Below, piece by piece: positions 1-64,000 of a DNA stretch of 64,000 nucleotides. Made by a program: the position numbers and the translations under genes. The notes below the pieces were generated by a model. It saw only the letters and a program-made list of their open reading frames with translations. It did not search any database and was not told where the DNA came from. This stretch comes from an uncultured Flammeovirgaceae bacterium (GTDB lineage Bacteria; Bacteroidota; Bacteroidia; Cytophagales; Cyclobacteriaceae). The stretch lies in contig CALBPF010000339.1 in assembly GCA_937899105.1 (NCBI GenBank), positions 1,267 through 65,266 on the forward strand, in the 5' to 3' direction. Every line of letters starts with the position of its first letter. Positions within the stretch are counted from its first letter, which is position 1.

Positions 1-323
1 TAGAATTTTTGGAATACCTAAAAAGGCTTGATAAAATTTATCCTATCGGCGTCAAGATCAAGATAGTACTAGATAACCACTACTGTCATACTTCGCAGGA
101 AACAGAGATGTTCTTAAAAACAGTACCTAACCGCTTCGAATTTGTATTTACTCCCGTAAATGCTTCATGGCTCGGCCTTATAGAAGTATTTTTCAGCGAA
201 ATGACCAGAAGCTTTTTAAGGGGTATCCGTGTGAAATCAAAAGACGAACTCCAAATAAGAATATTGAAGTATATTGACGAAGTCAAGCAAATACCTCCTG
301 TTTTAAATGGAAGTGGAAATTAG
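1..323 (+). CDS. IS630-family (Tc1/mariner-like DDE) transposase, C-terminal fragment; 5' end lies outside the window
   Basis: The frame is open from nt 3; the ORF-track start at 9 is an internal TTG. The translation ..LDNHYCHTSQETEMFL..NRFEFVFTPVNASWLGLIEVFFSEMTRSFLRG..SKDEL matches the conserved C-terminal DDE region of IS630 transposases (LDN..H, TP..ASWLN.IE..F). TAG stop at 321-323. Confidence 0.7.
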   Translation, partial: EFLEYLKRLDKIYPIGVKIKIVLDNHYCHTSQETEMFLKTVPNRFEFVFTPVNASWLGLIEVFFSEMTRSFLRGIRVKSKDELQIRILKYIDEVKQIPPVLNGSGN

Positions 324-709
324 ATAAAAATAAATTTCTTTATTGATACATTAATTAAGAAACTGTGTTAACGGTTAGTTAAAGGTTTACGCTTCAACGA
401 TTCTCATTATCATGAAATAGGAAGTAAATACAGTGGAATTATTTTACAGCTTTTCAAGGTTCTTTTTGTCTGTCTTTTTCTCTAGCTCCTCCACAATATT
501 TTCTTTCGAATAAAAATAACATAGCTTGACTAATATCAGCCAGTATTTACCATGGCCGATTCATCATCCTTCCTCTTTCAGTTACAAAAGGTTATAATCC
601 GCAATTTCCCATAATCTTCACATGACCTTTGAGACCGATAACAGTGATATTCATGTTTTATTGAAAAGATTTTTCTATTTTTTTTTGAAAAATTTTCGAA
701 GTAAATTTA

Positions 710-1645
710 ATGTTTAAGCTTGGATATCTAATAGTTTGCCTTCATATAAAATTGAACAATTTAACAAAAACTCAACTGAAGAATGACCTGGTTCTTGAAA
801 AACAACTAGAAGACCTCATAATACCTTTAAACAAAGAAGAATTTTCACAACTGGAAAGCAACATTCTTAAGGAAGGTTGCAGAGAAGCCCTGATTGCCTG
901 GAAAAAGGAAAAAAAACTTATCCTTATTGATGGTCACAACCGATACAAGATATGTTGTAAGCATTCTATTCCTTTCAAGGTTAGAGAGCTGCGTTTTGAA
1001 AATATAGAAGAGGCAAAGATATGGATGCTTAACAATCAGCTTGGTCGAAGAAACTTGAATCCTGACCAGATGAGTTACTACCGTGGGTTAAAATATCTCG
1101 GATTGAAGCGAAAAAAGGGAGGATATGAAAACGTACAATCAAAGGGTCAAAATGAACCTTCGACTGCGGAAAGTTTGTCACAGGAATTTAATGTAAGTGA
1201 AAGCACAATAAAAAGAGACGCCAAATATGCTGAAGGTTTGGAGATCATAACTAAGAGTAATCCGACGTTGAAGAATGACATCCTCAACGGGGAAACTAAA
1301 TTCAAAAAAAGTGATGTAGCGTTGCTTACCCAATCTGAGGATGGTCAGAACATTAAATTCAAGAATGCCGCCGATCTCCACAATAAGCTAGACGTAATTA
1401 AAGACTCCGTATTCAATGATATTGAGAACAGTCTGAATGAAATTGAAGAGAAAAGAGTTAAGGCTGCGCAGGCTTTACTAAAAGAATCTGAACCTATTTT
1501 CCAATCGAAAGACGATCGGATACAAAATATAAAAGGTAGGATTATTTCTATGATGAACAAGGCAATTAGAAACAAAGACCTCACTGCTTTAGGAGATATG
1601 AAGAAGCTGATTGATAAGTTAGAATATTTGATATCCAGCGATTAA
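710..1645 (+). CDS. ParB-like nuclease / ParB N-terminal domain protein
   Basis: 311-aa ORF. N-terminal region ..PLNKEEFSQLESNILKEGCREALIAWKKEKKLILIDGHNRYKIC..IWMLNNQLGRRNLNPDQ has the ParB/Srx-fold DGHxR box plus the NQLGRRNL box typical of phage/plasmid ParB-like proteins. The C-terminal half is charged and helical with no recognisable domain. Confidence 0.6.
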   Translation: MFKLGYLIVCLHIKLNNLTKTQLKNDLVLEKQLEDLIIPLNKEEFSQLESNILKEGCREALIAWKKEKKLILIDGHNRYKICCKHSIPFKVRELRFENIEEAKIWMLNNQLGRRNLNPDQMSYYRGLKYLGLKRKKGGYENVQSKGQNEPSTAESLSQEFNVSESTIKRDAKYAEGLEIITKSNPTLKNDILNGETKFKKSDVALLTQSEDGQNIKFKNAADLHNKLDVIKDSVFNDIENSLNEIEEKRVKAAQALLKESEPIFQSKDDRIQNIKGRIISMMNKAIRNKDLTALGDMKKLIDKLEYLISSD

Positions 1646-1660
1646 CGTGGGATTTGTTTT

Positions 1661-2458
1661 CTATTTTGATAGTAAATGATCAGTGGTCTTGGTCGTTTTA
1701 ATGCTTTGAATCGCATCAGAATTAGTGAAGTATTTGTTTAATAGATATGATAGTCGATTAGGCTTTATCTGTTGTGCTGCGTCGCTTAAGGCATTCTTTG
1801 GATCCTCATGTACCTCGATCATCATGCCACTATAGTTCTCTAATGGTGAAAAATACAGAAGAGGATCTATCTGATAACTGTTACCGGTGATATGACTTGG
1901 GTCGAGCAATACGGGTACTTCAGGAAAGTGAGCTTTTAGATCCTCGACTAATGGCCAGAGGGGTTCGTTTCTGTAGTGCGGGCTATTATGGACGGAGAAG
2001 CCCCGATGTACCGCGACGGGCTGAGTAATTCCATTATTCATGACCCGTTCTATGGCGCCTAACCAGAGTTTTCGGTCAGGGTTAATTGGGTTTTTGACCA
2101 TCAGAGTCACGTCTGTACCTTTAAGCGCTTTGGAAATTTCATTTACATAAAATGGATTCACTGTGGTTCTGGCGCCCAGCCATAATATCTTAATGTTATG
2201 CTTTAAGCACTGTTCTACATGATGTGGTAAAATCACTTCAGTGGCTACGGGTATCTGGTGAATCTCCTGTACGGAACTCAACCATGGTAACCCTTTTTCA
2301 CCTACACCTTCAAAATTACCTGGGAGGCTACGGGGTTTCCAAAGCCCGGCTCTCATTGCTGAAACACCGGGAATTCTCGACAGAATCTTTGCCAAATAGT
2401 CAATCTGTTCTTTGCTTTCGGGGCTACAGGGCCCAGCAATCACCATTGGGGTTTTCAT
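1661..2458 (-). CDS. 3-deoxy-7-phosphoheptulonate (DAHP) synthase, class I-beta (KDO8PS-like) type
   Basis: 265 aa. Motifs MVIAGPCSPES, WKPRSLPGNFEGVGEKGL, LWLGARTT, MVKNP, VLLDPSH, MIEVHEDPKNALSDAAQQ are the conserved blocks of class I-beta DAHP synthases. Divergent from the + strand cluster. Confidence 0.8.
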   Translation of the reverse strand: MKTPMVIAGPCSPESKEQIDYLAKILSRIPGVSAMRAGLWKPRSLPGNFEGVGEKGLPWLSSVQEIHQIPVATEVILPHHVEQCLKHNIKILWLGARTTVNPFYVNEISKALKGTDVTLMVKNPINPDRKLWLGAIERVMNNGITQPVAVHRGFSVHNSPHYRNEPLWPLVEDLKAHFPEVPVLLDPSHITGNSYQIDPLLYFSPLENYSGMMIEVHEDPKNALSDAAQQIKPNRLSYLLNKYFTNSDAIQSIKTTKTTDHLLSK

Positions 2459-2676
2459 ATGAATTTACCTTATATTGAGTGCTGAAGAAATTATAAATTT
2501 GTGGTTGCAAAATTTTTTTCTCCAATAGCTGCAATGTAGCAAAATATTTCTTAATTGAAAATCAACTTTTTAGCGTGTATTGAATCAGTATGACGTATTT
2601 GAAAGACTATGTATCAGCATTTCAGCGCTATAGAAGTGGTAAATAATACTGACATTTCGATAAGTCAGTTTTAATA

Positions 2677-2713
2677 ATGTAATCGAAAGTTCATTCTGAA
2701 CTTTCGATTACAT
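2677..2713. repeat. Perfect 17-bp inverted repeat with a 3-nt loop (strong hairpin or palindromic operator) in the 560-bp intergenic region upstream of the antiterminator gene
   Basis: 2677-2693 ATGTAATCGAAAGTTCA / loop TTC / 2697-2713 TGAACTTTCGATTACAT. All 17 pairs were checked base by base. No U-tract follows on either strand. Confidence 0.85.
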
Positions 2714-3020
2714 GGTATCCTTGTAATCTCCAGCTTTAGGAATAATCTTCAGTAATAGATCCGTGAATAGATTGGAACAAGTATGTTAAAAAAATAGAGT
2801 TGATATTGACGTTTAAATTTAATCACCTGTTTATCTAGGGTTAAAAAAATGGTTCAATGTTAACTGTTTATTAAATCGTATAAATAAACTTACATCGTCA
2901 TATCATCCTTTTGGAATTTTAGAAAATTGTTCTAATTTCAAAATTCCATTGGCTAGAAATACCACAAAATAAAAGCAATGTAACTTGCTTCAGCGTAAGC
3001 TGTGCTCAATCGGTAGACTT

Positions 3021-3548
3021 ATGTTATACTCTTCGGATAAATGGTATGTACTGCTTACCATGCCCAAAGCGGAAAAAAAAGTGAGAGACTATCTGGAACG
3101 TAAAAACCTGGAGGTATTTTTACCTTTATATAAGAGGGTAGTTCAGTGGAGCGATAGGAAAAAAAAGCTGTTTGCTCCACTTTTTCCGGGGTACATATTT
3201 GTGCGGTTAGATAATAAAAGTTTTCACAAGGTCTATGACACGCCTGGAGTTTTGAAATTTGTTACGATACAAGGAGTAAAAGACACTGTGCCCGATGACG
3301 AAATTGATACCATCAAGTTATTGATACAGGGTAAGCCTGAAATATGTGAAAGACATTTTGAACCCGGACAGGTCGTAGAGGTATTTTCAGGACCATTTCT
3401 TGGATTAAAGGGTGAGCTTATCAAATATAAAGGCAAAGACAGGGTATTGGTACACTTGAACACTGTAAATAAAAGTGCGATGTTGGAGATCCTACCTAAC
3501 CAACTTAGGAAATGTCCTGGTAAAAAGGTAAGTAAGGTAACTGCCTAG
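3021..3548 (+). CDS. NusG-paralog transcription antiterminator (UpxY / LoaP-like, NGN + KOW)
   Basis: WYVLLTMPKAEKKVRDYLERKNLEVFLPLYKRVVQWSDRKKKLFAPLFPGYIFVRLD is an NGN domain. GQVVEVFSGPFLGLKGELIKYKGKDRVLVHL is a KOW motif. The ORF-track start (TTG 2985) is probably too early; the ATG at 3021 immediately precedes the NGN domain. Confidence 0.8.
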   Translation: MLYSSDKWYVLLTMPKAEKKVRDYLERKNLEVFLPLYKRVVQWSDRKKKLFAPLFPGYIFVRLDNKSFHKVYDTPGVLKFVTIQGVKDTVPDDEIDTIKLLIQGKPEICERHFEPGQVVEVFSGPFLGLKGELIKYKGKDRVLVHLNTVNKSAMLEILPNQLRKCPGKKVSKVTA

Positions 3549-3685
3549 TTACAAATATTCATTACAATTCCAGCTTCAGAGAATCAGGGTTATAGTTGAG
3601 CTAAAGGATCTGATTAATCAACATTAGAATTCTAAAAAGTGGTAAAAGTTGCCATCGATGAGTCATAGCATACAATTGTTGAATT

Positions 3686-3964
3686 ATGAAAAAGAAAGAA
3701 ATAGTAAAAGGACTGAAAGAAATCCTTGTGGACAAATTGGATGTCAATTTAAAAATGGAGAGCATCAAAACTGATGTGCCATTATATGAGGGTGGAATAG
3801 GATTGGATTCGATTTCAATTGTTAATCTGATCGGTCTCACAGAAGAGCGGTTTAATTTCCGCTTTGAAGATGACGAGATCAGTACAGAAATATTTGGCAG
3901 CCTGGATGCACTATCTTCTTTTATTGAAAAAAAACATGCTGCCGCCCAAGTATTTAACCTTTAG
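3686..3964 (+). CDS. Stand-alone acyl/peptidyl carrier protein
   Basis: 92 aa. GGIGLDSISIVNLIGLTEERFNF has the phosphopantetheine attachment Ser in an LDS context, and the size fits a four-helix carrier protein. Confidence 0.75.
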   Translation: MKKKEIVKGLKEILVDKLDVNLKMESIKTDVPLYEGGIGLDSISIVNLIGLTEERFNFRFEDDEISTEIFGSLDALSSFIEKKHAAAQVFNL

Positions 3965-4108
3965 CATTACCTGTCTACAGCGCAAAATACGTTCAAAGCG
4001 CTCATAAATATTAGGGGATGATCATTGCCACTCAATACTATTTGACTTAATCGATGTCTAATTCTTTGCTAGATATTTGACTAATCTTAAAACATCAATT
4101 TCTAAAAA

Positions 4109-5440
4109 ATGGAAGAAACGCTACAAAACCTAATAGTCGGGCAGTCCGAAGCAAAAGGATCGACTTTCGGTACTGCACCTACCAGAAACGAATTTTATAC
4201 CAACTATCCTTATTTTAAGTACTGGAAAAGTGATTTTAATACTCACTTGACTGATCCAGAAGGACTTATCATTTATATTCATATCCCGTTTTGTGTGCAA
4301 ATTTGTGACTACTGTTTCTATATGAGAGAGGTACTCAAATCGCCTAAGCAAATGAGTGAGTACATTGATACATTATGCGAAGAAATTAAACTAGTAAGTA
4401 ACCGCTTTAATCTTCTACATCGTAAGGTAGATGCTATTTACATTGGAGGTGGAACCCCATCTCTTTTGAAGGAAAAGCAGTTTTTCAGAATAGTGGATAC
4501 ACTACATAAGTATCATCAGATAAAAGATCCTGAATTTACTGTAGAGGCTGAGCCCGGAACTTTCAGTTTTAAAAAGATAGAGTGGTACAAGCAAGGAGGC
4601 GTCACTCGCATAAGTATGGGGGTACAATCTTTTGATGACGAAATCATTCGGTTGAGTCACCGAAAACATACAGGTGAAATGGCATTGAAAGCTGTTAATA
4701 TGGTGAAAGATGTGGGATTCTATTCCAATATTGATTTGTTAAGCGGGTTAGCAGGCGAAAGTATGGATACCTGGAGAAAATCTGTAGATACCGCCATCCA
4801 AAGCGGTGTTTCGATGCTAACCATATACCGGATGATCAATTATTCAAATACTACGTTCTTTGATAAATCTGTGCGTAAAGATCAATTGGCTTTACCTTCA
4901 GATCAACAGGAAGTGGAATTTATGACACATGCTGTCCAAAAAGTTCAGAATTCTGGGTATGACAGTTGGAGTTCATATATGTTTGTGAAAGACAATTACA
5001 AACACACCTACACTGAAAAATCATCCAGAGGACATGATCACATTGCTTACGGCGCCTCTTCATTTGGGAAGTTTGGAAATGTGGTTTACCAGAATTCGAA
5101 CATCGTAAAGCTATACAAGGAGAAAGTAGCAAATGGTGAGGTGCCGATCTCGAGAAGTTATGCTTTGTCTGCTAAGGATGAAATGATCAGAGAAATATTG
5201 CTTTGTACTAAATTATTCTCCTACACCAGTGATGAATTCGAGGTGAAATATGGGTTTAATTATATCGATCTGATCAAAGACGCCGTCGTAAAACTTGAAC
5301 GTGAAGACTATATTGCCATAGGAGAAAGAGGTATTGAGCTAACACAAAAGGGAACAGTATTTGGCGATTATGTAGGTATGGCGCTGGCCTCAAGCCTTAA
5401 AAATACATTGGCATTGGATAATATTAGCTTTACTTACTAG
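4109..5440 (+). CDS. HemN-like (class C) radical SAM enzyme
   Basis: 443 aa. IYIHIPFCVQICDYCFY is the CxxxCxxC cluster motif in the HemN context. IYIGGGTPSLL is the HemN-family GGGTP box. RISMGVQSFDD is present, and a C-terminal HemN_C-like region follows. Confidence 0.85.
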   Translation: MEETLQNLIVGQSEAKGSTFGTAPTRNEFYTNYPYFKYWKSDFNTHLTDPEGLIIYIHIPFCVQICDYCFYMREVLKSPKQMSEYIDTLCEEIKLVSNRFNLLHRKVDAIYIGGGTPSLLKEKQFFRIVDTLHKYHQIKDPEFTVEAEPGTFSFKKIEWYKQGGVTRISMGVQSFDDEIIRLSHRKHTGEMALKAVNMVKDVGFYSNIDLLSGLAGESMDTWRKSVDTAIQSGVSMLTIYRMINYSNTTFFDKSVRKDQLALPSDQQEVEFMTHAVQKVQNSGYDSWSSYMFVKDNYKHTYTEKSSRGHDHIAYGASSFGKFGNVVYQNSNIVKLYKEKVANGEVPISRSYALSAKDEMIREILLCTKLFSYTSDEFEVKYGFNYIDLIKDAVVKLEREDYIAIGERGIELTQKGTVFGDYVGMALASSLKNTLALDNISFTY

Positions 5441-5561
5441 TCATAAACTTATCGGATAATAAATCTGCACTATTACTATTGAGCTATAATACGCTGATAT
5501 TATTGTGTTTATTAACCAAGTACAGTGCGTCCGCCTAGATGAATTTTTAAATGAATATATT

Positions 5562-5981
5562 ATGAAAACTCTAGAACATCTGATCTTTAATTTAGATCAA
5601 AGTCCTTTGTCAACTGTGCCTTTCCACTCTGATGTCGAGGGCATTGACCGGTATTTTTCAGATACGTTCCCCCTGCACATGGCTATACATAATGTCGATC
5701 GTAAAGATGAAGTGCAAATGCAGTATACCAAACTTCACAAGCATGATGTAGCCGAAATAAATGTTATCATCGGAACCGATCAATTACAATATAGGATTGG
5801 TCTTGAAGATAAAGAATTCGTCGTCGGCGCCAATACGGGTATATGGATACCGGCCGGGGTGCGGCACTCGGCTAATTTGGTCAAAGGAAAGGGTTACTTT
5901 ATCGCCATTCGGTTAGATGCCATACCCGAAAAATTGACCAAAGAAAAGGCTGAAATTTTAACAGCTTCAAATGCCGAGTGA
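5562..5981 (+). CDS. Small cupin-fold metalloprotein (function unknown)
   Basis: HKHDVAE fits HxH-x3-E and GIWIPAGVRHSAN fits the P-x-G-x2-H motif, matching the two cupin motifs. The ATG at 5562 is preferred over the GTG at 5505 listed in the ORF track. Confidence 0.5.
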   Translation: MKTLEHLIFNLDQSPLSTVPFHSDVEGIDRYFSDTFPLHMAIHNVDRKDEVQMQYTKLHKHDVAEINVIIGTDQLQYRIGLEDKEFVVGANTGIWIPAGVRHSANLVKGKGYFIAIRLDAIPEKLTKEKAEILTASNAE

Positions 5982-6009
5982 TCTAACACCCAGGTAGGCC
6001 GTTTTTTAT

Positions 6010-7428
6010 ATGCACAGCTCTTTCAATACTGAACTGATCAAACAGCGCCTCTTGAATAGCGAAAGCTTGATCTGCGATGAGCAACATACTTTATTTTACA
6101 GTGATTGTGAACCCTTATTTACCAAAAGTACGCGAGATACTTCACTTGATATATTACTTCTCGACAACAGATTACCCATGGTATTGCAACTCATCCATTA
6201 TTTGTTAGATCAAAGAAGTTTTCTAGCGCTTAATGGCACATCTGAAGGCGCTCATTTAAAGGAAAATTTCACCACCTTTTGTAATAAAATAATATCATTC
6301 GATGGAAAAATAAAATGGAGCAATATTAACAGTGGCATTAAGATTTTTGATAATCCATTTTTTCGGTCTCGGAAAGCAATATTTCATGAGGATAAATCAT
6401 ATCTCGTTCTCAAAACTTCCGGCTCTACGAACCGGCCAAAGTTTGTATTACATGATCAAAGCCATGTATTGAGAAACGCGCTAGGTTCGGCCAGCAAGCT
6501 AACTTTATCACCCGAGGACAGAGTGTTGATCCCCGTTCCGGTATACCATTCATATGGACTAACGACCGCATTGATCCCTTCCATCATAGCAGGATGTTCT
6601 GTGAAACTTGTTAGTAACACCAACATAATACGTCTGATAGAGGCAATTAAGTCGTTCAAGCCGACCGTCATGTTTGCCACACCGAGCCTTATCGAAATGT
6701 TGTTGAAAATGAGGACAAAGATTACCATTCCCAAGGTTACCACTACCGCTGGAGACAGGCTAAGGGAAGATCTATTTTTGGAATATGAGCAACGGATTGG
6801 TACTCTTTTGAATCTCTATGGGTCTACAGAAATGGGGGCGATGGCCGTTTCTGATGTGAGTCAACCATTGATTGACAGAGCAAAAAGCGGAGTGAGCGCG
6901 CTGCCGGGTGTAGAATTAAAGGTGCAAAATACTAAAGATCAATCAGGAGCTATATATTGTAAAAACGAAAATCGATTTATTGAATACCTGGATTATGACG
7001 GTGTGAGCATTCATTCTCCCGATAATATCCATAATTGGTTCGATACTAAGGATTATGGTCAATTAAACGGAACCGAGATAAAGGTATTAGGAAGGTCTGA
7101 TCATAAGATCAATCGTAATGGTATTTTATTGTCGTATTTCGAAATTGAGAATGCCATTGCATTAGCCTGTAAGGAATTAAAAAAGGTGGTAGTTGTAAAA
7201 CAACAGTCGGCACAAGATATTATGGGCGCCCAGTTTGCTATTATATGCCAACCAAAAAAGGACGATACTATAATCGATCATGAATTAATAAGACGAAAAT
7301 GTGTAGAAAACTTAAGTAAAAGTATGATTCCCGATGCCATTCAGTTGGTGGATGAAATGCCTCAATTGGCCAATGGTAAGATAGATCGAAGATCCTTACA
7401 AAAAAAGTTTGATCATCTTATTGGATAA
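6010..7428 (+). CDS. Stand-alone ANL-superfamily adenylating enzyme (acyl/aminoacyl-carrier protein or CoA ligase)
   Basis: 472 aa. LKTSGSTNRPKF (A3-like), LYGSTEMG (A5), FDTKDYG (A7), GRSDHKINRNG (A8), ANGKIDRRSL (A10). No carrier or C domain is fused. Confidence 0.8.
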   Translation: MHSSFNTELIKQRLLNSESLICDEQHTLFYSDCEPLFTKSTRDTSLDILLLDNRLPMVLQLIHYLLDQRSFLALNGTSEGAHLKENFTTFCNKIISFDGKIKWSNINSGIKIFDNPFFRSRKAIFHEDKSYLVLKTSGSTNRPKFVLHDQSHVLRNALGSASKLTLSPEDRVLIPVPVYHSYGLTTALIPSIIAGCSVKLVSNTNIIRLIEAIKSFKPTVMFATPSLIEMLLKMRTKITIPKVTTTAGDRLREDLFLEYEQRIGTLLNLYGSTEMGAMAVSDVSQPLIDRAKSGVSALPGVELKVQNTKDQSGAIYCKNENRFIEYLDYDGVSIHSPDNIHNWFDTKDYGQLNGTEIKVLGRSDHKINRNGILLSYFEIENAIALACKELKKVVVVKQQSAQDIMGAQFAIICQPKKDDTIIDHELIRRKCVENLSKSMIPDAIQLVDEMPQLANGKIDRRSLQKKFDHLIG

Positions 7429-7520
7429 GAGTTACCAACTAATAGTATGAGCCCAATGGCGCCATTTATAGTTCTACAGGTTCGCATTTTGTATCAGCTA
7501 ATTTTAATAAATACAGTTAC

Positions 7521-10500
7521 ATGACTCTGAATAAGATACTTAATGAAAGAGCGTCATTGATAGAAGAAGGAGTTACCTTTATTGAGCAAGGTCGTAAAGA
7601 CTCGTTTCTTTCCTACGCTCAGCTGTACCATAAATCATTAAAGGCTCTAGGGTATTTACAAGAACAAAAGATAATGCCTGGTGACGAGTTGATTTTTCAA
7701 ATTGAAGATAACAAGACTTTTGTCATCATTTTTTGGGCATGCCTATTGGGGGGAATAATACCTGTCCCATTAAGTATCGGCCGTAACGATGAACAACGGA
7801 ATAAGGTTTTTAAGGTATGGAATGTACTGAATAATCCATATTTGGTGATGAACCGAAATCAAAGAACTAAATTTAAAAGAAACATTAACTCCATTAGTAA
7901 ACACTCCCGTTCACGTAAAAATATACTTAAAAAAACATTCTTGACTGATGATATACTTAATGAAAAGAATGAGGGCATCGAGCAAGAAGTGGACTCGGAT
8001 CAAATTGCATTTATACAATTTTCGTCCGGGTCAACAGGCGACCCAAAGGGAGTCGTACTTACACATAAAAACCTATCAACTAATGTCGCTGCAATCAGTC
8101 ACGCCGCGGAATACAGCAAAAATGATTCCCTGATCAGTTGGATGCCGTTAACGCATGACATGGGTTTGATCGGATTTCATATTAACCCCTTATTAAATGG
8201 AATAAACCAATACATAATCAGCACAGATCTATTTATACGGAGGCCATCTGTGTGGTTGGATAAAGCTAGTGAATATAGTGCGACGGTGTTATCTTCTCCT
8301 AATTTCGGCTATAAATATTTAATGAAACATTGCAATGTAGCTGCTCAAAATGAGTGGGACCTTTCTGCTGTAAGAATAGTTTACAATGGGGCAGAGCCCA
8401 TATCATTAGCCATATGCGAGGACTTTTTAGAGGTTATGGCCAGTCAGGGGCTAAAAAGAAATGCCATGTGCCCGGTTTATGGACTAGCAGAGGCAAGTTT
8501 AGCGGTATCCATTTCGGGCATAGAAGATAACATAATTTCCTGTTTACTTGATAGAAACAAACTCAACTTTGGTGATCGAATATCAGAAGTGAATGACAGG
8601 TCAGGCGCGGTTAACTTTGTTAATGTGGGAAAGCCGATCAATGACTGTCTAGTGCGCATTACGAATAATAGAAATGAACCAGTTGCCGATCAAACGATTG
8701 GACACATCCAGATAAAAGGAGATAATGTTACTTCTGGTTATTACAACAATAAAGAAGCTACCAAAGCCGTAGTACAAACAACTGGATGGGTAAAAACCGG
8801 TGATCTGGGTTTTATAAAAGAAGGGGCGCTATACATTACAGGTAGAGAAAAAGACATCATTTTTATCCATGGACAAAACTACTACCCTCATGATATAGAA
8901 AGAGTGGCAGAACAAGTAGAAGGTGTAGAGTTAAACAAGGTGGTGGTTGCAAGCCATCTCGATCATGATACGGGAAAGGAAGAGGTTCTTGTATTTGTTT
9001 ATCATAAACAAGGTATTGAGAAATTCATTCCTATAGTTCATACTTTGAAGAATGTGATCAACAAAGAGATCGGCATAGAAATAGATAAAGTATTGCCGGT
9101 GAGGGACATTCCCAAAACCACCAGCGGCAAGCTTCAAAGGTATAAGTTGGTTGAGCGTTATAAGGACGGCTACTACGATAATGTAGAGTTACAATTAGAG
9201 AGAGTAGATGTCCAGGAGGTCACATCAACAAATACTGTTGAACCGCCTGCCAACGAAACCGAGAAAAGATTGCTGAGGATCTGGCAAAGAGTTTTGAAAG
9301 ATGAGGGCCTGGGCGTTACAAGTCCATTTCTTAGTGTAGGCGGAAATTCGTTAAGAGCTGCGGAAATTGAAATGTGGGTATTAAAAGAATTTCAATTAGA
9401 CCTGCCAGCTAGTCTGATATATGAAAAAGGTACAGTTAGGGCGGTTGCCAATGAGATCACAACGCTTGATGCACAAAGATATAACCCGATCCCCAAAGTA
9501 ACTTCCCAGGGTCAATACCCATTAACCTCGGCTCAAAAACCACTTTATTATGGATGGGAAGCAAATAAGAATTCAATAGCTTACAACATACCTATAGCGC
9601 TATTGGTTGATCGTAAAATAAATGAAGAAAAACTTGAAAGTTGTATCAAAAAAATAATTGCCAGGCATGATGTACTTCGCATGTCATTTAACACTCAGGC
9701 AGAACCTTACTCCCTATTGCACGAAGGAATCGATTTTACCCTGGAATATTCTAAAATTGAAACTAACGAACTTGATAAGGAACTTAAGAAACGTGTAAGA
9801 CCATTTGACCTAAGAAAATTGCCCTTATTCCGGGTTGAGTTAGTCGAAATAGGTCAAGATCGACATATACTGCTCTTAAATTTTCATCATATCATTTCAG
9901 ATGGTATTTCTGTCTACCATTTTATTGAGGAACTCTTTCAGCTTTATGATGGAGGTGTTATTCCTTCACTACCAGCAAGTTATAGAGACTACAGCCACTG
10001 GGAAAGGAAGATTCTGAACTCAGAAACTATAAAATTGCAGCAGGAATATTGGTTAGAGCAACTAGGAGGTGAACTACCTATATTAGATTTACCAACAGAC
10101 TTTTCCCGTCCCGCCATCTTTAGTAGTAGCGGAGAAAAAATACAACTTTGTTTTAATAATACTACTAATAACAAGTTGAGAGTACTTGCTAGTAGGTACC
10201 ACTGTTCCTTGTCAGAACTGATGTTCACGATATACGGATTATTGATTTATACTTACACAAGACAAGAAGATATCATTATAGGCGTGCCCGTTGCGGGAAG
10301 GAAACATCCTGATATATTGAGCTCACAAGGAATGTTTGTGAATAATTTGCCCGTTAGGATACACATTGATAAAAGCCCATCCTTTCTCGACGTACTTGAT
10401 AATCTAAAGACAAGTTTCCATTTGGCGCTTGCCAATCAGCTATATCCATTCGAGTACCTCGTCGACCAAGTTACTGAACGGAGAGACCCAAGCAGAAATC

Positions 10501-13500
10501 CATTATTTGATACAATGTTTGTCTATCAAAACATGGGATTTTCCGACATTAAAACCAACGACTTTAACGCTTCTTGGTATTCATTTGATCCTGGATTCTC
10601 AAAATTTGACCTTTCCATAGAGATTATTGACAATGGAAGCACACTTCACTATGGCTTCGAATATGCTACTGACTTATTTAAAAAAGAAACCATCTTTGGT
10701 CTAATAGATCATTTTGACCGTTTGATTGGCGCAATTCTTAACGATCCAACATGTCAACTGTCTGACTTGTTGGAGCTTACTGCCGCAGAATATGAAAATC
10801 AAATAAGAAAGTATAATGCTTCCCATGCACCATATCCAAAGAATAAGACCATTCATGAATTGTTTAAGGAGCAGGCATGTAAATACAATACTAGCACAGC
10901 TATCTTATTTAATGGCGAGGCCATCACGTATGATCAACTGGATAAAAGCGTTGATAGATTAGCCTTTTCGCTGAGGGAGCAGGGTGTTGAAATAGGCGCT
11001 ATTGTAGGTGTTTTATTTGATCGGTCTCTAGCATTTATAGTAAGTATCCTAGCGGTTATGAAGGCCGGTGGCGCTTATTTACCTATAGATACGGATCTGC
11101 CCATGGGCCGTGTAGAGTATATTTTCAATAATAGTAAATGTGGCTTTGCACTCACATCCGATAGTAACAGTAAGTTGCTGTCCGATCTCATCAATTCCAA
11201 AAACCTCGATCAACACTTAATAACCATTAACGTTGATGAACATGATTTCTTATCCGAACATCAGGCTGAAATAGAAAACATTAATGTAGCTACCGATCTG
11301 GCTTATACAATATATACATCAGGAACAACCGGAGGCCCTAAGGGTGTAATGATAGAGCACAGATCGTTGGTCAATTATATCCATTGGGCGGCAAAAACGT
11401 ATGTAGATGGCCAGGATTCACATTTTCCATTGTTTACTTCCGTTTCATTCGATCTTACTATCACATCGATCTTCACCCCATTATTAACAGGGAATAGAAT
11501 TGTTATTTACGATTCAGATGATATTGCCATCAAGAAGGTGATGGAGGATAATCAGGTTAATGTTATCAAACTGACACCATCACATCTTAAAATCATTAAT
11601 GAGACCCTGACAAATAGCTTCGCATCCAAAAGTAAAGTGAAAAAGTTCATTGTTGGTGGCGAAGCGCTGGATACCTCATTGGCAAGGAAGATTTACGATA
11701 AATTTAATGGGGATATAGAAATTTATAACGAATACGGACCAACAGAGGCTACGGTAGGTTGTATGACCTATTTATTCGATCCTAAAGAAGACTCATTGAC
11801 TGTGCCTATCGGCTTTCCTATCTCTAATGCACAAGTGTATCTTTTGGATGAATCATTTAAGCCGGTCTCCATAGGTATTTACGGTGAGATCTTTGTTTCA
11901 GGAGATGGGGTAGCAAAAGGATATATTTTTAATGAAGAATTAACTTCACAAAAATTTATTCCTGATCCTTTCAGGGAAGGACAAATGATGTATCGGACGG
12001 GTGATGTTGCCAGGCGTCTTTCTTCGGGAGTACTGGAATTTATTCGTCGTAAAGACGAGCAAGTCAAAATTAACGGGTACCGGGTAGAGCTTTCAGAGGT
12101 AGCACATTACCTCAGGAAGTTTGATGGCATAACTGATGCTTTGATAACGGTGCAAAAAGGAGAGCTAAATAATGTAGCGCTGTATGCATACTTTACAACC
12201 AACGAGGAAAAGGAACGGTCTGTAAATGAGTCATCATTGAGAAACTACCTGGCCCAACTACTGCCTTACTATATGGTCCCTGCGCATTTTGCCAGACTTG
12301 AAGAAATTCCGCTTACCCGAAACGGAAAAGTCAACTATGCAAGCCTGCCCTTGGCTAATAATGATGGGAAGTTCAAAAAGCCTGAAAATGATATTGAAAC
12401 TCTTTCAATTGAAGCCTGGGAAAAGGTATTAGGAAATCAATCTTTATCTACTACTCATAACTTCTTTGAGTTAGGTGGGGATTCTATCAAAGCAGTACAG
12501 ATATCTTCGCGGTTAAGAGAAAAAGGAGTTATCATTGAAGTCAGAGATATTCTTACCTATCAATCTATAGACGCTATAAGTCCATATGCCAAAAGGATAG
12601 GTCAAACACGAACCTATGAGCAGGGTGTAATCCAGGGAGAATTTGGCTTGTTTCCAATCGCATCCTGGTTTTTTCATCAAAACTTTAAGAACCCTGATTT
12701 CTATAATCAGTCTGTTTTACTCGATATCAACGATCAACTTAATACACAGCATCTCGAACAAGCCTTTACCTATCTAATTGAATGGCATGATGAACTACGG
12801 ATAAATTATAATCTTGATAAGAACATTTTATTTTACAACACAAAGCACCTTAACAAAAGTTTTGAACTTAATAGCTTTAGTTTATCAGATGCGTCCGAGT
12901 TACCTTTTATCTGTCATAAACTCCGTGATTCCTTTGATATTAAAACAGGCTTATTAATAAAAGCTGCTATTATAAAGGTAAAAGATGATCAGGACGTCAG
13001 ACTGTTTATCGCAGCACATCACCTGGTGATCGATGGCCTGAGCTGGCGTATACTGCTTTCAGACCTTTACCGCATTTATAAAGATATAGAGGCAGGTGTT
13101 TCAATACATATGGCGCAAAAAACGGCTACTTTGATAGAATGGTTTGATGCTTTACAATCTTATCAGTATGCCACCTCGGAGGAAAAATATTGGAAAGATG
13201 TTCAATCGTTAAAATTCAGTATCCCCCAGGATTTTGAGACCCATGATTGGAAAGTAGAAAACCTGGGAAGACTCGGCAGGTCTTTAGAGCAAGAGCAAAC
13301 TGAACTTTTGATTAAGGGAAAACACAACACTTATGGGACCGATGCACTTGTATTGTTAAACGCTGCCCTGGCCATGACACTAGCAGAATGGACAGGTGAA
13401 AAGGTGTTGGTAGTGGAACATGAAAATCATGGAAGACATTTGGAAGGCATTGACGCCTCTCGTACGTTAGGTTGGTTCACAGCATTATATCCTGTTCTAC

Positions 13501-13982
13501 TGAAAATAGAAGAGGAGACTATACCCTCTATTATTAAGTCCGTTAAAGAACAACTAAAACGTGTACCTGGTCAGGGTATTGGATATGGTGTTAGGGCTTT
13601 TATGCATGGGGCTCCCATCAGAACTGACGACTTAAGTTCTGAATTAAGGTTCAATTATCTTGGTCAACTGGATGAGGTAGTGAATAACGATCTATTCAAC
13701 TATAATTCACAATGGTCGGGTATAGAAACCAGTAGGTCGAATCATTTTAGTACAAAATTAGAATGCAATGGTATAGTTGTAAATGGAATATTTTCCCTGG
13801 AAATACTTTATAACCGCAAGGCTCATAAAGACTCTACTATCCAATGGCTAACTGAAAAGTTCTTCAGTTACTTATCGATAATTCTTGATCATATAAAAAA
13901 CGAAGACGACTTACACTTAACTCCTTCCGACTTTGAAACCGCCAATTTGGATCAGCAAGAATTGGATGCATTGTTTGATTAA
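7521..13982 (+). CDS. NRPS-1, lipoinitiation plus module 1: FAAL-T-C-A(Asn-type)-T-E
   Basis: 2153 aa. FAAL: SSGSTGDPKG 8022-8051, WMPLTHDMGLIGF. T: GGNS, Ser codon 9348-9350. C: HHIISDG 9885-9905. A: TSGTTGGPKG 11316-11345, NEYGPTE, NGKVNYASLP; hand-extracted code DLTKIGEVGK. T: GGDSIKAVQ, Ser 12483-12485. E: HHLVIDGLSW 13017-13046. Confidence 0.95.
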   Translation: MTLNKILNERASLIEEGVTFIEQGRKDSFLSYAQLYHKSLKALGYLQEQKIMPGDELIFQIEDNKTFVIIFWACLLGGIIPVPLSIGRNDEQRNKVFKVWNVLNNPYLVMNRNQRTKFKRNINSISKHSRSRKNILKKTFLTDDILNEKNEGIEQEVDSDQIAFIQFSSGSTGDPKGVVLTHKNLSTNVAAISHAAEYSKNDSLISWMPLTHDMGLIGFHINPLLNGINQYIISTDLFIRRPSVWLDKASEYSATVLSSPNFGYKYLMKHCNVAAQNEWDLSAVRIVYNGAEPISLAICEDFLEVMASQGLKRNAMCPVYGLAEASLAVSISGIEDNIISCLLDRNKLNFGDRISEVNDRSGAVNFVNVGKPINDCLVRITNNRNEPVADQTIGHIQIKGDNVTSGYYNNKEATKAVVQTTGWVKTGDLGFIKEGALYITGREKDIIFIHGQNYYPHDIERVAEQVEGVELNKVVVASHLDHDTGKEEVLVFVYHKQGIEKFIPIVHTLKNVINKEIGIEIDKVLPVRDIPKTTSGKLQRYKLVERYKDGYYDNVELQLERVDVQEVTSTNTVEPPANETEKRLLRIWQRVLKDEGLGVTSPFLSVGGNSLRAAEIEMWVLKEFQLDLPASLIYEKGTVRAVANEITTLDAQRYNPIPKVTSQGQYPLTSAQKPLYYGWEANKNSIAYNIPIALLVDRKINEEKLESCIKKIIARHDVLRMSFNTQAEPYSLLHEGIDFTLEYSKIETNELDKELKKRVRPFDLRKLPLFRVELVEIGQDRHILLLNFHHIISDGISVYHFIEELFQLYDGGVIPSLPASYRDYSHWERKILNSETIKLQQEYWLEQLGGELPILDLPTDFSRPAIFSSSGEKIQLCFNNTTNNKLRVLASRYHCSLSELMFTIYGLLIYTYTRQEDIIIGVPVAGRKHPDILSSQGMFVNNLPVRIHIDKSPSFLDVLDNLKTSFHLALANQLYPFEYLVDQVTERRDPSRNPLFDTMFVYQNMGFSDIKTNDFNASWYSFDPGFSKFDLSIEIIDNGSTLHYGFEYATDLFKKETIFGLIDHFDRLIGAILNDPTCQLSDLLELTAAEYENQIRKYNASHAPYPKNKTIHELFKEQACKYNTSTAILFNGEAITYDQLDKSVDRLAFSLREQGVEIGAIVGVLFDRSLAFIVSILAVMKAGGAYLPIDTDLPMGRVEYIFNNSKCGFALTSDSNSKLLSDLINSKNLDQHLITINVDEHDFLSEHQAEIENINVATDLAYTIYTSGTTGGPKGVMIEHRSLVNYIHWAAKTYVDGQDSHFPLFTSVSFDLTITSIFTPLLTGNRIVIYDSDDIAIKKVMEDNQVNVIKLTPSHLKIINETLTNSFASKSKVKKFIVGGEALDTSLARKIYDKFNGDIEIYNEYGPTEATVGCMTYLFDPKEDSLTVPIGFPISNAQVYLLDESFKPVSIGIYGEIFVSGDGVAKGYIFNEELTSQKFIPDPFREGQMMYRTGDVARRLSSGVLEFIRRKDEQVKINGYRVELSEVAHYLRKFDGITDALITVQKGELNNVALYAYFTTNEEKERSVNESSLRNYLAQLLPYYMVPAHFARLEEIPLTRNGKVNYASLPLANNDGKFKKPENDIETLSIEAWEKVLGNQSLSTTHNFFELGGDSIKAVQISSRLREKGVIIEVRDILTYQSIDAISPYAKRIGQTRTYEQGVIQGEFGLFPIASWFFHQNFKNPDFYNQSVLLDINDQLNTQHLEQAFTYLIEWHDELRINYNLDKNILFYNTKHLNKSFELNSFSLSDASELPFICHKLRDSFDIKTGLLIKAAIIKVKDDQDVRLFIAAHHLVIDGLSWRILLSDLYRIYKDIEAGVSIHMAQKTATLIEWFDALQSYQYATSEEKYWKDVQSLKFSIPQDFETHDWKVENLGRLGRSLEQEQTELLIKGKHNTYGTDALVLLNAALAMTLAEWTGEKVLVVEHENHGRHLEGIDASRTLGWFTALYPVLLKIEEETIPSIIKSVKEQLKRVPGQGIGYGVRAFMHGAPIRTDDLSSELRFNYLGQLDEVVNNDLFNYNSQWSGIETSRSNHFSTKLECNGIVVNGIFSLEILYNRKAHKDSTIQWLTEKFFSYLSIILDHIKNEDDLHLTPSDFETANLDQQELDALFD

Positions 13983-14014
13983 AATACTCAAACTATTCTC
14001 AAATAAAACAAATT

Positions 14015-14995
14015 ATGGTAATACCCAGTATCCTTGAGCACGTCGGCAATACTCCATTGGTTTCTGTGAATATGGATGAATTCAAGCACATAAATCTATT
14101 TGTAAAGGTTGAAAGCTATAACCCAACCGGAAGTGTTAAGGACAGGGCCGCTTCATACATACTAGATAAACTCCTTAAGAATGGAACGATAAATTCGGAA
14201 ACCACTATTATAGAATCTACTTCCGGTAATTTTGGAGTAGCTTTATCTGCCTTTTGCAAACATTACAATTTAAGTTTCATTGCAGTAGTAGATTCGCATA
14301 TAACCACAATAAACGAAATGCTGATAAGGTCAAATGGAGCAAAAATCATTAAGGTTACAGAACCTGATAAATATGGAGGATATCTTCTCAACAGGATAAA
14401 AAAAGTCGAAGAACTTCAAAGTAAAATAAACAATTCGTATTGGGTGAATCAGTATGAGAATCCATTAAATGCTAAGGCCTATTATCAATCCCTGGGGAAA
14501 GAGTTATGCTTTCAAATAGAAGAAATGGACTATGTTTTTTTAGGTATAAGCTCAGGGGGAACAATTACAGGGGTTTCTAAGAAGATAAAAGAAAATTTTC
14601 CCCGGGCCAAAGTCATAGCTGTAGATGTAGAAGGTTCTCAAATATTTAAAAATTCTCCGATGAAAAGATACATTCCGGGAATAGGATCGAGTCTTAAGCC
14701 AAAAATAATTGAAGATGCTTTGATCGACGATGTGGTCATCACCGATGAAGTATCTACTATTCAGGCTTGTTATGAACTTCTACAAAAGTATAATTTCTTT
14801 GTTGGCGGTTCCTCCGGCTCCGTCTTTGCCGGAATAAAAAAATTCTTTGCCGATATGCCTAAGGAAAAAGTGAATATTGTTTCTGTTTTTCCTGATAGGG
14901 GAGAGCGTTATTTTGACACAATCTACAACAAGAAATGGGTAGAACGGGTGATTTCAATGAAGCAGGAATCGGCAGTTTCAGCCCTATATTCATAA
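14015..14995 (+). CDS. sbnA: PLP-dependent cysteine-synthase-fold enzyme, SbnA-type (2,3-diaminopropionate biosynthesis, step 1)
   Basis: 326 aa. GNTPLV, NPTGSVKDRAASYIL (PLP lysine), IIESTSGNFGVALS, GISSGGTITG. It sits directly upstream of an SbnB-like gene, which is the diagnostic pairing. Confidence 0.8.
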   Translation: MVIPSILEHVGNTPLVSVNMDEFKHINLFVKVESYNPTGSVKDRAASYILDKLLKNGTINSETTIIESTSGNFGVALSAFCKHYNLSFIAVVDSHITTINEMLIRSNGAKIIKVTEPDKYGGYLLNRIKKVEELQSKINNSYWVNQYENPLNAKAYYQSLGKELCFQIEEMDYVFLGISSGGTITGVSKKIKENFPRAKVIAVDVEGSQIFKNSPMKRYIPGIGSSLKPKIIEDALIDDVVITDEVSTIQACYELLQKYNFFVGGSSGSVFAGIKKFFADMPKEKVNIVSVFPDRGERYFDTIYNKKWVERVISMKQESAVSALYS

Positions 14996-15030
14996 ATTCA
15001 AAATATTAATCTAGAAGTTAACTGAATTCT

Positions 15031-15990
15031 ATGCTGATCCAAGATGATGATAGTATAAGGAGAATTGGTATAAACTGGAATAAGACGGTTCAAGTAATAG
15101 AGAAAACAGTTTTATGCCTTCATTCAAATATTTATGCTCAACCTATAAAACCATATTTAAGGTACGGTGATATGAAAAATCGAATTATCGCTATGCCTGC
15201 GTACGTTGGAGGAGCGGTCAATCTCGCTGGCATCAAATGGATCTCAAGCTTTCCTGATAATATTAAAAAAGGACTTCCCAGGGCACACAGTGTTATAATA
15301 TTAAATGATCCGGATACCGGCGCTCCTATAGGGGTTATTAATACCCCGTTAATTAGCGTTATTCGTACTGCGTCAGTTAGTGGATTAATGATCAAGCATT
15401 TTTGCCGCTCAAGAGAACTGCAAGATGTACACATTGGTATAACAGGTTTTGGACCCATAGGTCAGTATCACTTGCAAATGTGTAAACACCTGTTTGGAGA
15501 TCGTATAGAATCCGTCTCTATCTATGATAAAAGAGCAATAGACCCGCTTTTAATTGGTGATGATCCCAAAATAGGCATCGTAGATAGCTGGGAAAAAGCT
15601 TATACCAACTCCGATATCTTCATCACATGTACCGTTTCAGACACTCCTTATATTGATAAGAAGCCCAAGGAGAGATCTCTTCATCTAAACGTTTCACTTA
15701 GAGATTATAAATCACTTGTTTATCAATGGTTTAAAGATTCTATTATTGTAGATAATTGGGAGGAAGTATGCAGAGAAAAAACGGATATTGAAATGATGCA
15801 CTTGAAAATGAAATTAAAAAAGGAGCAGACAAAATCAATCGTTGATGTTGTTGTAAATGATGTTATAAACGATTTTGAGACTGATGCCCCAATAATGTTC
15901 AATCCTATGGGAATGGCCGTGTTTGATATTGCTATAGGAGGGTTATACTTTCAAGCCGAAAAGAAAGAGATTTTGCACGAAATGGTTTAA
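15031..15990 (+). CDS. sbnB: Ornithine cyclodeaminase/mu-crystallin family NAD enzyme, SbnB-type (2,3-diaminopropionate biosynthesis, step 2)
   Basis: 319 aa. RIIAMPAYVGGAVNLAGIKWISSFPDNIKKGLPRAHSVIILNDPDTGAPI, ISVIRTASVSG, and a Rossmann GITGFGPIGQ motif. Adjacent to the SbnA-like gene. Confidence 0.75.
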   Translation: MLIQDDDSIRRIGINWNKTVQVIEKTVLCLHSNIYAQPIKPYLRYGDMKNRIIAMPAYVGGAVNLAGIKWISSFPDNIKKGLPRAHSVIILNDPDTGAPIGVINTPLISVIRTASVSGLMIKHFCRSRELQDVHIGITGFGPIGQYHLQMCKHLFGDRIESVSIYDKRAIDPLLIGDDPKIGIVDSWEKAYTNSDIFITCTVSDTPYIDKKPKERSLHLNVSLRDYKSLVYQWFKDSIIVDNWEEVCREKTDIEMMHLKMKLKKEQTKSIVDVVVNDVINDFETDAPIMFNPMGMAVFDIAIGGLYFQAEKKEILHEMV

Positions 15991-16067
15991 AAAAAAGAAC
16001 TTGGTAGTTAAAAATATCTTAATTTTATCTTTATAAACTTACCTTATGCAACCATTTTATTTCAATA

Positions 16068-18461
16068 ATGTCTTTTGTACAAAGTATAGCCTTTAATCAT
16101 ATGACACGTCACAACCTTACCTTTATCTATCGTAGCTTTAAGAAAAACAAGAGTTGGTTTTTTATCAATTGGTTGGGCCTTTCTACCGGATTGGTTTGCG
16201 CCTTACTAATTTATTTATGGGTGAAAAGTGAGTTAGGGGTTGATAAATTCCATGAGAATGATGCCAGGTTGTTTCAGGTAATGAAAACAAATGAATATTC
16301 TAATGGTGTTAAAACTTTTGAAATGACCCCCGGTCCTTTAGCCGAAGCGCTGACTGCTGAAATTCCTGAGATTGAATATGCCGTAAATATTTATTCGCTT
16401 CAAAACGGTACAATTATGTTGGAGGATAATTCTGAAATACGAGCCAAAGAGATATTTGCCGGTAAGGATCTATTTAATGTTTTTTCCTTCAACCTGATTG
16501 AAGGGAATGAAGACCAACTGCTGGAAAAAAATGATGCCGTCGTCATTTCTGAAGAGCTTTCACTGAAAATATTTAATACGACAGAAAATGTTGTTGGCAG
16601 AACCATCGATTGGAATCAGGCGGATTTTAGCGGTACTTATCTTATCACGGGTGTATTTGAAAGTACTCCGGAGAATTCGACGCTCCAATTTGATGTAGTA
16701 TATTCTTACGATCTTTTCGCAACAAAGAAACCTGATCAATACAGTTGGGGATACAATGATCCTTTTACCTATGTAGTGTTAAATTCTTCATCCACCTTGG
16801 ATGGAATAGACCAGAAGATGACCCGATTAATAAGGGAAAAAAGTGAAGATGAATCATCAACGCTATTCCTGCATTTATTTTCTGACAAATACCTGAAAGG
16901 AACTTTTGTTAACGGTGTCCAATCTGGTGGCAGAATAACCTATGTTAAACTTTTTTCCATCATTGCCATTGCCATATTGTCCATTGCGTGGATCAACTTC
17001 ATGAATCTATCTACCGCCCAGGCATCTAAGCGACTCAAAGAAGTCGGTATAAAAAAAGCCTTAGGCATAAGGCGCGGAGCACTCGTTTTTCAATTTCTGG
17101 GAGAGTCCACTGTACTGACCATTTTATCGTTGTTTACCGCATTATTATTTGTATTTCTGTTCCTTCCCCAATTCAATTTAATTGTTGGAAAACAACTTAT
17201 CCTACAACTTAATGCCGACCTTGTGCTTTACACTTTAGTTCTCCTTCTTCTAACAGGGCTGATTTCAGGGAGTTACCCGGCATTCTATTTGTCAGGGTTT
17301 AATGCCGTAACCCTGCTTAAAGGTAAGATAGTGACCAAAACAGGTGAGTTGTGGACAAGAAAAGCTCTGGTAGTGTTTCAGTTCTTGGTGTCTGTTCTGC
17401 TTATTGTTTCTGTTATAGTTATCTACTACCAAATCGAATTTATACAAAATAAAAATCTAGGATATAGCAGGGATAATGTTATCTACTTCAAAAAAGAGGG
17501 TAGAATAGCTCAAAAGCTTGAGACCTTTCTGCTAGCAATGGAAAATATTCCGGGAGTAGTAAATGCCACAAGTTTTGCCCATAATCTAACTGGTGACCAT
17601 GGTAAAACTTCTGGCTTGGTGTGGGAAGGCCGTTCGCCTGAAGAGCAAATTGCCTTTAGTTTTATTAACGCCAACTATAACTTCATTGAATTATTAGATA
17701 TTAACGTGAAGAAAGGAAGATCTTTCTCCAGGGATTTTAGTACTGATGATGCAAAGATTATTTTTAATGAGATGGCCATTGAAACGATGGGGCTGGAGGA
17801 TCCAATTGGCAAAATAGTTAATCTATGGGGTCAGGACAGGGAAATAGTCGGCATTGTTGAAAACTTTCATTTCGAATCGCTTTATGAAGAGATTAAACCC
17901 TGCTTTTTCAAAATATCTGATTACGGTGATCATATAATGATCAGAATGGAAGCAGGTACAACACGGCAGACTATTAGCAAGATTCAGAAATTCTTTGAAG
18001 AATATAATAATGGGCTACCATTCGATTTTAAGTTTATAGATGAAGATTATCAGGCTTTGTACGAATCGGAAAACAGAGTTGCTGTCTTGTCCAAGTACTT
18101 TGCTGTGATAGCCATTGTAATATCATGTCTTGGTTTATTTGCATTGGCTGCTTTTACCTCTCAAAAAAGGCTTAAAGAAATAGGAATCAGAAAAACGCTA
18201 GGTGCAAGCGAAATGAGCATTGTGTACCTTCTTTCAAGTAGTTTTACACGGACAGTATCTATTTCACTTATCATTGCACTACCATTAAGTTATTTTGCCT
18301 TGAGAGAGTGGCTTGACCAATTTATATATCGGGTAGACCTGGAGTTATGGTATTTCATATTGGCAGGTTTTATGGCGTTGCTTATCACCTGGTTAACTGT
18401 TGGCATGCAGACCATAAAAGCATCTAAAGTCAATCCTTTGAGTATTTTGAAAGAGGATTAA
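16068..18461 (+). CDS. MacB-like ABC transporter permease with two FtsX domains (Bacteroidota ~800-aa type)
   Basis: 797 aa. N-terminal TM helix (FINWLGLSTGLVCALLIYLW), a large extracytoplasmic domain, a 4-TM block, a second extracytoplasmic domain and a second FtsX block (KRLKEIGIRKTLGAS..). An alternative start is the ATG at 16101. No ATPase gene lies nearby. Confidence 0.8.
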   Translation: MSFVQSIAFNHMTRHNLTFIYRSFKKNKSWFFINWLGLSTGLVCALLIYLWVKSELGVDKFHENDARLFQVMKTNEYSNGVKTFEMTPGPLAEALTAEIPEIEYAVNIYSLQNGTIMLEDNSEIRAKEIFAGKDLFNVFSFNLIEGNEDQLLEKNDAVVISEELSLKIFNTTENVVGRTIDWNQADFSGTYLITGVFESTPENSTLQFDVVYSYDLFATKKPDQYSWGYNDPFTYVVLNSSSTLDGIDQKMTRLIREKSEDESSTLFLHLFSDKYLKGTFVNGVQSGGRITYVKLFSIIAIAILSIAWINFMNLSTAQASKRLKEVGIKKALGIRRGALVFQFLGESTVLTILSLFTALLFVFLFLPQFNLIVGKQLILQLNADLVLYTLVLLLLTGLISGSYPAFYLSGFNAVTLLKGKIVTKTGELWTRKALVVFQFLVSVLLIVSVIVIYYQIEFIQNKNLGYSRDNVIYFKKEGRIAQKLETFLLAMENIPGVVNATSFAHNLTGDHGKTSGLVWEGRSPEEQIAFSFINANYNFIELLDINVKKGRSFSRDFSTDDAKIIFNEMAIETMGLEDPIGKIVNLWGQDREIVGIVENFHFESLYEEIKPCFFKISDYGDHIMIRMEAGTTRQTISKIQKFFEEYNNGLPFDFKFIDEDYQALYESENRVAVLSKYFAVIAIVISCLGLFALAAFTSQKRLKEIGIRKTLGASEMSIVYLLSSSFTRTVSISLIIALPLSYFALREWLDQFIYRVDLELWYFILAGFMALLITWLTVGMQTIKASKVNPLSILKED

Positions 18462-18656
18462 CCTTTGGACATGGCACATTCAATATTGCCGAAACTAATC
18501 GGTGGTAATTAGGAAATAGTAGTAATTTCAAGTCTATAGGAAATCTGTGTTTAATCAGAGCTGTAGACTTGAAACCTCTATAGTCATAATGTATGGTAGA
18601 GTCGACTGGCTCCACATTGTGATTGAAATTAGTCGTTTAACTTCAGACTTTTTTAC

Positions 18657-20648
18657 ATGTATATTTTAGGTATTAATGGCAGCGCTAATCCTGTCCATGA
18701 AAATCGTTATGATGTAGGAGAAGGTAATAACCACGATTCATCTGCTGCCTTATTGCACAATGGCGAAGTGCTAGCAATTTATGAGGAAGAGCGCCTCAAT
18801 CGGATTAAGCATACCAATAAGTGGCCATGTTTAGCAATTAACGCCTGTCTGGACGTGGCAGGAATTACTTATGATCAGTTGGATTATTTCTCTTTTAACC
18901 TTACAGAATAAACACTGGAAAAAATATTATGGAATTATTTCAGTCAGCTTGGTATGAACCCACCTTCAGCACATACATTTTTGCAGCAATTACTTCAGGA
19001 TCAGTTTCAGGCGGATATCTCAACGGATAAGGTATTACTCTACAACCATCATTTCGCACATGCCGTAACCGCTTTTTATCCATCACAATTTGAGAAAGCG
19101 TTAGTTGTGACTATCGATGGATCTGGCGGTGAATATTCGGGAACCGTTTATGATGGTTCCGGAAATGATTTGAAGCTGCTGAGAACGTTTTCAGAGGAAC
19201 AGAGCTTAGGACATTTCTACAACCTGGTGACAAACATTTTAGGGTTTTCCAAAAATTTCGACGAGTATAAAGTTATGGGATTAGCGCCCTATGGAAACCC
19301 GGGTACTTATAAGGAATTATTTAGTCAGATGTATCGCCTTTTACCCGAGGGTAACTATGAACTCCATAAAGATTTTATGGTTGAGTTGATGGAGATCTGC
19401 GCCCTCGGTAATTCTAACAAAGTCTTTGGTCAGACCCATAAAGATATTGCCGCTTCTTTGCAAGAGGCCCTTGAAACTATCGTCTTTCATATCCTAAAAC
19501 ATTACGCGCAGGCTACAGGGCATAAAAAACTTTGTTTAGCAGGAGGGGTAGCGCTTAACTGTACAATGAACGGCAAACTATTAAGCTCCGGATTATTTGA
19601 AGATATTTTTGTTTATCCCGGAGCCAACGATAGTGGTTTGGCGGTAGGTAGCGCTTTAGCCGCTTACTATGAATACGAAAGAGATGCTAAGAGGAAGACG
19701 CTGCACAATATGTATGTGGGATCGGCTTTGGAAAATAGTGATGGTATTCGACAAGAGCTTGATCAATGGAAACAATTGGTCACTTATGAAAAATTAGTGG
19801 ACGCCCCCAGGAAAGCAGCCGAACTGCTGGCACAAGACAAAGTCATTGGATGGGTGCAAGGCAATTCTGAATTTGCTCCAAGAGCGCTGGGTAACAGGAG
19901 CATCCTGGCAGACCCAAGGCCGGCAAAAAACAAGGAGAGGATTAATTCCATGGTTAAAAAGAGAGAAGGCTTCCGGCCCTTTGCTCCATCGGTTATGGAA
20001 GAGTATGTTGCTGATTTTTTTGAATTGCCGACGAAAAGAACAGAATTCTCTCACATGACCTTTATTTTTAAAGTACAACAAAAATACAGAGAGCTTCTAG
20101 GTGCGATTACTCATGTGGACGGTACTGCCCGTGTTCAAACCGTTTCAAAAGAACTTAATAAAAAGTATTGGGAGCTTATAGATCATTTCAGAGAGCTAAC
20201 CGAAGTACCGATTGTATTGAATACTTCATTTAATAATAATGCGGAGCCAATTGTGGATTCGGTTAGGGATGCATTGGTATCGTTCTTAACTACACGTTTG
20301 GATTTCCTAATCGTCGGTGATTTTCTCGTTTCCAGAAAAGAGTTCTTTATTAGTCAAACCGAAGTACTGTATCCTGCGTTACCAGATCATATTTTTTGGG
20401 AAAATAGTGATAACACAACGCCTTCCTTGCTTACTTCCTTTAATGAAAAGGTGTTTACAGTTACTGAAAACCTCTATGCCGCCCTTAAGGAAGCCGATGG
20501 TAAAAAGAACATGAGAGAACTTTTGGAAAATGTGCCTGTTGATGAAAAGGGAAAAAGGCGGCTACTGGAAGAGTTACTTCAGCTCTGGGATAAGCGGGTG
20601 GTCATGCTTAGTCCCGTCCCTACTATAGTAACAGAGATGGCTATATAA
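18657..20648 (+). pseudogene. NodU/CmcH-family carbamoyltransferase interrupted by one in-frame TAA (ORF pieces 18657-18911 and 18954-20648 share a frame)
   Basis: N-terminal piece: MYILGINGS..HDSSAALLHNGEVLAIYEEERLNRIKH, the typical carbamoyltransferase N-terminus. C-terminal piece: DGSGGEYSGTV, LAGGVALNC, NSEFAPRALGNRSILADPR, FRPFAPSV, HVDGTARVQTV. Both start positions are 0 mod 3. The read-through sequence is ..FNLTE*TLEKILWNYFSQLGMNPP with no other stop. Confidence 0.85.
18909..18911 (+). other. In-frame TAA inside the carbamoyltransferase reading frame
   Basis: Codon-by-codon check: CTT ACA GAA TAA ACA CTG GAA AAA. Confidence 0.95.
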
Positions 20649-20750
20649 AAGCTTTCATTCACTGCCATGTTATAGGCAGATTCAATACTGTTAAGCCATT
20701 CTGATATTATTTCTTTTAGTACTAAGTATTCTTTAAAAATCATTTAGTGA

Positions 20751-23700
20751 ATGCAAGTAGCATCTGAAAAGAGGAGCAAATTAGAAAAGAGCAATGTAGA
20801 GGAGATTTTTGAATTGAGTATGATTCAAAAAGGTATGTTATTCCATCATTTGAAAGGAGCTCAAGATAATCTCTACAATGCTCAGCTATCTTTAAGCATA
20901 AATGGTAACCTGGACGCGAATCTCATTAAAGAGTCTTTTAAAGCCGTACAGAGAAAGAATGAAACGCTGAGATCAATCTTTAATTGGGAGAAAGCGAATA
21001 AGCCGCTACAAATAGTTCTCAAAGAATGCCCGTTCGATTTTTTCTATCATGACCTCTCTGGAACGAATGATTCAGAGATAAATGAAAGGATCGAAAATTA
21101 TGCTCAGAGCGACAGGGAAAAACGATTTGACCTCGGCCAACTTCCTATTAGACTACGTTTGTTAAAAGTGACTAAATTGGATTATGTGTTTAATGTAACG
21201 CATCATCATATCTTGTATGACGGTTGGAGTTCTAGCCTAATGATCAAAGAGATCTTCGAAGCTTACGAGAGATTGGCGCGCGAAGAATATTCGGGTTTTA
21301 ATCAAAAGCCAAATTTCAAGACGGTCTGGCGTGAGCTGTTGAATATATCTGATCCAGTACAGAGTGAGACTTTTTGGAAAGATTATGTGAAGGGTTATGA
21401 GATAACCTCGCTCTTCTCCACAAGTAATGCTCATTTAGAAAATGATACAAAGGTTCAAAAGTATTCTGCTAGTGTTCCCGGTAGCGGATTGAAACGTTTT
21501 GCGATTGAACAAAAGGTCACACAAGCATCTGTTGTGTATGCAGCATTCGGAATACTGCTCAGCAAATACATCCAAAAGTCTGACATAGTGTTTGGCACAA
21601 CAGTATCAGGCAGATATCCGATAATCAACGGGATAGACCAGTTAATTGTGAACTTTATAAATACCGTTCCCTTAAGAGTAAGTAAGCTTTCTGACAAAAC
21701 GCTAAGGGAAGTCGTTATCGGAGTTAACAAAGACCTCATTGACCGTGATTCCCATGTAGACACCTCATACTATGAAATTAAACAACTGCTTGGCCTGCAA
21801 CCCGAAGAAAGTTTGTTTGATGCCATTTTGGTCGTAGAGAACTACCCCGTAGAAGACTCATTATTTGGAGATCAGAATAACTTTAAAGTCAAATTTAAAT
21901 CTAACTATGAGAACTCGGACATACCGTTGGTGGTGAACGTCTTTTTTAAAGGAAAGTTAGAAATTGATATCATATACAAAAGATGTAATGTCAGTGACTC
22001 ATTTGTGGAGGAACTTGCGCACTACTTTATCAACATACTTTGTCAAATATCCTCTACACCTACCATGAAAGTACGGGAGTTAACTTTATTGACCGAGCAG
22101 GAACTTAAACATTATTTATACGGATTTAATGACACCAATGTAAATGATTATGCAGATGAAACCATACTGACACTTTTTGATCGGCAGGCTGCCAGAACTC
22201 CTCATCATCCTGCCTATAGTTTTGATAATGAATGTGTTGATTACAAAACATTACAAAAGTTATCTGATAAAATAGCGCACTACCTTATAGATTCGGTCGG
22301 CATCAAACCGAAAGACCTGGTGGGGGTGATGCTTAATAGGGAAAAATATCTTATTCCTGCAATTTTGGGTATCCTTAAAACTGGAGCTGCTTATCTTCCG
22401 GTTGACCCTGAATATCCCATTGCGAGGAAAAGCGATATTATCCAGGATGCCGACCTGCAGACTTTGATCACAAGGTCGGAGCTTATGACCGGGTTACAGG
22501 CAGCGCCAGTAAATCCGGTGAATTTGAGCGAGCTAATAAAAGAGATAGAAGACTGGCCTGACGTTCGTACTGAGGCTCAAATAAATAAAAATGATCTGGC
22601 TTATGTAATCTATACCTCAGGTTCTACTGGTAGCCCCAAAGGTGTTATGGTTGCTCATCGATCATTGGCAAATTACGTTACCTGGGCGGCAGAAAAGTAT
22701 ATTCAGGGTGAAAATGGCAACATGCCGCTATATACTTCCATATCCTTTGACCTTACGATCACTTCTATCTTTTTGCCGCTAATCAGCGGGAATAAAGTCA
22801 TATTATATCCTGAAAATGATAAAGGCTTGCTGATCGAAAAAGTAATGGAAGATGCTGATATTGATTTGATAAAGCTTACACCTTCTCATTTAAAAGTTAT
22901 AAGAGGCCATTCAAGTGACCTGATGAGAACAACCAAAATCAAAACATTAATTGTAGGCGGTGAGGAGTTAGAAACTGAGCTGGCCAAAAGCATTTATCAA
23001 ATATTTAAAGGGGATGTAGAAATTTTTAATGAATATGGACCCACAGAGGCGACCGTAGGATGTATGGTCCATCGTTTTGATCCGAAACAATATTCTTTAT
23101 CCGTTCCAATTGGTGTTCCGGCTAACAATACACAGGTACATCTTTTGGATAATTGTTTACAACCCGTTGCTAAAGGCTTTATTGGAGAATTATATTTATC
23201 CGGAGATGGAATTGCTCAAGGATATCTTTTTAATGAAGCCTTGACCCATGAGAAATTTGTAGATAACCCCTTTGTAGAAGGAACGCGAATGTATAAGACT
23301 GGCGACCTTGCCGTTCGTGATTCTACTGACCTATTGATCTTTAAAGGTAGACGAGATGATCAGGTAAAAGTAAATGGGCATAGAATAGAGTTGGGCGAAA
23401 TACAGGAAAGAATTAAGAGCTATCATTCTTTTGCCAATGGAAAATCAACTTCGCATTCCAATGGCGCCAGCGCTTTTGTTACCATAAAAGAAAATGGGGA
23501 AGGCGTGAAGGCAATTGTGGCTTATTACAGTGCATCTACCAACATTGATAAGAAAGTGTTGAGAGAATACCTTTTGACTCACCTGCCTGATTATATGATC
23601 CCACAATACTTTGTCCAGCTAAAGGAATTTCCCCTTACCTCTAATGGTAAAATTGACAAGAGATCTTTGCCGGCGCCGGAAGCAGATAAAAGTATTGTTT

Positions 23701-26621
23701 TTGAGCTTCCAAGAACGGAAAAAGAAAAATTGCTTGCAGCCATATGGTCTGAGGTATTAGCCGTTAAAAATGTAAGTATAACGGACAACTTTTTTTCTCT
23801 GGGAGGGGACTCTATTAAATCCATACAAATAAGCTCCAGGATGCGAAATGCAGGTTACGACCTTTCGGTTAACGATGTTTTGAGCATTCAGACAATAAAA
23901 GAGCTTGCAAAAAAAGTTCAGAAAACTACGTTTCAATCTGATCAATCATCAGTATCAGGAGATGTAGTATTATCTCCTATTCAAAAGTGGTTTTTTACAG
24001 AGGCTCAAAGAGATCACCATCATTTTAATCAATCCGTATTGCTAAGTTTTCATGGAGAAGTTCCAGAGCAGCATATTAGAATCATCTTTAAAAAAATACT
24101 GGAACATCACGATGCCCTACGCATGGTGTTTAATGAAAGCAATGGACAAATTGTCCAGATTAATCAGAGCGCTGATGCGATTGAGGTAGCCCTTTCTGTT
24201 CACGATCTCAGAACTGCAGTAAGGCCATTTGAAGAACTCAGGTCTATCTCCAACCAGATCCAAAATAGTATAAACCTCGAGCATGGCCCGATGCTCAAAC
24301 TAGGACTATTTTATTTTAACGGAGAAACCCGCTTATTGATCGTAATTCATCATTTGGTGGTGGACAGCGTTTCCTGGAGAATACTGTTCGAGGACATAGA
24401 TACATTGTATCAGCAAACAATGGAAGATAAGACGATGTCTTTACCTCTCAAAACCGATTCCTTTCAGCTTTGGGCTACTTACCTCCAACAATATGTTGGA
24501 AATGAAGGTTTTGAAAAGAGGGTTCCTTATTGGAAGGCCATTTTGGATCAAAAGAGTGAGCGAATAGAGCGTGATTATCCGGATGGCGGTAACCTCATGG
24601 GTGATACGGGGAAGGTCTTCATACATCTGGACCATTCATCGACTGAAAGATTGTTAACAGGTATTCATCAGGCTTTTGGAACACAAGTGAATGACATACT
24701 TTTAACAGCGTTGGTACAGTCGATCTACAGGCGATATGGCCATAGTAGTACCAAAATTAACCTTGAGACCCACGGACGAGAACGTATTTTTCCAAGAATA
24801 AATATTAACCGTACTATAGGTTGGTTTACCAGCATGTACCCGGTAACTCTTGAAAAAAAAGGAAAGGACTTGGGTGAGCTAATAAAGCATGTAAAAGAAG
24901 CGCTCAGGCAGGTTCCTAATTATGGCATGGACTTTTTACTAAGTCGATACTTGAAGGATGGTTATTCTTCAAATCCGGAAGTGTATGCCCAAATAAGCTT
25001 TAATTATCTGGGACAGTTTGACACTGATATTGCCGGTAAATCATTTACACTAAGTAACGAAGATAGGGGTGAAGAGATCTCTACCAACATCAGTAAATAT
25101 TCGGATTGGGACATTACCGGTTCTGTGGTGGACGGAGCGCTGAAAATGAATTTGCTTTATAGCCGCAAGCAATTTAGAAAGAGTTCCATAGACGCATTTA
25201 TGGATGATTTTAAGGATAGTCTTCAGAGTATCATAAGTTACTGTCTTAATATAGCTAAGAGAGAGTTCACACCGTCTGACATGTCATTTAAAGGACTTTC
25301 CATAGCGCAACTAAATTCTATACAGGAAGAGTATGACCTTGAAGACATTTACAGGTTATCTCCAATGCAGGAGGCCATGTTGTTTCATTCACTTTTTAAT
25401 ATCGATTCGGACCACTACTTCTCACAGATCACTTATAGGTTTACCGGTAATCTGGACATCAATGCGGTAGAAAAAAGTATGAATGACCTAACAGCCAGGT
25501 ATGATGTATTACGTACCGTATTTCTGCATCAAGGTTACGACGAACCCATTCAGTTGGTGTTAAAAGAACGTAAAATTGACTTTGTGTATGAGGATATTCG
25601 AGAGCGCTGTAAAGGAGAAGATAAAGGTCATATTATCGGGCTTTATCAGCGGCAAGATAGGGCAAGTAAGTTTAATCTGAGCAAAGATGTCTTGATGCGA
25701 CTGTCCGTTCTGCAGACAGCAGATGATGAATACGAATTTATATGGAGTCATCATCATATTCTCATGGATGGATGGAGTATGGCCATTATTATCAAGGATT
25801 ACCTGGACTTGTATGAGAATAACGAAAAGCATATTGAGCTTTCATTACCACCCACCAAACCCTATGGACGTTACATAGAATGGCTCGATACAGTAAACAA
25901 TACCGAAACTATTGAATATTGGACACAATATCTGACGAATTATGATCATATCTCTACCTTACCAAAGGCCACAATTTCTAAGTCTGACAGCTCCTCTTAT
26001 CGTTTAAAAATACATGAATTGGTATTAGATGAGGATGATACCAGGCGGCTTCAGGAAGGTTCAAGTGGTAGTGGCATCACATTAAATACGCTCTTCCAAA
26101 TGTCATGGGGAATACTACTGTCGAAATACAGTAATAAAAGTGATGTGATATTTGGTTCAGTGGTATCAGGCCGTCCGGTAGAATTGGAAGGAATTGAACA
26201 AATGGTGGGTCTGTTCATAAACACTCTACCTGTTAGAATAAGATATGAGGAAGATAGTGATATAACACAGCTGTTACAAGAGTCACAAAAAAAAGCATTG
26301 GAAGCCGAACCATACAGCCGCTACCCGTTGCGTAGCATTCAATCATTAACCAAGCTTGGAAAAGATCTTTTTGATCATATCATAGTCTTCGAAAACTATC
26401 CGATGTCGGCATACCTGGAACGTGATAATGATTATACCATATCCAATATACAAGTATTCGACCAGGTAAATTATGACTTAATGTTAGTCGTTATTCCCGA
26501 GCGGGAATTTAAAATACGGTTCAACTATAACGCCAATGTTTATAATGATGATCTCATACTACAGATTTCCGGTCATCTAAAAGAAATTTTAAGGTTAATA
26601 ACCCCTAAAAACGAGCAATGA
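20751..26621 (+). CDS. NRPS-2: C(D-donor type)-A(Asn-type)-T-E-C(D-donor type); ends in the C-A linker
   Basis: 1956 aa. C: MIQKGMLFHH, HHHILYDGWS ~21201-21230. A: TSGSTGSPKG ~22611-22640, code DLTKIGEVGK. T: GGDSIKSIQ, Ser 23811-23813. E: HHLVVDSVSW ~24347-24380. C: SPMQEAMLFH, HHHILMDGWS ~25750-25780. The TGA stop overlaps the next ATG (ATGA 26618-26621). Confidence 0.95.
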   Translation: MQVASEKRSKLEKSNVEEIFELSMIQKGMLFHHLKGAQDNLYNAQLSLSINGNLDANLIKESFKAVQRKNETLRSIFNWEKANKPLQIVLKECPFDFFYHDLSGTNDSEINERIENYAQSDREKRFDLGQLPIRLRLLKVTKLDYVFNVTHHHILYDGWSSSLMIKEIFEAYERLAREEYSGFNQKPNFKTVWRELLNISDPVQSETFWKDYVKGYEITSLFSTSNAHLENDTKVQKYSASVPGSGLKRFAIEQKVTQASVVYAAFGILLSKYIQKSDIVFGTTVSGRYPIINGIDQLIVNFINTVPLRVSKLSDKTLREVVIGVNKDLIDRDSHVDTSYYEIKQLLGLQPEESLFDAILVVENYPVEDSLFGDQNNFKVKFKSNYENSDIPLVVNVFFKGKLEIDIIYKRCNVSDSFVEELAHYFINILCQISSTPTMKVRELTLLTEQELKHYLYGFNDTNVNDYADETILTLFDRQAARTPHHPAYSFDNECVDYKTLQKLSDKIAHYLIDSVGIKPKDLVGVMLNREKYLIPAILGILKTGAAYLPVDPEYPIARKSDIIQDADLQTLITRSELMTGLQAAPVNPVNLSELIKEIEDWPDVRTEAQINKNDLAYVIYTSGSTGSPKGVMVAHRSLANYVTWAAEKYIQGENGNMPLYTSISFDLTITSIFLPLISGNKVILYPENDKGLLIEKVMEDADIDLIKLTPSHLKVIRGHSSDLMRTTKIKTLIVGGEELETELAKSIYQIFKGDVEIFNEYGPTEATVGCMVHRFDPKQYSLSVPIGVPANNTQVHLLDNCLQPVAKGFIGELYLSGDGIAQGYLFNEALTHEKFVDNPFVEGTRMYKTGDLAVRDSTDLLIFKGRRDDQVKVNGHRIELGEIQERIKSYHSFANGKSTSHSNGASAFVTIKENGEGVKAIVAYYSASTNIDKKVLREYLLTHLPDYMIPQYFVQLKEFPLTSNGKIDKRSLPAPEADKSIVFELPRTEKEKLLAAIWSEVLAVKNVSITDNFFSLGGDSIKSIQISSRMRNAGYDLSVNDVLSIQTIKELAKKVQKTTFQSDQSSVSGDVVLSPIQKWFFTEAQRDHHHFNQSVLLSFHGEVPEQHIRIIFKKILEHHDALRMVFNESNGQIVQINQSADAIEVALSVHDLRTAVRPFEELRSISNQIQNSINLEHGPMLKLGLFYFNGETRLLIVIHHLVVDSVSWRILFEDIDTLYQQTMEDKTMSLPLKTDSFQLWATYLQQYVGNEGFEKRVPYWKAILDQKSERIERDYPDGGNLMGDTGKVFIHLDHSSTERLLTGIHQAFGTQVNDILLTALVQSIYRRYGHSSTKINLETHGRERIFPRININRTIGWFTSMYPVTLEKKGKDLGELIKHVKEALRQVPNYGMDFLLSRYLKDGYSSNPEVYAQISFNYLGQFDTDIAGKSFTLSNEDRGEEISTNISKYSDWDITGSVVDGALKMNLLYSRKQFRKSSIDAFMDDFKDSLQSIISYCLNIAKREFTPSDMSFKGLSIAQLNSIQEEYDLEDIYRLSPMQEAMLFHSLFNIDSDHYFSQITYRFTGNLDINAVEKSMNDLTARYDVLRTVFLHQGYDEPIQLVLKERKIDFVYEDIRERCKGEDKGHIIGLYQRQDRASKFNLSKDVLMRLSVLQTADDEYEFIWSHHHILMDGWSMAIIIKDYLDLYENNEKHIELSLPPTKPYGRYIEWLDTVNNTETIEYWTQYLTNYDHISTLPKATISKSDSSSYRLKIHELVLDEDDTRRLQEGSSGSGITLNTLFQMSWGILLSKYSNKSDVIFGSVVSGRPVELEGIEQMVGLFINTLPVRIRYEEDSDITQLLQESQKKALEAEPYSRYPLRSIQSLTKLGKDLFDHIIVFENYPMSAYLERDNDYTISNIQVFDQVNYDLMLVVIPEREFKIRFNYNANVYNDDLILQISGHLKEILRLITPKNEQ

Positions 26622-29600
26622 AATTATCTGATATCAACTTGTCGTCAAAAAAAGAACAAGAACAGCTACTTAATGATCTGGATAAGACTTCTGTTGCTTT
26701 TCCCATAAACAAGACGGTAGTAGATCTTTTTCATGATCAGGTAAAAAGAATACCAGATAACATAGCCATTAAGTTTGAAGATCAGGTAGTCACCTATTTA
26801 GAGCTGGATCGGAGGGCCTCCAAGTTAGCTTCGTTGCTTAGAAAAGAAGGTGTTATGAAAGATACCTTGGTCGGTTTGTTAGCCGATAGGAGAATAGAAA
26901 CAGTGATAGGCATATTGGCCGTACTCAAATCAGGAGGCGCATATGTACCAATTGACACTGATTACCCACAGGAAAGAATGGATTTTCTTATCCAGGACAG
27001 CGGCGTAAAAATATTATTGACTACCGAACACCAAATAGGTCATTTGCCGACGGGATTACGTTATATTCCCATACACGCAGCAGAGAAAAACTCTAGTCTT
27101 GAGCCGGTTATAGGAAACAGTATTAAACCATCCGACCTGTGCTATGTCATTTACACCTCGGGTACCACGGGTAATCCGAAAGGAGTAATGGTAGAACACA
27201 GAAATGTGGTGAGATTGTTTTTTAATGATTCATTCCAGTTTCAGTTCGGTGAAGATGATGTATGGACTATGTTCCATAGTCATTGTTTTGATTTTAGTGT
27301 TTGGGAAATATTCGGAGCGCTACTTTTCGGTGGGGAGCTTATTATAATTCCTAAAGCCGTAGCCAGGGATCCAAAAGCATTTTTGGATATTATGGTTAAT
27401 GAGCGAGTGACCGTATTAAACCAAACACCTAGTGCATTTTATAATTTGATTGAGCGGGAACTAAGCCAGGCAGATTCAATCCCAAACAGCCTTAAATATG
27501 TAATATTTGGTGGAGAAGCTTTGACGCCAGGACGATTGAAGGACTGGAAAAACAGGCATTCGGAAGTCAAAATGGTTAACATGTTTGGTATCACAGAAAC
27601 AACCGTACATGTGACTTACAAGGAGATTGGAAGCTTTGAGATAGAAAATAATCTGAGCAACGTAGGCAAGCCGATCCCTACTTTGTCGGTGTATATCCTG
27701 GATGAGCAACATAAATGGGTGCCTAAAGGTGCAGTCGGTGAAATGTATGTTGGAGGGTCAGGTGTTTCGCGCGGTTACTTAGGCAACAAAAAGCTGACCG
27801 ATCAAAAGTTCGTTTCTAACCCCTTTAAGGAAAACGAAAAGTTATACCGTACGGGTGATCTTGCACGGATCATTGATACCGGAGACATTGAATACATTGG
27901 AAGAATGGATCACCAGGTACAACTCAGAGGATTCCGGATAGAACTGGAAGAAATTCAACACAACCTGGAAAGCCATCAGCAAATATCTTCTTCCGTAGTG
28001 CTGATCATGGAAAATGAAGCGAATAAATTCCTTGTGGCTTATTATGTTTCTGACACTGAACTGGAAACCAGTACATTGAGAGCATACCTGTTGGAGAAGA
28101 TACCCGATTATATGGTGCCGTCTTACTTTGTACACCTGACAGAGCTACCTCTGACGAGTAATGGTAAGTTGAACAGGGATGCACTGCCTGACCCAGAATT
28201 AAAAACAACCCAGAACTATTTGGCTCCCAGAACAAAAGAGGAGGTTTTACTTGCGGGGATATGGTCTCAGGTCCTTGGATTTCAAGACATTGGAGTAACA
28301 GATGATTTTTTTTCCCTGGGAGGCGATTCTATCAAATCCATTCAAATAAGTTCAAGAGTGCGTGGTGAGGGATATGAACTCTCCGTCAAAGATATTTTCA
28401 CTGTTCCTACCGTTAGAGAACAGTCCTTAAAGCTTAAGCCGTTAGCAAGGACCTCTGAGCAGGCGATCATCACCGGTCCGGTTCCTCTTGCTCCCATACA
28501 AAGGTGGTTTTTTGATGGCCCAATAGAATCAAAGCATCACTTTAACCAATCGGTATTACTTCATTTTTCTGAGGAAATAAGTACGGATTTTTTAAGAAGA
28601 ATATTGTCAAAACTTCAGGAACATCATGACGTATTGCGAATGGTATTCAGAAAGGAGGGAGATGAAATACACCAAGAGAATTTAGATACGGGTTTGCAGG
28701 TTTCACTGGAAGAATATGATCTTATAGCTGGCCCAGAGTCGGAAGACTCCTTTTTAAAGATAGCGGATACATTACAATCCGGAATAAACCTGGAAGAAGG
28801 TCCTTTAATGAAAACAGCTCTTTTCCACTTTGGAACCTACAGTCGCCTGTTAATTGTAATGCATCACCTGATTACTGATGGCGTCTCATGGCGCATATTC
28901 TTAGACGATTTAGCTACATTATACCGACAAATCACAGAAGACACCCCTTTTACTTTACCTCTTAAAACAGATTCCTACAAGTCATGGGCTCAGAACCTGA
29001 AAGGGTATACTAAAAAGCCTTATTTTCTACAAGCGCTTCAATATTGGAAAAATCGTTTATCCGAGAAAGGAGAGGCGATACCAAAAGATAATCCTGATGG
29101 GCAGTGCTCACTGGAGCATTTTGATACCTCTTCTTTTCAGCTAGAAGAGAAGCTTACAAAAAGACTATTAACTCAAGCAAATTTAAGTTTCAATACTCAA
29201 ATCAGCGATCTATTGCTGACAGCATTATGGGTGGCCGTTAAAAAACAGTACGACATTGAGAAGCTTTGGATAGATATTGAAAGTCATGGCAGACATGATC
29301 TTTATGATGGCGAAAATGTAACCCGTACCATGGGGTGGTTCACAACGATCTATCCGGTTTTACTGAAAGGAGAAGCTGGCTCATTTGAAAAGATTATTAA
29401 GGATATAAAAGAAAGCCTGCGAAATATTCCTAATGATGGAATAGATGTTTTTGTAAGTAACTACCTGGGCGCCGGAAAATCACTTCCTCTTTATGATAAA
29501 TCCAGGATCAGTTTTAACTACTTGGGAGAACTATATAATGATGATACAGCCTATCCTTTCCGATTGTTAGAGGTTAACAGAGGCCATGAGGTAGCTCAAC

Positions 29601-32257
29601 ACGGACCTTGGTTTTATGATTGGGACATTGTAGGGATGATTACCGGAGGCAAGTTAAAGATAGATGTACGCTACAGTAAAGATCAATACGAAAAACGGTC
29701 AATGAATAGATTTGTTGATCTTTACAAACAGTCATTGTATGAAATTATTGACTATTGCTGTGACCGCCCAAAATCTATTCTTACCCCTTCCGACATTACC
29801 TATACATCACTTTCAATAGGTCAACTAGATGCTCTACAGGAGATATACGATGTCCAGGACGTTTACCCGCTTACTCCCATGCAGGAGTCTATGCTTTATA
29901 ATACATTAAAAGAACCTGAAGCTGAACATTATTTGATCCAGGTTGCCTATGAGATAACCGGACAACCTGATATCAAAAACATCCATAAAAGCGCTAACCA
30001 ATTGATAGACCGGTACGATGTTTTAAGAACAGTTTTTCTTTATGATCTGTATGAACGCCCGCTGCAGGTAGTCCTAAAGCAGAGGAAGATAGATTTTCAA
30101 TTTTATGATATTCAAAAAGAATGCGATTTCACTACGGAAACAGAGCTGGTAAATACTTATTGTATTAAGGAAAGATCCAGAAAGTTTGATGCATCTAAAG
30201 ACGTTTTAATACGACTCACTGTTCTTCAAACTGCGCAAGACAGATTCCTCTTTATTTGGAATTACCATCATATACTGATGGATGGATGGTGTATGGGGAC
30301 CATTCTAAAAGACTTTGAGAAGATTTATGCTCAAAATGAATCTAAAGAGCTTATAACACTTCATAAAGTGAGACCCTATTCAAGTTATATCAAATGGCTT
30401 GAACAGCGAGATCATTCTGAATCACTATCTTACTGGAAAAACTATCTGGCATCTTATTCCGGCTTAGCGACTTTGCCATTCAAAAAGAGAGCCTCTGAAC
30501 GGCTTCCTTATACTTATGAAAGTCATACGTTACTATTGAATACCGCACAAACTGAAGTACTGCATAAAATATGTAATGACCATAGAGTCACAGTTAATGC
30601 AGCGCTCCAATGTGCGTGGGGTATACTACTGGCCAGGTATAATAATATACATGACGTTGTGTTTGGAACGGTGATGTCCGGTCGGCCCGCTGAGATTGAA
30701 GGGGTCGAGGAAATGGTAGGACTGTTTATAAATACAGTTCCCGTAAGGATAAGTTATGAAGAAGATACCACTGTCAAAGTCCTGTTAAAAAACATCCAAA
30801 AAAACACATTGGAAACAGAGCATTATCAATACGCCTCATTGTCAGAGATTCAAGCACAGTCTGATCTTGGCGCTGGATTGCTAGATCATATTATGATTGT
30901 AGAGAACTATCCTTTGTCAGGTCAATTGGAAGATGGTGGACAAGATCATTCAAAAAAGGGGTATGTTATAGATAACATTGAAGTTAAAGAGCAGAATAGT
31001 TATGACCTGACACTCTTCGTACTTCCGGGAAATAAATTAGAAATACGATTTGACTATAACTCAAACGTTTATGACAAGGCAAAAATAGAAAGAGTTGCAG
31101 CGCATTTTTGGAATGTGATCAATAGCATACATCATAAGTCAGGACAAAAAGTTTCAGAAATTGAAATTATCGGTGATGAGGAAAAGCAGGAGCTTTTGTA
31201 TTCATTTAATGATACCTATGTGGATTATCAAAGAGAGGAAACCATAGTATCCTTATTTGAAAAACAGGTGCATTCTACTCCGGAAAAAGTGGCTGTTCGG
31301 TATGAAAACAATGAGTTATCTTATAAAGAACTTAACCAACGATCCGATCATTTGGCTTCTTATCTTAAAGAAAGATACGGAATAGGAGTTGGAAGCTATG
31401 TCGCAATTATGATGGAAAGATCCGAAGCTATGCTTACCGGTATGCTGGGGATTATGAAAGCCGGGGCAGCTTATATCCCGATCGATCCGACTTATCCTAC
31501 AAAGAGAATTGAGTACATTCTTAAAGATAGTGGAGCCCAAGTATTACTCCTTGGAGACTCCTTGGAGACTGTAACTTCCAGTTATAAAGGAGAAATTGTT
31601 CGATTTGATGGTAGTATTATTGATGTTTCAGACCATAATAATAGAAATAGTATAGTTACTTCTGAAGACTTGTGTTACTTGATATATACTTCCGGGTCCA
31701 CCGGAAACCCCAAGGGTGTTATGATCTCCCATGCTAGTGTAGTCAACTTCTTTGCAGGTATGGATCAACATTTTGAAATAGATGAAGATGACAGCTTACT
31801 CGCTCTAACTAGTACTTCTTTCGATATTTCTGTGTTGGAATTGTTTTGGACATTATGTCGAGGGGCACAAGTAGTGATACATCCTACAGATACAACTCCT
31901 GGCGGGTTAAATCGCTATGTTGCTCATAAAAGCGCTCAGATGGACTTTGGTCTTTTCTTTTTCTCCAGCTATAATAATAGTGGAGAGTGTAAATATGATC
32001 TGCTACTGGAGTCTGTTAAGTATGCTGATCGGGAAGGGTTTCGATCCGTATGGACGCCAGAACGTCATTTTCACGAATTTGGTGGATTATTCCCTAATCC
32101 ATCTGTGACCAGCGCGGCTTTGGCTACAGTTACGAAGCAGATCGAATTACGTAGTGGAAGTATAGTGGCCCCCTTACATGATCCGATCAGGGTCGCTGAA
32201 GAGTGGTCCGTGGTAGACACCCTTTCCAAAGGAAGAGTCGGTTTATCCTTTGCATAG
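26618..32257 (+). CDS. NRPS-3 part a: A(Thr)-T-E-C(D-donor type)-A(Gly, N-terminal half)-start of embedded monooxygenase; terminated by an in-frame TAG
   Basis: 1879 aa; starts directly in a C-A linker (KLSDINLSSKKEQEQLLNDLDKT). A: TSGTTGNPKG ~27151-27185, code DFWNIGMVHK. T: GGDSIKSIQ ~28320. E: HHLITDGVSW ~28861-28895. C: HHILMDGWC ~30265-30295. A: TSGSTGNPKG ~31686-31715, FDISVLELF. Then MDFGLFFFSS..WTPERHFHEFGG (LLM fold). Confidence 0.9.
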   Translation: MKLSDINLSSKKEQEQLLNDLDKTSVAFPINKTVVDLFHDQVKRIPDNIAIKFEDQVVTYLELDRRASKLASLLRKEGVMKDTLVGLLADRRIETVIGILAVLKSGGAYVPIDTDYPQERMDFLIQDSGVKILLTTEHQIGHLPTGLRYIPIHAAEKNSSLEPVIGNSIKPSDLCYVIYTSGTTGNPKGVMVEHRNVVRLFFNDSFQFQFGEDDVWTMFHSHCFDFSVWEIFGALLFGGELIIIPKAVARDPKAFLDIMVNERVTVLNQTPSAFYNLIERELSQADSIPNSLKYVIFGGEALTPGRLKDWKNRHSEVKMVNMFGITETTVHVTYKEIGSFEIENNLSNVGKPIPTLSVYILDEQHKWVPKGAVGEMYVGGSGVSRGYLGNKKLTDQKFVSNPFKENEKLYRTGDLARIIDTGDIEYIGRMDHQVQLRGFRIELEEIQHNLESHQQISSSVVLIMENEANKFLVAYYVSDTELETSTLRAYLLEKIPDYMVPSYFVHLTELPLTSNGKLNRDALPDPELKTTQNYLAPRTKEEVLLAGIWSQVLGFQDIGVTDDFFSLGGDSIKSIQISSRVRGEGYELSVKDIFTVPTVREQSLKLKPLARTSEQAIITGPVPLAPIQRWFFDGPIESKHHFNQSVLLHFSEEISTDFLRRILSKLQEHHDVLRMVFRKEGDEIHQENLDTGLQVSLEEYDLIAGPESEDSFLKIADTLQSGINLEEGPLMKTALFHFGTYSRLLIVMHHLITDGVSWRIFLDDLATLYRQITEDTPFTLPLKTDSYKSWAQNLKGYTKKPYFLQALQYWKNRLSEKGEAIPKDNPDGQCSLEHFDTSSFQLEEKLTKRLLTQANLSFNTQISDLLLTALWVAVKKQYDIEKLWIDIESHGRHDLYDGENVTRTMGWFTTIYPVLLKGEAGSFEKIIKDIKESLRNIPNDGIDVFVSNYLGAGKSLPLYDKSRISFNYLGELYNDDTAYPFRLLEVNRGHEVAQHGPWFYDWDIVGMITGGKLKIDVRYSKDQYEKRSMNRFVDLYKQSLYEIIDYCCDRPKSILTPSDITYTSLSIGQLDALQEIYDVQDVYPLTPMQESMLYNTLKEPEAEHYLIQVAYEITGQPDIKNIHKSANQLIDRYDVLRTVFLYDLYERPLQVVLKQRKIDFQFYDIQKECDFTTETELVNTYCIKERSRKFDASKDVLIRLTVLQTAQDRFLFIWNYHHILMDGWCMGTILKDFEKIYAQNESKELITLHKVRPYSSYIKWLEQRDHSESLSYWKNYLASYSGLATLPFKKRASERLPYTYESHTLLLNTAQTEVLHKICNDHRVTVNAALQCAWGILLARYNNIHDVVFGTVMSGRPAEIEGVEEMVGLFINTVPVRISYEEDTTVKVLLKNIQKNTLETEHYQYASLSEIQAQSDLGAGLLDHIMIVENYPLSGQLEDGGQDHSKKGYVIDNIEVKEQNSYDLTLFVLPGNKLEIRFDYNSNVYDKAKIERVAAHFWNVINSIHHKSGQKVSEIEIIGDEEKQELLYSFNDTYVDYQREETIVSLFEKQVHSTPEKVAVRYENNELSYKELNQRSDHLASYLKERYGIGVGSYVAIMMERSEAMLTGMLGIMKAGAAYIPIDPTYPTKRIEYILKDSGAQVLLLGDSLETVTSSYKGEIVRFDGSIIDVSDHNNRNSIVTSEDLCYLIYTSGSTGNPKGVMISHASVVNFFAGMDQHFEIDEDDSLLALTSTSFDISVLELFWTLCRGAQVVIHPTDTTPGGLNRYVAHKSAQMDFGLFFFSSYNNSGECKYDLLLESVKYADREGFRSVWTPERHFHEFGGLFPNPSVTSAALATVTKQIELRSGSIVAPLHDPIRVAEEWSVVDTLSKGRVGLSFA

Positions 32258-32965
32258 GGTTGGAATCCAAATGATTTTGTGTTGTCTCGTGACGAGTATG
32301 AAGACCGTCATCGCATTATGTATGAGGACATAGAAACAATTAAAAACCTATGGGAAGGAGGATCTATTAAACGAGATAATGCCCTGCATCAGGAAGTAGA
32401 AGTTAAGATCTTTCCTGCTCCGATTCAGACGAAATTACCAGTATGGGTCACGGCAGCTGGAAATGAGGAGACATTCCGTCACGCCGGACAGATAGGCGCT
32501 AACTTATTAACTCATTTGCTCGGACAAGACATTGAAACATTATCGGAAAAGATCAAGATATATCGTACTGCACGAAAAAAGGCCGGATATGATAGTGGTA
32601 AAGTAGCTCTAATGCTCCACACCTACATTGGAGACTCTCTGGAAGAAGTAGAACGCGCTGTTGAAGAGCCTTTCAAAGAGTACCTGAAAAGTTCTATTAA
32701 TTTATCAAAAGTGATATTTAATGAGGGAGGCTTGAAAGAAGAAGAACTTTCCCCTGAAATGAAGGAGGAAGTGTTGACAAATGCATTTAAGCGTTACTAT
32801 AAGACCAGCTCATTGATAGGCACAAAGAGCAGCTGTATGTCAATAGTTCACCGTGCCTTGGCTATCGGGGTAGATGAAATAGCTTGTTTGATAGATTTTG
32901 GAGTGGAAGAAGGTAAAGTACTAGATAATCTGAAAAATTTACGAGACTTGAAACAAGTATTTAAC
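31940..32965 (+). other. Luciferase-like monooxygenase (MOx/LLM) domain inserted in the Gly A domain after the A4 FDxS core and upstream of the TPS/A5 cores
   Basis: The A-domain sequence ..TSTSFDISVLELFWTLCRGAQVVI is followed by MDFGLFFFSS..YADREGFRSVWTPERHF..GRVGLSFA*GWNPNDF..LPVWVTAAGNEETF. The A domain then resumes at ..ISMMQSTPSLL..NMYGPTETT. The domain spans the TAG at 32255. Confidence 0.8.
32255..32257 (+). other. In-frame TAG inside the monooxygenase domain of NRPS-3
   Basis: TTT GCA TAG GGT TGG AAT CCA AAT GAT TTT GTG reads FA*GWNPNDFV. The flanking ORFs 26618.. and 32279.. are both 2 mod 3. Confidence 0.95.
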
Positions 32966-34078
32966 GGAGAACAACAATCACCTGGGAAGCCGATTAGCAT
33001 GATGCAGTCCACACCTTCGTTGCTCAAGCTGTTAAAGAACGATGAGGGATCAGACAAATTGTTAAACTCCCTGAGATTGTTATTAGTAGGCGGAGAGCCT
33101 ATAACTGCTTCCCTAGTTTCTGATCTTCAAAAAGAAACTAAAGCTGATATATATAATATGTACGGACCAACGGAAACAACTATTTGGTCTACTACAGGGA
33201 AATTTAGTGATAACGTGGACAAAGTAACTGTTGGAGGTCCGATTGCCAATACACAGATTTACATTTTAGGAAAAGACCTTCAACTACTTCCTCTAGGAGT
33301 AGAAGGGGATTTGTATATCGGAGGTGAAGGTTTGTCAAAAGGATACTGGAAGCAGCCGGCGCTCACCGAAGAACGGTTTATTGATCATCCGTTCTCTTCC
33401 AAGGGGAAAATATACAAAACCGGGGATAAGGCTAAATGGTTGGAAGATGGTAACATTCAATTGATAGGAAGAGATGACCACCAGGTTAAAATTCGAGGAT
33501 TCAGGATTGAGTTAGGAGAAATTGAAGCCAATCTTCTCTCACATAAATTGGTAAGCGAGGCAGTAGTGTTGGCAAAGGAAACTGCAGATGAAAAACGCCT
33601 CGTAGCATATGTGGTATTAAAAGAGAATGTAGATGCCGATCAGCTGAGAGGGTATTTATCGGGTAAACTTCCCCATTACATGGTTCCTGCCTATTATATG
33701 AAGCTGGATTCCTTCCCCCTTACCCCTAACAAAAAAATAGATAGGAGGGCTTTGCCAGACCCTGGTCTGAGTTCCGAAGGTGAATTTGTACCTCCGTCCA
33801 ATAAAACGGAGCAAAAATTGGTGGAAATATGGGGTGAGACCCTGGAAATACCTGCAGCCCAGATCAGTATTATCAAAACTTTTTTTGAATTAGGCGGGCA
33901 TTCCTTGAAGATAGCCACCTTGAAAAATAAGATCAGACAGCATTTCAATATTGATATGCCACTAAACGAGGTATTTAATTGGTCAACAGTAGAAAGGATG
34001 GCAGATTATCTAACGACTGTCGGCCAATTAGAAGAAGATTCGGACAAAGACAGCAAGATAGTTGAAATTATACTATGA
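32279..34078 (+). CDS. NRPS-3 part b: rest of monooxygenase domain - A(Gly, C-terminal half)-T-docking tail
   Basis: 599 aa in the same frame as part a. After the LLM remainder: LVGGEP, NMYGPTETTIWST, YKTGD, GRDDHQVKIRGFRIELGEIE, PNKKIDRRALP. T: GGHSL, Ser 33902-33904. Tail: ..EEDSDKDSKIVEIIL. Combined code DILQLGMIWK (Gly-type). The listed start is a GTG. Confidence 0.85.
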   Translation: MLSRDEYEDRHRIMYEDIETIKNLWEGGSIKRDNALHQEVEVKIFPAPIQTKLPVWVTAAGNEETFRHAGQIGANLLTHLLGQDIETLSEKIKIYRTARKKAGYDSGKVALMLHTYIGDSLEEVERAVEEPFKEYLKSSINLSKVIFNEGGLKEEELSPEMKEEVLTNAFKRYYKTSSLIGTKSSCMSIVHRALAIGVDEIACLIDFGVEEGKVLDNLKNLRDLKQVFNGEQQSPGKPISMMQSTPSLLKLLKNDEGSDKLLNSLRLLLVGGEPITASLVSDLQKETKADIYNMYGPTETTIWSTTGKFSDNVDKVTVGGPIANTQIYILGKDLQLLPLGVEGDLYIGGEGLSKGYWKQPALTEERFIDHPFSSKGKIYKTGDKAKWLEDGNIQLIGRDDHQVKIRGFRIELGEIEANLLSHKLVSEAVVLAKETADEKRLVAYVVLKENVDADQLRGYLSGKLPHYMVPAYYMKLDSFPLTPNKKIDRRALPDPGLSSEGEFVPPSNKTEQKLVEIWGETLEIPAAQISIIKTFFELGGHSLKIATLKNKIRQHFNIDMPLNEVFNWSTVERMADYLTTVGQLEEDSDKDSKIVEIIL

Positions 34079-34245
34079 GAATTGAACAATACCTGACCGT
34101 ACTTAGGAAGGAAAAGAATATTGTTGTTGCTTCTGAAGGCGGAAACCTTCAGATAAAAGCGAACCCAAAAGCTTTAACCAAGGAAATAGTTAATGAAATC
34201 AAGTCAAGAAAAAAGGAGATACTTGACTTTTATAGGGATACTGAA
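34075..34245 (+). other. TubC_N-like N-terminal docking domain of NRPS-4
   Basis: MRIEQYLTVLRKEKNIVVASEGGNLQIKANPKALTKEIVNEIKSRKKEILDFY follows the pattern helix, strand-turn-strand (X-L-X-V/I..), then ..L....I...K.EI..F seen in beta-hairpin NRPS docking domains. Confidence 0.55.
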
Positions 34246-37071
34246 GCAAAAGGCATATTTTTTAGTATACCTAAGAGTTCAAACAAATCCTATTATAAGC
34301 TTTCAACCTCTCAGAAAAGAATATACATCCTTCATAAGTTCGACCCCTTATCCCTGGCATATAACGAGACTCAAATACTCAGGCTGGAAGGCAAGTTAGA
34401 TAGAGACAAGCTGCAAAAAAGCTTTAAAAATCTTATCCAAAGACATGAAAGCTTGAGGACTTCCTTTCATATCATTGACAATGAGCCTTTGCAGGCGATT
34501 ACAGATGGAGTAGATTTTGAGATACAATACATTGAAGCAAATGGCGATCCTTCGGGAAAAGTAAGAAGCTTTGTCCGTGCATTTGATTTATCAAAAGCTC
34601 CTTTGATCAGGGTTGGTGTTGTCATTGAATCAGATATGTCCTACCTATTGATGGTGGATATGCATCATATAATTACGGATGGGGTTTCTCAACACATTAT
34701 GATGAGGGAGTTCTCTGCTTTGTTTAATGATCAATCCCTTCCTGAGATAAAATTGCAATACAGAGACTATGCTGAGTGGCAACAGTCTAAGCAGGAACGG
34801 CTTGACGTATCACGAATGAAGAGTTTCTGGCTGGAAAAATTTAAGAAAAATCCGTCGGTCCTGGAATTACCATTAGACTTTAAAAGGCCTGCAACAAAAA
34901 GCCATGAGGGGAATGCATTCACTTTTGACGTTGGAATGGAAGAAACAGTCCAGCTCAAATTGATCGCTGAGAAGCAGGGAACCACATTGTTTATGGTAGT
35001 GTTTTCTGTGTTTAACATTTTACTTACGAAACTAGGGAATCAAGAAGATATAGTCATTGGTGTTCCAGTGGCGAATCGCCAACATATTGACTTAGAGAAT
35101 GTTATTGGACCTTTTCTAAATACTTTGGCGCTGCGTAATCAGCCGAAATATGACCTCACATATAAAGAATTTTTAAGCGAGGTCCATAATGAAACACTAA
35201 AATGTTTTGAATATCAATCTTATCCTTTTGAAGACTTGATTGATAAATTAAAAATAGTGCGCGACACCAGTCGCAATCCATTATTTGACATCATGTTCCT
35301 CTTTCAAAGTTTTGGTTCGGAAAAGCTTGAATTGGATGGGCTTTCTTTAAAGCCCTATAAACGCGATCACTTTGTCTCCAAGTTTGACTTAAGCTTATTA
35401 GGCTATGAGTTAAAAGGCGTCATTCAGATGAAAATTGAATATAGCTCTAAATTATTCAAGTCCAAGACAATTGAGAAGTTCGCAGTCTATTTCAGCAACA
35501 TTATCAGGTCAATTATTCAAAATATTGACCAAAAGATCTCCGATATTGAAATTATTACGGACGAAGAAAAACAGCAATTGCTAGTCAGCTTCAACCAAAC
35601 CTCTTTAGCATTTGAGAAGGAAAAGGCATTACATAATATTTTCGAAAATATAGCGACTAAAATGCCTGGTAAAACGGCATTAATATTTGAAGGAAATCGG
35701 ATTACCTATCAGTCGCTCAACGAAAAAAGCAATCAAATAGCCCATAGGATTCTTAAATATGGAGCAAAACCCAGTGACAGAGTGGGCATATTGATGAGCA
35801 GATCGGTGGAAATGATTGCCAGCATATTTGGGATCTTGAAAGCAGGATGTGCCTATATTCCTATTGATCCCGAATATCCTGCTGCCAGGATTCAACACGT
35901 CGCTGCAGATAGCCGGATGAAGTTAATGCTGTGTGAGACTGTCTTAATGGATCGTTTGAATGCCACTGAGCTTTCTATAACGCTGGTAGATATTACCTTG
36001 TCTGACTTGTCACTGGAAAGCGTTGAAAATCTGGCTATTCGGGTTAATTCATCTGATCTGGCTTATATGATCTATACTTCAGGTTCTACCGGATTGCCAA
36101 AGGGAGTCATCATAGAACATAAAAGCGTAGTCAATTTTATTGCTGGCATTGTTGACAGAGTAAATTTCTCTCAAGACAGTGTAATTTTGTGCCTTACTAC
36201 GATATCATTTGACATCTTCGTACTTGAAACACTCCTTCCTCTTTTAACTGGAAGCCAGGTTATTCTAGCAAATAATGCAGAACAAAAAGATCCGGCCGCA
36301 CTATTGAGGCTTATTCGTTCTCATGAAGTTGATTTTTTACAGATCACTCCCTCTCATTTAAGTTTACTTATATCCAATGAAAATAGAGAACGAATTTTTG
36401 AAAATGTTAAGGCGCTAATGGTAGGTGGCGAGGTATTTCCGGAGAAATTATTGCAAGAGGTGAAGACCAGATATCAAGGAAAAATCTACAATATGTATGG
36501 ACCTACTGAAACTACAGTTTGGTCTACAGTAAAAGACCTTACCGATCAAAGCTCAGTGAACATTGGAAAACCTATTGCCAACACTCGCGTGAGAGTTATG
36601 GATAGCTGTCAGAATCTGCAGCCTGTAGGAGTATATGGAGAGTTATGTATTGGGGGTGAAGGGCTGGCCAGGGGATACTGGCAACAAGACGAATTGACCA
36701 GGAAAAAGTTTATCTATGATCCATACCACAAAGGTGAATTGATCTATCGTACAGGTGATCTGGTTCGATGGTTGCCCAATGGTGATCTGGAATACATTGG
36801 CCGAATGGACAGTCAGGTGAAGTTAAGGGGCTTTCGGATCGAACTAAGTGAAATTGAAACCGTATTAGGCAGATATGAGTGTATCCACGAAGCTGTTGTG
36901 ACCCTAACGCAAAACTCAGCCGACAGAAATTTGGCAGCTTACTACCTCTCAGGCCAGGAACTAGACCCCTCAGTACTCAGGCGTTATTTGGCTTTGTGGT
37001 TGCCTGATTATATGATTCCAACCTATTTTATCCGAATGGAACGTTTTCCACTTCCTCCTAATGGGATGTAG
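34075..37071 (+). CDS. NRPS-4 part a: N-terminal docking domain-C(L-donor type)-A(Gly-type, A10 damaged); terminated by an in-frame TAG
   Basis: 998 aa. ATGA overlap with the upstream gene. C: MHHIITDGVS ~34661-34690. A: TSGSTGLPKG ~36071-36105, NMYGPTETTVWST, YRTGD, GRMDSQVKLRGFRIELSEIE; code DILQMGMVW-. The A10 box reads PLPPNGM* where all sister modules have NGK(I/L/V)(D/N). Confidence 0.9.
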   Translation: MRIEQYLTVLRKEKNIVVASEGGNLQIKANPKALTKEIVNEIKSRKKEILDFYRDTEAKGIFFSIPKSSNKSYYKLSTSQKRIYILHKFDPLSLAYNETQILRLEGKLDRDKLQKSFKNLIQRHESLRTSFHIIDNEPLQAITDGVDFEIQYIEANGDPSGKVRSFVRAFDLSKAPLIRVGVVIESDMSYLLMVDMHHIITDGVSQHIMMREFSALFNDQSLPEIKLQYRDYAEWQQSKQERLDVSRMKSFWLEKFKKNPSVLELPLDFKRPATKSHEGNAFTFDVGMEETVQLKLIAEKQGTTLFMVVFSVFNILLTKLGNQEDIVIGVPVANRQHIDLENVIGPFLNTLALRNQPKYDLTYKEFLSEVHNETLKCFEYQSYPFEDLIDKLKIVRDTSRNPLFDIMFLFQSFGSEKLELDGLSLKPYKRDHFVSKFDLSLLGYELKGVIQMKIEYSSKLFKSKTIEKFAVYFSNIIRSIIQNIDQKISDIEIITDEEKQQLLVSFNQTSLAFEKEKALHNIFENIATKMPGKTALIFEGNRITYQSLNEKSNQIAHRILKYGAKPSDRVGILMSRSVEMIASIFGILKAGCAYIPIDPEYPAARIQHVAADSRMKLMLCETVLMDRLNATELSITLVDITLSDLSLESVENLAIRVNSSDLAYMIYTSGSTGLPKGVIIEHKSVVNFIAGIVDRVNFSQDSVILCLTTISFDIFVLETLLPLLTGSQVILANNAEQKDPAALLRLIRSHEVDFLQITPSHLSLLISNENRERIFENVKALMVGGEVFPEKLLQEVKTRYQGKIYNMYGPTETTVWSTVKDLTDQSSVNIGKPIANTRVRVMDSCQNLQPVGVYGELCIGGEGLARGYWQQDELTRKKFIYDPYHKGELIYRTGDLVRWLPNGDLEYIGRMDSQVKLRGFRIELSEIETVLGRYECIHEAVVTLTQNSADRNLAAYYLSGQELDPSVLRRYLALWLPDYMIPTYFIRMERFPLPPNGM
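37069..37071 (+). other. In-frame TAG inside the A10 core of NRPS-4, next to a Lys-to-Met change at the catalytic A10 position
   Basis: AAT GGG ATG TAG AAT AAA AAG GAA TTG CCA reads NGM*NKKELP. The flanking ORFs are both 1 mod 3. Confidence 0.95.
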
Positions 37072-37083
37072 AATAAAAAGGAA

Positions 37084-37413
37084 TTGCCAGCGCCTAACAT
37101 AAACCTTACGCATAAATTTACTGCACCGGCAAATGGGACAGAACAGATATTGGTGGAGGTGTGGAGCGAGGTGTTGGATATTAAAATAACGACGCTCAGT
37201 GTTACAAGAAGTTTTTTTGAGCTGGGAGGCAATTCTCTGAATGCCACTGTTTTGATCAGTAAGATCAATAAGACGTTTAAAGTTACCATTCCACTGCAAT
37301 TGTTCTTCTCACTGGACACTATTCGGGAACTAGCGCATTATTTGGAATCCATTACTAACGATAGCCAGAACGTCGGAACAGTCAATGAAAATCAGGAAGA
37401 GTTTACTTTCTGA
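37084..37413 (+). CDS. NRPS-4 part b: T domain plus docking tail (continuation of the frame of 34075-37071)
   Basis: 109 aa. ..EQILVEVWSEVLDI..FFELGGNSLNATVLISKI, Ser codon 37234-37236. Tail ..NENQEEFTF. The listed start is a TTG. Confidence 0.8.
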   Translation: MPAPNINLTHKFTAPANGTEQILVEVWSEVLDIKITTLSVTRSFFELGGNSLNATVLISKINKTFKVTIPLQLFFSLDTIRELAHYLESITNDSQNVGTVNENQEEFTF

Positions 37414-37500
37414 TAGTAAGATCGATAGTTCAATTTGACATTTCGATCATTAATGTCGAATACAATTTACAAAAGCAGTATAGAGTAAAAATTTATCATT

Positions 37501-38448
37501 ATGAATAATTTAGAATCCAAACAAAAAGTATTTCCAATTTTCAATTTGGATGATTTGGACCCAGAGGAATTTGTGGCTTATTACCTCGATCGGGAAAGAG
37601 AAATTGAAGGTCAGATTAATGAGAAGGGAGCTATCAAGTTTAGGGGTGTTCAGGTAAAATCATTGGAATCCTTTCAGTTTATTGTAGATTCTGTGGCTAA
37701 TAAATTTCTTAGTTATATTGACGGGAATTCGCCGAGAACCAAACTATCAGGTAATGTTTATACGTCTACTGAATACGACAAAACTCAAAAGATTACCATG
37801 CATAATGAGCTATCCTATTCTGCAAAATGGCCGAATAAGCTTTTTTTTAGCTGTTTGCAACCAGCGGAAACAGGAGGAGAAACACTGCTAGTAGATAGCA
37901 GGGAAATACTAGGAAAAATGAACCCTGATATTGTTTCAGAGATAGAGAGTCGTGGCGTTATCTATTTTAGGAACCTTCATGGCGGTATGGGTATGGGACC
38001 TTCATGGCAAGATACTTTCGAGACCGACGACAAGGTGCAACTTGAAGCATATTGTAAATCTTACTCTATTGATTTTGAATGGAGTGAAAATAATAGTTTG
38101 AGATTGAAACAACCCAGCAAAGGAATTATTGAACATAGAGTCACCAAAGAACGCGTTTGGTTTAACCAGATAGATCAATTTCACCCGTCGCACCTGGGAA
38201 AAGATATATATGAAGTAATGTCCACAATCTATACCTCTGCCGAGGAGTTTCCAATGTACGTAACTTATGGCGATGGAAAACCGATCCAAGAGGATATGAT
38301 ACATGAAATTATCAATACCATTAATGATATAACCATCGCTCCTCCCTGGCAGAGAGATGAGTTTCTTATTGTGGATAATGAGCTTTTCGGACACGGCAGA
38401 AATTCTTTTACAGGCGACCGAAGGGTATTGGTAGCCATGTCCAAATAA
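37501..38448 (+). CDS. TauD/TfdA-family Fe(II)/2-oxoglutarate dioxygenase, SyrP-like (candidate carrier-tethered amino acid beta-hydroxylase)
   Basis: 315 aa. ..TMHNELSYSAKWPNKLFFSCLQPAETGGETLLVDSREI.. carries the facial-triad His-x-acid (H at 37801-37803). The C-terminal ..LFGHGRNSF..R supplies the distal His and Arg. Confidence 0.75.
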   Translation: MNNLESKQKVFPIFNLDDLDPEEFVAYYLDREREIEGQINEKGAIKFRGVQVKSLESFQFIVDSVANKFLSYIDGNSPRTKLSGNVYTSTEYDKTQKITMHNELSYSAKWPNKLFFSCLQPAETGGETLLVDSREILGKMNPDIVSEIESRGVIYFRNLHGGMGMGPSWQDTFETDDKVQLEAYCKSYSIDFEWSENNSLRLKQPSKGIIEHRVTKERVWFNQIDQFHPSHLGKDIYEVMSTIYTSAEEFPMYVTYGDGKPIQEDMIHEIINTINDITIAPPWQRDEFLIVDNELFGHGRNSFTGDRRVLVAMSK

Positions 38449-38521
38449 CTTTTTTCAATTCTGAATTCCATCGATTGGAACCTATCAATTAATAGTAAAT
38501 AGTTCGTCAATTCGTAAAATT

Positions 38522-38690
38522 GTGAAAGTAGAGAAAATCATTAGCGAGCTCACTAAAAAAGGAGCAAAGTTAAGAGTAGTTGATCATTCCCTTAAAGTGA
38601 ATGCAGATCATGGAGTGATCACTCCTGAATTGCAAAAATTGATCAGAGAGCATAAAGGGGACATCATAAATTTCATTACTGCCTCCGCAA
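38522..38690 (+). other. TubC_N-like N-terminal docking domain of NRPS-5
   Basis: MKVEKIISELTKKGAKLRVVDHSLKVNADHGVITPELQKLIREHKGDIINFI has the same pattern as the NRPS-4 and NRPS-7 N-termini. Confidence 0.55.
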
Positions 38691-41600
38691 AAAGTGAGCA
38701 AATACCATCAACTTTGCAGAAACCGCACTACAAATTATCTTATGCACAAAGGCCGATATACTTTCTATACGAATTCGATCGATCATCTTTGGCATTTAAC
38801 CTGCCTTACGCCGTAGAGCTGAAGGGTGAATTGGATAAAAATCAATTAGAGAAAGTAGTTAATAAGTTGATAAGCCGGCACGAGAGCCTTCGAACATATT
38901 TTGAACTTTATAAAGAAGAGCCGGTCCAAAAGATAGCGCCGGAACTTAAGCTCTCGATTGAGTATTTTAAAGCAGGAAATGGGGAAACAGATAGCGTTAT
39001 TGAAAGTTTCATACGCCCATTTAATCTGGAGCAGCTTCCTTTAATTAGAGTTGGACTTATAGAGGTTGACGACGCCCGTCATATTTTATTGGTAGATATA
39101 CATCACATCATTTCCGATGCGGTATCAATGCATATATTGATCAATGACTTCGTATTGCTGTTCAAAAATGAGGTATTGCCGGAGTTTTCGCTCAAGTATA
39201 AAGATTATGCCGAATGGCAGCAACAACGATTTCAAAATGAAATAAACAAACAGAAACAATTCTGGTTGAATGAATTCTCAGAATCGCCTAACAAATTTGA
39301 ATTACCAACGGATTTTGTGCGCCCTATGGTTAAAAGTCAAAAAGGGGACTCCTTTGCATTTCTCTTAAATGATGACCATTCTCAAAAATTAAGATCTGTT
39401 GCCGAGAATACTGGTACTACACTTTACATGGTCCTGATTTCCGTTTTCAACATTTTACTATCTAAACTTTCTAACCGGGAAGATATAACAGTAGGTACTT
39501 CCTTGGCAGGCAGACAGCACGCCGATCTTGAAAATATCATAGGCATGTTTGTAAATACGCTGGCGCTACGTAACTATCCGGAGGGAAAACTCAGTTTTGA
39601 GGAATTCCTAATGAATTTGAAGAATGGAGCGCTAACGTGTTTTGATAATCAGTCTTATCCTTATGAATCGCTGGTAGAGGAACTGGAAATTGAAAGAGTT
39701 TCCAATCGAAACCCCCTTTTCGACGTGATGTTTGTTTCCCGAAATTTTGGTGAATATCAATTTGATTTGCCCGGTATCACCATTCAACCCTATGAACTAA
39801 AACAAAACATATCTAAGTTTGACTTTACGCTATATGTAACAGAACAAACAAAAAATATATCGCTAAATTTCGTATATGCCGCCGACCTGTTTAAAAGAAA
39901 AACCATAAAGCGATTTAGCTCTTACTTTATAAAAATAGTCGATGCAATCGTTGATCATATCAAAATAAAAATCTCTGACATCGACATCTTGTCAGAAAAT
40001 GAAAGAAACAGACTTTTGGTCGAATTCAACACGACACAGTTTGAATTTCCAAAGGAGAAAACAATTATTGACCTTTTCGAGGATCAGTCACTTAAGACTC
40101 CCGGTAATGTGGCTGTCGTATCAAATGAAGGCTCGATAACTTACTTAGAGTTGAGTAAGAAAGTGAAAGAATGGTCGAACTTTCTAAGCGCTAATAGGTC
40201 CAATTCCGGGATTGTTGCCCTATACATGGAGCCTTCCATTGATATGATCATCGGAATCTTGTCAATTATGAGATCCGGACAGGCCTTCTTGCCCCTGGAT
40301 CCCTACCAACAATCCGATCGTGTCCAAGACATTTTGGAGGACAGTGAATGTAGCTTGTTACTGACACAACAGAATTTGGCCGATCAATTGTCATTCGCAG
40401 GGGATAAAGTGATTTTCGATCATAAGGAAAAACAGCATACTAAAGGAAAGAATAACAGAAGAATTCAAGCTACTGATTTATGCTATCTTATATATACCTC
40501 CGGAAGTACCGGAAAACCCAAAGGTGTAAAAGTGCAGCATAATAACCAGGTGAACTACGCCATATGGCTAAAGCGAACGCTGGATTTCTCACCAGACGCC
40601 AGGTCAATACTTACGTCTTCCTACGCGTTTGATTTAGGGTACTCTTCGATATTTCCAATCTTGATTAGCGGGGGCGAACTGCATATGATCCCCAGGTCAC
40701 TTTACTATTCATCTGAGGATCTTGTTCCGTATATAGAACAAAATAGTATCACTTACCTGAAGGTTACTCCTTCCTTATTCAAAACCATCATCGCTTCTAA
40801 GAGTTTTAAACAAGGAGATTTTACTAATCTGAATCACATTATCCTTGGCGGAGAATCAATTGTTATCGAGGACGTGAAAAAAGCACATAAAATGCATGAT
40901 CACATCACTTTTGTCAATCATTATGGACCTACGGAAACTACAATAGGTTCTATAGCACAAAAAATAGACTTCGATAGTGATGAGACAGTGACTTCGATTG
41001 GCCGTCCGATACATAACACTCGGGCATTTGTACTGGATCAAGATCAGAAACCCGTTCCACTTGGTGTGCCGGGAGAGCTATGCCTAGCTGGCGCCGGAGT
41101 AGGACAGGGTTATTTCAAACAAGACGAATTGACCAACGAGAAGTTTATCTCTTCGCCACTCTACCCTTATGGTAAGATCTATCGGACCGGGGATATGGCA
41201 AGATGGCTTCCTAATGGAATAATCAGTTTTCTTGGACGATCCGACAATCAGGTAAAAATAAGAGGCTACAGAGTCGAGCTGGACGAAATCTCGCATCAAT
41301 TATACAATCATGAGATGATATCAGATGCTGTGGTAATAATGAGGGAAGAAAAGGAATCTCATCAATTAGTAGGTTATTATGTCGCCGAGCATGAAATGAC
41401 AGGGGCACAGCTCAGCAATTTCCTGTCCTACAAACTGCCTGATTATATGATCCCTTCTCATTATATCAGGCTGGACCAAATGCCACTTAATCAAAATGGC
41501 AAATTAGATGTTAAGACGCTACCTGATCCTGAGCTTCAATCTACAGAAGATTACCGCATGCCTACGACTGACGAAGATCTCTTATTTGCCGACGTGTGGT

Positions 41601-44600
41601 CGCAGGTATTGGGAATTGACAAAATAGGAGTGACCGACAGCTTTTTCCTGTTAGGAGGCGATTCTATTAAATGCATACAGGTGATAGGAAGGGTGCGCAA
41701 TGCCGGCTTTAGGTTGACTGTACAGGACATTTTTACAGATCAGACCATAGACAAACTAGCCTTAAAGTTAAAAAAGATTGAAACAGAGTCGGACCAGTCA
41801 ATGGTCAAAGGTACTGCGAAACTTTCACCGATCCAGCAGTTGTTTTGGGAAAGAGAAACCCCTGATAAACATCACTATAACCAATCTGTTTTACTAAGAT
41901 TCTCCAAGGGAATATCAGAACAGTTTGCTAAAAAAATCTTCCAGAAGATACAGCTTCATCATGATGTTTTACGTTCTGTTTTTATAACCGGCGATCATGA
42001 AATAAAACAAGACATTAGAGGAGCTGAGATGCCTGTTTCACTAGAGTTTTTTGATTTAAAAGATGAAAATGACCCGGAGGCCTTTTTGTCTGCCAAGTTA
42101 GATCAAATACAATCAGGGATTGACTTGCGTCAGGGACCATTGATGAAACTGGGGCTGTTCCAAAGAGAGAATGAAAGCCTGCTTGCGATAGTGATACACC
42201 ACCTCGTAGTGGACGGAGTGTCATGGCGTATTTTACTTGAAGACATTGAAACATTGTACAGGCAGCTACAAGATGGCAAGCAGCTTTCCCTGGCGTCTAA
42301 AACGGATTCAATTCTGTCATGGTCTGAGCAGTTGGCGAGGTACGTAAAGAGTGAGCAATTTGAAATAGGAAGATCTTACTGGAGCGAACAAAAAAAGAGG
42401 ACTATACCATCAATACCAAGAGATAATTCCGACAGGGATAATCGCGTCAAAAACGCGAAAACGGTGTCCTTTCATTTGAATGAAAATGACACTCATAAGT
42501 TACGGACCCATGTAAATGTGCCTTTCAAAACTGAAGTCAATGATATCCTGTTGGCCGCCTTATTAATGAGTATTGATCATTGTTTTAACTTAAAGGTCAT
42601 TAAAATCGATCTGGAAGGTCATGGAAGAGAACGTATCACTGAGGGTACGGATGTGAGCAGAACAGTGGGTTGGTTTACCTCGATTTACCCTGCTGTACTG
42701 GAAAAAACCAGTAATGACCTTACAAAATTGGTGAAAGAAGTTAAAGAGTCTTTACGTGGAATTCCGAATAAAGGCATCGACTATCTTATTTGCCGATCCG
42801 AAGATCAGGACTACCAAAAAGACGGGAACGGAGCGACAATCAGGTATAATTACCTGGGGCAGTTTGACACGGAGTTTAAAGACAAAGCTTTCTCTTTGGC
42901 TGAAAGATCTAAAGGACGTGAAATATCCCCCGATTGGCATAGGGCCTATGATCTGGATTTTGTGGCAATTCTAACTGAAAAACAGCTTCAGATTGATCTC
43001 ACCTTTGGTCAAAAGCAGTACAAGGAGTCCACCATTAACTTCCTTATGAGCACATATCATCAGCGCCTGGTAGAGTTGATAAATTATTGTTGCGATTGTA
43101 ATAATATAGAACTAACCCCCTCTGATCTAACCTATAATCTACTGCCACAAAGAGAACTTGACGCCATTCAAAAGCTTTATCAGGTTGAGGATGTATATCC
43201 CTTATCGCCGATGCAGGAAGGGTTGTTCTTTCATTGGTTGCTTGATCCTGAATCTGAATCTTATTTTGAACAGAAGTTGCTAACTGTAAAAGGACAGTTG
43301 GACGCAACCCTCGTTAAAAAAGCTCTGAATGAGCTTATTATCAGGTACGATGTATTAAGAACCGTTTTTGCTCGTGAAGGAATGAATCGACCATTGCAGA
43401 TAGTTTTAAAAGCACGTCAACTAAATGTAAGTTTTAATGACATTCGTCCTGAACTTGAAAGAAAAAATAAGAGCGAGGTCATCGAAAATTATAAAGTCGA
43501 GGATCAACGTAAAAAATTTGACTTAAGCCATGATGTTCTGATGAGGCTGATCATCCTTCAAACGGATGCGGATGAATATGAATGGATATGGAGTTATCAC
43601 CATATTTTGATGGATGCCTGGTGTATGGGAATAATATTGAAAGACTTCCAAAAACTATATGCTAAAGCAGGCGGAAATAGTACGATCGCACTGCCTCAAC
43701 CAGATCGTTATGCCAACTATATCCAATGGCTCGAAACCAGAGACAACGCTGTTTCGAAAAAATACTGGGGTGAATACCTGTCTACTTACAGCAAACCGGT
43801 AACACTGCTGGAAGAATCACTATCACCGCCAGAAAAAGGCTTTTCTATTCCAAAAGAGCATATAACTGAATTGGATCGACATAGAGTTGCCAGGCTTAAC
43901 GAGATTGCCGGAAAATTGGGAGTAACGGTTAATACTATATTGCAAACTGCCTGGGGGCTGCTGATGGCCAAATATAACAATGTAAATGATGTAGTTTTTG
44001 GAGCGGTAGTGTCTGGTAGGCCTAGTGAAGTAAAAGGTGTAGAAGAAATGGTAGGCCTGTTCATCAATACCATACCTGTGCGAGTAAAACTTGATGAAAA
44101 ATTACCTATTGATAGTGTTATAAAAGAAGTTCAACAAAAAGCTCTACAAAGCGAAAAACATCAATATCAACCGTTATATGAAATACAATCATTAAACAGA
44201 CTTGGAAGCGAGCTTTTTGACAACATAATAGCTTTTGAAAACTACCCAATTACTAGTGAAATAGATGGTTTGAACCTTGATGATACACAGGAATACAGAT
44301 TTGAAAACGTTAGAACATTTGAATATAATAGCTATCATTTAACACTTTACGTTTTTCCTGGCGACAGTATCCATTTGAGGTTCGTTTACAGTCCAACAAG
44401 TTATAAAGAAAGCAGGGTAAAAGAATTGGCGGCGCGCTTGAAGAATATTATCTATCAAATTATAGAAAATGATGAGATCAGCGTGTCTGAAATTGAACTC
44501 ATCACTCAAGACGAAAGGAATGAGATTAACGACGCCATAACGGATTACAGGCGCTTTAATCTCGCCTTAGAAAAAAATATACCGGTATCTTATCACCAGG

Positions 44601-47600
44601 AGAGATTATGGTTTATTGATAAATTTGAGACCGGCTATTTGTATGAAAATAGTCCTGTTTATCATAATCTTCCTCTTGTCCTGAACTTGAATGGAGATTT
44701 AAACCGCGGAGCGCTGGAAAAGAGTATCCATGCCATAGTTCAGAAGTATGGAATACTACGGACAGGAATTGTTAGCATAGATGAAAGACCTTTCCAAAAT
44801 ATACACGAGGTTTCAACTTTTAATTTGGAGTTTCAAGATGTCACATCACAAGGGGCGGCACAAATTGAAAACCTTGTGCTTAAAGAGGTAAACCTACCTT
44901 TCGATCTTGAAAAACCTTTAATTCGGGGTAGATTATTTCAGACTGACAAATCTGCGTATAAGCTGGTCTTAGTGTTCCATCATATTATGGTTGATCGTTA
45001 TTCTGTACGCAAGTTATCAGAAGAAATAATTTCAATCTATGATGATTACTTGTCTGGGTCTTACGCAGAGCGCTTTGAAACGGCATTAGACTATACAGGA
45101 TTTTTGTCGTGGCAAAAACAGTCCCTGTCCACGCTTGACACGCATTTCCTTTCTTACTGGAAACCACAGCTAAGTGAGGGGCTTAAGCCGCTGGAACTAT
45201 CCACTGACCGGCCACGAGCAACTGTACACACCTATACCGGCGCCTATTTGGATGTGAGTATACCCCGTGACCTGGTGGCTAAACTAAGAGCTTACGAACT
45301 AAAGTCTCAGATTTCTGCAGAGGTACTTTTCATGGGCATGTTTAATGTTTTACTGAACAAGTATAGCCAGCAAGAAGAAATTGTGATCGGAACAAGCGCT
45401 CTAAACAGAAAGCATGAAATTTCACAAAGCATAATAGGTCCGGTAGCCAATTTGATTGTTATCAGAAGTATTGTATCCTCGAATACTAGTTTTTTCGAAT
45501 ATGTCAGTCATTTGAAAGAGGTTTTCGACCGCGGGCTTGAATATCAAGATATGCCTTTCGATAAATTGGTTAAAGAATTGGCTCCTAACAAGGATATGAG
45601 TCGAACGGCCCTCTTTGATGTACTTTATCAATACGAAGAGAACGTTAATCCGGATCGCTTGACCACAGCTAACCTTAATGTGAGCATCCAGGAAACCAAT
45701 TTTGGTTACGGTAAATATGATTTAAACCTTCTTTTACAAAGCTCGGAAGAAGATGTACAAGGTAAGCTGGTTTATAATGCCGACTATTTTGATCGTTCTA
45801 CAATTGAATTATTTGTTAAACATTATTATAGCTTAATTCAAAGTTTACTGCACCAGCCTACTTATAAACTATCAGGTATTGAACTTATACCTGATAAGGA
45901 AAGACCTGAACTCTTAGCCCAATTTGACAATATCAACGTGACCTTTCCAAAAGATAAAACCATTGTTGAATTGTTTAAACACCAGGTTACACATACTCCT
46001 GGTAACATCGCTGTTGTATTTAAAGGAAAGACATTGACCTATGCTGAGCTGGATGCAAGGTCAACCAAGCTGGCATGGGTATTAAGAGGCAAAGGGGTCG
46101 GTTCTGATCAGCTGGTTGGGATTTTGGTAGATAGATCTATTGAAATGGTGGTAGGGATATTAGCCATTCTTAAGTCAGGAGGCGCTTATTTACCCATTGA
46201 TACCGACTACCCTAAAGAAAGGATCGATTTCTTGATTGAAGATAGTGGGCTGAAAGCGCTGCTTACCACGAAAGATCAGCAGCTGGGTTTCTCTGACAAT
46301 GTTTCAGTACTGTATATAGAAGACGTCGATGAAATGGACGATCATGTTAATGAAATCGACAATGTCAATAAGCCATCTGATCTATGTTATGTGATTTATA
46401 CCTCGGGAACGACAGGTGTTCCTAAAGGGGTAATGGTAGAACACAAAAATGTGGTAAGGCTGTTTTTTAATGATGCTTTTCAATTTGATTTTGGTCCCAA
46501 AGATGTATGGACCATGTTTCATAGCCATTGCTTCGACTTTAGTGTGTGGGAGATATTCGGAGCCCTGCTGTCTGGAGGAAAACTGGTTATTATTCCTAAA
46601 ATGATTGCCAGGGACACCAAAGTTTTTTGGAATATATTGAAAGAGCAGAAGGTAACTGTGCTCAATCAAACCCCTAGTGCGTTTTACAATTTAATGGAGG
46701 AAGATACCCAACATCCTACACCTGAATTAGACCTGCGATATGTGATATTTGGTGGAGAAGCGCTGAGTCCGAAAAAACTTGCCTCTTGGAGATCAAAATA
46801 TCCTGAAACGATGTTGATCAACATGTTCGGCATTACTGAAACTACCGTTCATGTTACCTACAAAGAAATTGGCGATAAAGAAATAGACAACAACACCAGT
46901 AGTATTGGCAAACCTATACCAACATTATCTTGCCACCTCTTCGATCAAAATCAGAAGCTAATTCCAAATGGGGTAATTGGTGAATTATACGTAGGTGGAG
47001 AGGGTGTATCACGAGGCTATTTAAATAATAAAGAACTTACCAATAAAAGATTCATTCCTAACCCTTATAATCCGTCCGAACGGTTGTACCGAACCGGAGA
47101 CTTGGCGCGGATACTAAAAAGTGGAGATATTGAATACCTTGGCAGGATCGATAATCAGGTTCAACTGAGAGGTTTCAGAATAGAATTGGGAGAGATCGAA
47201 ATGCAACTGTCAGGATATCAGGATATTAATGAATGTGTGGTGGTGGCTAAAGAAAAACAGGAGCATATATACCTTGCCGCCTATTACGTATCACAAAAAG
47301 AAATCGAGGTATCGGTATTGAAAAGCTTCCTATCCGATAAACTGCCTGAATACATGATCCCTTCCTTTTACATTCACCTGATGGAGATACCTTTAACTTC
47401 TAACGGAAAGCTAGACAAAACAGCATTACCAGTCCCTGAGATAAAGACAAATGAAAATTACGAAAGTCCTTTAGGCGCTACAGAAGAAAAAATGGCTGTT
47501 ATATGGGCAGATATTTTAGATATAGAAAGAGATAAGATCAGCTGTTATGACAATTTCTTTGACTTAGGCGGGCATTCCATCATAGCCGTACGGTTGATAG

Positions 47601-49018
47601 GCCGAATACAACAGACATTTGCTGTAACTATTAGGCTAAAGGAAATTTTCACTTTTCCAACCATAGACAAACTGTCGCAGAGGCTGGAAAATGTCGAATC
47701 AGGAAGTGCAACGACGATCCCGAAAATTGAGCGGAAGGCATTCTATCAGACCTCATATGCACAGAAGCGATGTTACTTCGAGCAGGAAATTGACAAGCGA
47801 TCCACAATAAATAATACCACTAGCGTACACAGGATAATAGGAAAGTTAGATCATGATAAACTGGATAAGACGTTTCAAGCCCTGGTGGACAGACATGAAG
47901 GATTGAGGACACATTTTGAGGTATCAGGAAATGAAGTAGTCTCGCGTATAGAAGTAACGGCAAGTATTGCTTGCGAGTATTTGGATGGAATCGACTATCC
48001 GTTATTGGAAGAGGCCTTAGACGCCTTTATAAGACCATTTGATCTTTCCAGTTGCCCGCTTTTAAGGTATGGCATTTATCAAAATGATAAACAGGGTGAT
48101 TTTCTATTGGTGGATATACATCATATTGTCTGCGATGGAGTTTCTCTGAATATTCTAATGAACGACTTTATCCGCCTTTATTCAGGTGATACTTTGCCTC
48201 CGTTAGCGCTCGATTATGTGGATTATGCCGTATGGCAACAAGCTGGAATTGATACCCTGGAGAAACAACGTACTTATTGGGCAGAACAACTCTTACCGAC
48301 CTACTTTGAACCTGATCTGCCCACGTTACAAGACCGTGGATCGGTTAAGGTTCATGCTGCTGACCGCTCGGAACTAAAGATCTCGACAGAATTAAGTGAT
48401 AAGATTAAGAGTTATGTGACTGAGGCAGGTGTATCCAATTTTATGTTCTTCCTATCGTGTTATTACATTCTACTATCTAAAATGTCAGGAAGCGATGATA
48501 TTATTATAAGCACGAATTCTATTGGAAGAACACAGAAAGAACTCGAAAATATTGTAGGTTCCTTTGTTAACCTGATACCTCTCCGAGCTGATATTAAACC
48601 TGAAATGGTTTATGATGATTTTCTGTCACAGGTGAAAACTAATGTTTTGATGGCCCTGGAAAATCAGGACTTCCAATACGATGATATGGTCCTTATGACG
48701 GAAGGCAATGGGAGTAGCAACATTTTAGACCTGTTTTTCTCCTACATTAACTTCTTTGATGCTCAGTCAACTACTGGCGAGTTATCGTTTTCGCCGGTAA
48801 AACTGAAAGTCAATCAGGAGGTTGCCAGATTCGGACTTGAATTGATTATTTTTGAATACGGCGACCATTTCCAGGTAGGTTTAAGGTATAGTTCAGATCT
48901 CTATGACAGAGAAACAATAGAATTATTCACTCAGTACTACTATAATATTGTCCAGTGTGTATTACTTGATCGTAATATGACCATTGAAAATATTGAATTT
49001 GAATTTACAATGATATAA
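38522..49018 (+). CDS. NRPS-5: docking-C-A(Asp-like)-T-E-C(D-donor type)-Cprime-A(Thr)-T-C(terminal)
   Basis: 3498 aa, GTG start. C: IHHIISDAVS ~39101-39130. A: TSGSTGKPKG ~40495-40525, code DLSKIGHIGK. T: GGDSIKCIQ ~41650. E: HHLVVDGVSW ~42195-42230. C: HHILMDAWC ~43590-43620. Cprime: FHHIMVDRYS 44975-45004. A: TSGTTGVPKG ~46400-46430, code DFWNIGMVHK. T: GGHSI ~47570. Terminal C: IHHIVCDGVS ~48116-48150. The ORF ends with a complete C domain. Confidence 0.95.
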   Translation: MKVEKIISELTKKGAKLRVVDHSLKVNADHGVITPELQKLIREHKGDIINFITASAKSEQIPSTLQKPHYKLSYAQRPIYFLYEFDRSSLAFNLPYAVELKGELDKNQLEKVVNKLISRHESLRTYFELYKEEPVQKIAPELKLSIEYFKAGNGETDSVIESFIRPFNLEQLPLIRVGLIEVDDARHILLVDIHHIISDAVSMHILINDFVLLFKNEVLPEFSLKYKDYAEWQQQRFQNEINKQKQFWLNEFSESPNKFELPTDFVRPMVKSQKGDSFAFLLNDDHSQKLRSVAENTGTTLYMVLISVFNILLSKLSNREDITVGTSLAGRQHADLENIIGMFVNTLALRNYPEGKLSFEEFLMNLKNGALTCFDNQSYPYESLVEELEIERVSNRNPLFDVMFVSRNFGEYQFDLPGITIQPYELKQNISKFDFTLYVTEQTKNISLNFVYAADLFKRKTIKRFSSYFIKIVDAIVDHIKIKISDIDILSENERNRLLVEFNTTQFEFPKEKTIIDLFEDQSLKTPGNVAVVSNEGSITYLELSKKVKEWSNFLSANRSNSGIVALYMEPSIDMIIGILSIMRSGQAFLPLDPYQQSDRVQDILEDSECSLLLTQQNLADQLSFAGDKVIFDHKEKQHTKGKNNRRIQATDLCYLIYTSGSTGKPKGVKVQHNNQVNYAIWLKRTLDFSPDARSILTSSYAFDLGYSSIFPILISGGELHMIPRSLYYSSEDLVPYIEQNSITYLKVTPSLFKTIIASKSFKQGDFTNLNHIILGGESIVIEDVKKAHKMHDHITFVNHYGPTETTIGSIAQKIDFDSDETVTSIGRPIHNTRAFVLDQDQKPVPLGVPGELCLAGAGVGQGYFKQDELTNEKFISSPLYPYGKIYRTGDMARWLPNGIISFLGRSDNQVKIRGYRVELDEISHQLYNHEMISDAVVIMREEKESHQLVGYYVAEHEMTGAQLSNFLSYKLPDYMIPSHYIRLDQMPLNQNGKLDVKTLPDPELQSTEDYRMPTTDEDLLFADVWSQVLGIDKIGVTDSFFLLGGDSIKCIQVIGRVRNAGFRLTVQDIFTDQTIDKLALKLKKIETESDQSMVKGTAKLSPIQQLFWERETPDKHHYNQSVLLRFSKGISEQFAKKIFQKIQLHHDVLRSVFITGDHEIKQDIRGAEMPVSLEFFDLKDENDPEAFLSAKLDQIQSGIDLRQGPLMKLGLFQRENESLLAIVIHHLVVDGVSWRILLEDIETLYRQLQDGKQLSLASKTDSILSWSEQLARYVKSEQFEIGRSYWSEQKKRTIPSIPRDNSDRDNRVKNAKTVSFHLNENDTHKLRTHVNVPFKTEVNDILLAALLMSIDHCFNLKVIKIDLEGHGRERITEGTDVSRTVGWFTSIYPAVLEKTSNDLTKLVKEVKESLRGIPNKGIDYLICRSEDQDYQKDGNGATIRYNYLGQFDTEFKDKAFSLAERSKGREISPDWHRAYDLDFVAILTEKQLQIDLTFGQKQYKESTINFLMSTYHQRLVELINYCCDCNNIELTPSDLTYNLLPQRELDAIQKLYQVEDVYPLSPMQEGLFFHWLLDPESESYFEQKLLTVKGQLDATLVKKALNELIIRYDVLRTVFAREGMNRPLQIVLKARQLNVSFNDIRPELERKNKSEVIENYKVEDQRKKFDLSHDVLMRLIILQTDADEYEWIWSYHHILMDAWCMGIILKDFQKLYAKAGGNSTIALPQPDRYANYIQWLETRDNAVSKKYWGEYLSTYSKPVTLLEESLSPPEKGFSIPKEHITELDRHRVARLNEIAGKLGVTVNTILQTAWGLLMAKYNNVNDVVFGAVVSGRPSEVKGVEEMVGLFINTIPVRVKLDEKLPIDSVIKEVQQKALQSEKHQYQPLYEIQSLNRLGSELFDNIIAFENYPITSEIDGLNLDDTQEYRFENVRTFEYNSYHLTLYVFPGDSIHLRFVYSPTSYKESRVKELAARLKNIIYQIIENDEISVSEIELITQDERNEINDAITDYRRFNLALEKNIPVSYHQERLWFIDKFETGYLYENSPVYHNLPLVLNLNGDLNRGALEKSIHAIVQKYGILRTGIVSIDERPFQNIHEVSTFNLEFQDVTSQGAAQIENLVLKEVNLPFDLEKPLIRGRLFQTDKSAYKLVLVFHHIMVDRYSVRKLSEEIISIYDDYLSGSYAERFETALDYTGFLSWQKQSLSTLDTHFLSYWKPQLSEGLKPLELSTDRPRATVHTYTGAYLDVSIPRDLVAKLRAYELKSQISAEVLFMGMFNVLLNKYSQQEEIVIGTSALNRKHEISQSIIGPVANLIVIRSIVSSNTSFFEYVSHLKEVFDRGLEYQDMPFDKLVKELAPNKDMSRTALFDVLYQYEENVNPDRLTTANLNVSIQETNFGYGKYDLNLLLQSSEEDVQGKLVYNADYFDRSTIELFVKHYYSLIQSLLHQPTYKLSGIELIPDKERPELLAQFDNINVTFPKDKTIVELFKHQVTHTPGNIAVVFKGKTLTYAELDARSTKLAWVLRGKGVGSDQLVGILVDRSIEMVVGILAILKSGGAYLPIDTDYPKERIDFLIEDSGLKALLTTKDQQLGFSDNVSVLYIEDVDEMDDHVNEIDNVNKPSDLCYVIYTSGTTGVPKGVMVEHKNVVRLFFNDAFQFDFGPKDVWTMFHSHCFDFSVWEIFGALLSGGKLVIIPKMIARDTKVFWNILKEQKVTVLNQTPSAFYNLMEEDTQHPTPELDLRYVIFGGEALSPKKLASWRSKYPETMLINMFGITETTVHVTYKEIGDKEIDNNTSSIGKPIPTLSCHLFDQNQKLIPNGVIGELYVGGEGVSRGYLNNKELTNKRFIPNPYNPSERLYRTGDLARILKSGDIEYLGRIDNQVQLRGFRIELGEIEMQLSGYQDINECVVVAKEKQEHIYLAAYYVSQKEIEVSVLKSFLSDKLPEYMIPSFYIHLMEIPLTSNGKLDKTALPVPEIKTNENYESPLGATEEKMAVIWADILDIERDKISCYDNFFDLGGHSIIAVRLIGRIQQTFAVTIRLKEIFTFPTIDKLSQRLENVESGSATTIPKIERKAFYQTSYAQKRCYFEQEIDKRSTINNTTSVHRIIGKLDHDKLDKTFQALVDRHEGLRTHFEVSGNEVVSRIEVTASIACEYLDGIDYPLLEEALDAFIRPFDLSSCPLLRYGIYQNDKQGDFLLVDIHHIVCDGVSLNILMNDFIRLYSGDTLPPLALDYVDYAVWQQAGIDTLEKQRTYWAEQLLPTYFEPDLPTLQDRGSVKVHAADRSELKISTELSDKIKSYVTEAGVSNFMFFLSCYYILLSKMSGSDDIIISTNSIGRTQKELENIVGSFVNLIPLRADIKPEMVYDDFLSQVKTNVLMALENQDFQYDDMVLMTEGNGSSNILDLFFSYINFFDAQSTTGELSFSPVKLKVNQEVARFGLELIIFEYGDHFQVGLRYSSDLYDRETIELFTQYYYNIVQCVLLDRNMTIENIEFEFTMI
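44575..45870 (+). other. Extra C-like domain (Cprime) between the condensation domain and the Thr A domain of NRPS-5
   Basis: ~430 aa. Starts PVSYHQERLWFIDKFETGYLY..; active-site box HHIMVDRYS (Gly replaced by Arg). A C-terminal lobe is present (SYWKPQLSEG.., ..IGPVANLIVIR..). It is flanked on both sides by a copy of the C-A linker motif (ISVSEIELITQDERNEI.. and KLSGIELIPDKERPELL..). Confidence 0.75.
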
Positions 49019-49194
49019 ACGGATTGTAAAATCGCGGAAGCCCAAATATGTCAGGTGTTTACTTCGGCTTAGTTAAGCATGCGGTTTGATCCTCATAATC
49101 ATAGAATGGTCGCTCACTGCAAGATCGAAATCTTAGACTAGTAATACCTTGAACGAAGTTATCCGATAAAACGCTAACCATAAATTATATTATT

Positions 49195-50655
49195 ATGAAA
49201 ATACTCATTTTAAGCATCCTTAGTTTATTGTGCCATACCACTTTGGACCTGTACGGACAATCTAATAAATACTTCACCAGTGCAGGGCGTAAAATAGATG
49301 TCAATAGTTTTGATGCTGATATCCGGAAAATGATTGAAGAAATGGGAGTTCCAGCAGTGTCATTGGCTGTGATTAACAACAACGAAATTGTTTACTCCAA
49401 CACATATGGCGTAAAATCTACCTCCAAAAATAATAAAGCAAATAAAAATACAGTTTTCGAATCTTGCTCCCTGGGTAAGAGCTTTTTAGTGTTTGTAGTA
49501 TTGAAAATGGCCGAAGAAGGCAAGCTAGACCTGGACAAACCTGTTTTCGAATACCTTCCAAACCAAAAGCTTGAACACGACCCCCGGTATAAATTGATCA
49601 CTCCGAGAATGATTATTTCACACACCTCTGGTCTTGAAAACTGGCAACGTTATAACGATGAGAACAAGTTGGAAATATTGAAAACGCCAGGTGAGGCATT
49701 CACTTACTCCGGAGAGGGTATCAATTATTTAGCAGCGGCCATCGAGGCAATACTGGGCCGATCTTATGCAGAATATGTAAATGATATGATCATCGGTCCG
49801 CTTGACCTGGATCGTACTTTTTTAAATTTCAAAAGTCATACTATTATTCCCTTTTCAAAAGGCACGCCTTCTAATTTTGCTACCGGGCACAATTCTTTCG
49901 CTGAAGAATTCACTAAATTCAGAAATAGCGAACCTATTGCCGCAGGCGGCATTAACCAGACCGCTGAAGATTATGCTAAACTCTTCCTGGCCACTTTCGA
50001 TGGTAATTTTCTCTCCGAAGACATAAGGCAAGAGATCCTAAAGCCAGCTATATATTTTGACGATTCTACACGTTACATGGGCCATGGCTATGCAGTATTA
50101 CTTTATGAAAATGACACCATTATTTCTTTTAGCGGAAATAATCGCGGTTATAAGGGTGAAATACTATATTCCACTATTTCCAAGAATGGCTTTGTCTTCT
50201 TTTCTAACAGCGATCGAGGAAAATTAATGACCTCTCAGCTGAATAGCATGTCTGCACGTCTGCCACTTGGAAGTTATTTCAAAGGCTACTTTAAGCAATA
50301 TCCCAGTAAAGCCATTCAATTATTACAAGTATATCGAGAGAAGAGCTCCGAATCAATGTTTAAACATATAGCTAAAATGCATGAGTCTGGTAAAATCGAC
50401 GAAGATACCATGAATGAGCTTGGTGATGTATTTTTATATCATGACCTAACAATTTCTAAAAACATCCTTGAAATGTCCATAAAATGGTATCCTAATTCTG
50501 CTACGGCTTACTGCCTTATGGGACATGCTTATAAACAGTCCGATGATACTAGCCGCTCTTATAAGTACTTTTTGAAGGCTAAAGCATTAGGGTTTGATCT
50601 GTGGAATATCGACCGCTACATCCAGGAATATGAGAATAGCCAAGCGTCTCGTTAA
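49195..50655 (+). CDS. Secreted S12 / beta-lactamase-fold serine hydrolase with a C-terminal TPR-like region
   Basis: 486 aa. N-terminal signal-like MKILILSILSLLCHTTLDLYGQ. SxxK box SLGK (Ser 49468-49470). FTYSGEGINY (Tyr box) and ISHTSGL are typical of class C beta-lactamase / D-aminopeptidase relatives. The last ~110 aa are helical repeat-like. Confidence 0.75.
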   Translation: MKILILSILSLLCHTTLDLYGQSNKYFTSAGRKIDVNSFDADIRKMIEEMGVPAVSLAVINNNEIVYSNTYGVKSTSKNNKANKNTVFESCSLGKSFLVFVVLKMAEEGKLDLDKPVFEYLPNQKLEHDPRYKLITPRMIISHTSGLENWQRYNDENKLEILKTPGEAFTYSGEGINYLAAAIEAILGRSYAEYVNDMIIGPLDLDRTFLNFKSHTIIPFSKGTPSNFATGHNSFAEEFTKFRNSEPIAAGGINQTAEDYAKLFLATFDGNFLSEDIRQEILKPAIYFDDSTRYMGHGYAVLLYENDTIISFSGNNRGYKGEILYSTISKNGFVFFSNSDRGKLMTSQLNSMSARLPLGSYFKGYFKQYPSKAIQLLQVYREKSSESMFKHIAKMHESGKIDEDTMNELGDVFLYHDLTISKNILEMSIKWYPNSATAYCLMGHAYKQSDDTSRSYKYFLKAKALGFDLWNIDRYIQEYENSQASR

Positions 50656-50708
50656 CAGTGCATGGTATATTCATCTCATCTTTTAATGTTCTACAAAATT
50701 AAAATGTA

Positions 50709-51767
50709 ATGGCCAACCTTACTGAATTACAAAGCGCTATTGATCAGGCTTGTGAAGGAAGCTGCTTTAAAAAGATTGATGTCACTCGAGTTTCAGACAA
50801 GATCAAGCTGGGCGTAAGATTTGATGAAGACTTCCTTTTGGACAAATACAGGATTAAAAGAAACAAGTGGGAACTCCAAGGAGATTTGTTCTACATCAGC
50901 GATGGAGAACCTGAATACTTTTACAAAGACATCTTTATGAATGAATCCTATTTGGGAGATTGGTTAGAATTGCCTGAAGGCGCCATTATATTCGATGTAG
51001 GTTCCAACGTAGGCTATTTTTCAATGTTTGTTAATGCGAAGTTGAAAAATTATACATTGTATTCATTTGAACCCGCGCCCCATCTCTATAAGGCATTGGC
51101 TTTGAATTGCCTGAACCAAGGAATCCGTGCCAATATCTATAACTGCGGTTTGTTGGATCATACGGATGTAAAGTCATTCACTTTTTATAAGAACAGCTCC
51201 GGTCTGTCCTCATTCTATGGGGATCAGGAAGAAGAAGAGCAGATGTTGAGAGCTATGCTCACAGAAGATTTGCGGCGTGAGAATATTGAAGAATTTGATA
51301 TAGTACTTGATGAACTTACCCGCTACCGTCTTGAATCAGAGCAAATGAGTATTCCTACTTTACGGTTAAGTGATTTTATCTCACAAAACGGTATCAAAAC
51401 CATTGACCTGCTTAAAATAGATGCCGAGAAAAGTGAATATGAAATACTCAGGGGAGTTGATGAAGAGCATTTTGAGATAATCAACCAGATAGTAGTAGAG
51501 GTTCATGATATTGATGATAAATTACAAAAGGTAAAGAGCATTCTTGAACCTGGTTTTGACTTGAAAATCATGAAAGATGAAAACTATAAAGAAAATGTAA
51601 TGTATACAGTGTATGCGAAAAAAAGTAAACTTAGAAAGCTAAAAACAATTCATTCTACTGATGATATTAATAACCTGTTCCTGAAGCTGTTGGAAGACGA
51701 GGAGAATAACGAACTCTCTAACCTGATCGTTGATTCAGGAGTAGATTTTTCAGTAACGGTATATTAA
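50709..51767 (+). CDS. FkbM-family SAM-dependent methyltransferase
   Basis: 352 aa. IFDVGSNVGYFS (SAM glycine loop, FkbM type), YSFEPAP, LLKIDAEKSEYEIL, VVEVHD. Confidence 0.7.
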   Translation: MANLTELQSAIDQACEGSCFKKIDVTRVSDKIKLGVRFDEDFLLDKYRIKRNKWELQGDLFYISDGEPEYFYKDIFMNESYLGDWLELPEGAIIFDVGSNVGYFSMFVNAKLKNYTLYSFEPAPHLYKALALNCLNQGIRANIYNCGLLDHTDVKSFTFYKNSSGLSSFYGDQEEEEQMLRAMLTEDLRRENIEEFDIVLDELTRYRLESEQMSIPTLRLSDFISQNGIKTIDLLKIDAEKSEYEILRGVDEEHFEIINQIVVEVHDIDDKLQKVKSILEPGFDLKIMKDENYKENVMYTVYAKKSKLRKLKTIHSTDDINNLFLKLLEDEENNELSNLIVDSGVDFSVTVY

Positions 51768-51874
51768 AACGGAGCGGTTGTTAGGCCTTAAATACAAAAT
51801 TTAATCAACACAGTCTTTGTACTTTTTACAGCATGCAGAGACTCAATTTTCCTACTTAAAAATATAAGTACACC

Positions 51875-53731
51875 ATGTGCGGGATATGTGGATTTGTAAG
51901 ATTCGATAAAAAGGTAGCCGGTAAAGACAGACATATTATTCAGGAAATGAACAGCAAACTTTTACACCGGGGGCCTGATGATCAAGACGTTTTACTTTTT
52001 GAAAACGTTGCACTCGGCTTTAGCCGTCTGAGTATTATTGGACTGGACAATGGAATGCAGCCTGTATCGAATGAAGACGGATCGGTTATACTAATCTGTA
52101 ATGGTGAAATATTTAATTATATTGAGTTAAGAGAAGAACTAAAACAAAAAGGGCATACATTTCAGACTCTGTCGGATGTAGAGGTGATAGTGCACTTGTA
52201 TGAAGAGTATGGAGTGGAGTTTTTGAACGAGTTAAATGGACAGTTCGCTTTTACGTTGTATGATAAAAAAAGAAGGCTATTGTTCTGCGCGCGTGATCAA
52301 ATGGGTATAGTGCCTTTCTTTTACACCCTTGTTGATAACATGTTTGTTTTCGCCTCAGAGGTCAAGGCTATTTTAGAACATCCCCAGGTACCCAAAACCA
52401 TTGACCCGGTTGGGCTGGATCAAACGTTTACTTTCGCAGGGCTCATAAGTCCAAGAACGATGTTTAAAAACATTTCCAGCCTGGAAAATGGGCACTACCT
52501 GCTGGTGAATGATTATGGAGAAATAGTTGATGAGGAATATTGGGATCTTATCTATCCCAGCGGCGAGGTAAAAATGAACGGAAAGCAAGAGGAGCATTAT
52601 ATTGATGAACTGGAAGAGTTATTTGAAAATTCGATCCGATTGCGATTACGCTCTGACGTACCTTCAGGCTTTTACCTAAGCGGCGGACTAGACTCCTCTA
52701 TGATCGTAATGAAAGCCCATGAACTTGTGCCTTTAGCCGAAAAGGAGACATTTTCCATCGATTTCATGGACTCCGAACATTCTGAATCATTCTATCAAAA
52801 ATTGATTGCCAAGGAAAGTAATTCCAAATTGAACCAGAAAACGTTTTTTTACAATGATATCAGTGAAAGGCTACAGCATTCCATTTACCATAGCGAATGT
52901 CCCATAAAAGAAACTTATAACACGGCTTCGTTATCCTTGTCTGAGGCAGTGCGTGCAAAAGGAATCAAAGTGATCCAATCCGGGGAGGGAGCCGATGAGT
53001 TTTTTGCCGGATATGTAGGCTATCGGTTTGACAAGATGAGGACAATGGGCCTGGTTCAAAATCAATCTACTGTAGCTGAAAAAGCTATCAGGAACAGACT
53101 TTGGGGTGATGATTCATTCTTTTATGAAAGAAATTTCCTTGAGTTTGATGAAATCAAGCGTGCGTTATATTCTCCACACATTAATAAGGCCTTCGACGAG
53201 GTCAATTGCCTCAATCATCATGTAGTCCGTAAAGAAAGAATTGCAAATTTGGATGTACTCAACAAACGAGCCTACATCGATTATAAGATTAGATTAGTGG
53301 ACCACCTGGTTTCTGACCATGGAGATCGAATGGCGCTAGCTAACTCAGTAGAGGTCAGGTATCCCTTCCTGGATAAAGATCTCGTAGAGTATTCAACCCG
53401 GATACCTGCTCTGTTGAAATTGAATGACTTTACTGAAAAATACATCCTGAAAAAAATGGCGAACCGATTTGTGCCTGATAGGGTTTCGGAAAGGGAAAAA
53501 TTCCATTTTATAGCGCCAGGTAGTCCGTATTTGCTACAAAAAAATGTTGAATATATTAATGACCTACTCTCTCATGATATGATCAGGCGGCAAGGGTATT
53601 TTAACCCGGATAAGGTGGAAGAACTTAAAAATATCTATAAACAAGAAGGGTATACAATAAACGCGCCCTATGAAAGTGATATGTTAATCATAGTAATAAC
53701 ATTTGGGATCTTATTAGATCAGTTTTTTTAG
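51875..53731 (+). CDS. asnB: Asparagine synthetase B-like glutamine-dependent amidotransferase
   Basis: 618 aa. N-terminal nucleophile MCGICGF, NGEIFNY, PP-loop YLSGGLDSS, SGEGADEFFAGY. Confidence 0.85.
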   Translation: MCGICGFVRFDKKVAGKDRHIIQEMNSKLLHRGPDDQDVLLFENVALGFSRLSIIGLDNGMQPVSNEDGSVILICNGEIFNYIELREELKQKGHTFQTLSDVEVIVHLYEEYGVEFLNELNGQFAFTLYDKKRRLLFCARDQMGIVPFFYTLVDNMFVFASEVKAILEHPQVPKTIDPVGLDQTFTFAGLISPRTMFKNISSLENGHYLLVNDYGEIVDEEYWDLIYPSGEVKMNGKQEEHYIDELEELFENSIRLRLRSDVPSGFYLSGGLDSSMIVMKAHELVPLAEKETFSIDFMDSEHSESFYQKLIAKESNSKLNQKTFFYNDISERLQHSIYHSECPIKETYNTASLSLSEAVRAKGIKVIQSGEGADEFFAGYVGYRFDKMRTMGLVQNQSTVAEKAIRNRLWGDDSFFYERNFLEFDEIKRALYSPHINKAFDEVNCLNHHVVRKERIANLDVLNKRAYIDYKIRLVDHLVSDHGDRMALANSVEVRYPFLDKDLVEYSTRIPALLKLNDFTEKYILKKMANRFVPDRVSEREKFHFIAPGSPYLLQKNVEYINDLLSHDMIRRQGYFNPDKVEELKNIYKQEGYTINAPYESDMLIIVITFGILLDQFF

Positions 53732-53870
53732 GAAATAGTATTATCAGAGTTTCCCATCATTTTAAGCTTTTCTGGTAAGTAAATTGAGCCAGCGCTATAT
53801 GTAAGGTAGAAGGGGAATACGATCACACCTTATATAAAACGACTTACATCTAATTTAAAATCAGATAGAA

Positions 53871-54590
53871 ATGCCAGTAGAATCAAAACTAGATTTCAAA
53901 ACACTAAATGCAAATAAAAAGATACGGACAAAGAATTACTGGAGGAATAGGCTGTCAGGTTTTGAGTTCAGTTCCTACTTTGATCAGGGACCAGAGAAAG
54001 AGGCGCATGGCCAACTGGTCCACAGTATATCTGCGCCAAGATCTACGATAAAAGCGCTAAATAACGTAGCACAATCTGATAGAGCAAAACATGTTGTATT
54101 ATTGGCGGCATTAGGTGTCCTTATTCAAAAGAGTTCCTCATACTCGGATATAGCGGTTGTAACTTCTGTGTACAAGCGTGACGACCGTCCGGGAAGCTCC
54201 AATGTGGTTTTACCGGTAAGATTCGAGAAGTACAACGCTGAACTGTCATTTACAAGACTTCTTACTGTTTTAAGGGACAAATTGCTCAAAGATCTTGAGC
54301 ATGCTGACTATCCTATAGAAAAAATACTCGACAAAAGGTATGATGAACTAAAGCAGACTAATGTGATTGGGATGCATCTAACAGGGTTACAAGCAAGCCC
54401 TTTGCAAGCGCCGATGTCGTTTGATATGATCTTTGGCTTTTCTTCTGACCTTGATAACCTCAGACTAAGCATCGAATATGATCACGCGAGGCACAACCTT
54501 GCCTATGTAGCTCAGATTGGGCAATTGTATTTCAGTTTACTGGAGAAGCTAATTCTTCAAAGAGAAAAAGCGCTTAGCCAGATTGAAATT
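53871..54590 (+). other. N-terminally truncated C-like lobe at the start of NRPS-6
   Basis: It begins at the position equivalent to the mid-domain YW..L motif (KNYWRNRLSG). It lacks the whole N-terminal lobe and the catalytic His motif, and ends in the usual linker ALSQIEIISEIDKHKIINEFNQT. Confidence 0.65.

Positions 54591-64000: not shown

Follow-up and report, generated by a model that had tools for sequence, protein, structure and literature searches.

A conserved carrier protein, HemN-like radical SAM, cupin and ANL ligase cassette ahead of NRPS genes as a candidate source of an aromatic starter or cap unit

Several bacterial assembly lines begin from an aryl acid. In systems such as EntE/EntB/EntF, AsbC/AsbD (with AsbF), Rv2949c/FadD22, XanB2/XanA2/XanC and the ambigol proteins Ab5/Ab6/Ab8 (with the DAHP synthase Ab7), a shikimate intermediate is converted to a hydroxybenzoate, which is activated by an ANL enzyme, loaded onto a carrier protein and passed to an assembly enzyme. 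To our knowledge, none of these systems employs a class C radical SAM (rSAM) enzyme on the carrier-bound aryl group, and in none is the acid formed by a cupin. Class C rSAM enzymes with known substrates are few. The clorobiocin proteins CloN4/CloN5/CloN6 and their CouN homologues reportedly comprise a free adenylating enzyme, a carrier and a HemN-like rSAM enzyme implicated in C-methylation of a carrier-linked pyrrole-2-carboxyl unit. That system, a second analogue of the ANL, carrier and rSAM core considered here, uses a proline-derived substrate and has neither a cupin nor an NRPS assembly line.

The closest characterised analogue of the cassette described here is NosI/NosJ/NosN of nosiheptide biosynthesis, in which the ANL enzyme NosI loads 3-methyl-2-indolic acid onto the free-standing carrier NosJ, after which the ring, still bound to the carrier, receives a C1 unit from the class C rSAM enzyme NosN (PMC5585349; PMC10114718). 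The likeness lies in the co-location of an ANL enzyme, a free-standing carrier and a class C rSAM enzyme, which is found in 13 of 13 loci of the family considered below. Nosiheptide nevertheless differs in host, in being the product of a thiopeptide RiPP pathway, in substrate and in the absence of a cupin. Its pathway includes the alpha/beta-hydrolase NosK, whereas no NosK-like enzyme was found among the scanned ORFs of at least 150 aa in the 64-kb stretch of DNA analysed (hereafter the window); in one related locus, L004, two alpha/beta-hydrolases lie beside the carrier protein gene. The presumed acceptor here is, unlike that of nosiheptide, an NRPS, and the rSAM enzyme is only modestly related to NosN-type enzymes, as NocN (9p2u) matches it over the rSAM core only (E 3.7e-23). 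An earlier note on this DNA, made from its letters, knew of no characterised system that contains this exact gene set. For the core of ANL enzyme, carrier and class C rSAM enzyme an analogue does exist in NosI/NosJ/NosN (PMC5585349). Literature searches returned no description of the full set, of a cupin dehydroshikimate dehydratase or of an ariakemicin gene cluster.

The cassette and its surroundings comprise the following features:

1661..2458, minus strand: divergent DAHP synthase at the cluster edge (PF00793, 93.8 bits)
2985..3548, plus strand: UpxY-family NusG-like antiterminator (NF033644 UpxY, 139 bits against a cut-off of 100)
3686..3964, plus strand: free-standing acyl/aryl carrier protein (ACP), 92 aa (PF00550; GLDS serine)
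4109..5440, plus strand: HemN-like (class C type) rSAM enzyme, 443 aa (CxxxCxxC, GGGTP, homology to HemN 1olt)
5562..5981, plus strand: small metal-binding cupin, 139 aa (HxHxxxE, PAGxxH; start taken from homologues)
6010..7428, plus strand: stand-alone adenylating enzyme of the ANL type, 472 aa, presumably an acid:ACP ligase (PF00501; motifs A3/A5/A8/A10)
7521..13982, plus strand: NRPS-1, a FAAL-T-C-A-T-C lipoinitiation module (Pfam and domain mapping)

The earlier note's four-gene cassette of ACP, rSAM enzyme, cupin and ANL ligase is borne out by four ORFs that are present, intact and co-oriented. The mechanically called cupin ORF starts at a GTG at 5505; since all homologues start at the position of the ATG at 5562, the start was placed there. 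No terminator-like site occurs in 2400-7700 and so none between the UpxY gene and NRPS-1, and the antiterminator is probably the first gene of the operon that bears the cassette; NusG-like genes likewise lead the related loci L085 and L103. NRPS-1 lies directly downstream, and domain mapping places its N-terminus nearest to fatty acyl-AMP ligases, with a T domain following, in agreement with the FAAL-T previously assigned to it.

Identical gene set and order in L004, L088-L092 and L093-L096 argue that the arrangement is not a matter of chance. The order ACP-rSAM-cupin-ANL stands ahead of NRPS genes in all of the other distinct loci of the clade to which this locus belongs (7/7); the earlier note had named a quartet not conserved with NRPS genes in other genomes as grounds for abandoning its reading, and its proposal thus passes its own test. 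More widely, genes for the ANL enzyme, the ACP and the rSAM enzyme (39-80% identity) are grouped within a few kb in each of the 13 family loci, which span Chitinophaga, Flagellimonas, Gaetbulibacter, Sphingobacterium, Sphingobacteriales MAGs and Prochlorothrix-like cyanobacteria, whereas neither a family ACP nor a family ANL enzyme was found in any of 76 loci whose HemN-like genes lie outside the family (at most 32% identical). These control loci, mostly housekeeping HemW, are the remainder of a genome-collection scan with the rSAM alignment that used general search patterns; the family members that it yielded are L005-L008 only. Judged from sequence, this linkage is consistent with the suggested role of ACP and ANL enzyme as a trans-loading pair, and the same co-occurrence suggests that the rSAM enzyme acts on a carrier-bound substrate.

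The individual proteins conform to these assignments. The ACP scores 27.3 bits against PF00550 (cut-off 20.8), carries its phosphopantetheine serine within GLDS (aa 39-42, nt 3800-3811), is 39-74% identical to the carrier proteins of 12 related loci in an identity matrix and gives a weak match to the AsbD model. The ANL enzyme belongs to its superfamily by PF00501 score (100 bits) and core motifs, namely A3 (TSGSTNRPK, nt 6415-6441), A5 (YGSTE, nt 6817-6831), A8 (GRSDHKINRNG, nt 7090-7122) and the A10 lysine in a C-terminal NGK (nt 7372-7380). Its best solved relatives are Cfl and the oxalate-, succinylbenzoate- and benzoate-CoA ligases, and no specific substrate emerges from the best NCBIfam and PDB matches, which mix succinylbenzoate, fatty-acid, oxalate, coronafacate and benzoate ligases. 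Comparison with the ligases of related loci that carry a lyase-like gene (see below) likewise yielded no substrate call: identity to these is only about 30-36%, and the A4 region reads HSYGL in the clade of this locus and HMYGL in the lyase-associated ligases, but the latter are equally divergent among themselves.

In the rSAM enzyme (PF04055, 77.5 bits) the CxxxCxxC and GGGTP motifs reported previously were confirmed (CVQICDYC, aa 62-69, nt 4292-4315; aa 113-117, nt 4445-4459). The protein is intact, has the HemN-type N-terminal YTNYP motif and residues equivalent to HemN Tyr56/His58, and can be aligned to E. coli HemN (1olt) from residue 30 to 426 (E 3.7e-34), a full-length homology that includes the C-terminal domain; PF06969 is detected in some relatives and not in this protein. 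A common fold and cofactor motifs, the YTNYP segment among them, thus link it to HemN, HemW and ChuW/HutW, but this family has an invariant Tyr in place of the fourth cysteine in HemN's CxxxCxxCxC motif, and its genomic context is always a biosynthetic gene cluster (BGC) and hence secondary metabolism rather than heme or housekeeping. Scores fall below every NCBIfam equivalog cut-off (HemN TIGR00538, 172.3 against 324.95 bits; HemW TIGR00539, 191.3 against 205.4; ChuW/HutW TIGR04107, 194 against 400), and identity to Bacteroidota HemW is only 27-29%, which together argue that it is not a housekeeping heme enzyme and uphold the view that its chemistry lies elsewhere.

The nature of the unit carried by the ACP is best approached through the wider family. 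A PF01947 chorismate pyruvate-lyase-like gene, as in Rv2949c, abuts the ANL gene in eight of the ten distinct loci outside the clade of this locus (L001, L002/L003, L007, L008, L085, L086, L102 and L103, with L002 and L003 representing one place and counted once). Its product scores 59.9 bits in L008, and the family profile matches the DUF98 structure 2nwi (6e-13). Sulfotransferase, glycosyltransferase and methyltransferase genes are common neighbours in lyase-type loci and, together with the lyase-like gene, indicate a hydroxybenzoate unit rather than a fatty or amino acid. The cupin gene occupies exactly the slot of the lyase-like gene, directly 5' of the ANL gene, and the two are mutually exclusive across loci; neither lies within 10 kb in L005 and L087. 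No match to the Rv2949c-like lyase was found anywhere in the window, so that the supply of an aromatic acid here would depend on the putative role of the cupin. The divergent DAHP synthase, for which NCBIfam DAHP synthase models score below cut-off, is possibly an extra supply to the shikimate pathway, a weak link; it was rejected as strong support for a shikimate-derived unit because it is absent from the other loci of the clade and because, in the sister locus L093 (99% identical), its frame is broken by a deletion of 5 bp.

The cupin itself has the intact metal site previously described, with HKHDVAE (HxHxxxE, aa 59-65, nt 5736-5756) and PAGVRH (PAGxxH, aa 97-102, nt 5850-5867) providing a 3-His/1-Glu set (H59, H61, E65, H102) that does not vary among 19 diverse homologues. 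With the Pfam Cupin_2 and AraC_binding models it stays below the cut-offs, and a single-sequence search of the PDB gave no match; motifs and fold place it in the cupin superfamily, its AlphaFold model being a cupin barrel (mean pLDDT 72) for which Foldseek returns many small cupins, all generic, with probability 1.00 and TM about 0.5. Among solved structures, profile and fold both place it nearest to MarH and to a related epimerase/lyase with non-heme iron, the match being weak (E about 3e-4, 15-20% identity, TM about 0.5). With MarH/StnK3-type epimerases the cupin has the HxH...E...H site in common; it is otherwise very distant, has different partners and, unlike them, belongs to a family with further invariant H22, R30, H39 and Y55 and with H43 in at least 90% of sequences.

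This family is rare (195 representatives among 1.84 billion proteins), and several of its members have aromatic associations. One (P0232) is fused to a benzoate-CoA-ligase-family enzyme (TIGR02262, 370.7 bits), two (P0197, P0223) are fused to PF00891 phenolic O-methyltransferases, and another is encoded on a Priestia plasmid within a gene cluster for meta-cleavage of aromatic compounds. The cupin gene of Rapidithrix thailandica and of Shouchella miscanthi is flanked on one side by a cation-dependent catechol O-methyltransferase gene and on the other by a trans-AT PKS/NRPS whose loading A domain lacks the amino-binding Asp, and Rapidithrix is a producer of ariakemicins, which have an isovanilloyl starter (PMC4306955). 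A metagenome scan with a 9-sequence cupin alignment returned nine loci, of which the distant L098 and L101 have uninformative contexts. Taken together, these associations and the lyase-like gene in the cupin's slot make an aromatic hydroxy acid the more likely unit. The earlier proposal of a modified unit built on the carrier protein is therefore supported in the linkage of ACP, ANL and rSAM enzymes, and less so in the acyl or aminoacyl identity that it gave to that unit.

Gene content, motifs, conservation and co-occurrence are what we observe of the cassette; from these we infer the chemical steps, which acid is used, what C1 transfer yields and where the unit enters the assembly line, which together would make it a starter- or cap-unit module, a reading to which we assign a probability of about 0.5. 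The cupin would supply or shape a (di)hydroxybenzoate, in the preferred version by forming the acid from a shikimate-pathway intermediate in place of the chorismate pyruvate-lyase-like enzyme of most related cassettes. The free-standing ANL enzyme would adenylate this acid and load it onto the phosphopantetheine arm of the free-standing ACP. The HemN-like enzyme would act on the tethered aryl thioester in the manner of other class C enzymes, consuming two SAM molecules and adding a methylene radical derived from SAM to an sp2 carbon of the ring; the simplest outcome would be ring C-methylation. An NRPS condensation domain would then accept the modified aryl group from the ACP, giving a product with both this group and the fatty acid that NRPS-1 loads through its FAAL-T. 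More tentatively, the cupin may be a new type of (di)hydroxybenzoate-forming enzyme that has displaced the lyase in this clade, alongside rSAM C1 transfer on the aryl-S-ACP. One possibility for its activity is that of a cupin-fold 3-dehydroshikimate dehydratase or chorismate-utilising lyase yielding protocatechuate, and C1 transfer would then result either in ring methylation or, as with NosN, in a reactive exocyclic methylene through which cap and peptide become cross-linked.

With loading and rSAM chemistry unchanged, the cupin could instead be a tailoring oxygenase, for example a ring hydroxylase converting ACP-bound or free 4-hydroxybenzoate to a catechol, the acid coming from general metabolism or from outside the window. 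The intact 3-His/1-Glu site is typical of cupin oxygenases, and the catechol O-methyltransferase neighbours and meta-cleavage cluster would suit any catechol-forming enzyme. We regard this as unlikely, as the cupin substitutes for the lyase-like gene instead of accompanying it, no other source of 4-hydroxybenzoate is visible, the cassette offers no obvious electron-donor partner for a 139-aa cupin, and the nearest solved relatives are non-redox enzymes. Those same relatives favour an extended form of the version in the earlier note, in which an aliphatic or aminoacyl unit (enoyl, keto or amino acid) would be methylated or cyclopropanated on the ACP and the cupin, as a MarH-like epimerase or isomerase, would set the configuration beside the new methyl group: MarH-type epimerases act on beta-methyl keto acids and are not aromatic-acid synthases, methyltransferases often adjoin family cupins or are fused to them, and Jaw5 cyclopropanates ACP-bound enoyl thioesters (PMC10114718). 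This version appears rather improbable given the weakness of the MarH similarity, the nature of the cupin-linked methyltransferases, which are phenolic or catechol O-methyltransferases and not MppJ- or MarI-type C-methyltransferases, the pairing of chorismate-lyase-like genes with the wider rSAM family and the fusion of one cupin to a benzoate-CoA-ligase-family enzyme. A conventional heme-related role for the rSAM enzyme, as the chaperone HemW or the coproporphyrinogen dehydrogenase HemN, with coincidental neighbours is barely credible: many family members are publicly so named, HemW or coproporphyrinogen oxidase, and the HemW score approaches its cut-off, but the equivalog scores, the low identity to Bacteroidota HemW and the strict linkage to ANL and ACP genes all speak against it.

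The cassette is widespread, and its heme-gene labels are in all likelihood wrong. At least 120 clusters of these rSAM proteins are labelled HemW or coproporphyrinogen oxidase in public records and almost certainly belong to secondary metabolism; relabelling them would improve both annotation and BGC prediction in Bacteroidota, and the family could be used in genome mining to find capped lipopeptides, some of which may bind iron. Should its members act on carrier-bound benzoates, the range of class C chemistry would be widened. Should the cupin in addition form the acid, the cassette would represent a new and widespread way of making C-alkylated phenolic caps for the natural products of Bacteroidota and cyanobacteria, and because the cupin family also heads trans-AT PKS clusters, one of them in the ariakemicin-producing genus, its function could explain the origin of (iso)vanilloyl-type starters.

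As regards the acceptor, N5 (34075-37071) was considered as a C-A protein served by the free ACP and set aside, as its T domain is encoded in the following frame (37084-37413), beyond an apparent frameshift. When the aryl-associated C domains of other loci were compared with the 15 C domains of the window, the best matches were N5_C1 and N6_C1, at only 22-32% identity. The simplest layout is seen in L087, where the ANL, ACP and rSAM genes accompany a single C-A-T-TE NRPS in a manner like EntE/EntB/EntF.

The four-gene observation is confirmed by reanalysis of the window: all four cassette ORFs are present on the + strand, the sole correction being the start of the cupin gene, and an antiterminator stands at the head of the NRPS cluster.

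2985-3548, UpxY-family antiterminator, heading a long co-oriented NRPS cluster
3686-3964, + strand, acyl carrier protein (ACP), 92 aa, passing the PP-binding model, with its serine in GLDS
4109-5440, + strand, HemN-like radical SAM (rSAM) enzyme, 443 aa, with CVQICDYC and GGGTP
5505 (GTG of the listed ORF) or, by homologues, 5562 (ATG), + strand, start of the cupin, 139 aa
6010-7428, + strand, ANL enzyme (presumed acid:ACP ligase), 472 aa, with motifs A3, A5, A8 and the A10 lysine

Antiterminators of the UpxY family are typical of Bacteroidota. Within 2400-7700 no terminator-like sites were detected, while 2.9 were expected from shuffled sequence; the G+C content of the window is ~38%. NRPS-1, the synthetase behind the cassette, begins with a FAAL-type domain followed by a T domain, in agreement with the earlier note's statement that it carries its own FAAL-T. 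Comparative evidence also supports the proposals that carrier protein and ANL enzyme form a trans-loading pair, that the rSAM enzyme performs non-heme chemistry on a carrier-bound unit, and that the cassette has a role separate from fatty-acid loading. The finding is real; the carrier-bound unit is probably aromatic, and the overall mechanism proposed here, in which a class C rSAM enzyme tailors an aryl group on its carrier, is assigned a probability of roughly 0.5.

Support for a dedicated cassette can be found in its conservation. Searches yielded at least 120 close cluster representatives of the rSAM enzyme, all at ≥43% identity, many of which are labelled HemW or coproporphyrinogen oxidase by their sources. 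Among the closest loci with a cupin-type cassette (the window clade), rSAM enzymes are 74-80% identical and the order ACP, rSAM, cupin, ANL is kept directly upstream of NRPS genes: it is unchanged in L091/L092 and L094-L096, is interrupted by a sulfotransferase behind the ACP in L004, and is preceded by a separate FAAL-T protein in L088-L090, while L093 is a sister of the window at 99% identity. More distant members (39-58% identity) still hold ANL, ACP and rSAM together, as seen in L001 (Chitinophaga rhizophila), L002/L003 (one place in Flagellimonas), L085 (Gaetbulibacter), L103 (Sphingobacterium faecium), L005 and L086 (one Sphingobacteriales MAG), L087, L102 and the cyanobacterial L007/L008. 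Profiles of the family ACP, ANL, cupin and chorismate pyruvate-lyase-like proteins, when run against 76 loci with other HemN-like genes (≤32% identity), gave 0 matches. The quartet is therefore conserved with NRPS genes, contrary to the outcome that the earlier note had named as counting against it. No NRPS gene is in reach of the cassette in L007, L008 or L102; with the first two being cyanobacterial, the module is confined neither to NRPS clusters nor to Bacteroidota. In these Prochlorothrix-like cyanobacteria (L007/L008) the ANL-ACP-rSAM trio is accompanied by an unmistakable chorismate lyase and, in addition, by two sulfotransferases, a protein resembling Asp/Asn hydroxylases and a fusion of GT41 with a methyltransferase. 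L005 and L086, located on the same 7.7-Mb contig, each hold a paralogous ANL-ACP-rSAM cassette within an NRPS cluster of its own, with a chorismate-lyase-like gene within 10 kb of one cassette only.

Nearly the whole length of the rSAM enzyme can be aligned with E. coli HemN (1olt; E 3.7e-34), and its rSAM core with NocN (9p2u), a class C methylase (E 3.7e-23); it keeps the HemN residues for the cluster and for both SAM molecules, as well as a HemN-like N-terminal YTNYP segment. The CxxxCxxC and GGGTP motifs reported earlier are both present, and in this family an invariant tyrosine takes the place of the HemN motif's fourth cysteine. Scores fall below the cut-off of every curated equivalog model (HemN 172 vs 325, HemW 191 vs 205, ChuW 194 vs 400), and HemW genes from Bacteroidota, among them those of Pedobacter and Flavobacterium, are only 27-29% identical to the enzyme, all of which supports chemistry other than that of heme. 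Class C enzymes transfer a SAM-derived methylene radical onto an sp2 carbon, such that methyl groups, cyclopropanes or NosN-type electrophiles result (PMC10114718). If the substrate is an aryl thioester, the simplest product would be a ring-methylated aryl-ACP, which is the outcome proposed here. A class I methyltransferase often directly adjoins the rSAM gene (L001, L002/L003, L086), an arrangement resembling the C10P/C10Q rSAM-methyltransferase pair of CC-1065; listed with these is an unannotated 284-aa ORF of L087 (11531-12385) with a GxGxG-like motif and no Pfam match.

Clues to the substrate come from the wider family. In loci beyond the window clade, the cupin's position next to ANL is taken by another small gene, which frequently overlaps the ANL start codon and is a homologue of PF01947, the family of Rv2949c-like chorismate pyruvate-lyases. 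The PF01947 score is 59.9 bits in L008, while L001 (21.2) and L003 (18.1) lie just below the cut-off of 22; a profile built from the lyase-like proteins recovers all of them strongly and also matches the DUF98 structure 2nwi (6e-13). Cultivable carriers of the lyase-type cassette include Chitinophaga rhizophila, Flagellimonas and Sphingobacterium faecium. Frequent neighbours of the cassette include sulfotransferases, APS kinase, EryCIII/UDPGT-type glycosyltransferases and class I methyltransferases; sulfotransferases, glycosyltransferases and methyltransferases of such kinds typically decorate phenols. Together, the lyase slot and these neighbours point to a common denominator in which 4-hydroxybenzoate would be made, loaded on the ACP and then modified by the rSAM enzyme, a pattern read from gene context that is consistent across phyla. 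The unit is thus probably aromatic, rather than the acyl or aminoacyl unit envisaged in the earlier note. Neither lyase nor cupin lies within 10 kb in L005 or L087, the latter consisting of just ANL, ACP and rSAM with a C-A-T-TE NRPS, a layout like that of EntE/EntB/EntF.

No lyase homologue was found anywhere in the window. Across loci, cupin and lyase are mutually exclusive and share a slot directly 5' of ANL; as the members furthest from the window, those of cyanobacteria, are of the lyase type, the cupin represents the derived state. Its metal site is intact, as previously claimed: HKHDVAE and PAGVRH together make up a 3-His/1-Glu site whose residues are invariant in 19 homologues (31-65% identical to the window cupin), and the AlphaFold model is a cupin barrel (mean pLDDT 72, core 85-90). 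An exhaustive profile search of 1.84 billion proteins returned 195 representatives. The cupin family may be the more novel part of the cassette.

Several associations of the cupin family are with aromatic chemistry. Firstly, one cupin (P0232) is fused to a benzoate-CoA-ligase-family enzyme (TIGR02262, 370.7 bits vs a cut-off of 375), two are fused to PF00891 O-methyltransferases (nearest structures CalO6, MmcR and DnrK), and another to a class I methyltransferase. Secondly, a cation-dependent catechol/caffeoyl-CoA-type O-methyltransferase and then a cupin directly precede a trans-AT PKS/NRPS in Rapidithrix thailandica (L104, 9210-10435) and Shouchella miscanthi (L105, 9308-10423); the loading A domain of each reads FLPS or FMPS vs the FDxS of amino-acid-activating domains, and therefore takes an acid other than an amino acid. 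Rapidithrix makes ariakemicins, the first unit of which is isovanilloyl (3-hydroxy-4-methoxybenzoyl; PMC4306955), and L104 may be an unreported ariakemicin cluster, a link that is no more than suggestive, since no published ariakemicin gene cluster was found in the literature. Thirdly, a homologue annotated as a hypothetical protein (WP_207372405.1) lies on a Priestia megaterium plasmid (L106, NZ_CP071469, 14157-21605) between the amidohydrolase and 4-hydroxy-2-oxovalerate aldolase genes of an aromatic, catechol-type meta-cleavage operon, which also encodes an extradiol dioxygenase, a tautomerase, a 2-oxo-3-hexenedioate decarboxylase and a hydroxymuconic semialdehyde dehydrogenase. On the strength of these fusions and neighbours, we favour a role for the cupin in formation of a (di)hydroxybenzoate, perhaps protocatechuate. 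As it stands in for the lyase, the preferred route would draw the acid from a shikimate-pathway intermediate, ring hydroxylation being the other possibility; a literature search for a cupin dehydroshikimate dehydratase found no paper. A live rival is an aliphatic or aminoacyl unit processed by a MarH-like epimerase cupin, given that the nearest solved relatives, by profile (E ~3e-4) as well as by fold, are MarH-type epimerases, which act on beta-methyl keto acids; the model superimposes on small cupins with TM ~0.5.

The cassette core is similar to CloN4/N5/N6, and its supply-and-load logic resembles that of Rv2949c/FadD22, AsbF/AsbC/AsbD, XanB2/XanA2/XanC and the ambigol genes, which include a DAHP synthase of their own. 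The earlier note knew of no characterised system with this exact gene set; the core of ANL, carrier and class C rSAM does have a characterised precedent in NosI/NosJ/NosN: NosI charges NosJ with 3-methyl-2-indolic acid, NosN acts on the indole while it is bound to NosJ, and NosK off-loads it (PMC5585349). What sets the family apart is the combination of a putative benzoate-type unit with a class C rSAM enzyme; what sets the cassette apart is the cupin in place of the lyase and the proposed delivery to an NRPS already equipped with a lipoinitiation module.

Further features of the window are as follows.

9-323, left edge, DDE-type transposase fragment (full gene in sister L093, 1654-2766)
1661-2458, - strand, DAHP synthase, between the transposase fragment and the operon start
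14015-15990, SbnA/SbnB-type pair (L-2,3-diaminopropionate, Dap)
34075-37071, docking-C-A NRPS ORF, with a stop within the A10 motif (PPNGM, then stop)
37084-37413, T domain (GGNSL), in a different frame
16068-20648, 37501-38448 and 49195-53731, more tailoring/export genes: MacB-type permease, NodU-like carbamoyltransferase, TauD-family dioxygenase, serine beta-lactamase/peptidase-like protein, FkbM methyltransferase, asparagine-synthase-type amidotransferase

The transposase fragment likely marks the border of the gene cluster. The DAHP synthase is divergent and absent from other window-clade members, and in L093 (4104-4902) it is split by a 5-bp deletion (TTTAA), indicating either a dispensable gene or an assembly error; its support for a shikimate-derived unit is weak at best. 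Dap is probably a component of the peptide, the SbnA model scoring 377.8 bits (cut-off 349.95) and the SbnB model 295, slightly below its cut-off of 326.9. The region 34075-37413 contains an apparent frameshift, which reflects either a mistake in the assembly or a gene that is broken. Within 26618-34078, one A domain is spread over two ORFs, the first ending with a stop at 32257 and the next restarting at 32279; the latter opens with a luciferase-like monooxygenase insertion (PF00296), followed by the remaining A domain and a T domain.

Follow-up and report, generated by a model that had tools for sequence, protein, structure and literature searches.

The combination of an acyl group, Asn, its epimerisation, a secreted S12 hydrolase and a permease is known from prodrug systems such as ClbN/ClbP. 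In pyoverdine biosynthesis the first NRPS, PvdL, carries a fused fatty-acid-activating domain and yields an acylated precursor, which loses its acyl group in the periplasm; the MacB-type pump PvdT (PvdRT-OpmQ) carries the product out. A FAAL-T-C start is, at the same time, the standard way of lipoinitiation for lipopeptides with a retained lipid. MtaG and MelG contain an inserted monooxygenase, linked to hydroxylation of the Gly α-carbon and located in the last module, and TriF and BogQ are encoded inside NRPS clusters. As regards the enzymes, residue Trp466 of the ClbP transmembrane domain is essential for activity (PMC9889268), and Lip3 and Lip7 have Sec signal peptides and cleave D-L bonds in lipopeptides (PMC12903863).

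The window, i.e., the whole stretch of 64,000 nucleotides that was analysed, comes from an uncultured member of the Bacteroidota and encodes an NRPS starter of 2153 aa (ORF 7521-13982), for which Pfam (two AMP-binding, two PP-binding and two Condensation-type matches) and motif mapping give the order FAAL-T-C-A-T-E:

7521..9200, + strand: FAAL-like domain, aa 1-560 (NCBIfam match; A3 motif SGSTGDPKG at aa 169)
9273..9470, + strand: T1 carrier domain (VGGNSL at aa 606, Ser at about aa 609; Pfam PP-binding in two stretches)
9507..10799, + strand: starter C domain, predicted to join acyl-S-T1 and Asn-S-T2 (Pfam Condensation, aa 663-1093; HHIISDG at aa 789)
10863..12350, + strand: starter A domain with Asn code DLTKIGEVGK (aa 1115-1610 by motif mapping; Pfam AMP-binding, aa 1115-1468)
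12411..12581, + strand: T2 carrier domain (LGGDSI; Pfam PP-binding, aa 1631-1687; GGDS at aa 1651)
12618..13982, + strand: E (epimerisation) domain, predicted product N-acyl-D-Asn (HHLVIDGLSW at aa 1833, ENHGR, TLGWFT, FNYLG)

The top NCBIfam match of the N-terminal 640 aa is 'fatty acyl-AMP ligase' PRK09192 (1e-109, aa 15-552), at a score below the curated cut-off. The Stachelhaus codes were read by alignment to GrsA, and that of the starter agrees at 9 of 10 positions with DLTKVGEVGK of ClbN (E. coli CFT073); the starter C-A-T-E as a whole is no nearer to ClbN than to the remaining NRPSs of the Clb system (27% identity). The starter C domain groups with C domains downstream of non-epimerised residues, and the E domain shares 28-29% identity with the three further E domains encoded in the window.

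The NRPS, S12 hydrolase and permease genes share one long one-strand operon of a predicted peptide-antibiotic cluster, in which the following further features were recognized:

2985..3548, + strand: UpxY-family (NusG-like) transcription antiterminator at the operon head (Pfam NusG/KOW)
3686..3961, + strand: stand-alone carrier protein of 91 aa (GLDSISIV; from an ORF scan of the intergenic gap, by motif only)
4109..5440, + strand: HemN/ChuW-like radical SAM enzyme (Pfam Radical_SAM)
6010..7428, + strand: stand-alone acyl-CoA-ligase-like adenylating enzyme (Pfam AMP-binding)
14015..15990, + strand: pair of SbnA-like (PALP) and SbnB-like (ornithine cyclodeaminase family) genes (Pfam)
16068..18461, + strand: MacB/FtsX-type duplicated permease of the ADOP family, candidate exporter (Pfam, NCBIfam)
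20751..26621, + strand: module 2, C-A(Asn)-T-E, and the C domain of module 3 (code, motifs)
26618..34078, + strand: modules 3-4, A(Thr)-T-E-C-A(Gly, with luciferase-like monooxygenase insert)-T
37501..38448, + strand: TauD-family dioxygenase, predicted β-hydroxylase (Pfam TauD)
49195..50655, + strand: secreted S12 (β-lactamase-fold) serine hydrolase, candidate D-peptidase on the exported product
51875..53731, + strand: glutamine-hydrolysing asparagine synthase (NCBIfam asn_synth_AEB, 449 bits, above cut-off)

Module 2 (20751-26621) falls outside the starter coordinates 7521-13982. Its Asn code is identical to that of the starter, and its E domain has motifs E1, E4, E5 and E7, with E2 reading HHLVVDSVSW, a Gly-to-Ser variant. 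The first-pass annotation had described module 1 as FAAL-T-C-A(Asn code)-T-E and module 2 as Asn again with an E domain, and the domain, motif and code data bear it out on both; the same is true of a signal-peptide-bearing S12 hydrolase and a MacB-like permease encoded in the cluster (Pfam, NCBIfam, signal-like helix). Modules 3-4 constitute one gene, which an in-frame TAG (32255-32257) breaks within the window; in a sister assembly the gene is uninterrupted, a single ORF of 2486 aa. The C domains after E1, E2 and E3 cluster together, apart from those after non-epimerised residues, which is the pattern that active E domains would produce, and this grouping fits the predicted D-Asn1, D-Asn2 and D-Thr3.

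The antiterminator matches NCBIfam antiterm_UpxY above cut-off (1e-40), and a NusG-domain gene is also present upstream of the starter in loci L083, L084 and L086. Possible roles are partnership of the 91-aa carrier protein in acyl starter synthesis and acyl-chain methylation by the radical SAM enzyme (top NCBIfam matches rSAM_HutW and hemN_rel, both below cut-off); the adenylating enzyme matches NCBIfam MenE and acyl-CoA ligase models, also below cut-off. The SbnA/SbnB-like pair, a common Bacteroidetes subcluster (PMC9248904), is predicted to supply 2,3-diaminopropionate. In Pfam the permease matches MacB_PCD plus FtsX twice; among NCBIfam models it matches ADOP at 1e-77 (below cut-off) and DarB permease at 4e-30. 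In L085, L088 and L090 such a gene follows the starter, in L035, L039 and L050 the S12 gene. The asparagine synthase is probably an Asn supply; homologues with 66-75% identity accompany the S12 gene, at a distance of up to about 5 kb, in L018, L019, L020, L022 and L032.

The starter is a portable stand-alone protein of about 2150 aa with more than 100 Bacteroidota homologues. Those of 2050-2300 aa number 105, with identities of 45-53% over 100% coverage; the code DLTK[IV]GE[VI][GC]K is kept in about 100 and the E2 motif in about 90 of them. Module 2 differs among these clusters, being Asn, Gly-like or other, or a PKS comes next, and the downstream parts include NRPS-PKS hybrids. Since residue 1 alone is constant, the doubled D-Asn put forward in the first-pass annotation cannot be regarded as a family trait. 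It may be observed separately that a conserved first residue could stem from common descent alone, which is a point against a prodrug reading.

The S12 gene adjoins the starter in seven genomes (L035, L036, L039, L041-43, L050), with the SbnA/SbnB pair between the two. In the four genomes checked (Flavobacterium jejuense, Chryseosolibacter histidini, Fulvivirga marina and a Sphingobacteriales MAG) both genes are on one strand and the distance from the starter down to S12 is 36-47 kb; in the window it is 35 kb. Starter and S12 match lists have 20 contigs in common, 14 of them directly between the lists. Within 10 kb of the starter homologues of L088, L089 and L090, the part of these clusters that was covered, there is no S12 gene, a point against the prodrug reading. 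NRPS domains are found within 10 kb of the S12 gene at 41 of 59 loci with at least 33% identity, and at 2 of 21 below that value; in the tree the S12 proteins from NRPS clusters form one distinct clade. These data weigh against the idea that the S12 gene has no link to the product and is a mere passenger, with a housekeeping role in the cell wall or as a β-lactamase. It could draw on weak NCBIfam similarity to class C β-lactamase and AmpH, far below cut-offs, but is disfavoured and highly improbable given the distribution of the clade and the position of the gene between NRPS genes on the same strand.

Comparative genomics, with a conserved starter in more than 100 clusters and an S12 clade that travels with it, strengthens the analogy to prodrug starters. 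The starter, the secreted S12 hydrolase and the MacB-type permease recur as a conserved set across many Bacteroidota clusters with variable later modules, and the recurrence of starter and S12 in related clusters suggests that a lipid-Asn cap may be removed after export. It is tentatively proposed, with confidence just short of even, that in the window they constitute a ClbP-independent leader or prodrug system. A fatty acid would be activated by the FAAL-like domain, held on the starter's own T1 and joined by the C domain to Asn picked by the A domain; epimerisation by the E domain would give N-acyl-D-Asn, and a second Asn, likewise epimerised, would be added by module 2. Acyl-D-Asn would serve as a constant N-terminal handle and would not belong to the pharmacophore. 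Once the product has reached the periplasm, S12, acting as a D-stereospecific peptidase, would cut on the carboxyl side of D-Asn, after residue 1 or here possibly residue 2, and free the mature peptide, which the MacB-type pump would expel. Such a working principle may be likened to ClbN/ClbP prodrug logic and PvdL/PvdQ delipidation, with the differences that the peptidase would come from a separate, soluble S12 lineage and the lipid would be loaded by a fused FAAL.

What kind of enzyme is the S12 protein? Pfam Beta-lactamase covers aa 39-342, the N-terminus has a hydrophobic signal-like helix, and the catalytic motif is S92-x-x-K95. A signal-peptide-like segment is present in 32 of 32 aligned members, and the C-terminal domain is all-helical, soluble and TPR-like. 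Catalytic Ser, Lys and Tyr are all intact, the YxN motif reads YSG with its Asn replaced, and the third motif starts with His, Gln or Phe, so that His/Lys is not conserved. C-terminal transmembrane helices occur in none of 120 S12 relatives, as compared with 83 of 97 ClbP relatives; the position of ClbP Ser188, the residue that contacts the side chain of D-Asn, is an invariant Gly, and the catalytic domains have just 20-27% identity. Membership of the ClbP family was ruled out on these three grounds. In the tree ClbP lies outside the clade of cluster-associated S12 proteins, which are no nearer to it than to other S12 enzymes; there was no Bacteroidota sequence among the best 120 ClbP relatives and no ClbP among the top 50 Foldseek matches of the S12 model. 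The residues aligned with ClbP Glu92 and Asn331 are kept, but the Asn331 equivalent is not diagnostic, since relatives outside NRPS clusters (L056, L067, L070) also have it; the Glu92 equivalent, too, occurs in non-cluster relatives. Intact catalytic residues, the signal-peptide-like segments, the two ClbP-like positions, an Asn synthase in the cluster and D-specific peptidases as the best solved sequence relatives favour the cleavage proposed above; the missing transmembrane domain, the Gly, the varied third motif and the Foldseek result tell against it. The N-acyl-D-Asn prodrug analogy drawn earlier stands at the NRPS level (C-A(Asn)-T-E, ClbN-like code, S12 plus permease) and fails for the peptidase type: the phylogeny and active-site comparison place the enzyme apart from ClbP, and with neither the three-helix transmembrane domain nor Ser/Thr188 it is not of the ClbP/XcnG/ZmaM type.

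The main rival reading is an ordinary lipopeptide that would retain its N-acyl-D-Asn(-D-Asn) terminus as a lipid anchor in the mature form. S12 would then serve producer protection or product recycling, as a D-stereospecific resistance peptidase like TriF/BogQ, or cut at another D-residue, and the starter would be conserved through a shared cluster ancestor followed by recombination of downstream modules. The usual lipoinitiation by FAAL-T-C, the lack of the ClbP-specific transmembrane domain and Ser188, and the closest solved relatives by sequence (ADP, 4y7p, 9e-21; Lip3 DL-peptidase, 9sn1, 2e-20), instead of ClbP, agree with it, as do several predicted D-residues that S12 could target and the retained lipid of known Bacteroidota NRPS products (chitinopeptins, pedopeptins, cryopeptins). 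However, a constant residue 1 before a variable remainder, NRPS-PKS hybrids included, is unusual for a pharmacophore element, the gene combination is that of known prodrug systems, and periplasmic destruction of its outgoing product would be costly to a Gram-negative cell. This explanation is a serious one, although on balance doubtful.

The fold of the S12 model leaves room for another maturation hydrolase, namely a transpeptidase or a family VIII-type esterase, which leaves acyl-D-Asn untouched and opens, closes or trims the exported peptide, e.g., at a lactone or at decorating carbamoyl groups or methyl esters. Esterases, DD-peptidases and class C β-lactamases are equally near in Foldseek; the top match is esterase IS11, and SurE, a PBP-type cyclase, was also matched. 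Such a role would be in keeping with YSG in place of YxN, the degenerate third motif, an FkbM methyltransferase gene adjoining the S12 gene in the window, and TauD homologues (56-69% identity) within 10 kb of the S12 gene, mostly adjacent, in 25 of the 59 loci with at least 33% S12 identity. Yet the signal peptides on all members exclude NRPS off-loading in the cytoplasm, and S12 tracks the starter protein, even directly adjacent, and not any single downstream chemistry, so this alternative is unlikely.

The cap might also be shed independently of S12, if the luciferase-like monooxygenase of module 4 hydroxylated the Gly α-carbon as in MtaG/MelG and the hemiaminal split into acyl-D-Asn-D-Asn-D-Thr-amide and a glyoxylyl peptide. 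Bac_luciferase does interrupt the Gly-code A domain in 26618-34078, and Tenacibaculum relatives have a Gly-like A domain right after Asn module 2, whose only partly readable code would fit an insertion. Here, however, at least five modules follow the domain, many starter-bearing clusters have no such module near the start, and S12 co-occurrence would be left unexplained; shedding of this kind is very improbable.

Compared with known systems, the chitinopeptin, pedopeptin/isopedopeptin and cryopeptin clusters come from the same phylum and share with the window the SbnA/SbnB subcluster, TauD-type hydroxylases and long one-strand NRPS operons; they initiate by a C-starter or PKS, their products keep the lipid, and the publications consulted describe neither a FAAL-T-C-A(Asn)-T-E starter nor an S12 gene for any of them. 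ADP and Lip3, although the closest solved sequence matches of the S12 protein, reach only about 20-24% identity; the YxN motif of such peptidases reads YSG in the window, and the C-terminal domain of Lip3 is β-rich, not helical and TPR-like. Lip3 and Lip7 target lipopeptides of other organisms, and TriF and BogQ inactivate an antibiotic instead of activating it. The PvdL/PvdQ/PvdRT-OpmQ system resembles the window in fused fatty-acid activation and a MacB-type permease, but PvdQ is an Ntn hydrolase that removes the fatty acid only, pyoverdine involves no S12 enzyme and its first residue is Glu, not D-Asn. With the ClbN/ClbP, XcnA/XcnG, ZmaM, AmiB and PamJ systems the window has in common the C-A(Asn)-T-E starter, an S12 hydrolase with an N-terminal export signal, a transporter, and one starter motif joined to unrelated downstream chemistry across clusters. 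Unlike ClbP, its S12 protein has a soluble TPR-like domain in place of the three-helix transmembrane domain and Gly where that family has Ser/Thr188, and unlike ClbN-type starters, with a starter C domain alone, acyl loading is assigned to a fused FAAL-T.

In the ORF scan of the window, every large ORF except one was on the + strand, and together these make up a single NRPS operon with a GC content of 0.35-0.42. Its genes are arranged in the following order.

Features of the operon (positions in the window)
2985-3548, + strand: UpxY-type antiterminator, first gene of the operon
3686-3961, + strand: small carrier protein, second in order
Between the carrier protein and the 158-aa ORF: HemN-like radical SAM enzyme
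Between the radical SAM and acyl-CoA-ligase-like genes: 158-aa ORF, no family match
Directly before the starter gene: acyl-CoA-ligase-like enzyme
7521-13982, + strand: starter NRPS (2153 aa), predicted FAAL-T-C-A-T-E
Between the starter and the permease: SbnA/SbnB-like pair
Between the SbnA/SbnB-like pair and the carbamoyltransferase: duplicated MacB/FtsX permease
Between the permease and the NRPS genes starting at 20751: carbamoyltransferase
20751 to the window end: NRPS genes, broken by the TauD gene and by the S12/FkbM/asparagine synthase block
37501-38448: TauD gene, between NRPS genes
49195-50655 (S12 hydrolase), 50709-51767 (FkbM methyltransferase) and asparagine synthase: one block between NRPS genes

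The same S12 protein is also present on scaffold_37 of the ENA assembly ERZ23487454. The four genes just upstream of the starter (3686-7428; carrier protein, radical SAM enzyme, 158-aa ORF and ligase-like enzyme) may build or modify the acyl starter, and the relative locus L045 likewise has a radical SAM enzyme and a ligase encoded close to its S12 gene. Genes of the UpxY family (NusG-like) are placed upstream of the starter in the window (2985-3548) and in the relative loci L083 (9238-9747), L084 (5285-5830) and L086 (9233-9733), which suggests processive antitermination over these operons of more than 50 kb; LoaP and RfaH are factors of this kind in other systems. At the 5′ edge, upstream of the cluster, a short ORF (108-320) resembles a transposase fragment when read by eye only.

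Three in-frame stops were found in the operon: TAA at 18909-18911, in the carbamoyltransferase, TAG at 32255-32257, within the monooxygenase insert of an NRPS gene, and TAG at 37069-37071, within the A10 motif of another. A sister assembly, which is 99.76% identical to the window across 20.9 kb, has the two TAG codons replaced by TCG and TTG, giving uninterrupted ORFs of 2486 aa and 1112 aa; conversely, TTA at 41763 of the window is TAA there. Since the sister assembly carries sense codons at the TAG sites and the 50 substitutions are clustered, the stops are most readily explained as noise of the assembly or of the population within repeated NRPS sequence, so that the assembly line is probably intact. 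The same sense codons in so close a sister speak against a pseudogenised pathway, and TAG recoding was rejected in view of four normal-length genes that also end in TAG. An exact look-up of the product of 34075-37071 gave no match.

The first-pass annotation had described the starter as FAAL-T-C-A(Asn)-T-E, and this domain order was borne out, with a FAAL-like first domain. Pfam assigned two AMP-binding, two PP-binding and two Condensation-type domains; the first 640 aa matched best among NCBIfam models the 'fatty acyl-AMP ligase' PRK09192, below its cut-off (367 bits, cut-off 600), and the last 450 aa hold the complete set of E-domain core motifs. A fused T domain directly follows the FAAL-like domain, ahead of the C domain. 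Alignment to GrsA gave the A-domain specificity code DLTKIGEVGK, and ClbN of E. coli CFT073 gave DLTKVGEVGK by the same method; the likeness to a C-A(Asn)-T-E start of the ClbN/XcnA type was thus found in both domain order and code. Module 2 (20751-26621) had been read as again Asn with an E domain, correctly: its code is identical to that of the starter and it carries an E domain, in which the second motif is HHLVVDS in place of HHxxxDG. Behind each of the three N-terminal E domains stands a C domain, and these C domains cluster together, apart from the remaining C domains, as expected for C domains with D-acceptors. The predicted start of the product is acyl-D-Asn-D-Asn-D-Thr, with Gly (from the A domain that carries the monooxygenase insert), a second Gly, Asp-like, Thr, Ser and Ser predicted thereafter.

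Several further features of the assembly line deserve mention. The E domain of the starter (12618-13982) shares only 28-29% identity with the three E domains found elsewhere in the window, and those share 40-42% among themselves; this fits a separate evolution of the starter from the rest of the line. In module 4, a luciferase-like monooxygenase is inserted between the core motifs of the Gly-code A domain (DILQLGMIWK; ~31200-33900 in 26618-34078). The insertion is of the same type as in MtaG and MelG, where a luciferase-like monooxygenase in a Gly A domain hydroxylates the Gly alpha-carbon, with the difference that in the window it sits mid-pathway. The FkbM methyltransferase (50709-51767) could methylate the hydroxyl left by such hydroxylation, and fragmentation of the product at Gly4 driven by the monooxygenase is very unlikely. 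The three Tenacibaculum loci L041-43 have a Gly-like A domain, its code only partly readable, right after their Asn module 2. A tandem C-C didomain was observed upstream of a Thr A domain (38522-49018, aa 1555-2455). Its second C domain has the variant motif HHIMVDR, and its nearest relative is an unusual C domain that lacks HHxxxD and precedes a Ser A domain (53871-61040, aa 1345-1760); both may act as dehydrating C domains and yield dehydro-amino acids.

The starter is, from protein comparison, a conserved and portable protein. The protein search returned more than 100 Bacteroidota homologues of near-equal length, with 45-53% identity across 100% of the query, and among the 105 homologues of 2050-2300 aa the code DLTK[IV]GE[VI][GC]K was present in about 100 and the E2 signature in about 90. 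What comes after the starter varies: Asn plus an E domain in the window and in Flavobacterium jejuense, Asn in Tenacibaculum, a Gly-like code in Chryseosolibacter and Fulvivirga (in the latter followed by PKS modules) and another code in a Sphingobacteriales MAG. The doubled D-Asn, put forward earlier as a variant of the prodrug logic, is present in the window; since residue 1 alone is constant, it characterises certain members but not the family as a whole. In one Cytophagales-like genome (L090) a gene for an APH-type kinase (16551-17525) directly follows the starter and may encode a second self-resistance device acting by phosphorylation.

The signal-peptide-bearing S12 hydrolase and the MacB-like permease were both found as described in the first-pass annotation. 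When the S12 family alignment was scanned against one genome per species, 80 loci were obtained. NRPS domains lay within 10 kb of the S12 gene in 41 of the 59 loci whose S12 protein reaches 33% identity or more, and 8 further loci of these 59 had cluster-type genes only (TauD, SbnA/B, carbamoyltransferase); below 33% identity, just 2 of 21 loci had NRPS domains. The order starter-SbnA-SbnB-S12 was found in Aquimarina (L035, L039), Mucilaginibacter (L036), Tenacibaculum (L041-43) and Fulvivirga imtechensis (L050, with one or two extra genes before the S12 gene), and in L035, L039 and L050 the next gene after S12 encodes a MacB-type permease. Elsewhere the S12 gene shares the strand of the starter but follows it at a greater distance, 47 kb downstream in Flavobacterium jejuense, 39.5 kb in Chryseosolibacter histidini, 37 kb in Fulvivirga marina and 36 kb in the Sphingobacteriales MAG, the distance in the window being 35 kb. 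Fourteen contigs, matched by identical length, were common to the starter and S12 hit lists, and 6 more were added through the S12 scan loci, giving 20; three further starters showed no S12 gene within 10 kb. Neighbour-joining of the catalytic domains put the cluster-associated S12 proteins into one clade, separate from relatives outside clusters, and left ClbP far off as the outgroup. By its sequence the S12 protein thus belongs to a clade that is specific to these clusters and accompanies the starter; that its gene is a mere passenger is scarcely credible. About half of the S12 relatives are longer (620-650 aa) and bear additional C-terminal domains of carbohydrate-binding type (PF03422, PF18099), which have no evident role in a peptide pathway.

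The hydrolase had been set beside ClbP, and a phylogeny with an active-site comparison had been proposed; the outcome went against this affiliation, with ClbP in outgroup position, Gly173 in the S12 protein and no transmembrane domain. The ClbP sequence from CFT073 agrees with the residue numbering of Velilla et al. (PMC9889268). The catalytic S92, K95 and Y171, invariant in the 32-sequence family alignment, align with ClbP S95, K98 and Y186. Kyte-Doolittle analysis placed hydrophobic segments at 385-413, 432-455 and 462-491 in ClbP, whereas the S12 protein has its N-terminal signal only; three C-terminal segments were found in 0 of 120 S12-protein relatives (119 with none, 1 with a single one) and in 83 of 97 ClbP relatives. 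ClbP needs its C-terminal transmembrane helices for activity (PMC9889268). Position 188 of ClbP, Ser or Thr in 14 ClbP-family representatives, hydrogen-bonds the D-Asn side chain, whereas the S12 family has an invariant glycine there (Gly173, motif YSGEG). The third-motif His of ClbP is His, Gln or Phe in the S12 family. In ClbP, Asn331 confers D-Asn specificity and is oriented by Glu92; these residues align with Asn316, two residues after the third-motif Gly, and Glu89, three residues before the Ser (hhalign probability 99.1; MAFFT), both at least 90% conserved. The Asn331 equivalent also occurs in the non-cluster relatives L056, L067 and L070 and therefore cannot serve by itself as a mark of D-Asn specificity. 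The catalytic domain shares 20-27% identity with that of ClbP, which falls outside the entire Bacteroidota S12 set in the tree. In phmmer against PDB sequences ClbP scored 1.5e-11, over aa 43-211 only, and the alkaline D-peptidase ADP 9e-21. ClbP was absent from the Foldseek top 50 for the S12 model, and the best 120 ClbP relatives came from Enterobacteria, Gilliamella and Firmicutes, with no Bacteroidota sequence among them. Judged by these comparisons, the S12 protein is not a ClbP-family enzyme.

In the AF2 model (pLDDT 91.3) a soluble TPR-like domain of seven helices (aa 372-485) comes after the beta-lactamase fold. By Foldseek the model is as close to esterases as to DD-peptidases, D-specific hydrolases and class C beta-lactamases. 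Some other hydrolytic maturation step is an unlikely role for the enzyme. A PBP-type off-loading cyclase (SurE-like) was ruled out, as all members of the S12 family have signal peptides. The canonical YxN second and H/K-x-G third motifs are lacking and read YSG and [H/Q/F]-x-G. The best solved sequence relatives are ADP and the DL-peptidase Lip3, which is secreted and cuts D-L bonds in lipopeptides (PMC12903863). With the D-stereospecific and DL-peptidases (ADP, TriF/BogQ, Lip3/Lip7) the protein shares the S12 fold, the catalytic Ser-Lys-Tyr and predicted secretion. TriF and BogQ are S12 enzymes that act in self-protection or turnover. The main rival to removal of the acyl-D-Asn cap is an ordinary lipopeptide family that retains it and whose S12 enzyme would act in the same way as TriF and BogQ, a reading that is possible but on the doubtful side.

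For cap removal, the sequence-level basis consists of the acyl-D-Asn-primed line, the S12 hydrolase, which is secreted and probably active, the MacB-type permease, the asparagine synthase and the conserved starter-S12 association. Acyl-D-Asn would be a constant handle on the product; the S12 enzyme would remove it in the periplasm by cutting on the carboxyl side of D-Asn1, here possibly D-Asn2, and the MacB-type pump would then expel the product. Removal is favoured because acyl group, Asn, epimerisation, secreted S12 enzyme and permease recur jointly across diverse clusters, which is hard to explain by descent alone. Counting against it, the S12 enzyme is without two of the substrate-binding elements of ClbP. 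We give cap removal followed by export close to, but below, an even chance. Close relatives of both proteins are all from Bacteroidota. The wider proposal is a phylum-wide leader or prodrug system of Bacteroidota's own, of origin independent of the ClbP family, in which a portable starter would cap diverse products with N-acyl-D-Asn and a soluble periplasmic S12 lineage, its TPR-like domain standing where ClbP has a membrane domain, would uncap them before MacB-type export; this is advanced tentatively, at somewhat less than an even chance.

The literature searched described no Bacteroidota acyl-D-Asn starter with an S12 partner and no product for any cluster of the starter family. The papers on chitinopeptin, pedopeptin/isopedopeptin, cryopeptin and aquicidine describe neither a FAAL-Asn starter nor an S12 gene, and a match to these known products was dropped. 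In the case of cap removal, over 100 Bacteroidota clusters would make des-acyl peptides with a free N-terminus, and the lipopeptides predicted by genome mining or synthetic-bioinformatic approaches would not be the true products. It would also mean a second, structurally different recognition of N-acyl-D-Asn, by a soluble enzyme without membrane domain, of use as a tool and for studies of ClbP specificity. In a phylum that has been little explored, the pair of starter and S12 genes would then be a simple genome-mining handle for compounds that are self-toxic and hence probably potent; among the carriers, Flavobacterium jejuense EC11, Chryseosolibacter histidini PWU4, Fulvivirga marina 29W222, Tenacibaculum sp. 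M341, Aquimarina sp. AU474 and Mucilaginibacter sp. OK098 can be cultivated. Should the product retain its cap, the clusters would represent a large, uncharacterised acyl-D-Asn lipopeptide family with a dedicated secreted D-peptidase.

Provided that cleavage takes place, the logic would resemble the N-acyl-D-Asn prodrug motif, except that the peptidase comes from another lineage and a FAAL-like domain is fused to the starter. In systems of the ClbN/XcnA type the acyl group enters via a starter C domain without fused ligase, whereas the starter of the window begins with a FAAL-like domain and its own T domain. Peptidase and transporter are encoded together with the starter in those systems, and likewise in the window (S12 gene and MacB/FtsX permease). 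The proposed cap removal and subsequent export would run parallel to both ClbN/ClbP and PvdL/PvdQ/PvdRT.

Follow-up and report, generated by a model that had tools for sequence, protein, structure and literature searches.

Is the biosynthetic cluster in this stretch of DNA still able to make its product, or have several of its genes been broken? The window, by which we mean the whole 64,000-nucleotide stretch that was analysed, carries a series of large NRPS genes, and an earlier note had described four reading-frame disruptions within 19 kb of it beside two long ORFs that remain open. Reading the sequence again placed all four sites where they had been reported (TAA at 18909, TAG at 32255, TAG at 37069, and ATGA at 26618), and the two ORFs of 10.5 kb (38522-49018) and 7.2 kb (53871-61040) are indeed uninterrupted. 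The genes concerned are as follows.

18657..20648, plus strand: carbamoyltransferase gene (Pfam Carbam_trans_N/C), 663 aa in relatives, with a TAA at 18909-18911 here
20751..26621, plus strand: N3, NRPS subunit of 1956 aa, C-A-T-E-C (from Pfam and the domain map), the last domain being a complete C
26618..34078, plus strand: N4, NRPS subunit, 2486 aa in relatives, A-T-E-C-A-T with a MupA-type luciferase-like monooxygenase (LLM) inserted in the second A, and a TAG at 32255-32257 here
34075..37413, plus strand: N5, NRPS subunit, 1112 aa in relatives, docking-C-A-T, with a TAG at 37069-37071 here
38522..49018, plus strand: N6, NRPS subunit of 3498 aa, docking-C-A-T-E-C-C-A-T-C, the 10.5 kb ORF, intact here
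53871..61040, plus strand: N7, NRPS subunit of 2389 aa, half-C-A-T-E-C-A-T, the 7.2 kb ORF, intact

The LLM of N4 scores 449 bits against TIGR04020 (cut-off 244), and TubC_N docking domains are present at the T/C boundaries in the cluster.

The window was aligned across positions 16618-44078 with six further assemblies of its species (99.0-99.7% identity); they differ from it at 82-289 places, and indels are all but absent. Sister assemblies carry the names Fulvivirga sp. or Bacteroidota, and on this ground the Bryopsis symbiont 'Ca. Endobryopsis' was rejected as a possible source. No coding indels separate the window from its six relatives; the breaks are substitutions, and homopolymer indels are absent. 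All six assemblies read AAA, TCG and AAG-TTG at the three stop sites. The earlier note had proposed looking for sense codons in related genomes, and every related assembly has them.

The first stop, TAA at 18909-18911, separates ORF 18657-18911 from ORF 18954-20648 in frame, and both flanks match carbamoyltransferase (Carbam_trans_N profile positions 9-66, then 122-346 and Carbam_trans_C). The relatives' codon is AAA (Lys), 9/9 other cluster members read ...NLTEKTLEK..., and the protein is unbroken at 663 aa in assemblies L002-L008. The second, TAG at 32255-32257, lies in frame within the LLM domain inserted in an A domain of N4, with Bac_luciferase profile positions 3-102 before it and 119-311 after it; relatives have TCG (Ser), and GRVGLSFASGW is found in 9/9 other members. 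The third, TAG at 37069-37071 in N5, falls within the A10 motif (NGM and the stop here, versus NGKL in relatives), and a PP-binding domain follows at 37084-37413. Here TTG (Leu) of the relatives has become TAG and the neighbouring A10 Lys codon AAG has become ATG, so that a single patch change replaces a Lys shared without exception by the 12 other cluster members. At this site 12/12 other members show RFPLTPNGKLNKKEL, and at least 10 distinct intact N5 alleles exist. Proteins of the truncated lengths (564, 1879, 599 and 998 aa) have been recorded from one 65,690-bp contig only; neither the stops nor the changes around them occur in any of the six aligned loci or in any of the 9-12 other recorded proteins per site.

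The lesions had been taken as single events in otherwise conserved sequence. This does not hold, because every stop is accompanied by 2-4 more changes private to the window within 30-70 bp. Most of the private changes are grouped in five patches of 31-114 bp, listed here by window position.

18879..18909: patch 1; G>T, A>T, A>T, the last being the stop; all private, none synonymous
21615..21649: patch 2; A>T, G>T, T>A, G>T, G>T; five private transversions
32220..32287: patch 3; A>C, T>A, T>A, C>A (the stop), A>T; all private transversions
37053..37086: patch 4; A>T, A>C, A>T (K>M of A10), T>A (the stop), A>G
40548..40661: patch 5, within the 10.5 kb ORF; T>A, A>C, A>C (three missense) and three synonymous transitions; stop-free by chance

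Together the patches hold 24 private changes, 20 transversions and 4 transitions, which give 3 stops, 12 missense and 9 synonymous changes. The isolated private changes of the window number eight; all are transitions and six are synonymous. Shared polymorphism in the species comprises 191 transitions and 77 transversions. The patches differ significantly both from this shared polymorphism (Fisher p = 1.2e-6) and from the isolated changes (p = 8e-5). From 24 random changes of the same spectrum, 1.84 stops are expected, against three observed (P(>=3) = 0.28). Synonymous changes are somewhat commoner than expected at random (9 versus 4.4); this excess would be accounted for if the four patch transitions were real variants. 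The five patches are confined to 18.9-40.7 kb, a 22 kb span of the ~54 kb comparable, and none was found in the remaining ~27 kb compared, including 43871-60655 (the N7 region). Since the chance of all five falling in that span is roughly estimated at ~0.14, the clustering of breaks in ~19 kb is not statistically remarkable.

Patch 2 sits at the scaffold N-gap (21621-21634 in the alignment) of the nearest sister assembly, L008, and private changes of L008 adjoin those of the window at 23.5, 37.04 and 40.55 kb. N3 is 1956 aa in the other assemblies with a whole copy, and the L008 copy is broken solely at its own N gap. In L008, N6 is split by a private TAA at window position 41763, with two more A<->T changes within ~145 bp. 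L004, a third assembly of the 'BRYA16-1' series, is nearly identical to L003 and L005 except for a private patch of five changes in 16 bp. A<->T changes make up 23/62 in the window and L008, versus 8/129 in L006 and L007 (p = 2e-7). Thus, the patches track assembly trouble. Natural variation of the cluster is also grouped in places, as seen in L006 and L007. By name alone, 'BRYA16' may be tied to a NextSeq500/MiSeq data set from plastic debris (PMC5069773).

The patches are absent from independent assemblies of the same or close strains, cluster on the scale of read ends, and show an unnatural spectrum and no codon-position bias. The sense codons in relatives, together with private patches whose spectrum is unlike natural polymorphism, make base-call or assembly errors at poorly covered spots the most likely source of the three stops, as judged from the aligned sequences. 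The contig may have been bridged by very few low-quality reads, with mis-called bases in five short patches; such patches in one metagenome assembly would yield three stops foreign to the organism's pathway. In two-colour Illumina chemistry, any transversion is a one-channel change, and single-channel errors of this chemistry are a plausible mechanism for the miscalls.

The fourth site is of a different kind. At 26618..26621 on the plus strand, ORF 20751-26621 ends in a TGA that shares bases with the ATG opening ORF 26618-32257, giving ATGA. N3 ends in its complete C domain, and N4 begins with the C-A linker followed by an A domain. The C-terminus of N3 reads ...ITPKNEQ, and the N-terminus of N4 reads MKLSDINL. 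The earlier note had counted this C/A split as a disruption; since all seven assemblies share the same ATGA junction and both sides are under purifying selection (pN/pS 0.29-0.34 for N3 and 0.28-0.39 for N4), it is a fixed gene fission, a conserved gene boundary, and no lesion of this genome. When joined, the ends of N3 and N4 align gap-free with every contiguous C-A junction of the cluster and with contiguous C-A modules elsewhere. The C-A linker is cut exactly at its first residue; no residue is lost and one Met is gained, and no docking domain is detectable there. The bona fide T/docking-C boundary at 34075 has the same ATGA style, and N6 is a second subunit of the cluster that ends in a C domain. 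In appearance, the split goes back to an old frameshift-type event in a normal C-A module: a small indel would have created the overlapping stop and start, and the two halves, now separate subunits, are probably translationally coupled. Their conservation predicts that they work together. A protein search with the fused C+A junction returned contiguous C-A modules only, at no more than 49% identity. A scan of species-representative genomes with the carbamoyltransferase gave Chitinophaga varians as the best match, at 46% identity; of the matches with full flanks, the top three inspected (L009, L010 and L012) were not syntenic.

Loss of function is expected to relax selection on a pathway. Across strains, the large genes have pN/pS values of 0.15-0.39 and the overall figure is 0.20-0.27; the cluster genes are under purifying selection. 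No dN/dS near 1 and no indels were found, although this is weak evidence where decay is very recent, because a break only a few mutations old would leave no such signal. As best explained, the window holds a lipopeptide-type NRPS cluster that is functional in a marine Bacteroidota species, represented here by a Fulvivirga-like MAG. Taking the sites together, it is probable that the stops are assembly or base-call errors in a functional cluster and that 26618 is a genuine fixed boundary.

The stops could be real, one strain having very recently lost the pathway by nonsense mutations in the carbamoyltransferase, N4 and N5. They are present in the deposited sequence, they arise by substitution whereas indels are the commoner assembly fault, and the nearest relative also has a private nonsense codon, as if the lineage could be relaxing. 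However, none of at least nine other assemblies or alleles has any of the stops, and lesions are not shared within the lineage: L008, with 82 differences in 27.4 kb, lacks all three. The stops also sit in tight, transversion-rich private patches, one of which (patch 2) coincides with a gap in a sister assembly, whereas the isolated private changes are all transitions; five multi-hit patches against eight ordinary substitutions do not resemble mutation accumulation, and the frameshifts or deletions usual for decaying clusters are missing. We therefore regard recent loss as unlikely. Less likely again is that patches and stops are real but arose by localised multi-nucleotide mutation events, such as tracts of error-prone repair, which would have inactivated three genes of the pathway very recently in one wild strain. 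The sister strain would then show the same process at other positions, and an unusual, transversion-biased 'mutation shower' mechanism would operate in a marine Bacteroidota population. A further alternative is that the patches were copied in, by short-tract recombination or gene conversion, from a paralogue that had diverged or become a pseudogene. This would fit changes grouped in 30-110 bp tracts, the repetitive nature of NRPS modules and the grouped natural variation of the cluster itself (L006, L007). Yet a donor search across the window found no donor for any patch and only chance matches of 19 nt or less, no paralogue of the carbamoyltransferase or of the LLM domain exists in the window, and changes taken from a diverged copy would be expected to be chiefly transitions and synonymous, whereas the patches contain 20 transversions and three stops; conversion is very improbable. 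A diversity-generating retroelement was also considered and ruled out: the ancestral patch bases include A, T, G and C rather than A only, and the five targets are unrelated.

The sequence after the stops remains in frame and conserved, which would also be seen if the stops were decoded by reassignment, suppression or programmed read-through, or if a -1 frameshift occurred at 26618, and full-length proteins were made. Suppression or reassignment is expected to involve a codon unused as a terminator, a dedicated tRNA or signal, and the same residue at each site. Instead, TAA, TAG and TGA are all ordinary terminators of conserved genes in the window, no tRNA gene lies within it, and relatives encode three different residues (K, S, L) by sense codons. 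A programmed -1 frameshift is expected to combine a canonical heptamer with a stable structure. A near-slippery T AAA AAC does lie directly 5' of the ATGA overlap, and is the only usable slippery site because the N4 frame is closed by a TAA at 26606-08, but it is not a canonical X XXY YYZ heptamer, and the RNA 3' of it is no more structured than shuffled controls (z = -0.09). Decoding of this kind is hardly credible. Of the three explanations put forward in the earlier note, sequencing or assembly error is thus the one favoured for the three stops, by the sense codons of the relatives and the private patches; recent pseudogenisation is unlikely, and read-through or recoding finds no support.

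Were the stops real, the strain would be unable to make a carbamoylated lipopeptide and the cluster would represent decay in progress. The comparison instead indicates that the pathway is intact and selected for in the species, and that the breaks are best handled as assembly noise. For mining of this MAG, three codons (AAA, TCG and AAG-TTG) need repair before product prediction or expression. One real architectural feature is left: a linker-exact C/A fission with an ATGA overlap and no detectable docking domain, kept under selection. In exchange-unit engineering, the C-A linker region serves as a fusion point. The fission is of modest interest to NRPS engineers because its cut lies at the start of this linker.

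Several known systems resemble parts of this locus. Spurious pseudogenes that base-call or consensus errors produce in low-coverage MAGs are likewise confined to one assembly, with read-length patches and an unnatural spectrum. A sister assembly has a scaffold gap beside the changes, and stops are as numerous as expected at random; here, however, all changes are substitutions without homopolymer indels, and low coverage is a proposed error mechanism. In decaying NRPS/PKS clusters of host-restricted or relaxed lineages, in-frame stops in large synthetase genes with domains recognisable downstream also occur, but the present cluster has no shared lesions, frameshifts or deletions, a pN/pS of ~0.2-0.3, and all other alleles intact. 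A domains interrupted by a MupA/Atu3671-type FMN-dependent luciferase-like monooxygenase (NCBIfam TIGR04020) correspond to the arrangement in N4 of relatives, A(N-part)-LLM-A(C-part)-T; this type of domain is relevant here only as the one struck by the TAG at 32255. Subunits ending in C and starting with A occur in the tuberactinomycin synthetases. An explicit description of a natural C/A break was found in no open paper. A natural split NRPS module is formed by SyrB1 (A-T) and SyrE (C-T-TE), as reviewed in PMC8949500. As in such intra-module breaks, the C domain at 26618 closes one subunit and the A-T of the same module lies on another polypeptide, but here, with no detectable docking domain, the fission falls cleanly at the start of the linker and the two genes overlap as ATGA.

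Pfam and NCBIfam matches and a domain map give the following layout of the window, in which GC content is ~39% and the large ORFs are nearly all on the + strand.

Genes of the window (N1 and N3-N8, NRPS subunits; C, A, T and E, their domains; LLM, luciferase-like monooxygenase domain)
2985-3548, UpxY-family antiterminator at the cluster head, NusG-like (139 bits against a cut-off of 100)
after the UpxY-family gene, radical-SAM protein
6010-7428, stand-alone A-like enzyme
7521-13982, N1, A-T-C-A-T-E/C
14015-15990, SbnA- and SbnB-family genes, for 2,3-diaminopropionate
16068-18461, MacB/FtsX-type permease
18657-20648, carbamoyltransferase
20751-26621, N3, C-A-T-E-C
26618-34078, N4, A-T-E-C-A (MupA-type LLM inserted)-T
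34075-37413, N5, docking-C-A-T
37501-38448, TauD-family oxygenase
38522-49018, N6, docking-C-A-T-E-C-C-A-T-C
49195-53731, serine hydrolase, FkbM methyltransferase and asparagine synthase
53871-61040, N7, half-C-A-T-E-C-A-T
61049 onwards, N8, docking-C-A...

An UpxY-family antiterminator is typical of the head of long Bacteroidota operons. No Shine-Dalgarno sequence was found upstream of any start codon in the window. A 16-bp insertion, TATTCATCTCATCTTT (50668-50683), lies between the serine-hydrolase and FkbM genes and is missing in three further sequences (L033, L034 and L035). Two of these, the independent assemblies L034 and L035, stop 3.4-3.8 kb inside N8 (approximately 64.4-64.8 kb), and the window's 65.7-kb contig has little room beyond these end points; N8 seems to hold a stretch that defeats assembly from short reads.

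When the window sequence was read directly, the four disruptions reported by the earlier note were found exactly where it had placed them. The carbamoyltransferase is broken by the TAA at 18909, and the LLM domain within the second A domain of N4 by the TAG at 32255; in N5, the TAG at 37069 stands in place of the residue that follows the A10 lysine and separates the T domain from the rest of the protein. Profile matches downstream confirm that the same frame continues past all three stops. At the fourth site, 26618, N3 and N4 overlap by ATGA, in which TGA is the N3 stop and ATG the N4 start.

Relatives of the same species were identified by exact-protein look-ups: from ENA, two scaffolds of a 'BRYA16-1' series (L001/L008 and L004) and one contig (L003, coverage 10.9), and from NCBI, three MAG contigs (L002/L005, L006 and L007). 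Across 16618-44078, the number of positions at which they differ from the window runs from 82 (L008) to 289, and indels are essentially absent. The earlier note had listed sense codons on re-sequencing as pointing to error, and had proposed comparing orthologous clusters for sense codons at the stop positions. Every relative indeed carries them: 6 of 6 read Lys (AAA) at 18909, Ser (TCG) at 32255 and Lys-Leu (AAG-TTG) at 37066-37071. In the protein-cluster listing, the window's 65,690-bp contig is the sole source of the truncated products (564, 1879, 599 and 998 aa), and the intact 663-, 2486- and 1112-aa proteins come from at least eight other contigs. Among other members covering each site, 18909, 32255 and 37069 are sense in 9/9, 9/9 and 12/12, and at least 10 different intact N5 alleles were counted.

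Changes private to the window were defined against the six relatives. Eight are isolated: every one is a transition, and six of the eight are synonymous, which is what young natural variants should look like. The remaining 24, including all three stops, sit in five patches.

Patches of private changes
18879-18909, patch 1
21615-21649, patch 2
32220-32287, patch 3
37053-37086, patch 4
40548-40661, patch 5, inside the 10.5-kb ORF, by chance with only missense changes and no stop

The patches contain 20 transversions (A>T 6, T>A 5, G>T 4, A>C 4, C>A 1) and 4 transitions, a spectrum distinct from that of polymorphism common to the strains (191 transitions and 77 transversions; p = 1.2e-6) and from the window's isolated changes (p = 8e-5). 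By effect, three are stops, 12 missense (one being K>M at the A10 lysine) and nine synonymous; 24 changes of this spectrum placed randomly in these genes are expected to yield 1.84 stops. The 10.5-kb ORF, previously called intact, is free of stops but does carry patch 5 missense changes. No error-like patches were seen in 6069-16617 or 43871-60655, and no paralogous donor for any patch was found within the window.

Sister assemblies have defects too. The place of patch 2 is exactly that of an N-gap in L008, the nearest relative (window 21621-21634); this gap, with a small deletion, splits N3 of L008 into 309 and 1602 aa. The private changes of L008 are transversion-rich, cluster beside the window's at 23.5, 37.04 and 40.55 kb, and include a TAA (window 41763) by which N6 is divided into pieces of 1080 and 2405 aa; two more A<->T changes lie within ~145 bp of it. 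L004, of the same series, is almost identical to L003 and L005 except for five private changes packed into 16 bp (window 40813-40828). A<->T changes make up 23 of 62 private changes in the window and L008 versus 8 of 129 in L006 and L007 (p = 2e-7). In two-colour chemistry a transversion is always a one-channel change and a transition always a two-channel change, and one-channel miscalls would fit the patch spectrum. Going solely by its name, the label 'BRYA16' probably denotes metagenomes from plastic debris that Bryant et al. 2016 sequenced on MiSeq and NextSeq500 (PMC5069773).

Judged from these sequences, the patch pattern fits bases mis-called at thinly covered spots of a metagenome assembly and does not fit mutation accumulation. 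The three stops are probably artefacts of this assembly, and real strain-specific nonsense mutations are an unlikely source of them; other readings are minor. Read-through, which the earlier note had also raised, and reassignment are unsupported, since conserved genes in the window terminate at TAA, TAG and TGA alike, the window contains no tRNA genes, and the three stop positions encode three different amino acids in the relatives.

The ATGA junction at 26618 is no lesion but a gene boundary that the strains have conserved. Neither the junction nor the sequence around it differs in any of the seven sequences, and N3 is 1956 aa long in all complete copies on record. A programmed -1 frameshift is unlikely because the N4 frame is closed by a TAA at 26606-08, the sole candidate heptamer (T AAA AAC) is non-canonical, and downstream RNA structure does not exceed that of shuffled sequence (z = -0.09). 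When the end of N3 (...ITPKNEQ) is joined to N4 from residue 2 (KLSDINLSS...), the cluster's contiguous C-A junctions all align to it without gaps, and the boundary therefore appears to have been born of an indel of the frameshift type, with a gain of two bases or the loss of one; a single such event would have made stop and start together, at residue 1 of the C-A linker. Contiguous C-A-T modules of other phyla likewise match the joined sequence along 100% of its length (44-49% identity). By this strain comparison, the split is older than the divergence of the sampled strains. The ordinary T|docking-C boundary at 34075 is an ATGA overlap too. N6/N7 is a second non-canonical junction of the same assembly line: the last domain of N6 is a full C domain (aa 3074-3492 of 3498), whereas of the C domain at the start of N7, three tailoring genes downstream, just the C-terminal lobe is present (aa 1 to ~250), ahead of a linker and an A domain.

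No orthologous cluster was found in another species, either among species-representative genomes with the carbamoyltransferase or by protein search with the fused C-A junction. The best carbamoyltransferase match in representative genomes is 46%, although no fewer than 10 assemblies of the species are available elsewhere; the species' representative genome apparently lacks this contig. The sister assemblies bear the names 'MAG: Fulvivirga sp.' or 'Bacteroidota bacterium'.

Between strains, overall pN/pS is 0.20-0.27; the species thus maintains the pathway. Values by gene are 0.17-0.24 for the carbamoyltransferase, 0.29-0.34 for N3, 0.28-0.39 for N4 and ~0.2 for N5 (only pairs with enough differences); both N3 and N4 have been under purifying selection since the strains diverged. 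The cluster is intact in the species and a product can be expected. The SbnA/SbnB-family diaminopropionate genes co-occur with the carbamoyltransferase and the TauD-family oxygenase, a building-block enzyme set that we take to resemble that of ureido/Dap-containing peptides, such as the tuberactinomycins.

Follow-up and report, generated by a model that had tools for sequence, protein, structure and literature searches.

An additional condensation domain in front of a Thr A domain: a Thr-coupled family of C-like domains with a putative role in C-beta epimerization

Introduction

An additional C domain is found in MgpC, the megapolipeptin synthetase of Paraburkholderia megapolitana, where a module of the type C-C-A(Thr)-T carries a second C domain with an HHxxxDR motif. 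Megapolipeptin contains L-allo-Thr, and two consecutive Thr residues come from this C-C-A-T module; its authors, who grouped the second C domain with starter C domains, suggested either acyl capping or that the module is used iteratively. A comparable case is module 5 of the hypeptin synthetase HynA, a beta-hydroxy-Asn module in which a "scarce additional C domain" with an HRxxxDR motif was judged to be inactive (PMC8252469). The same paper sets this domain beside those of two other synthetases, for jagaricin and for lysobactin, which it calls "known Cβ epimerases" (PMC8252469). The conversion of L-Thr to L-allo-Thr by such extra C domains is an earlier proposal put forward without proof. As regards the products, jagaricin B contains N-Me-L-allo-Thr. 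Lysobactin contains allo-Thr8, and in both lysobactin and jagaricin a single allo-Thr occupies the relevant position. To our knowledge, there is no biochemical or in vitro demonstration of C-beta epimerization by any C-like domain.

Other members of the superfamily are also relevant here. The X domain of glycopeptide NRPSs has a dead active site of the HRxxxDD type, is sited after the last T domain and recruits P450 oxygenases. Interface (I) domains are described as lacking at least the second His of HHxxxDG and as pairing with TauD-type beta-hydroxylases.

Here, an additional C domain (C') is described in NRPS-5, encoded in DNA from an uncultured Flammeovirgaceae bacterium; the window is the whole stretch analysed, 64,000 nucleotides long. 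C' belongs to a family of C-like domains that precede Thr A domains, and it is discussed as a putative C-beta epimerase.

The Thr module of NRPS-5

In the 3498 aa of NRPS-5, Pfam recognizes a TubC_N dock, five stretches of the Condensation family and two each of A and T domains. Adding the C'-family HMM to the A and T HMMs gives the order dock-C-A(Asp)-T-E-C(DCL-like)-C'-A(Thr)-T-C. The first C domain (aa 72-479) is LCL-like, the Asp A domain has the code DLSKIGHIGK, and a TauD gene lies directly upstream of the ORF. The relevant features, with the evidence for each in brackets, are the following.

38522-49018, forward strand: NRPS-5 ORF (ORF list, Pfam, HMM domain order, Stachelhaus codes)
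41888-43081, forward strand: E domain of the Asp module, aa 1123-1520, with VIHHLVVDGVS (scored at 85 bits by the C' HMM; falls among E domains)
43280-44476, forward strand: the Thr module's own C domain, DCL type, aa 1587-1985, with SYHHILMDAWC (131 bits to the C' HMM, in the DCL range; NJ tree)
44477-44581, forward strand: linker from C to C', in which the start of the C-A linker is partly repeated, SEIELITQDERNEI (sequence comparison with the C'-A linker)
44582-45868, forward strand: C', aa 2021-2449 (596 bits to the family HMM; 59/59 conserved positions; NJ clade; AlphaFold)
45956-47410, forward strand: Thr A domain, aa 2479 onward, code DFWNIGMVHK (Pfam AMP-binding and AMP-binding_C; code extraction)
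47495-47686, forward strand: T domain of the Thr module, aa 2992-3055 (Pfam PP-binding; GGHSI motif)
47753-48979, forward strand: terminal LCL-type C domain, aa 3078-3486, with DIHHIVCDGVS (208 bits to the C' HMM, in the LCL range)

Because the Asp module has an E domain, the donor for the next C domain, that of the Thr module, is D-configured, and this C domain indeed groups with DCL domains in the NJ tree. The T domain of the Thr module is of the GGHSI type, which is the type seen ahead of LCL domains, and the terminal C domain pairs in trans with NRPS-6, at its first Ser module.

C' is thus supernumerary: it has a complete C fold and is sited between the DCL domain, which is the Thr module's own C domain, and the A domain. 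The initial annotation had proposed such a tandem of C and C' in the L-Thr module, and domain HMMs and Pfam bear it out; the coordinates given for C' (44575-45870), its start SYHQERLWFIDKFE and the box HHIMVDRYS were all correct, with HMM bounds at 44582-45868. It had also described a second copy of the C-A linker. A copy does follow C', but only the start of the linker is duplicated (VSEIELITQDERNEI behind C, LSGIELIPDKERPEL behind C'), and this partial duplication suggests, at the level of sequence, an insertion or fusion event.

The N-terminus of C' reads SYHQERLWF, and its active-site box is VFHHIMVDRYS, with H2153-H2154-IMV-D2158-R2159. All seven LCL core motifs are kept. The comparison with canonical LCL domains has two sides, as the nesting in the tree and the core motifs agree whereas the box has DR in place of DG, family-specific histidines (in SYHQ and YHN) are added, and the position in the module is supernumerary. 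The AlphaFold model of C' (pLDDT 84) superposes on the C fold with TM values of 0.85-0.89, so that C' is predicted to have a C fold, and searches of the PDB by sequence and by fold returned ordinary C domains only. Among the PDB sequence matches cited, the best is TycC6 (162 bits), followed at a distance by the X-domain structure 4tx2 (only 81 bits), AmbE (48 bits), McyA (45 bits) and the Cy domain of BmdB (34-37 bits). A further match, 8z0q, is labelled a "special condensation domain"; it is the C-T didomain of HtmB2 and is uninformative for C'.

Copies of C' in NRPS-6 and modules without C'

Two further occurrences are found in the window, both in Ser modules of NRPS-6, and a Thr A domain of NRPS-3 serves as the comparator without C'.

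57864-59135, forward strand: degenerate C' in the second Ser module of NRPS-6, aa 1332-1755 (494 bits; inside the C' clade)
53910-54326, forward strand: C-terminal-lobe remnant of C' at the N-terminus of NRPS-6, aa 14-152 (C' HMM positions 186-332, 22 bits, E 7e-9)
26729-28168, forward strand: NRPS-3 Thr A domain in an A-T-E module without C' (codes, A-domain clustering)

C' of NRPS-5 and the full-length NRPS-6 copy match each other at 224 bits, and they reach 596 and 494 bits, respectively, with the family HMM; with such scores the match is not due to chance. The full-length copy precedes a Ser A domain (code DVWHFSLVDK). Its motifs read PFHLEKLWN and HRIIADPRS, the catalytic His having been replaced by Arg, and it retains 24 of 59 family-conserved positions (35 lost) whereas the 70 members from other genomes all retain at least 52. 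Used as a query, it found no database relative at E<=1e-10. Judged by these residues, the copy is probably inactive. The N-terminal remnant, which sits ahead of the first Ser A domain, also matches C' positions 195-334 by phmmer. Both NRPS-6 copies are, as their sequences indicate, decayed relics. Since Ser has no beta-stereocentre, their decay fits the reading of C' as a C-beta epimerase; it would be unexpected for a dehydratase or for a recruiter of O-tailoring enzymes.

Domain HMMs found no C' in the Thr+E module of NRPS-3 nor in the Asn, Gly and Asp modules of the window. Both the recurrence in NRPS-6 (a Ser module and a truncated lobe at the first Ser module) and these absences, which include the D-Thr module, had been noted in the initial annotation and were recovered, with the addition that both Ser copies are degenerate. 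The Thr A domain of NRPS-3 clusters with that of NRPS-5, and since it works without C', C' is not an obligatory chaperone of the A domain. A separate, C'-dependent lineage of Thr A domains was considered and rejected: Thr A domains without C' intermix with those linked to it.

A Thr-coupled family nested in the LCL domains

Relatives of C' were collected by a genome scan with the exact peptide SYHQ[EQ]RLW, which defines the loci, and counted as family members at a score of at least 340 bits to the C' HMM. This gives 72 domains, of which 2 lie in the window and 70 are spread over 68 fetched loci of other genomes, with hosts among Bacteroidota, Acidobacteriota, Aminicenantes, Pseudomonas, Methylovulum, Planctomycetota and others. 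A search of a representative library, ranked by summed score and thus dominated by giant NRPSs, provided an independent sample of 15 further members, so that the family comprises at least 85 domains. SFHQ and SWHQ variants of the N-terminal motif exist outside the scan pattern; that the exact peptide returned no Lysobacter, J. agaricidamnosum or Paraburkholderia is therefore weak evidence of absence. A tblastn search of a plasmid collection with C' returned generic LCL domains only, at 31-33% identity.

Family members occur behind the real C domain of a module, N-terminally in the following subunit, or as stand-alone proteins of 421 aa that are kept across many Flavobacterium species. In spite of an overall identity of about 35%, conservation across phyla reaches 90% or more at 59 positions, and C' of NRPS-5 agrees with the family at all 59. 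In particular, the active-site residues are retained almost without exception (first His in 70/70 members, second His in 68/70, Asp in 70/70), while the Asp is followed by R or K in 65 of the 70, giving HHxxxD(R/K) where HHxxxDG would be canonical. The NJ tree, a C-domain phylogeny of the kind called for in the initial annotation, puts C' in a clade of its own that is monophyletic (bootstrap 91/100), nested within the LCL domains and outside the I domains. On these sequence relationships, the clade is best described as an LCL-derived offshoot of which C' of NRPS-5 is an intact member.

The most distinctive property of the family is its coupling to Thr. Of 79 A domains that follow a C', 77 have a Thr code (62/64 in the fetched loci and the window, 15/15 in the giant NRPSs); the two exceptions are the Ser A domain behind the decayed NRPS-6 copy and one Leu-like A domain. 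The coupling is independent of a downstream E domain, which is present in loci L055, L058 and L074. The view of the initial annotation that the extra domain tracks L-configured beta-hydroxy amino acids is not supported, as the family tracks Thr A domains with or without E and its Ser copies are decayed.

C' and the known types of the C superfamily

C' was compared with each of the known types of C-like domain. It does not fit the I domains, which have lost the histidines of the HH box whereas the second His is kept in 68/70 C' members, and which C' also differs from in preceding a Thr A domain rather than one for Asp, Asn, His or Glu. In addition, a separate clade near the E domains holds the I-like domains of loci L001, L017, L018, L021, L022 and L077; true I domains in the fetched loci score 70-116 bits to the C' HMM and lie in a clade apart from C'. 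Nor is C' an X domain: its HH box is intact, and it has an internal position ahead of A and not one after the last T. No P450 was found among the scanned window ORFs of at least 150 aa. A dehydrating (modAA) C domain is likewise rejected, C' being upstream of A and T, LCL-derived, and associated with a T domain of the GGHSI and not the GGDSx type. Finally, a Cy domain would have DxxxxD where C' has HHIMVDRYS, and the match to the BmdB Cy domain is a low one. The initial annotation, which saw no obvious precedent among X, I and modAA domains, was right about these three types; a precedent nevertheless exists, as the synthetases of megapolipeptin, hypeptin, lysobactin and jagaricin have, in modules for Thr or a beta-hydroxy residue, extra C domains with HHxxxDR or HRxxxDR that have been discussed as C-beta epimerases and whose occurrence correlates with L-allo-Thr.

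A putative C-beta epimerase

We infer from the coupling to Thr, the retained catalytic residues and the allo-Thr of related systems that C' may act as an epimerase. Specifically, it would invert the C-beta of carrier-bound L-Thr to give L-allo-Thr, and we consider the chances that the NRPS-5 C' is such a C-beta epimerase to be evenly balanced. That C', like its relatives, genuinely catalyses epimerization at C-beta, acting on C3 of carrier-bound Thr by retro-aldol/aldol chemistry or by elimination and re-addition, stands in our estimation just short of an even chance.

According to this proposal, the A domain would put L-Thr onto the T domain of the Thr module, and the T domain would then offer Thr, or freshly made peptidyl-Thr, to the acceptor side of C'. 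Inversion at C-beta could involve the retained second His, the added conserved histidines and the Arg that takes the place of the motif Gly, and it could proceed by a retro-aldol/aldol or by a dehydration/rehydration route with L-allo-Thr as the outcome. The upstream DCL domain would link the chain ending in D-Asp to L-allo-Thr, and the downstream LCL domain would hand the residue on.

Among the alternatives, a second acyl transfer deserves most attention. C' has lost neither the catalytic His nor any of the seven LCL core motifs, and, given how nearly complete these motifs are, it may have a genuine acyl-transfer role, either by using the Thr A-T pair twice to give Thr-Thr or by acylating the N or O of Thr from another donor. 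The C-C-A-T module of MgpC, with its two consecutive Thr residues and its authors' proposal of iteration or capping, offers a parallel, and C-T modules without an A domain adjoin C'-A(Thr)-T in loci L037, L039, L077 and L044. Nevertheless, we regard this explanation as unlikely. Each module has one T domain, and C domains have no covalent holding site; the restriction to Thr (77/79) is hard to account for; the motif Gly is R or K in 65/70 members; and what lysobactin and jagaricin have in common is allo-Thr and not Thr-Thr.

The dehydration of Thr to dehydrobutyrine by C', which was among the roles first suggested (formation of Dhb or Dha), is distinctly unlikely, as the characterized dehydrating C domains sit downstream of a Ser- or Thr-loaded T domain, cluster with DCL/dual domains and follow a GGDSx T domain, whereas C' lies upstream of A, is LCL-derived and shares its module with a GGHSI T domain. 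It is true that the family is Thr-specific and keeps the catalytic His, and that the invariant histidines of SYHQ and YHN, near the active-site strand, recall the extra His of the NocB C5 domain. However, the PDB matches point elsewhere (AmbE 48 and McyA 45 bits vs 162 bits for TycC6), and no intact family member is found in a Ser module, though Dha is as common as Dhb.

A DCL-like C domain of NRPS-6 lies behind the first Ser T domain, which has GGDSI and no E domain; if dehydration occurs in this system, it is a better candidate for it than C'.

A third possibility, very unlikely in our view, is that C' is a non-catalytic, I/X-like docking platform for an enzyme acting in trans, such as the TauD hydroxylase, an FkbM methyltransferase, a carbamoyltransferase or an amidotransferase. 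Its position just N-terminal of A is that of interface domains, a TauD gene directly precedes NRPS-5, and 17 of 78 loci have a TauD homologue no more than 10 kb away from C'. Yet the catalytic His is present in 68/70 members and lost in I and X domains, and TauD in these loci is paired with a separate, true I domain and an Asp or Asn A domain. Indeed, TauD is mostly beside or fused to a neighbouring NRPS gene and is followed by an I domain without the HH box (for example SLPSLYADS) and an Asp or Asn A domain, so that these neighbouring modules account for its presence without C'. As for the other partners, homologues near C' in the 78 loci number 2 for FkbM, 4 for AsnB and 0 for the carbamoyltransferase, which makes the suggested recruitment of FkbM methyltransferase or carbamoyltransferase unlikely; a radical-SAM enzyme homologue was likewise found near C' in 0 of the 78 loci.

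Least probable of all is that C' is a functionless recombination leftover or a structural spacer for the A domain, since, for all the clear decay of the NRPS-6 copies and the partial duplication of the C-A linker, the NRPS-5 C' keeps 59/59 positions on which the phyla agree in spite of an overall identity of about 35%, many Flavobacterium species have retained stand-alone versions, and the Thr A domain of NRPS-3, a close relative of the one in NRPS-5, functions with no spacer of this kind.

Implications for peptide prediction

The family is large and sharply defined and has intact catalytic residues, whereas its chemistry is putative. If C' were indeed a C-beta epimerase, the signature SYHQERLWF / HHxxxD(R/K) before a Thr A domain would predict L-allo-Thr or, with a downstream E domain, D-Thr, and NRPSs would reach all four Thr stereoisomers, C' alone giving L-allo-Thr and C' with E giving D-Thr. 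As a demonstrated activity, this type of reaction would be new for the condensation-domain superfamily. For the window, the refined peptide prediction would have NRPS-3 contribute D-allo-Thr and NRPS-5 L-allo-Thr, with ordinary Ser chemistry in NRPS-6. We know of no structure-prediction tool that calls C' as a separate C type or makes its stereochemical call, and if the proposal is true, allo-Thr is mispredicted in many clusters. The C'-A-T portion of NRPS-5 and the 421-aa stand-alone proteins of Flavobacterium lend themselves to the study of what may be a new reaction of the C fold.

Comparison with known systems

Within the C superfamily, I domains of siderophore NRPSs resemble C' in being a C fold directly N-terminal of A, often at the start of a subunit behind a predecessor that ends in C; they differ in lacking the histidines of HHxxxDG, in preceding Asp, Asn, His or Glu A domains and in having a TauD partner, while C' has the HH box and a Thr A domain. 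E domains offer a likeness of another kind, namely the same superfamily fold, a His of the HH motif as base and a change in the stereochemistry of a T-bound residue without bond formation, which for C' is a proposal. However, E domains lie downstream of T, act at C-alpha and form their own clade, whereas C' lies upstream of A, is LCL-derived and would act at C-beta. Dehydrating C domains modify Ser/Thr-type residues at the beta position, as C' putatively does; they are, in contrast, downstream C domains that also condense, belong to the DCL/dual clade and need a GGDSx T domain, none of which applies to C'.

The extra C domains of other synthetases are nearer. As described, MgpC resembles NRPS-5 in having an extra C domain between C and a Thr A domain and an HHxxxDR box, and differs in that its module yields two Thr residues and in the placement of the domain with starter C domains by its authors. 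Module 5 of HynA is comparable to the NRPS-6 copy with HRIIADPRS, as both domains stand in a non-Thr module, have Arg in place of the second His and are presumably inactive; the HynA module is, however, a beta-hydroxy-Asn module, in contrast to the Ser module of NRPS-6, whose copy has lost 35/59 conserved positions. LybB and the jagaricin synthetase, again as described, have a scarce extra C domain in a beta-hydroxy module and products with L-allo-Thr, and the epimerase function of their extra C domains is a proposal. By analogy in architecture, Thr specificity and DR motif, C' would be of the same kind as the extra C domains of MgpC, HynA and the lysobactin and jagaricin synthetases. This kind of extra C domain is already known, and C' of NRPS-5 would be one further member of it, with a putative chemistry.

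The NRPS gene cluster and the extra domain of NRPS-5

The window, with a G+C content of ~39%, holds one large NRPS gene cluster. C' denotes an extra condensation-like domain placed before the Thr A domain of NRPS-5.

Genes of the cluster and domains of NRPS-5 (nucleotide positions in the window)
7521-13982: NRPS gene
14015-15990: SbnA/SbnB-like pair, a PALP enzyme and an ornithine cyclodeaminase (OCD)
20751-26621: NRPS gene
26618-32257, continued 32279-34078: NRPS-3
34075-37071: NRPS-4, dock-C-A(Gly)
37501-38448: TauD-family dioxygenase
38522-49018: NRPS-5, 3498 aa
NRPS-5, Asp A domain: code DLSKIGHIGK
NRPS-5, aa 1587-1985: DCL-like C domain
NRPS-5, aa 2021-2449 (44582-45868): C'
NRPS-5, Thr A domain: code DFWNIGMVHK
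49195-50655: beta-lactamase-fold protein
53871-61040: NRPS-6
start near 61043: further NRPS gene
Other accessory genes: HemN-like radical-SAM enzyme, acyl-CoA ligase, MacB-type exporter, carbamoyltransferase, FkbM methyltransferase, AsnB-like amidotransferase

NRPS-5 contains five Pfam Condensation stretches, and its domain order, obtained from phmmer, an HMM of the C' family and window-derived HMMs for A and T domains, is TubC_N dock-C(LCL-like)-A(Asp)-T-E-C(DCL-like)-C'-A(Thr)-T-C(LCL-like). The extra C-fold domain that the initial annotation placed in the Thr module is thus borne out, and both motifs read in it, SYHQERLWFIDKFE and HHIMVDRYS, match the sequence; the linker repeat is also real, but spans only ~15 residues at the start of the C-A linker. 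By the same HMM domain order, C' is absent, as claimed, from the NRPS-3 Thr+E module and from the Asn, Gly and Asp modules. Its reported recurrence in NRPS-6 holds as well: one Ser A domain is preceded by a full-length copy (aa 1332-1755), the other by a fragment of the C-terminal lobe situated at the N-terminus of the protein. The full-length copy keeps 24 of the 59 conserved positions of the family, with His changed to Arg in its box HRIIADPRS, and its homologue search found no database relative at E<=1e-10; the preferred reading of the NRPS-6 copies is that they are relics.

Other features of the synthetases may be recorded here. The first Ser T domain of NRPS-6 (aa ~798) carries a GGDSI (E-type) motif and is followed, with no E domain between, by a DCL-like C domain (EYHHALLDGWS; 56490-57776, aa 874-1302). 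Dual E/C and dehydrating C domains have been described in this T-C layout, so the module may yield D-Ser or Dha. NRPS-4 stops at an in-frame TAG (37069-37071) within the A10 motif (..PLPPNGM*NKKELP..), and its T domain resumes past it in the same frame, at about 37096-37335 (T HMM, 81.7 bits); read-through or pseudogene status could account for the TAG, as could an error in sequencing. In NRPS-3 (26618-34078), a luciferase-like monooxygenase splits the final, Gly-like A domain into an A-MOx-A-T unit. This unit resembles MtaG/MelG, makers of a terminal amide or hydroxy-Gly, and is cut in two by a stop that lies between 32257 and 32279. The SbnA/SbnB-like pair probably provides a 2,3-diaminopropionate (Dap) building block and, since the NRPS genes scanned within the window have no TE domain, off-loading could fall to the beta-lactamase-fold protein, acting as a PBP-type cyclase.

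A family of C' domains

A protein search retrieved C' relatives with the same N-terminal signature, some of which begin with C' and then run into an A domain, along with 421-aa stand-alone C' proteins kept in many Flavobacterium species. Scanning one genome per species with the C' alignment yielded 76 loci across Bacteroidota, Acidobacteriota, Aminicenantes, Methylovulum, Aliikangiella, Planctomycetota and others, including Pseudomonas corrugata, P. mediterranea and P. brassicacearum. The nearest relatives of the NRPS-5 domain are in Bacteroidota, the best being from a Chitinophagales MAG (48% identity) whose locus likewise has PALP, OCD and beta-lactamase homologues.

The family HMM tells the subtypes apart: it gives 347-596 bits to C' members, about 190-336 to LCL domains (a few in giant NRPSs reach about 355), about 95-190 to DCL domains, and below about 120 to E and I domains. 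Seventy-two domains qualify as C', including the two of the window, and neighbour-joining places them in one monophyletic clade inside LCL (bootstrap 91/100, NRPS-6 copy included). Across the 70 C' domains of other genomes, 59 positions are at least 90% conserved; the first His and the Asp of the box are invariant (70/70 each), the second His is kept in 68/70, and R or K replaces the motif Gly in 65/70. Another C-like domain of the same protein precedes 41 of the 72 (LCL 29, DCL 8, other 4), 26 stand at a subunit start, the previous subunit usually being C-terminated, and four are stand-alone. In a Flavobacterium (L001), a Flavobacteriaceae MAG (L053) and a Chryseobacterium (L065), the separate C' protein (about 420-470 aa) is encoded between an NRPS ending in E or C and the Thr-module gene.

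Relation to other C-like domains

The TauD gene immediately before NRPS-5 prompted a first test of C' as an I domain, which it did not pass. I domains lack the HHxxxD motif, of which C' keeps both His and the Asp, and the A domain behind C' is for Thr, not Asp. Genuine I-like domains in the fetched loci lie directly behind TauD genes and before Asp or Asn A domains, lack HH (e.g., SLPSLYADS, LYALWADS), reach no more than 70-116 bits with the C' HMM and fall in a clade of their own. The TauD protein of the window is SyrP/At3g21360-like and most simply serves the opening Asp module of NRPS-5; unlike in the other loci, this Asp(+E) module (38522-40000 part) lacks an interface domain, its C domain being of the ordinary LCL-like type (HHIISDAVS).

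The best PDB sequence matches of C' are plain LCL domains (TycC6 162 bits, Txo2 160, DhbF 153), against 81 for an X domain, 48 and 45 for the modAA/dehydrating domains of AmbE and McyA, and about 35 for Cy domains. Its AlphaFold model (pLDDT 84) shows the usual C fold (TM 0.85-0.89 against Txo2, TycC6 and DhbF). Known dehydrating C domains are DCL/dual-type and act downstream of a Ser/Thr-loaded T domain of the GGDSx type; C' is upstream and LCL-derived, and its module has a GGHSI T domain. On HH box, clade, PDB scores and position, the initial annotation was therefore right that C' is not X, I or modAA.

Coupling to Thr

Of 64 A domains that come after C', 62 have the Thr code DFW[NS][IV]GM[VI]HK; of the other two, that behind the NRPS-6 copy is for Ser and one is Leu-like. 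In an independent sample, 15 more C' domains inside 14 giant NRPSs of a representative library, some with SFHQ or SWHQ as N-terminal variants, all stand behind another C domain and before a Thr-coded A domain. C' does not, then, track L-configured beta-hydroxy amino acids, as had been supposed, the sole Ser-module copies being decayed. In the A-domain tree, Thr A domains without C' are mixed among C'-linked ones, that of NRPS-3 adjoining that of NRPS-5; a structural requirement of a single A-domain lineage therefore does not by itself explain C'.

Some C'-Thr modules have further peculiarities. In three loci from other genomes (L012, L020, L073), an insert of ~540 aa interrupts the A domain behind C' (about aa 600-1140 of each ORF) ~110 residues in. 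The insert of L020 combines the radical-SAM motif CxxxCxxC (CPYNCAYCC) with a part that resembles B12-binding domains; by sequence, it looks like an embedded radical-SAM (methyl?)transferase. In L037, L039, L077 and L044, A-less C-T(-E) modules directly adjoin C'-A(Thr)-T, which suggests that the Thr A domain serves more than one T domain. The unassigned A code DSALIAEVWK recurs beside the C'-Thr module in distant Proteobacteria (Pseudomonas, L025-L034 and L056; Methylovulum, L023; Aliikangiella, L044; Sulfidibacter, L059), and Pseudomonas sp. TH31 has, one module earlier, the Orn-like DMENMGAVNK instead of DLKNVGSDVK.

Precedents and proposed function

Lysobactin contains allo-Thr8. N-Me-L-allo-Thr is present in jagaricin B, and megapolipeptin has L-allo-Thr beside L-Thr. 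The megapolipeptin synthetase MgpC is C-C-A-T-..., with a Thr A code and HHxxxDR in the second C domain alone, for which its authors proposed iterative use or capping (megapolipeptin paper). The hypeptin paper calls the additional C domain of HynA module 5 scarce and groups it with 'known' C-beta epimerases of the jagaricin and lysobactin synthetases; its HRxxxDR box should mean inactivity, consistent with an unchanged C-beta configuration (PMC8252469). HRIIADPRS of the NRPS-6 copy is likened to this box. Thr and beta-hydroxy modules with an extra DR-box C domain are thus on record, contrary to the earlier view that no precedent matches, and these domains have been proposed to invert C-beta.

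Three observations made here favour C-beta epimerization over the dehydration or recruitment of tailoring enzymes initially suggested. The family is restricted to Thr, the common proteinogenic NRPS substrate with both a beta-stereocentre and a beta-hydroxyl, and a dehydratase or O-tailoring recruiter should suit Ser modules equally. The sole Ser-module copies, one degenerate and one a half-domain, have decayed, and Ser has no C-beta configuration to invert. Finally, the catalytic His is strongly conserved, unlike in the scaffolding I and X domains. As to mechanism, we infer only that the T domain would offer Thr or peptidyl-Thr at the acceptor side of C', where the His base, aided by the family-specific His residues (SYHQ, YHN) and the Arg, would invert C3 by retro-aldol/aldol or elimination/re-addition chemistry. 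If C' is an epimerase, C' alone would yield L-allo-Thr and C' with E, as in loci L055, L058 and L074, D-Thr; E alone, as in NRPS-3, gives D-allo-Thr.

A second acyl transfer by C', iterative or capping as for MgpC, is possible, as all LCL motifs are kept and A-less C-T modules adjoin some C' modules. Dehydration is disfavoured by the position, LCL origin and GGHSI T domain as well as by the Thr restriction and decayed Ser copies; these last two, with the conserved His, also disfavour a recruitment platform. That the NRPS-5 domain, with its intact HHxxxD, is a relic is likewise disfavoured.

The NRPS-5 C' fits the published extra C domains in all features compared (position, Thr coupling and DR box) and, judging from descriptions, would belong to one clade with those of LybB (lysobactin), Jag (jagaricin), MgpC and HynA (hypeptin). 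It thus joins a known but biochemically uncharacterised kind of extra C domain, to which the present analysis adds a family-level picture: at least 85 more members, an almost absolute link to Thr, a signature of 59 positions, stand-alone versions and a clear split from I domains. This picture brings the proposed C-beta epimerase function within easy reach of experiment.
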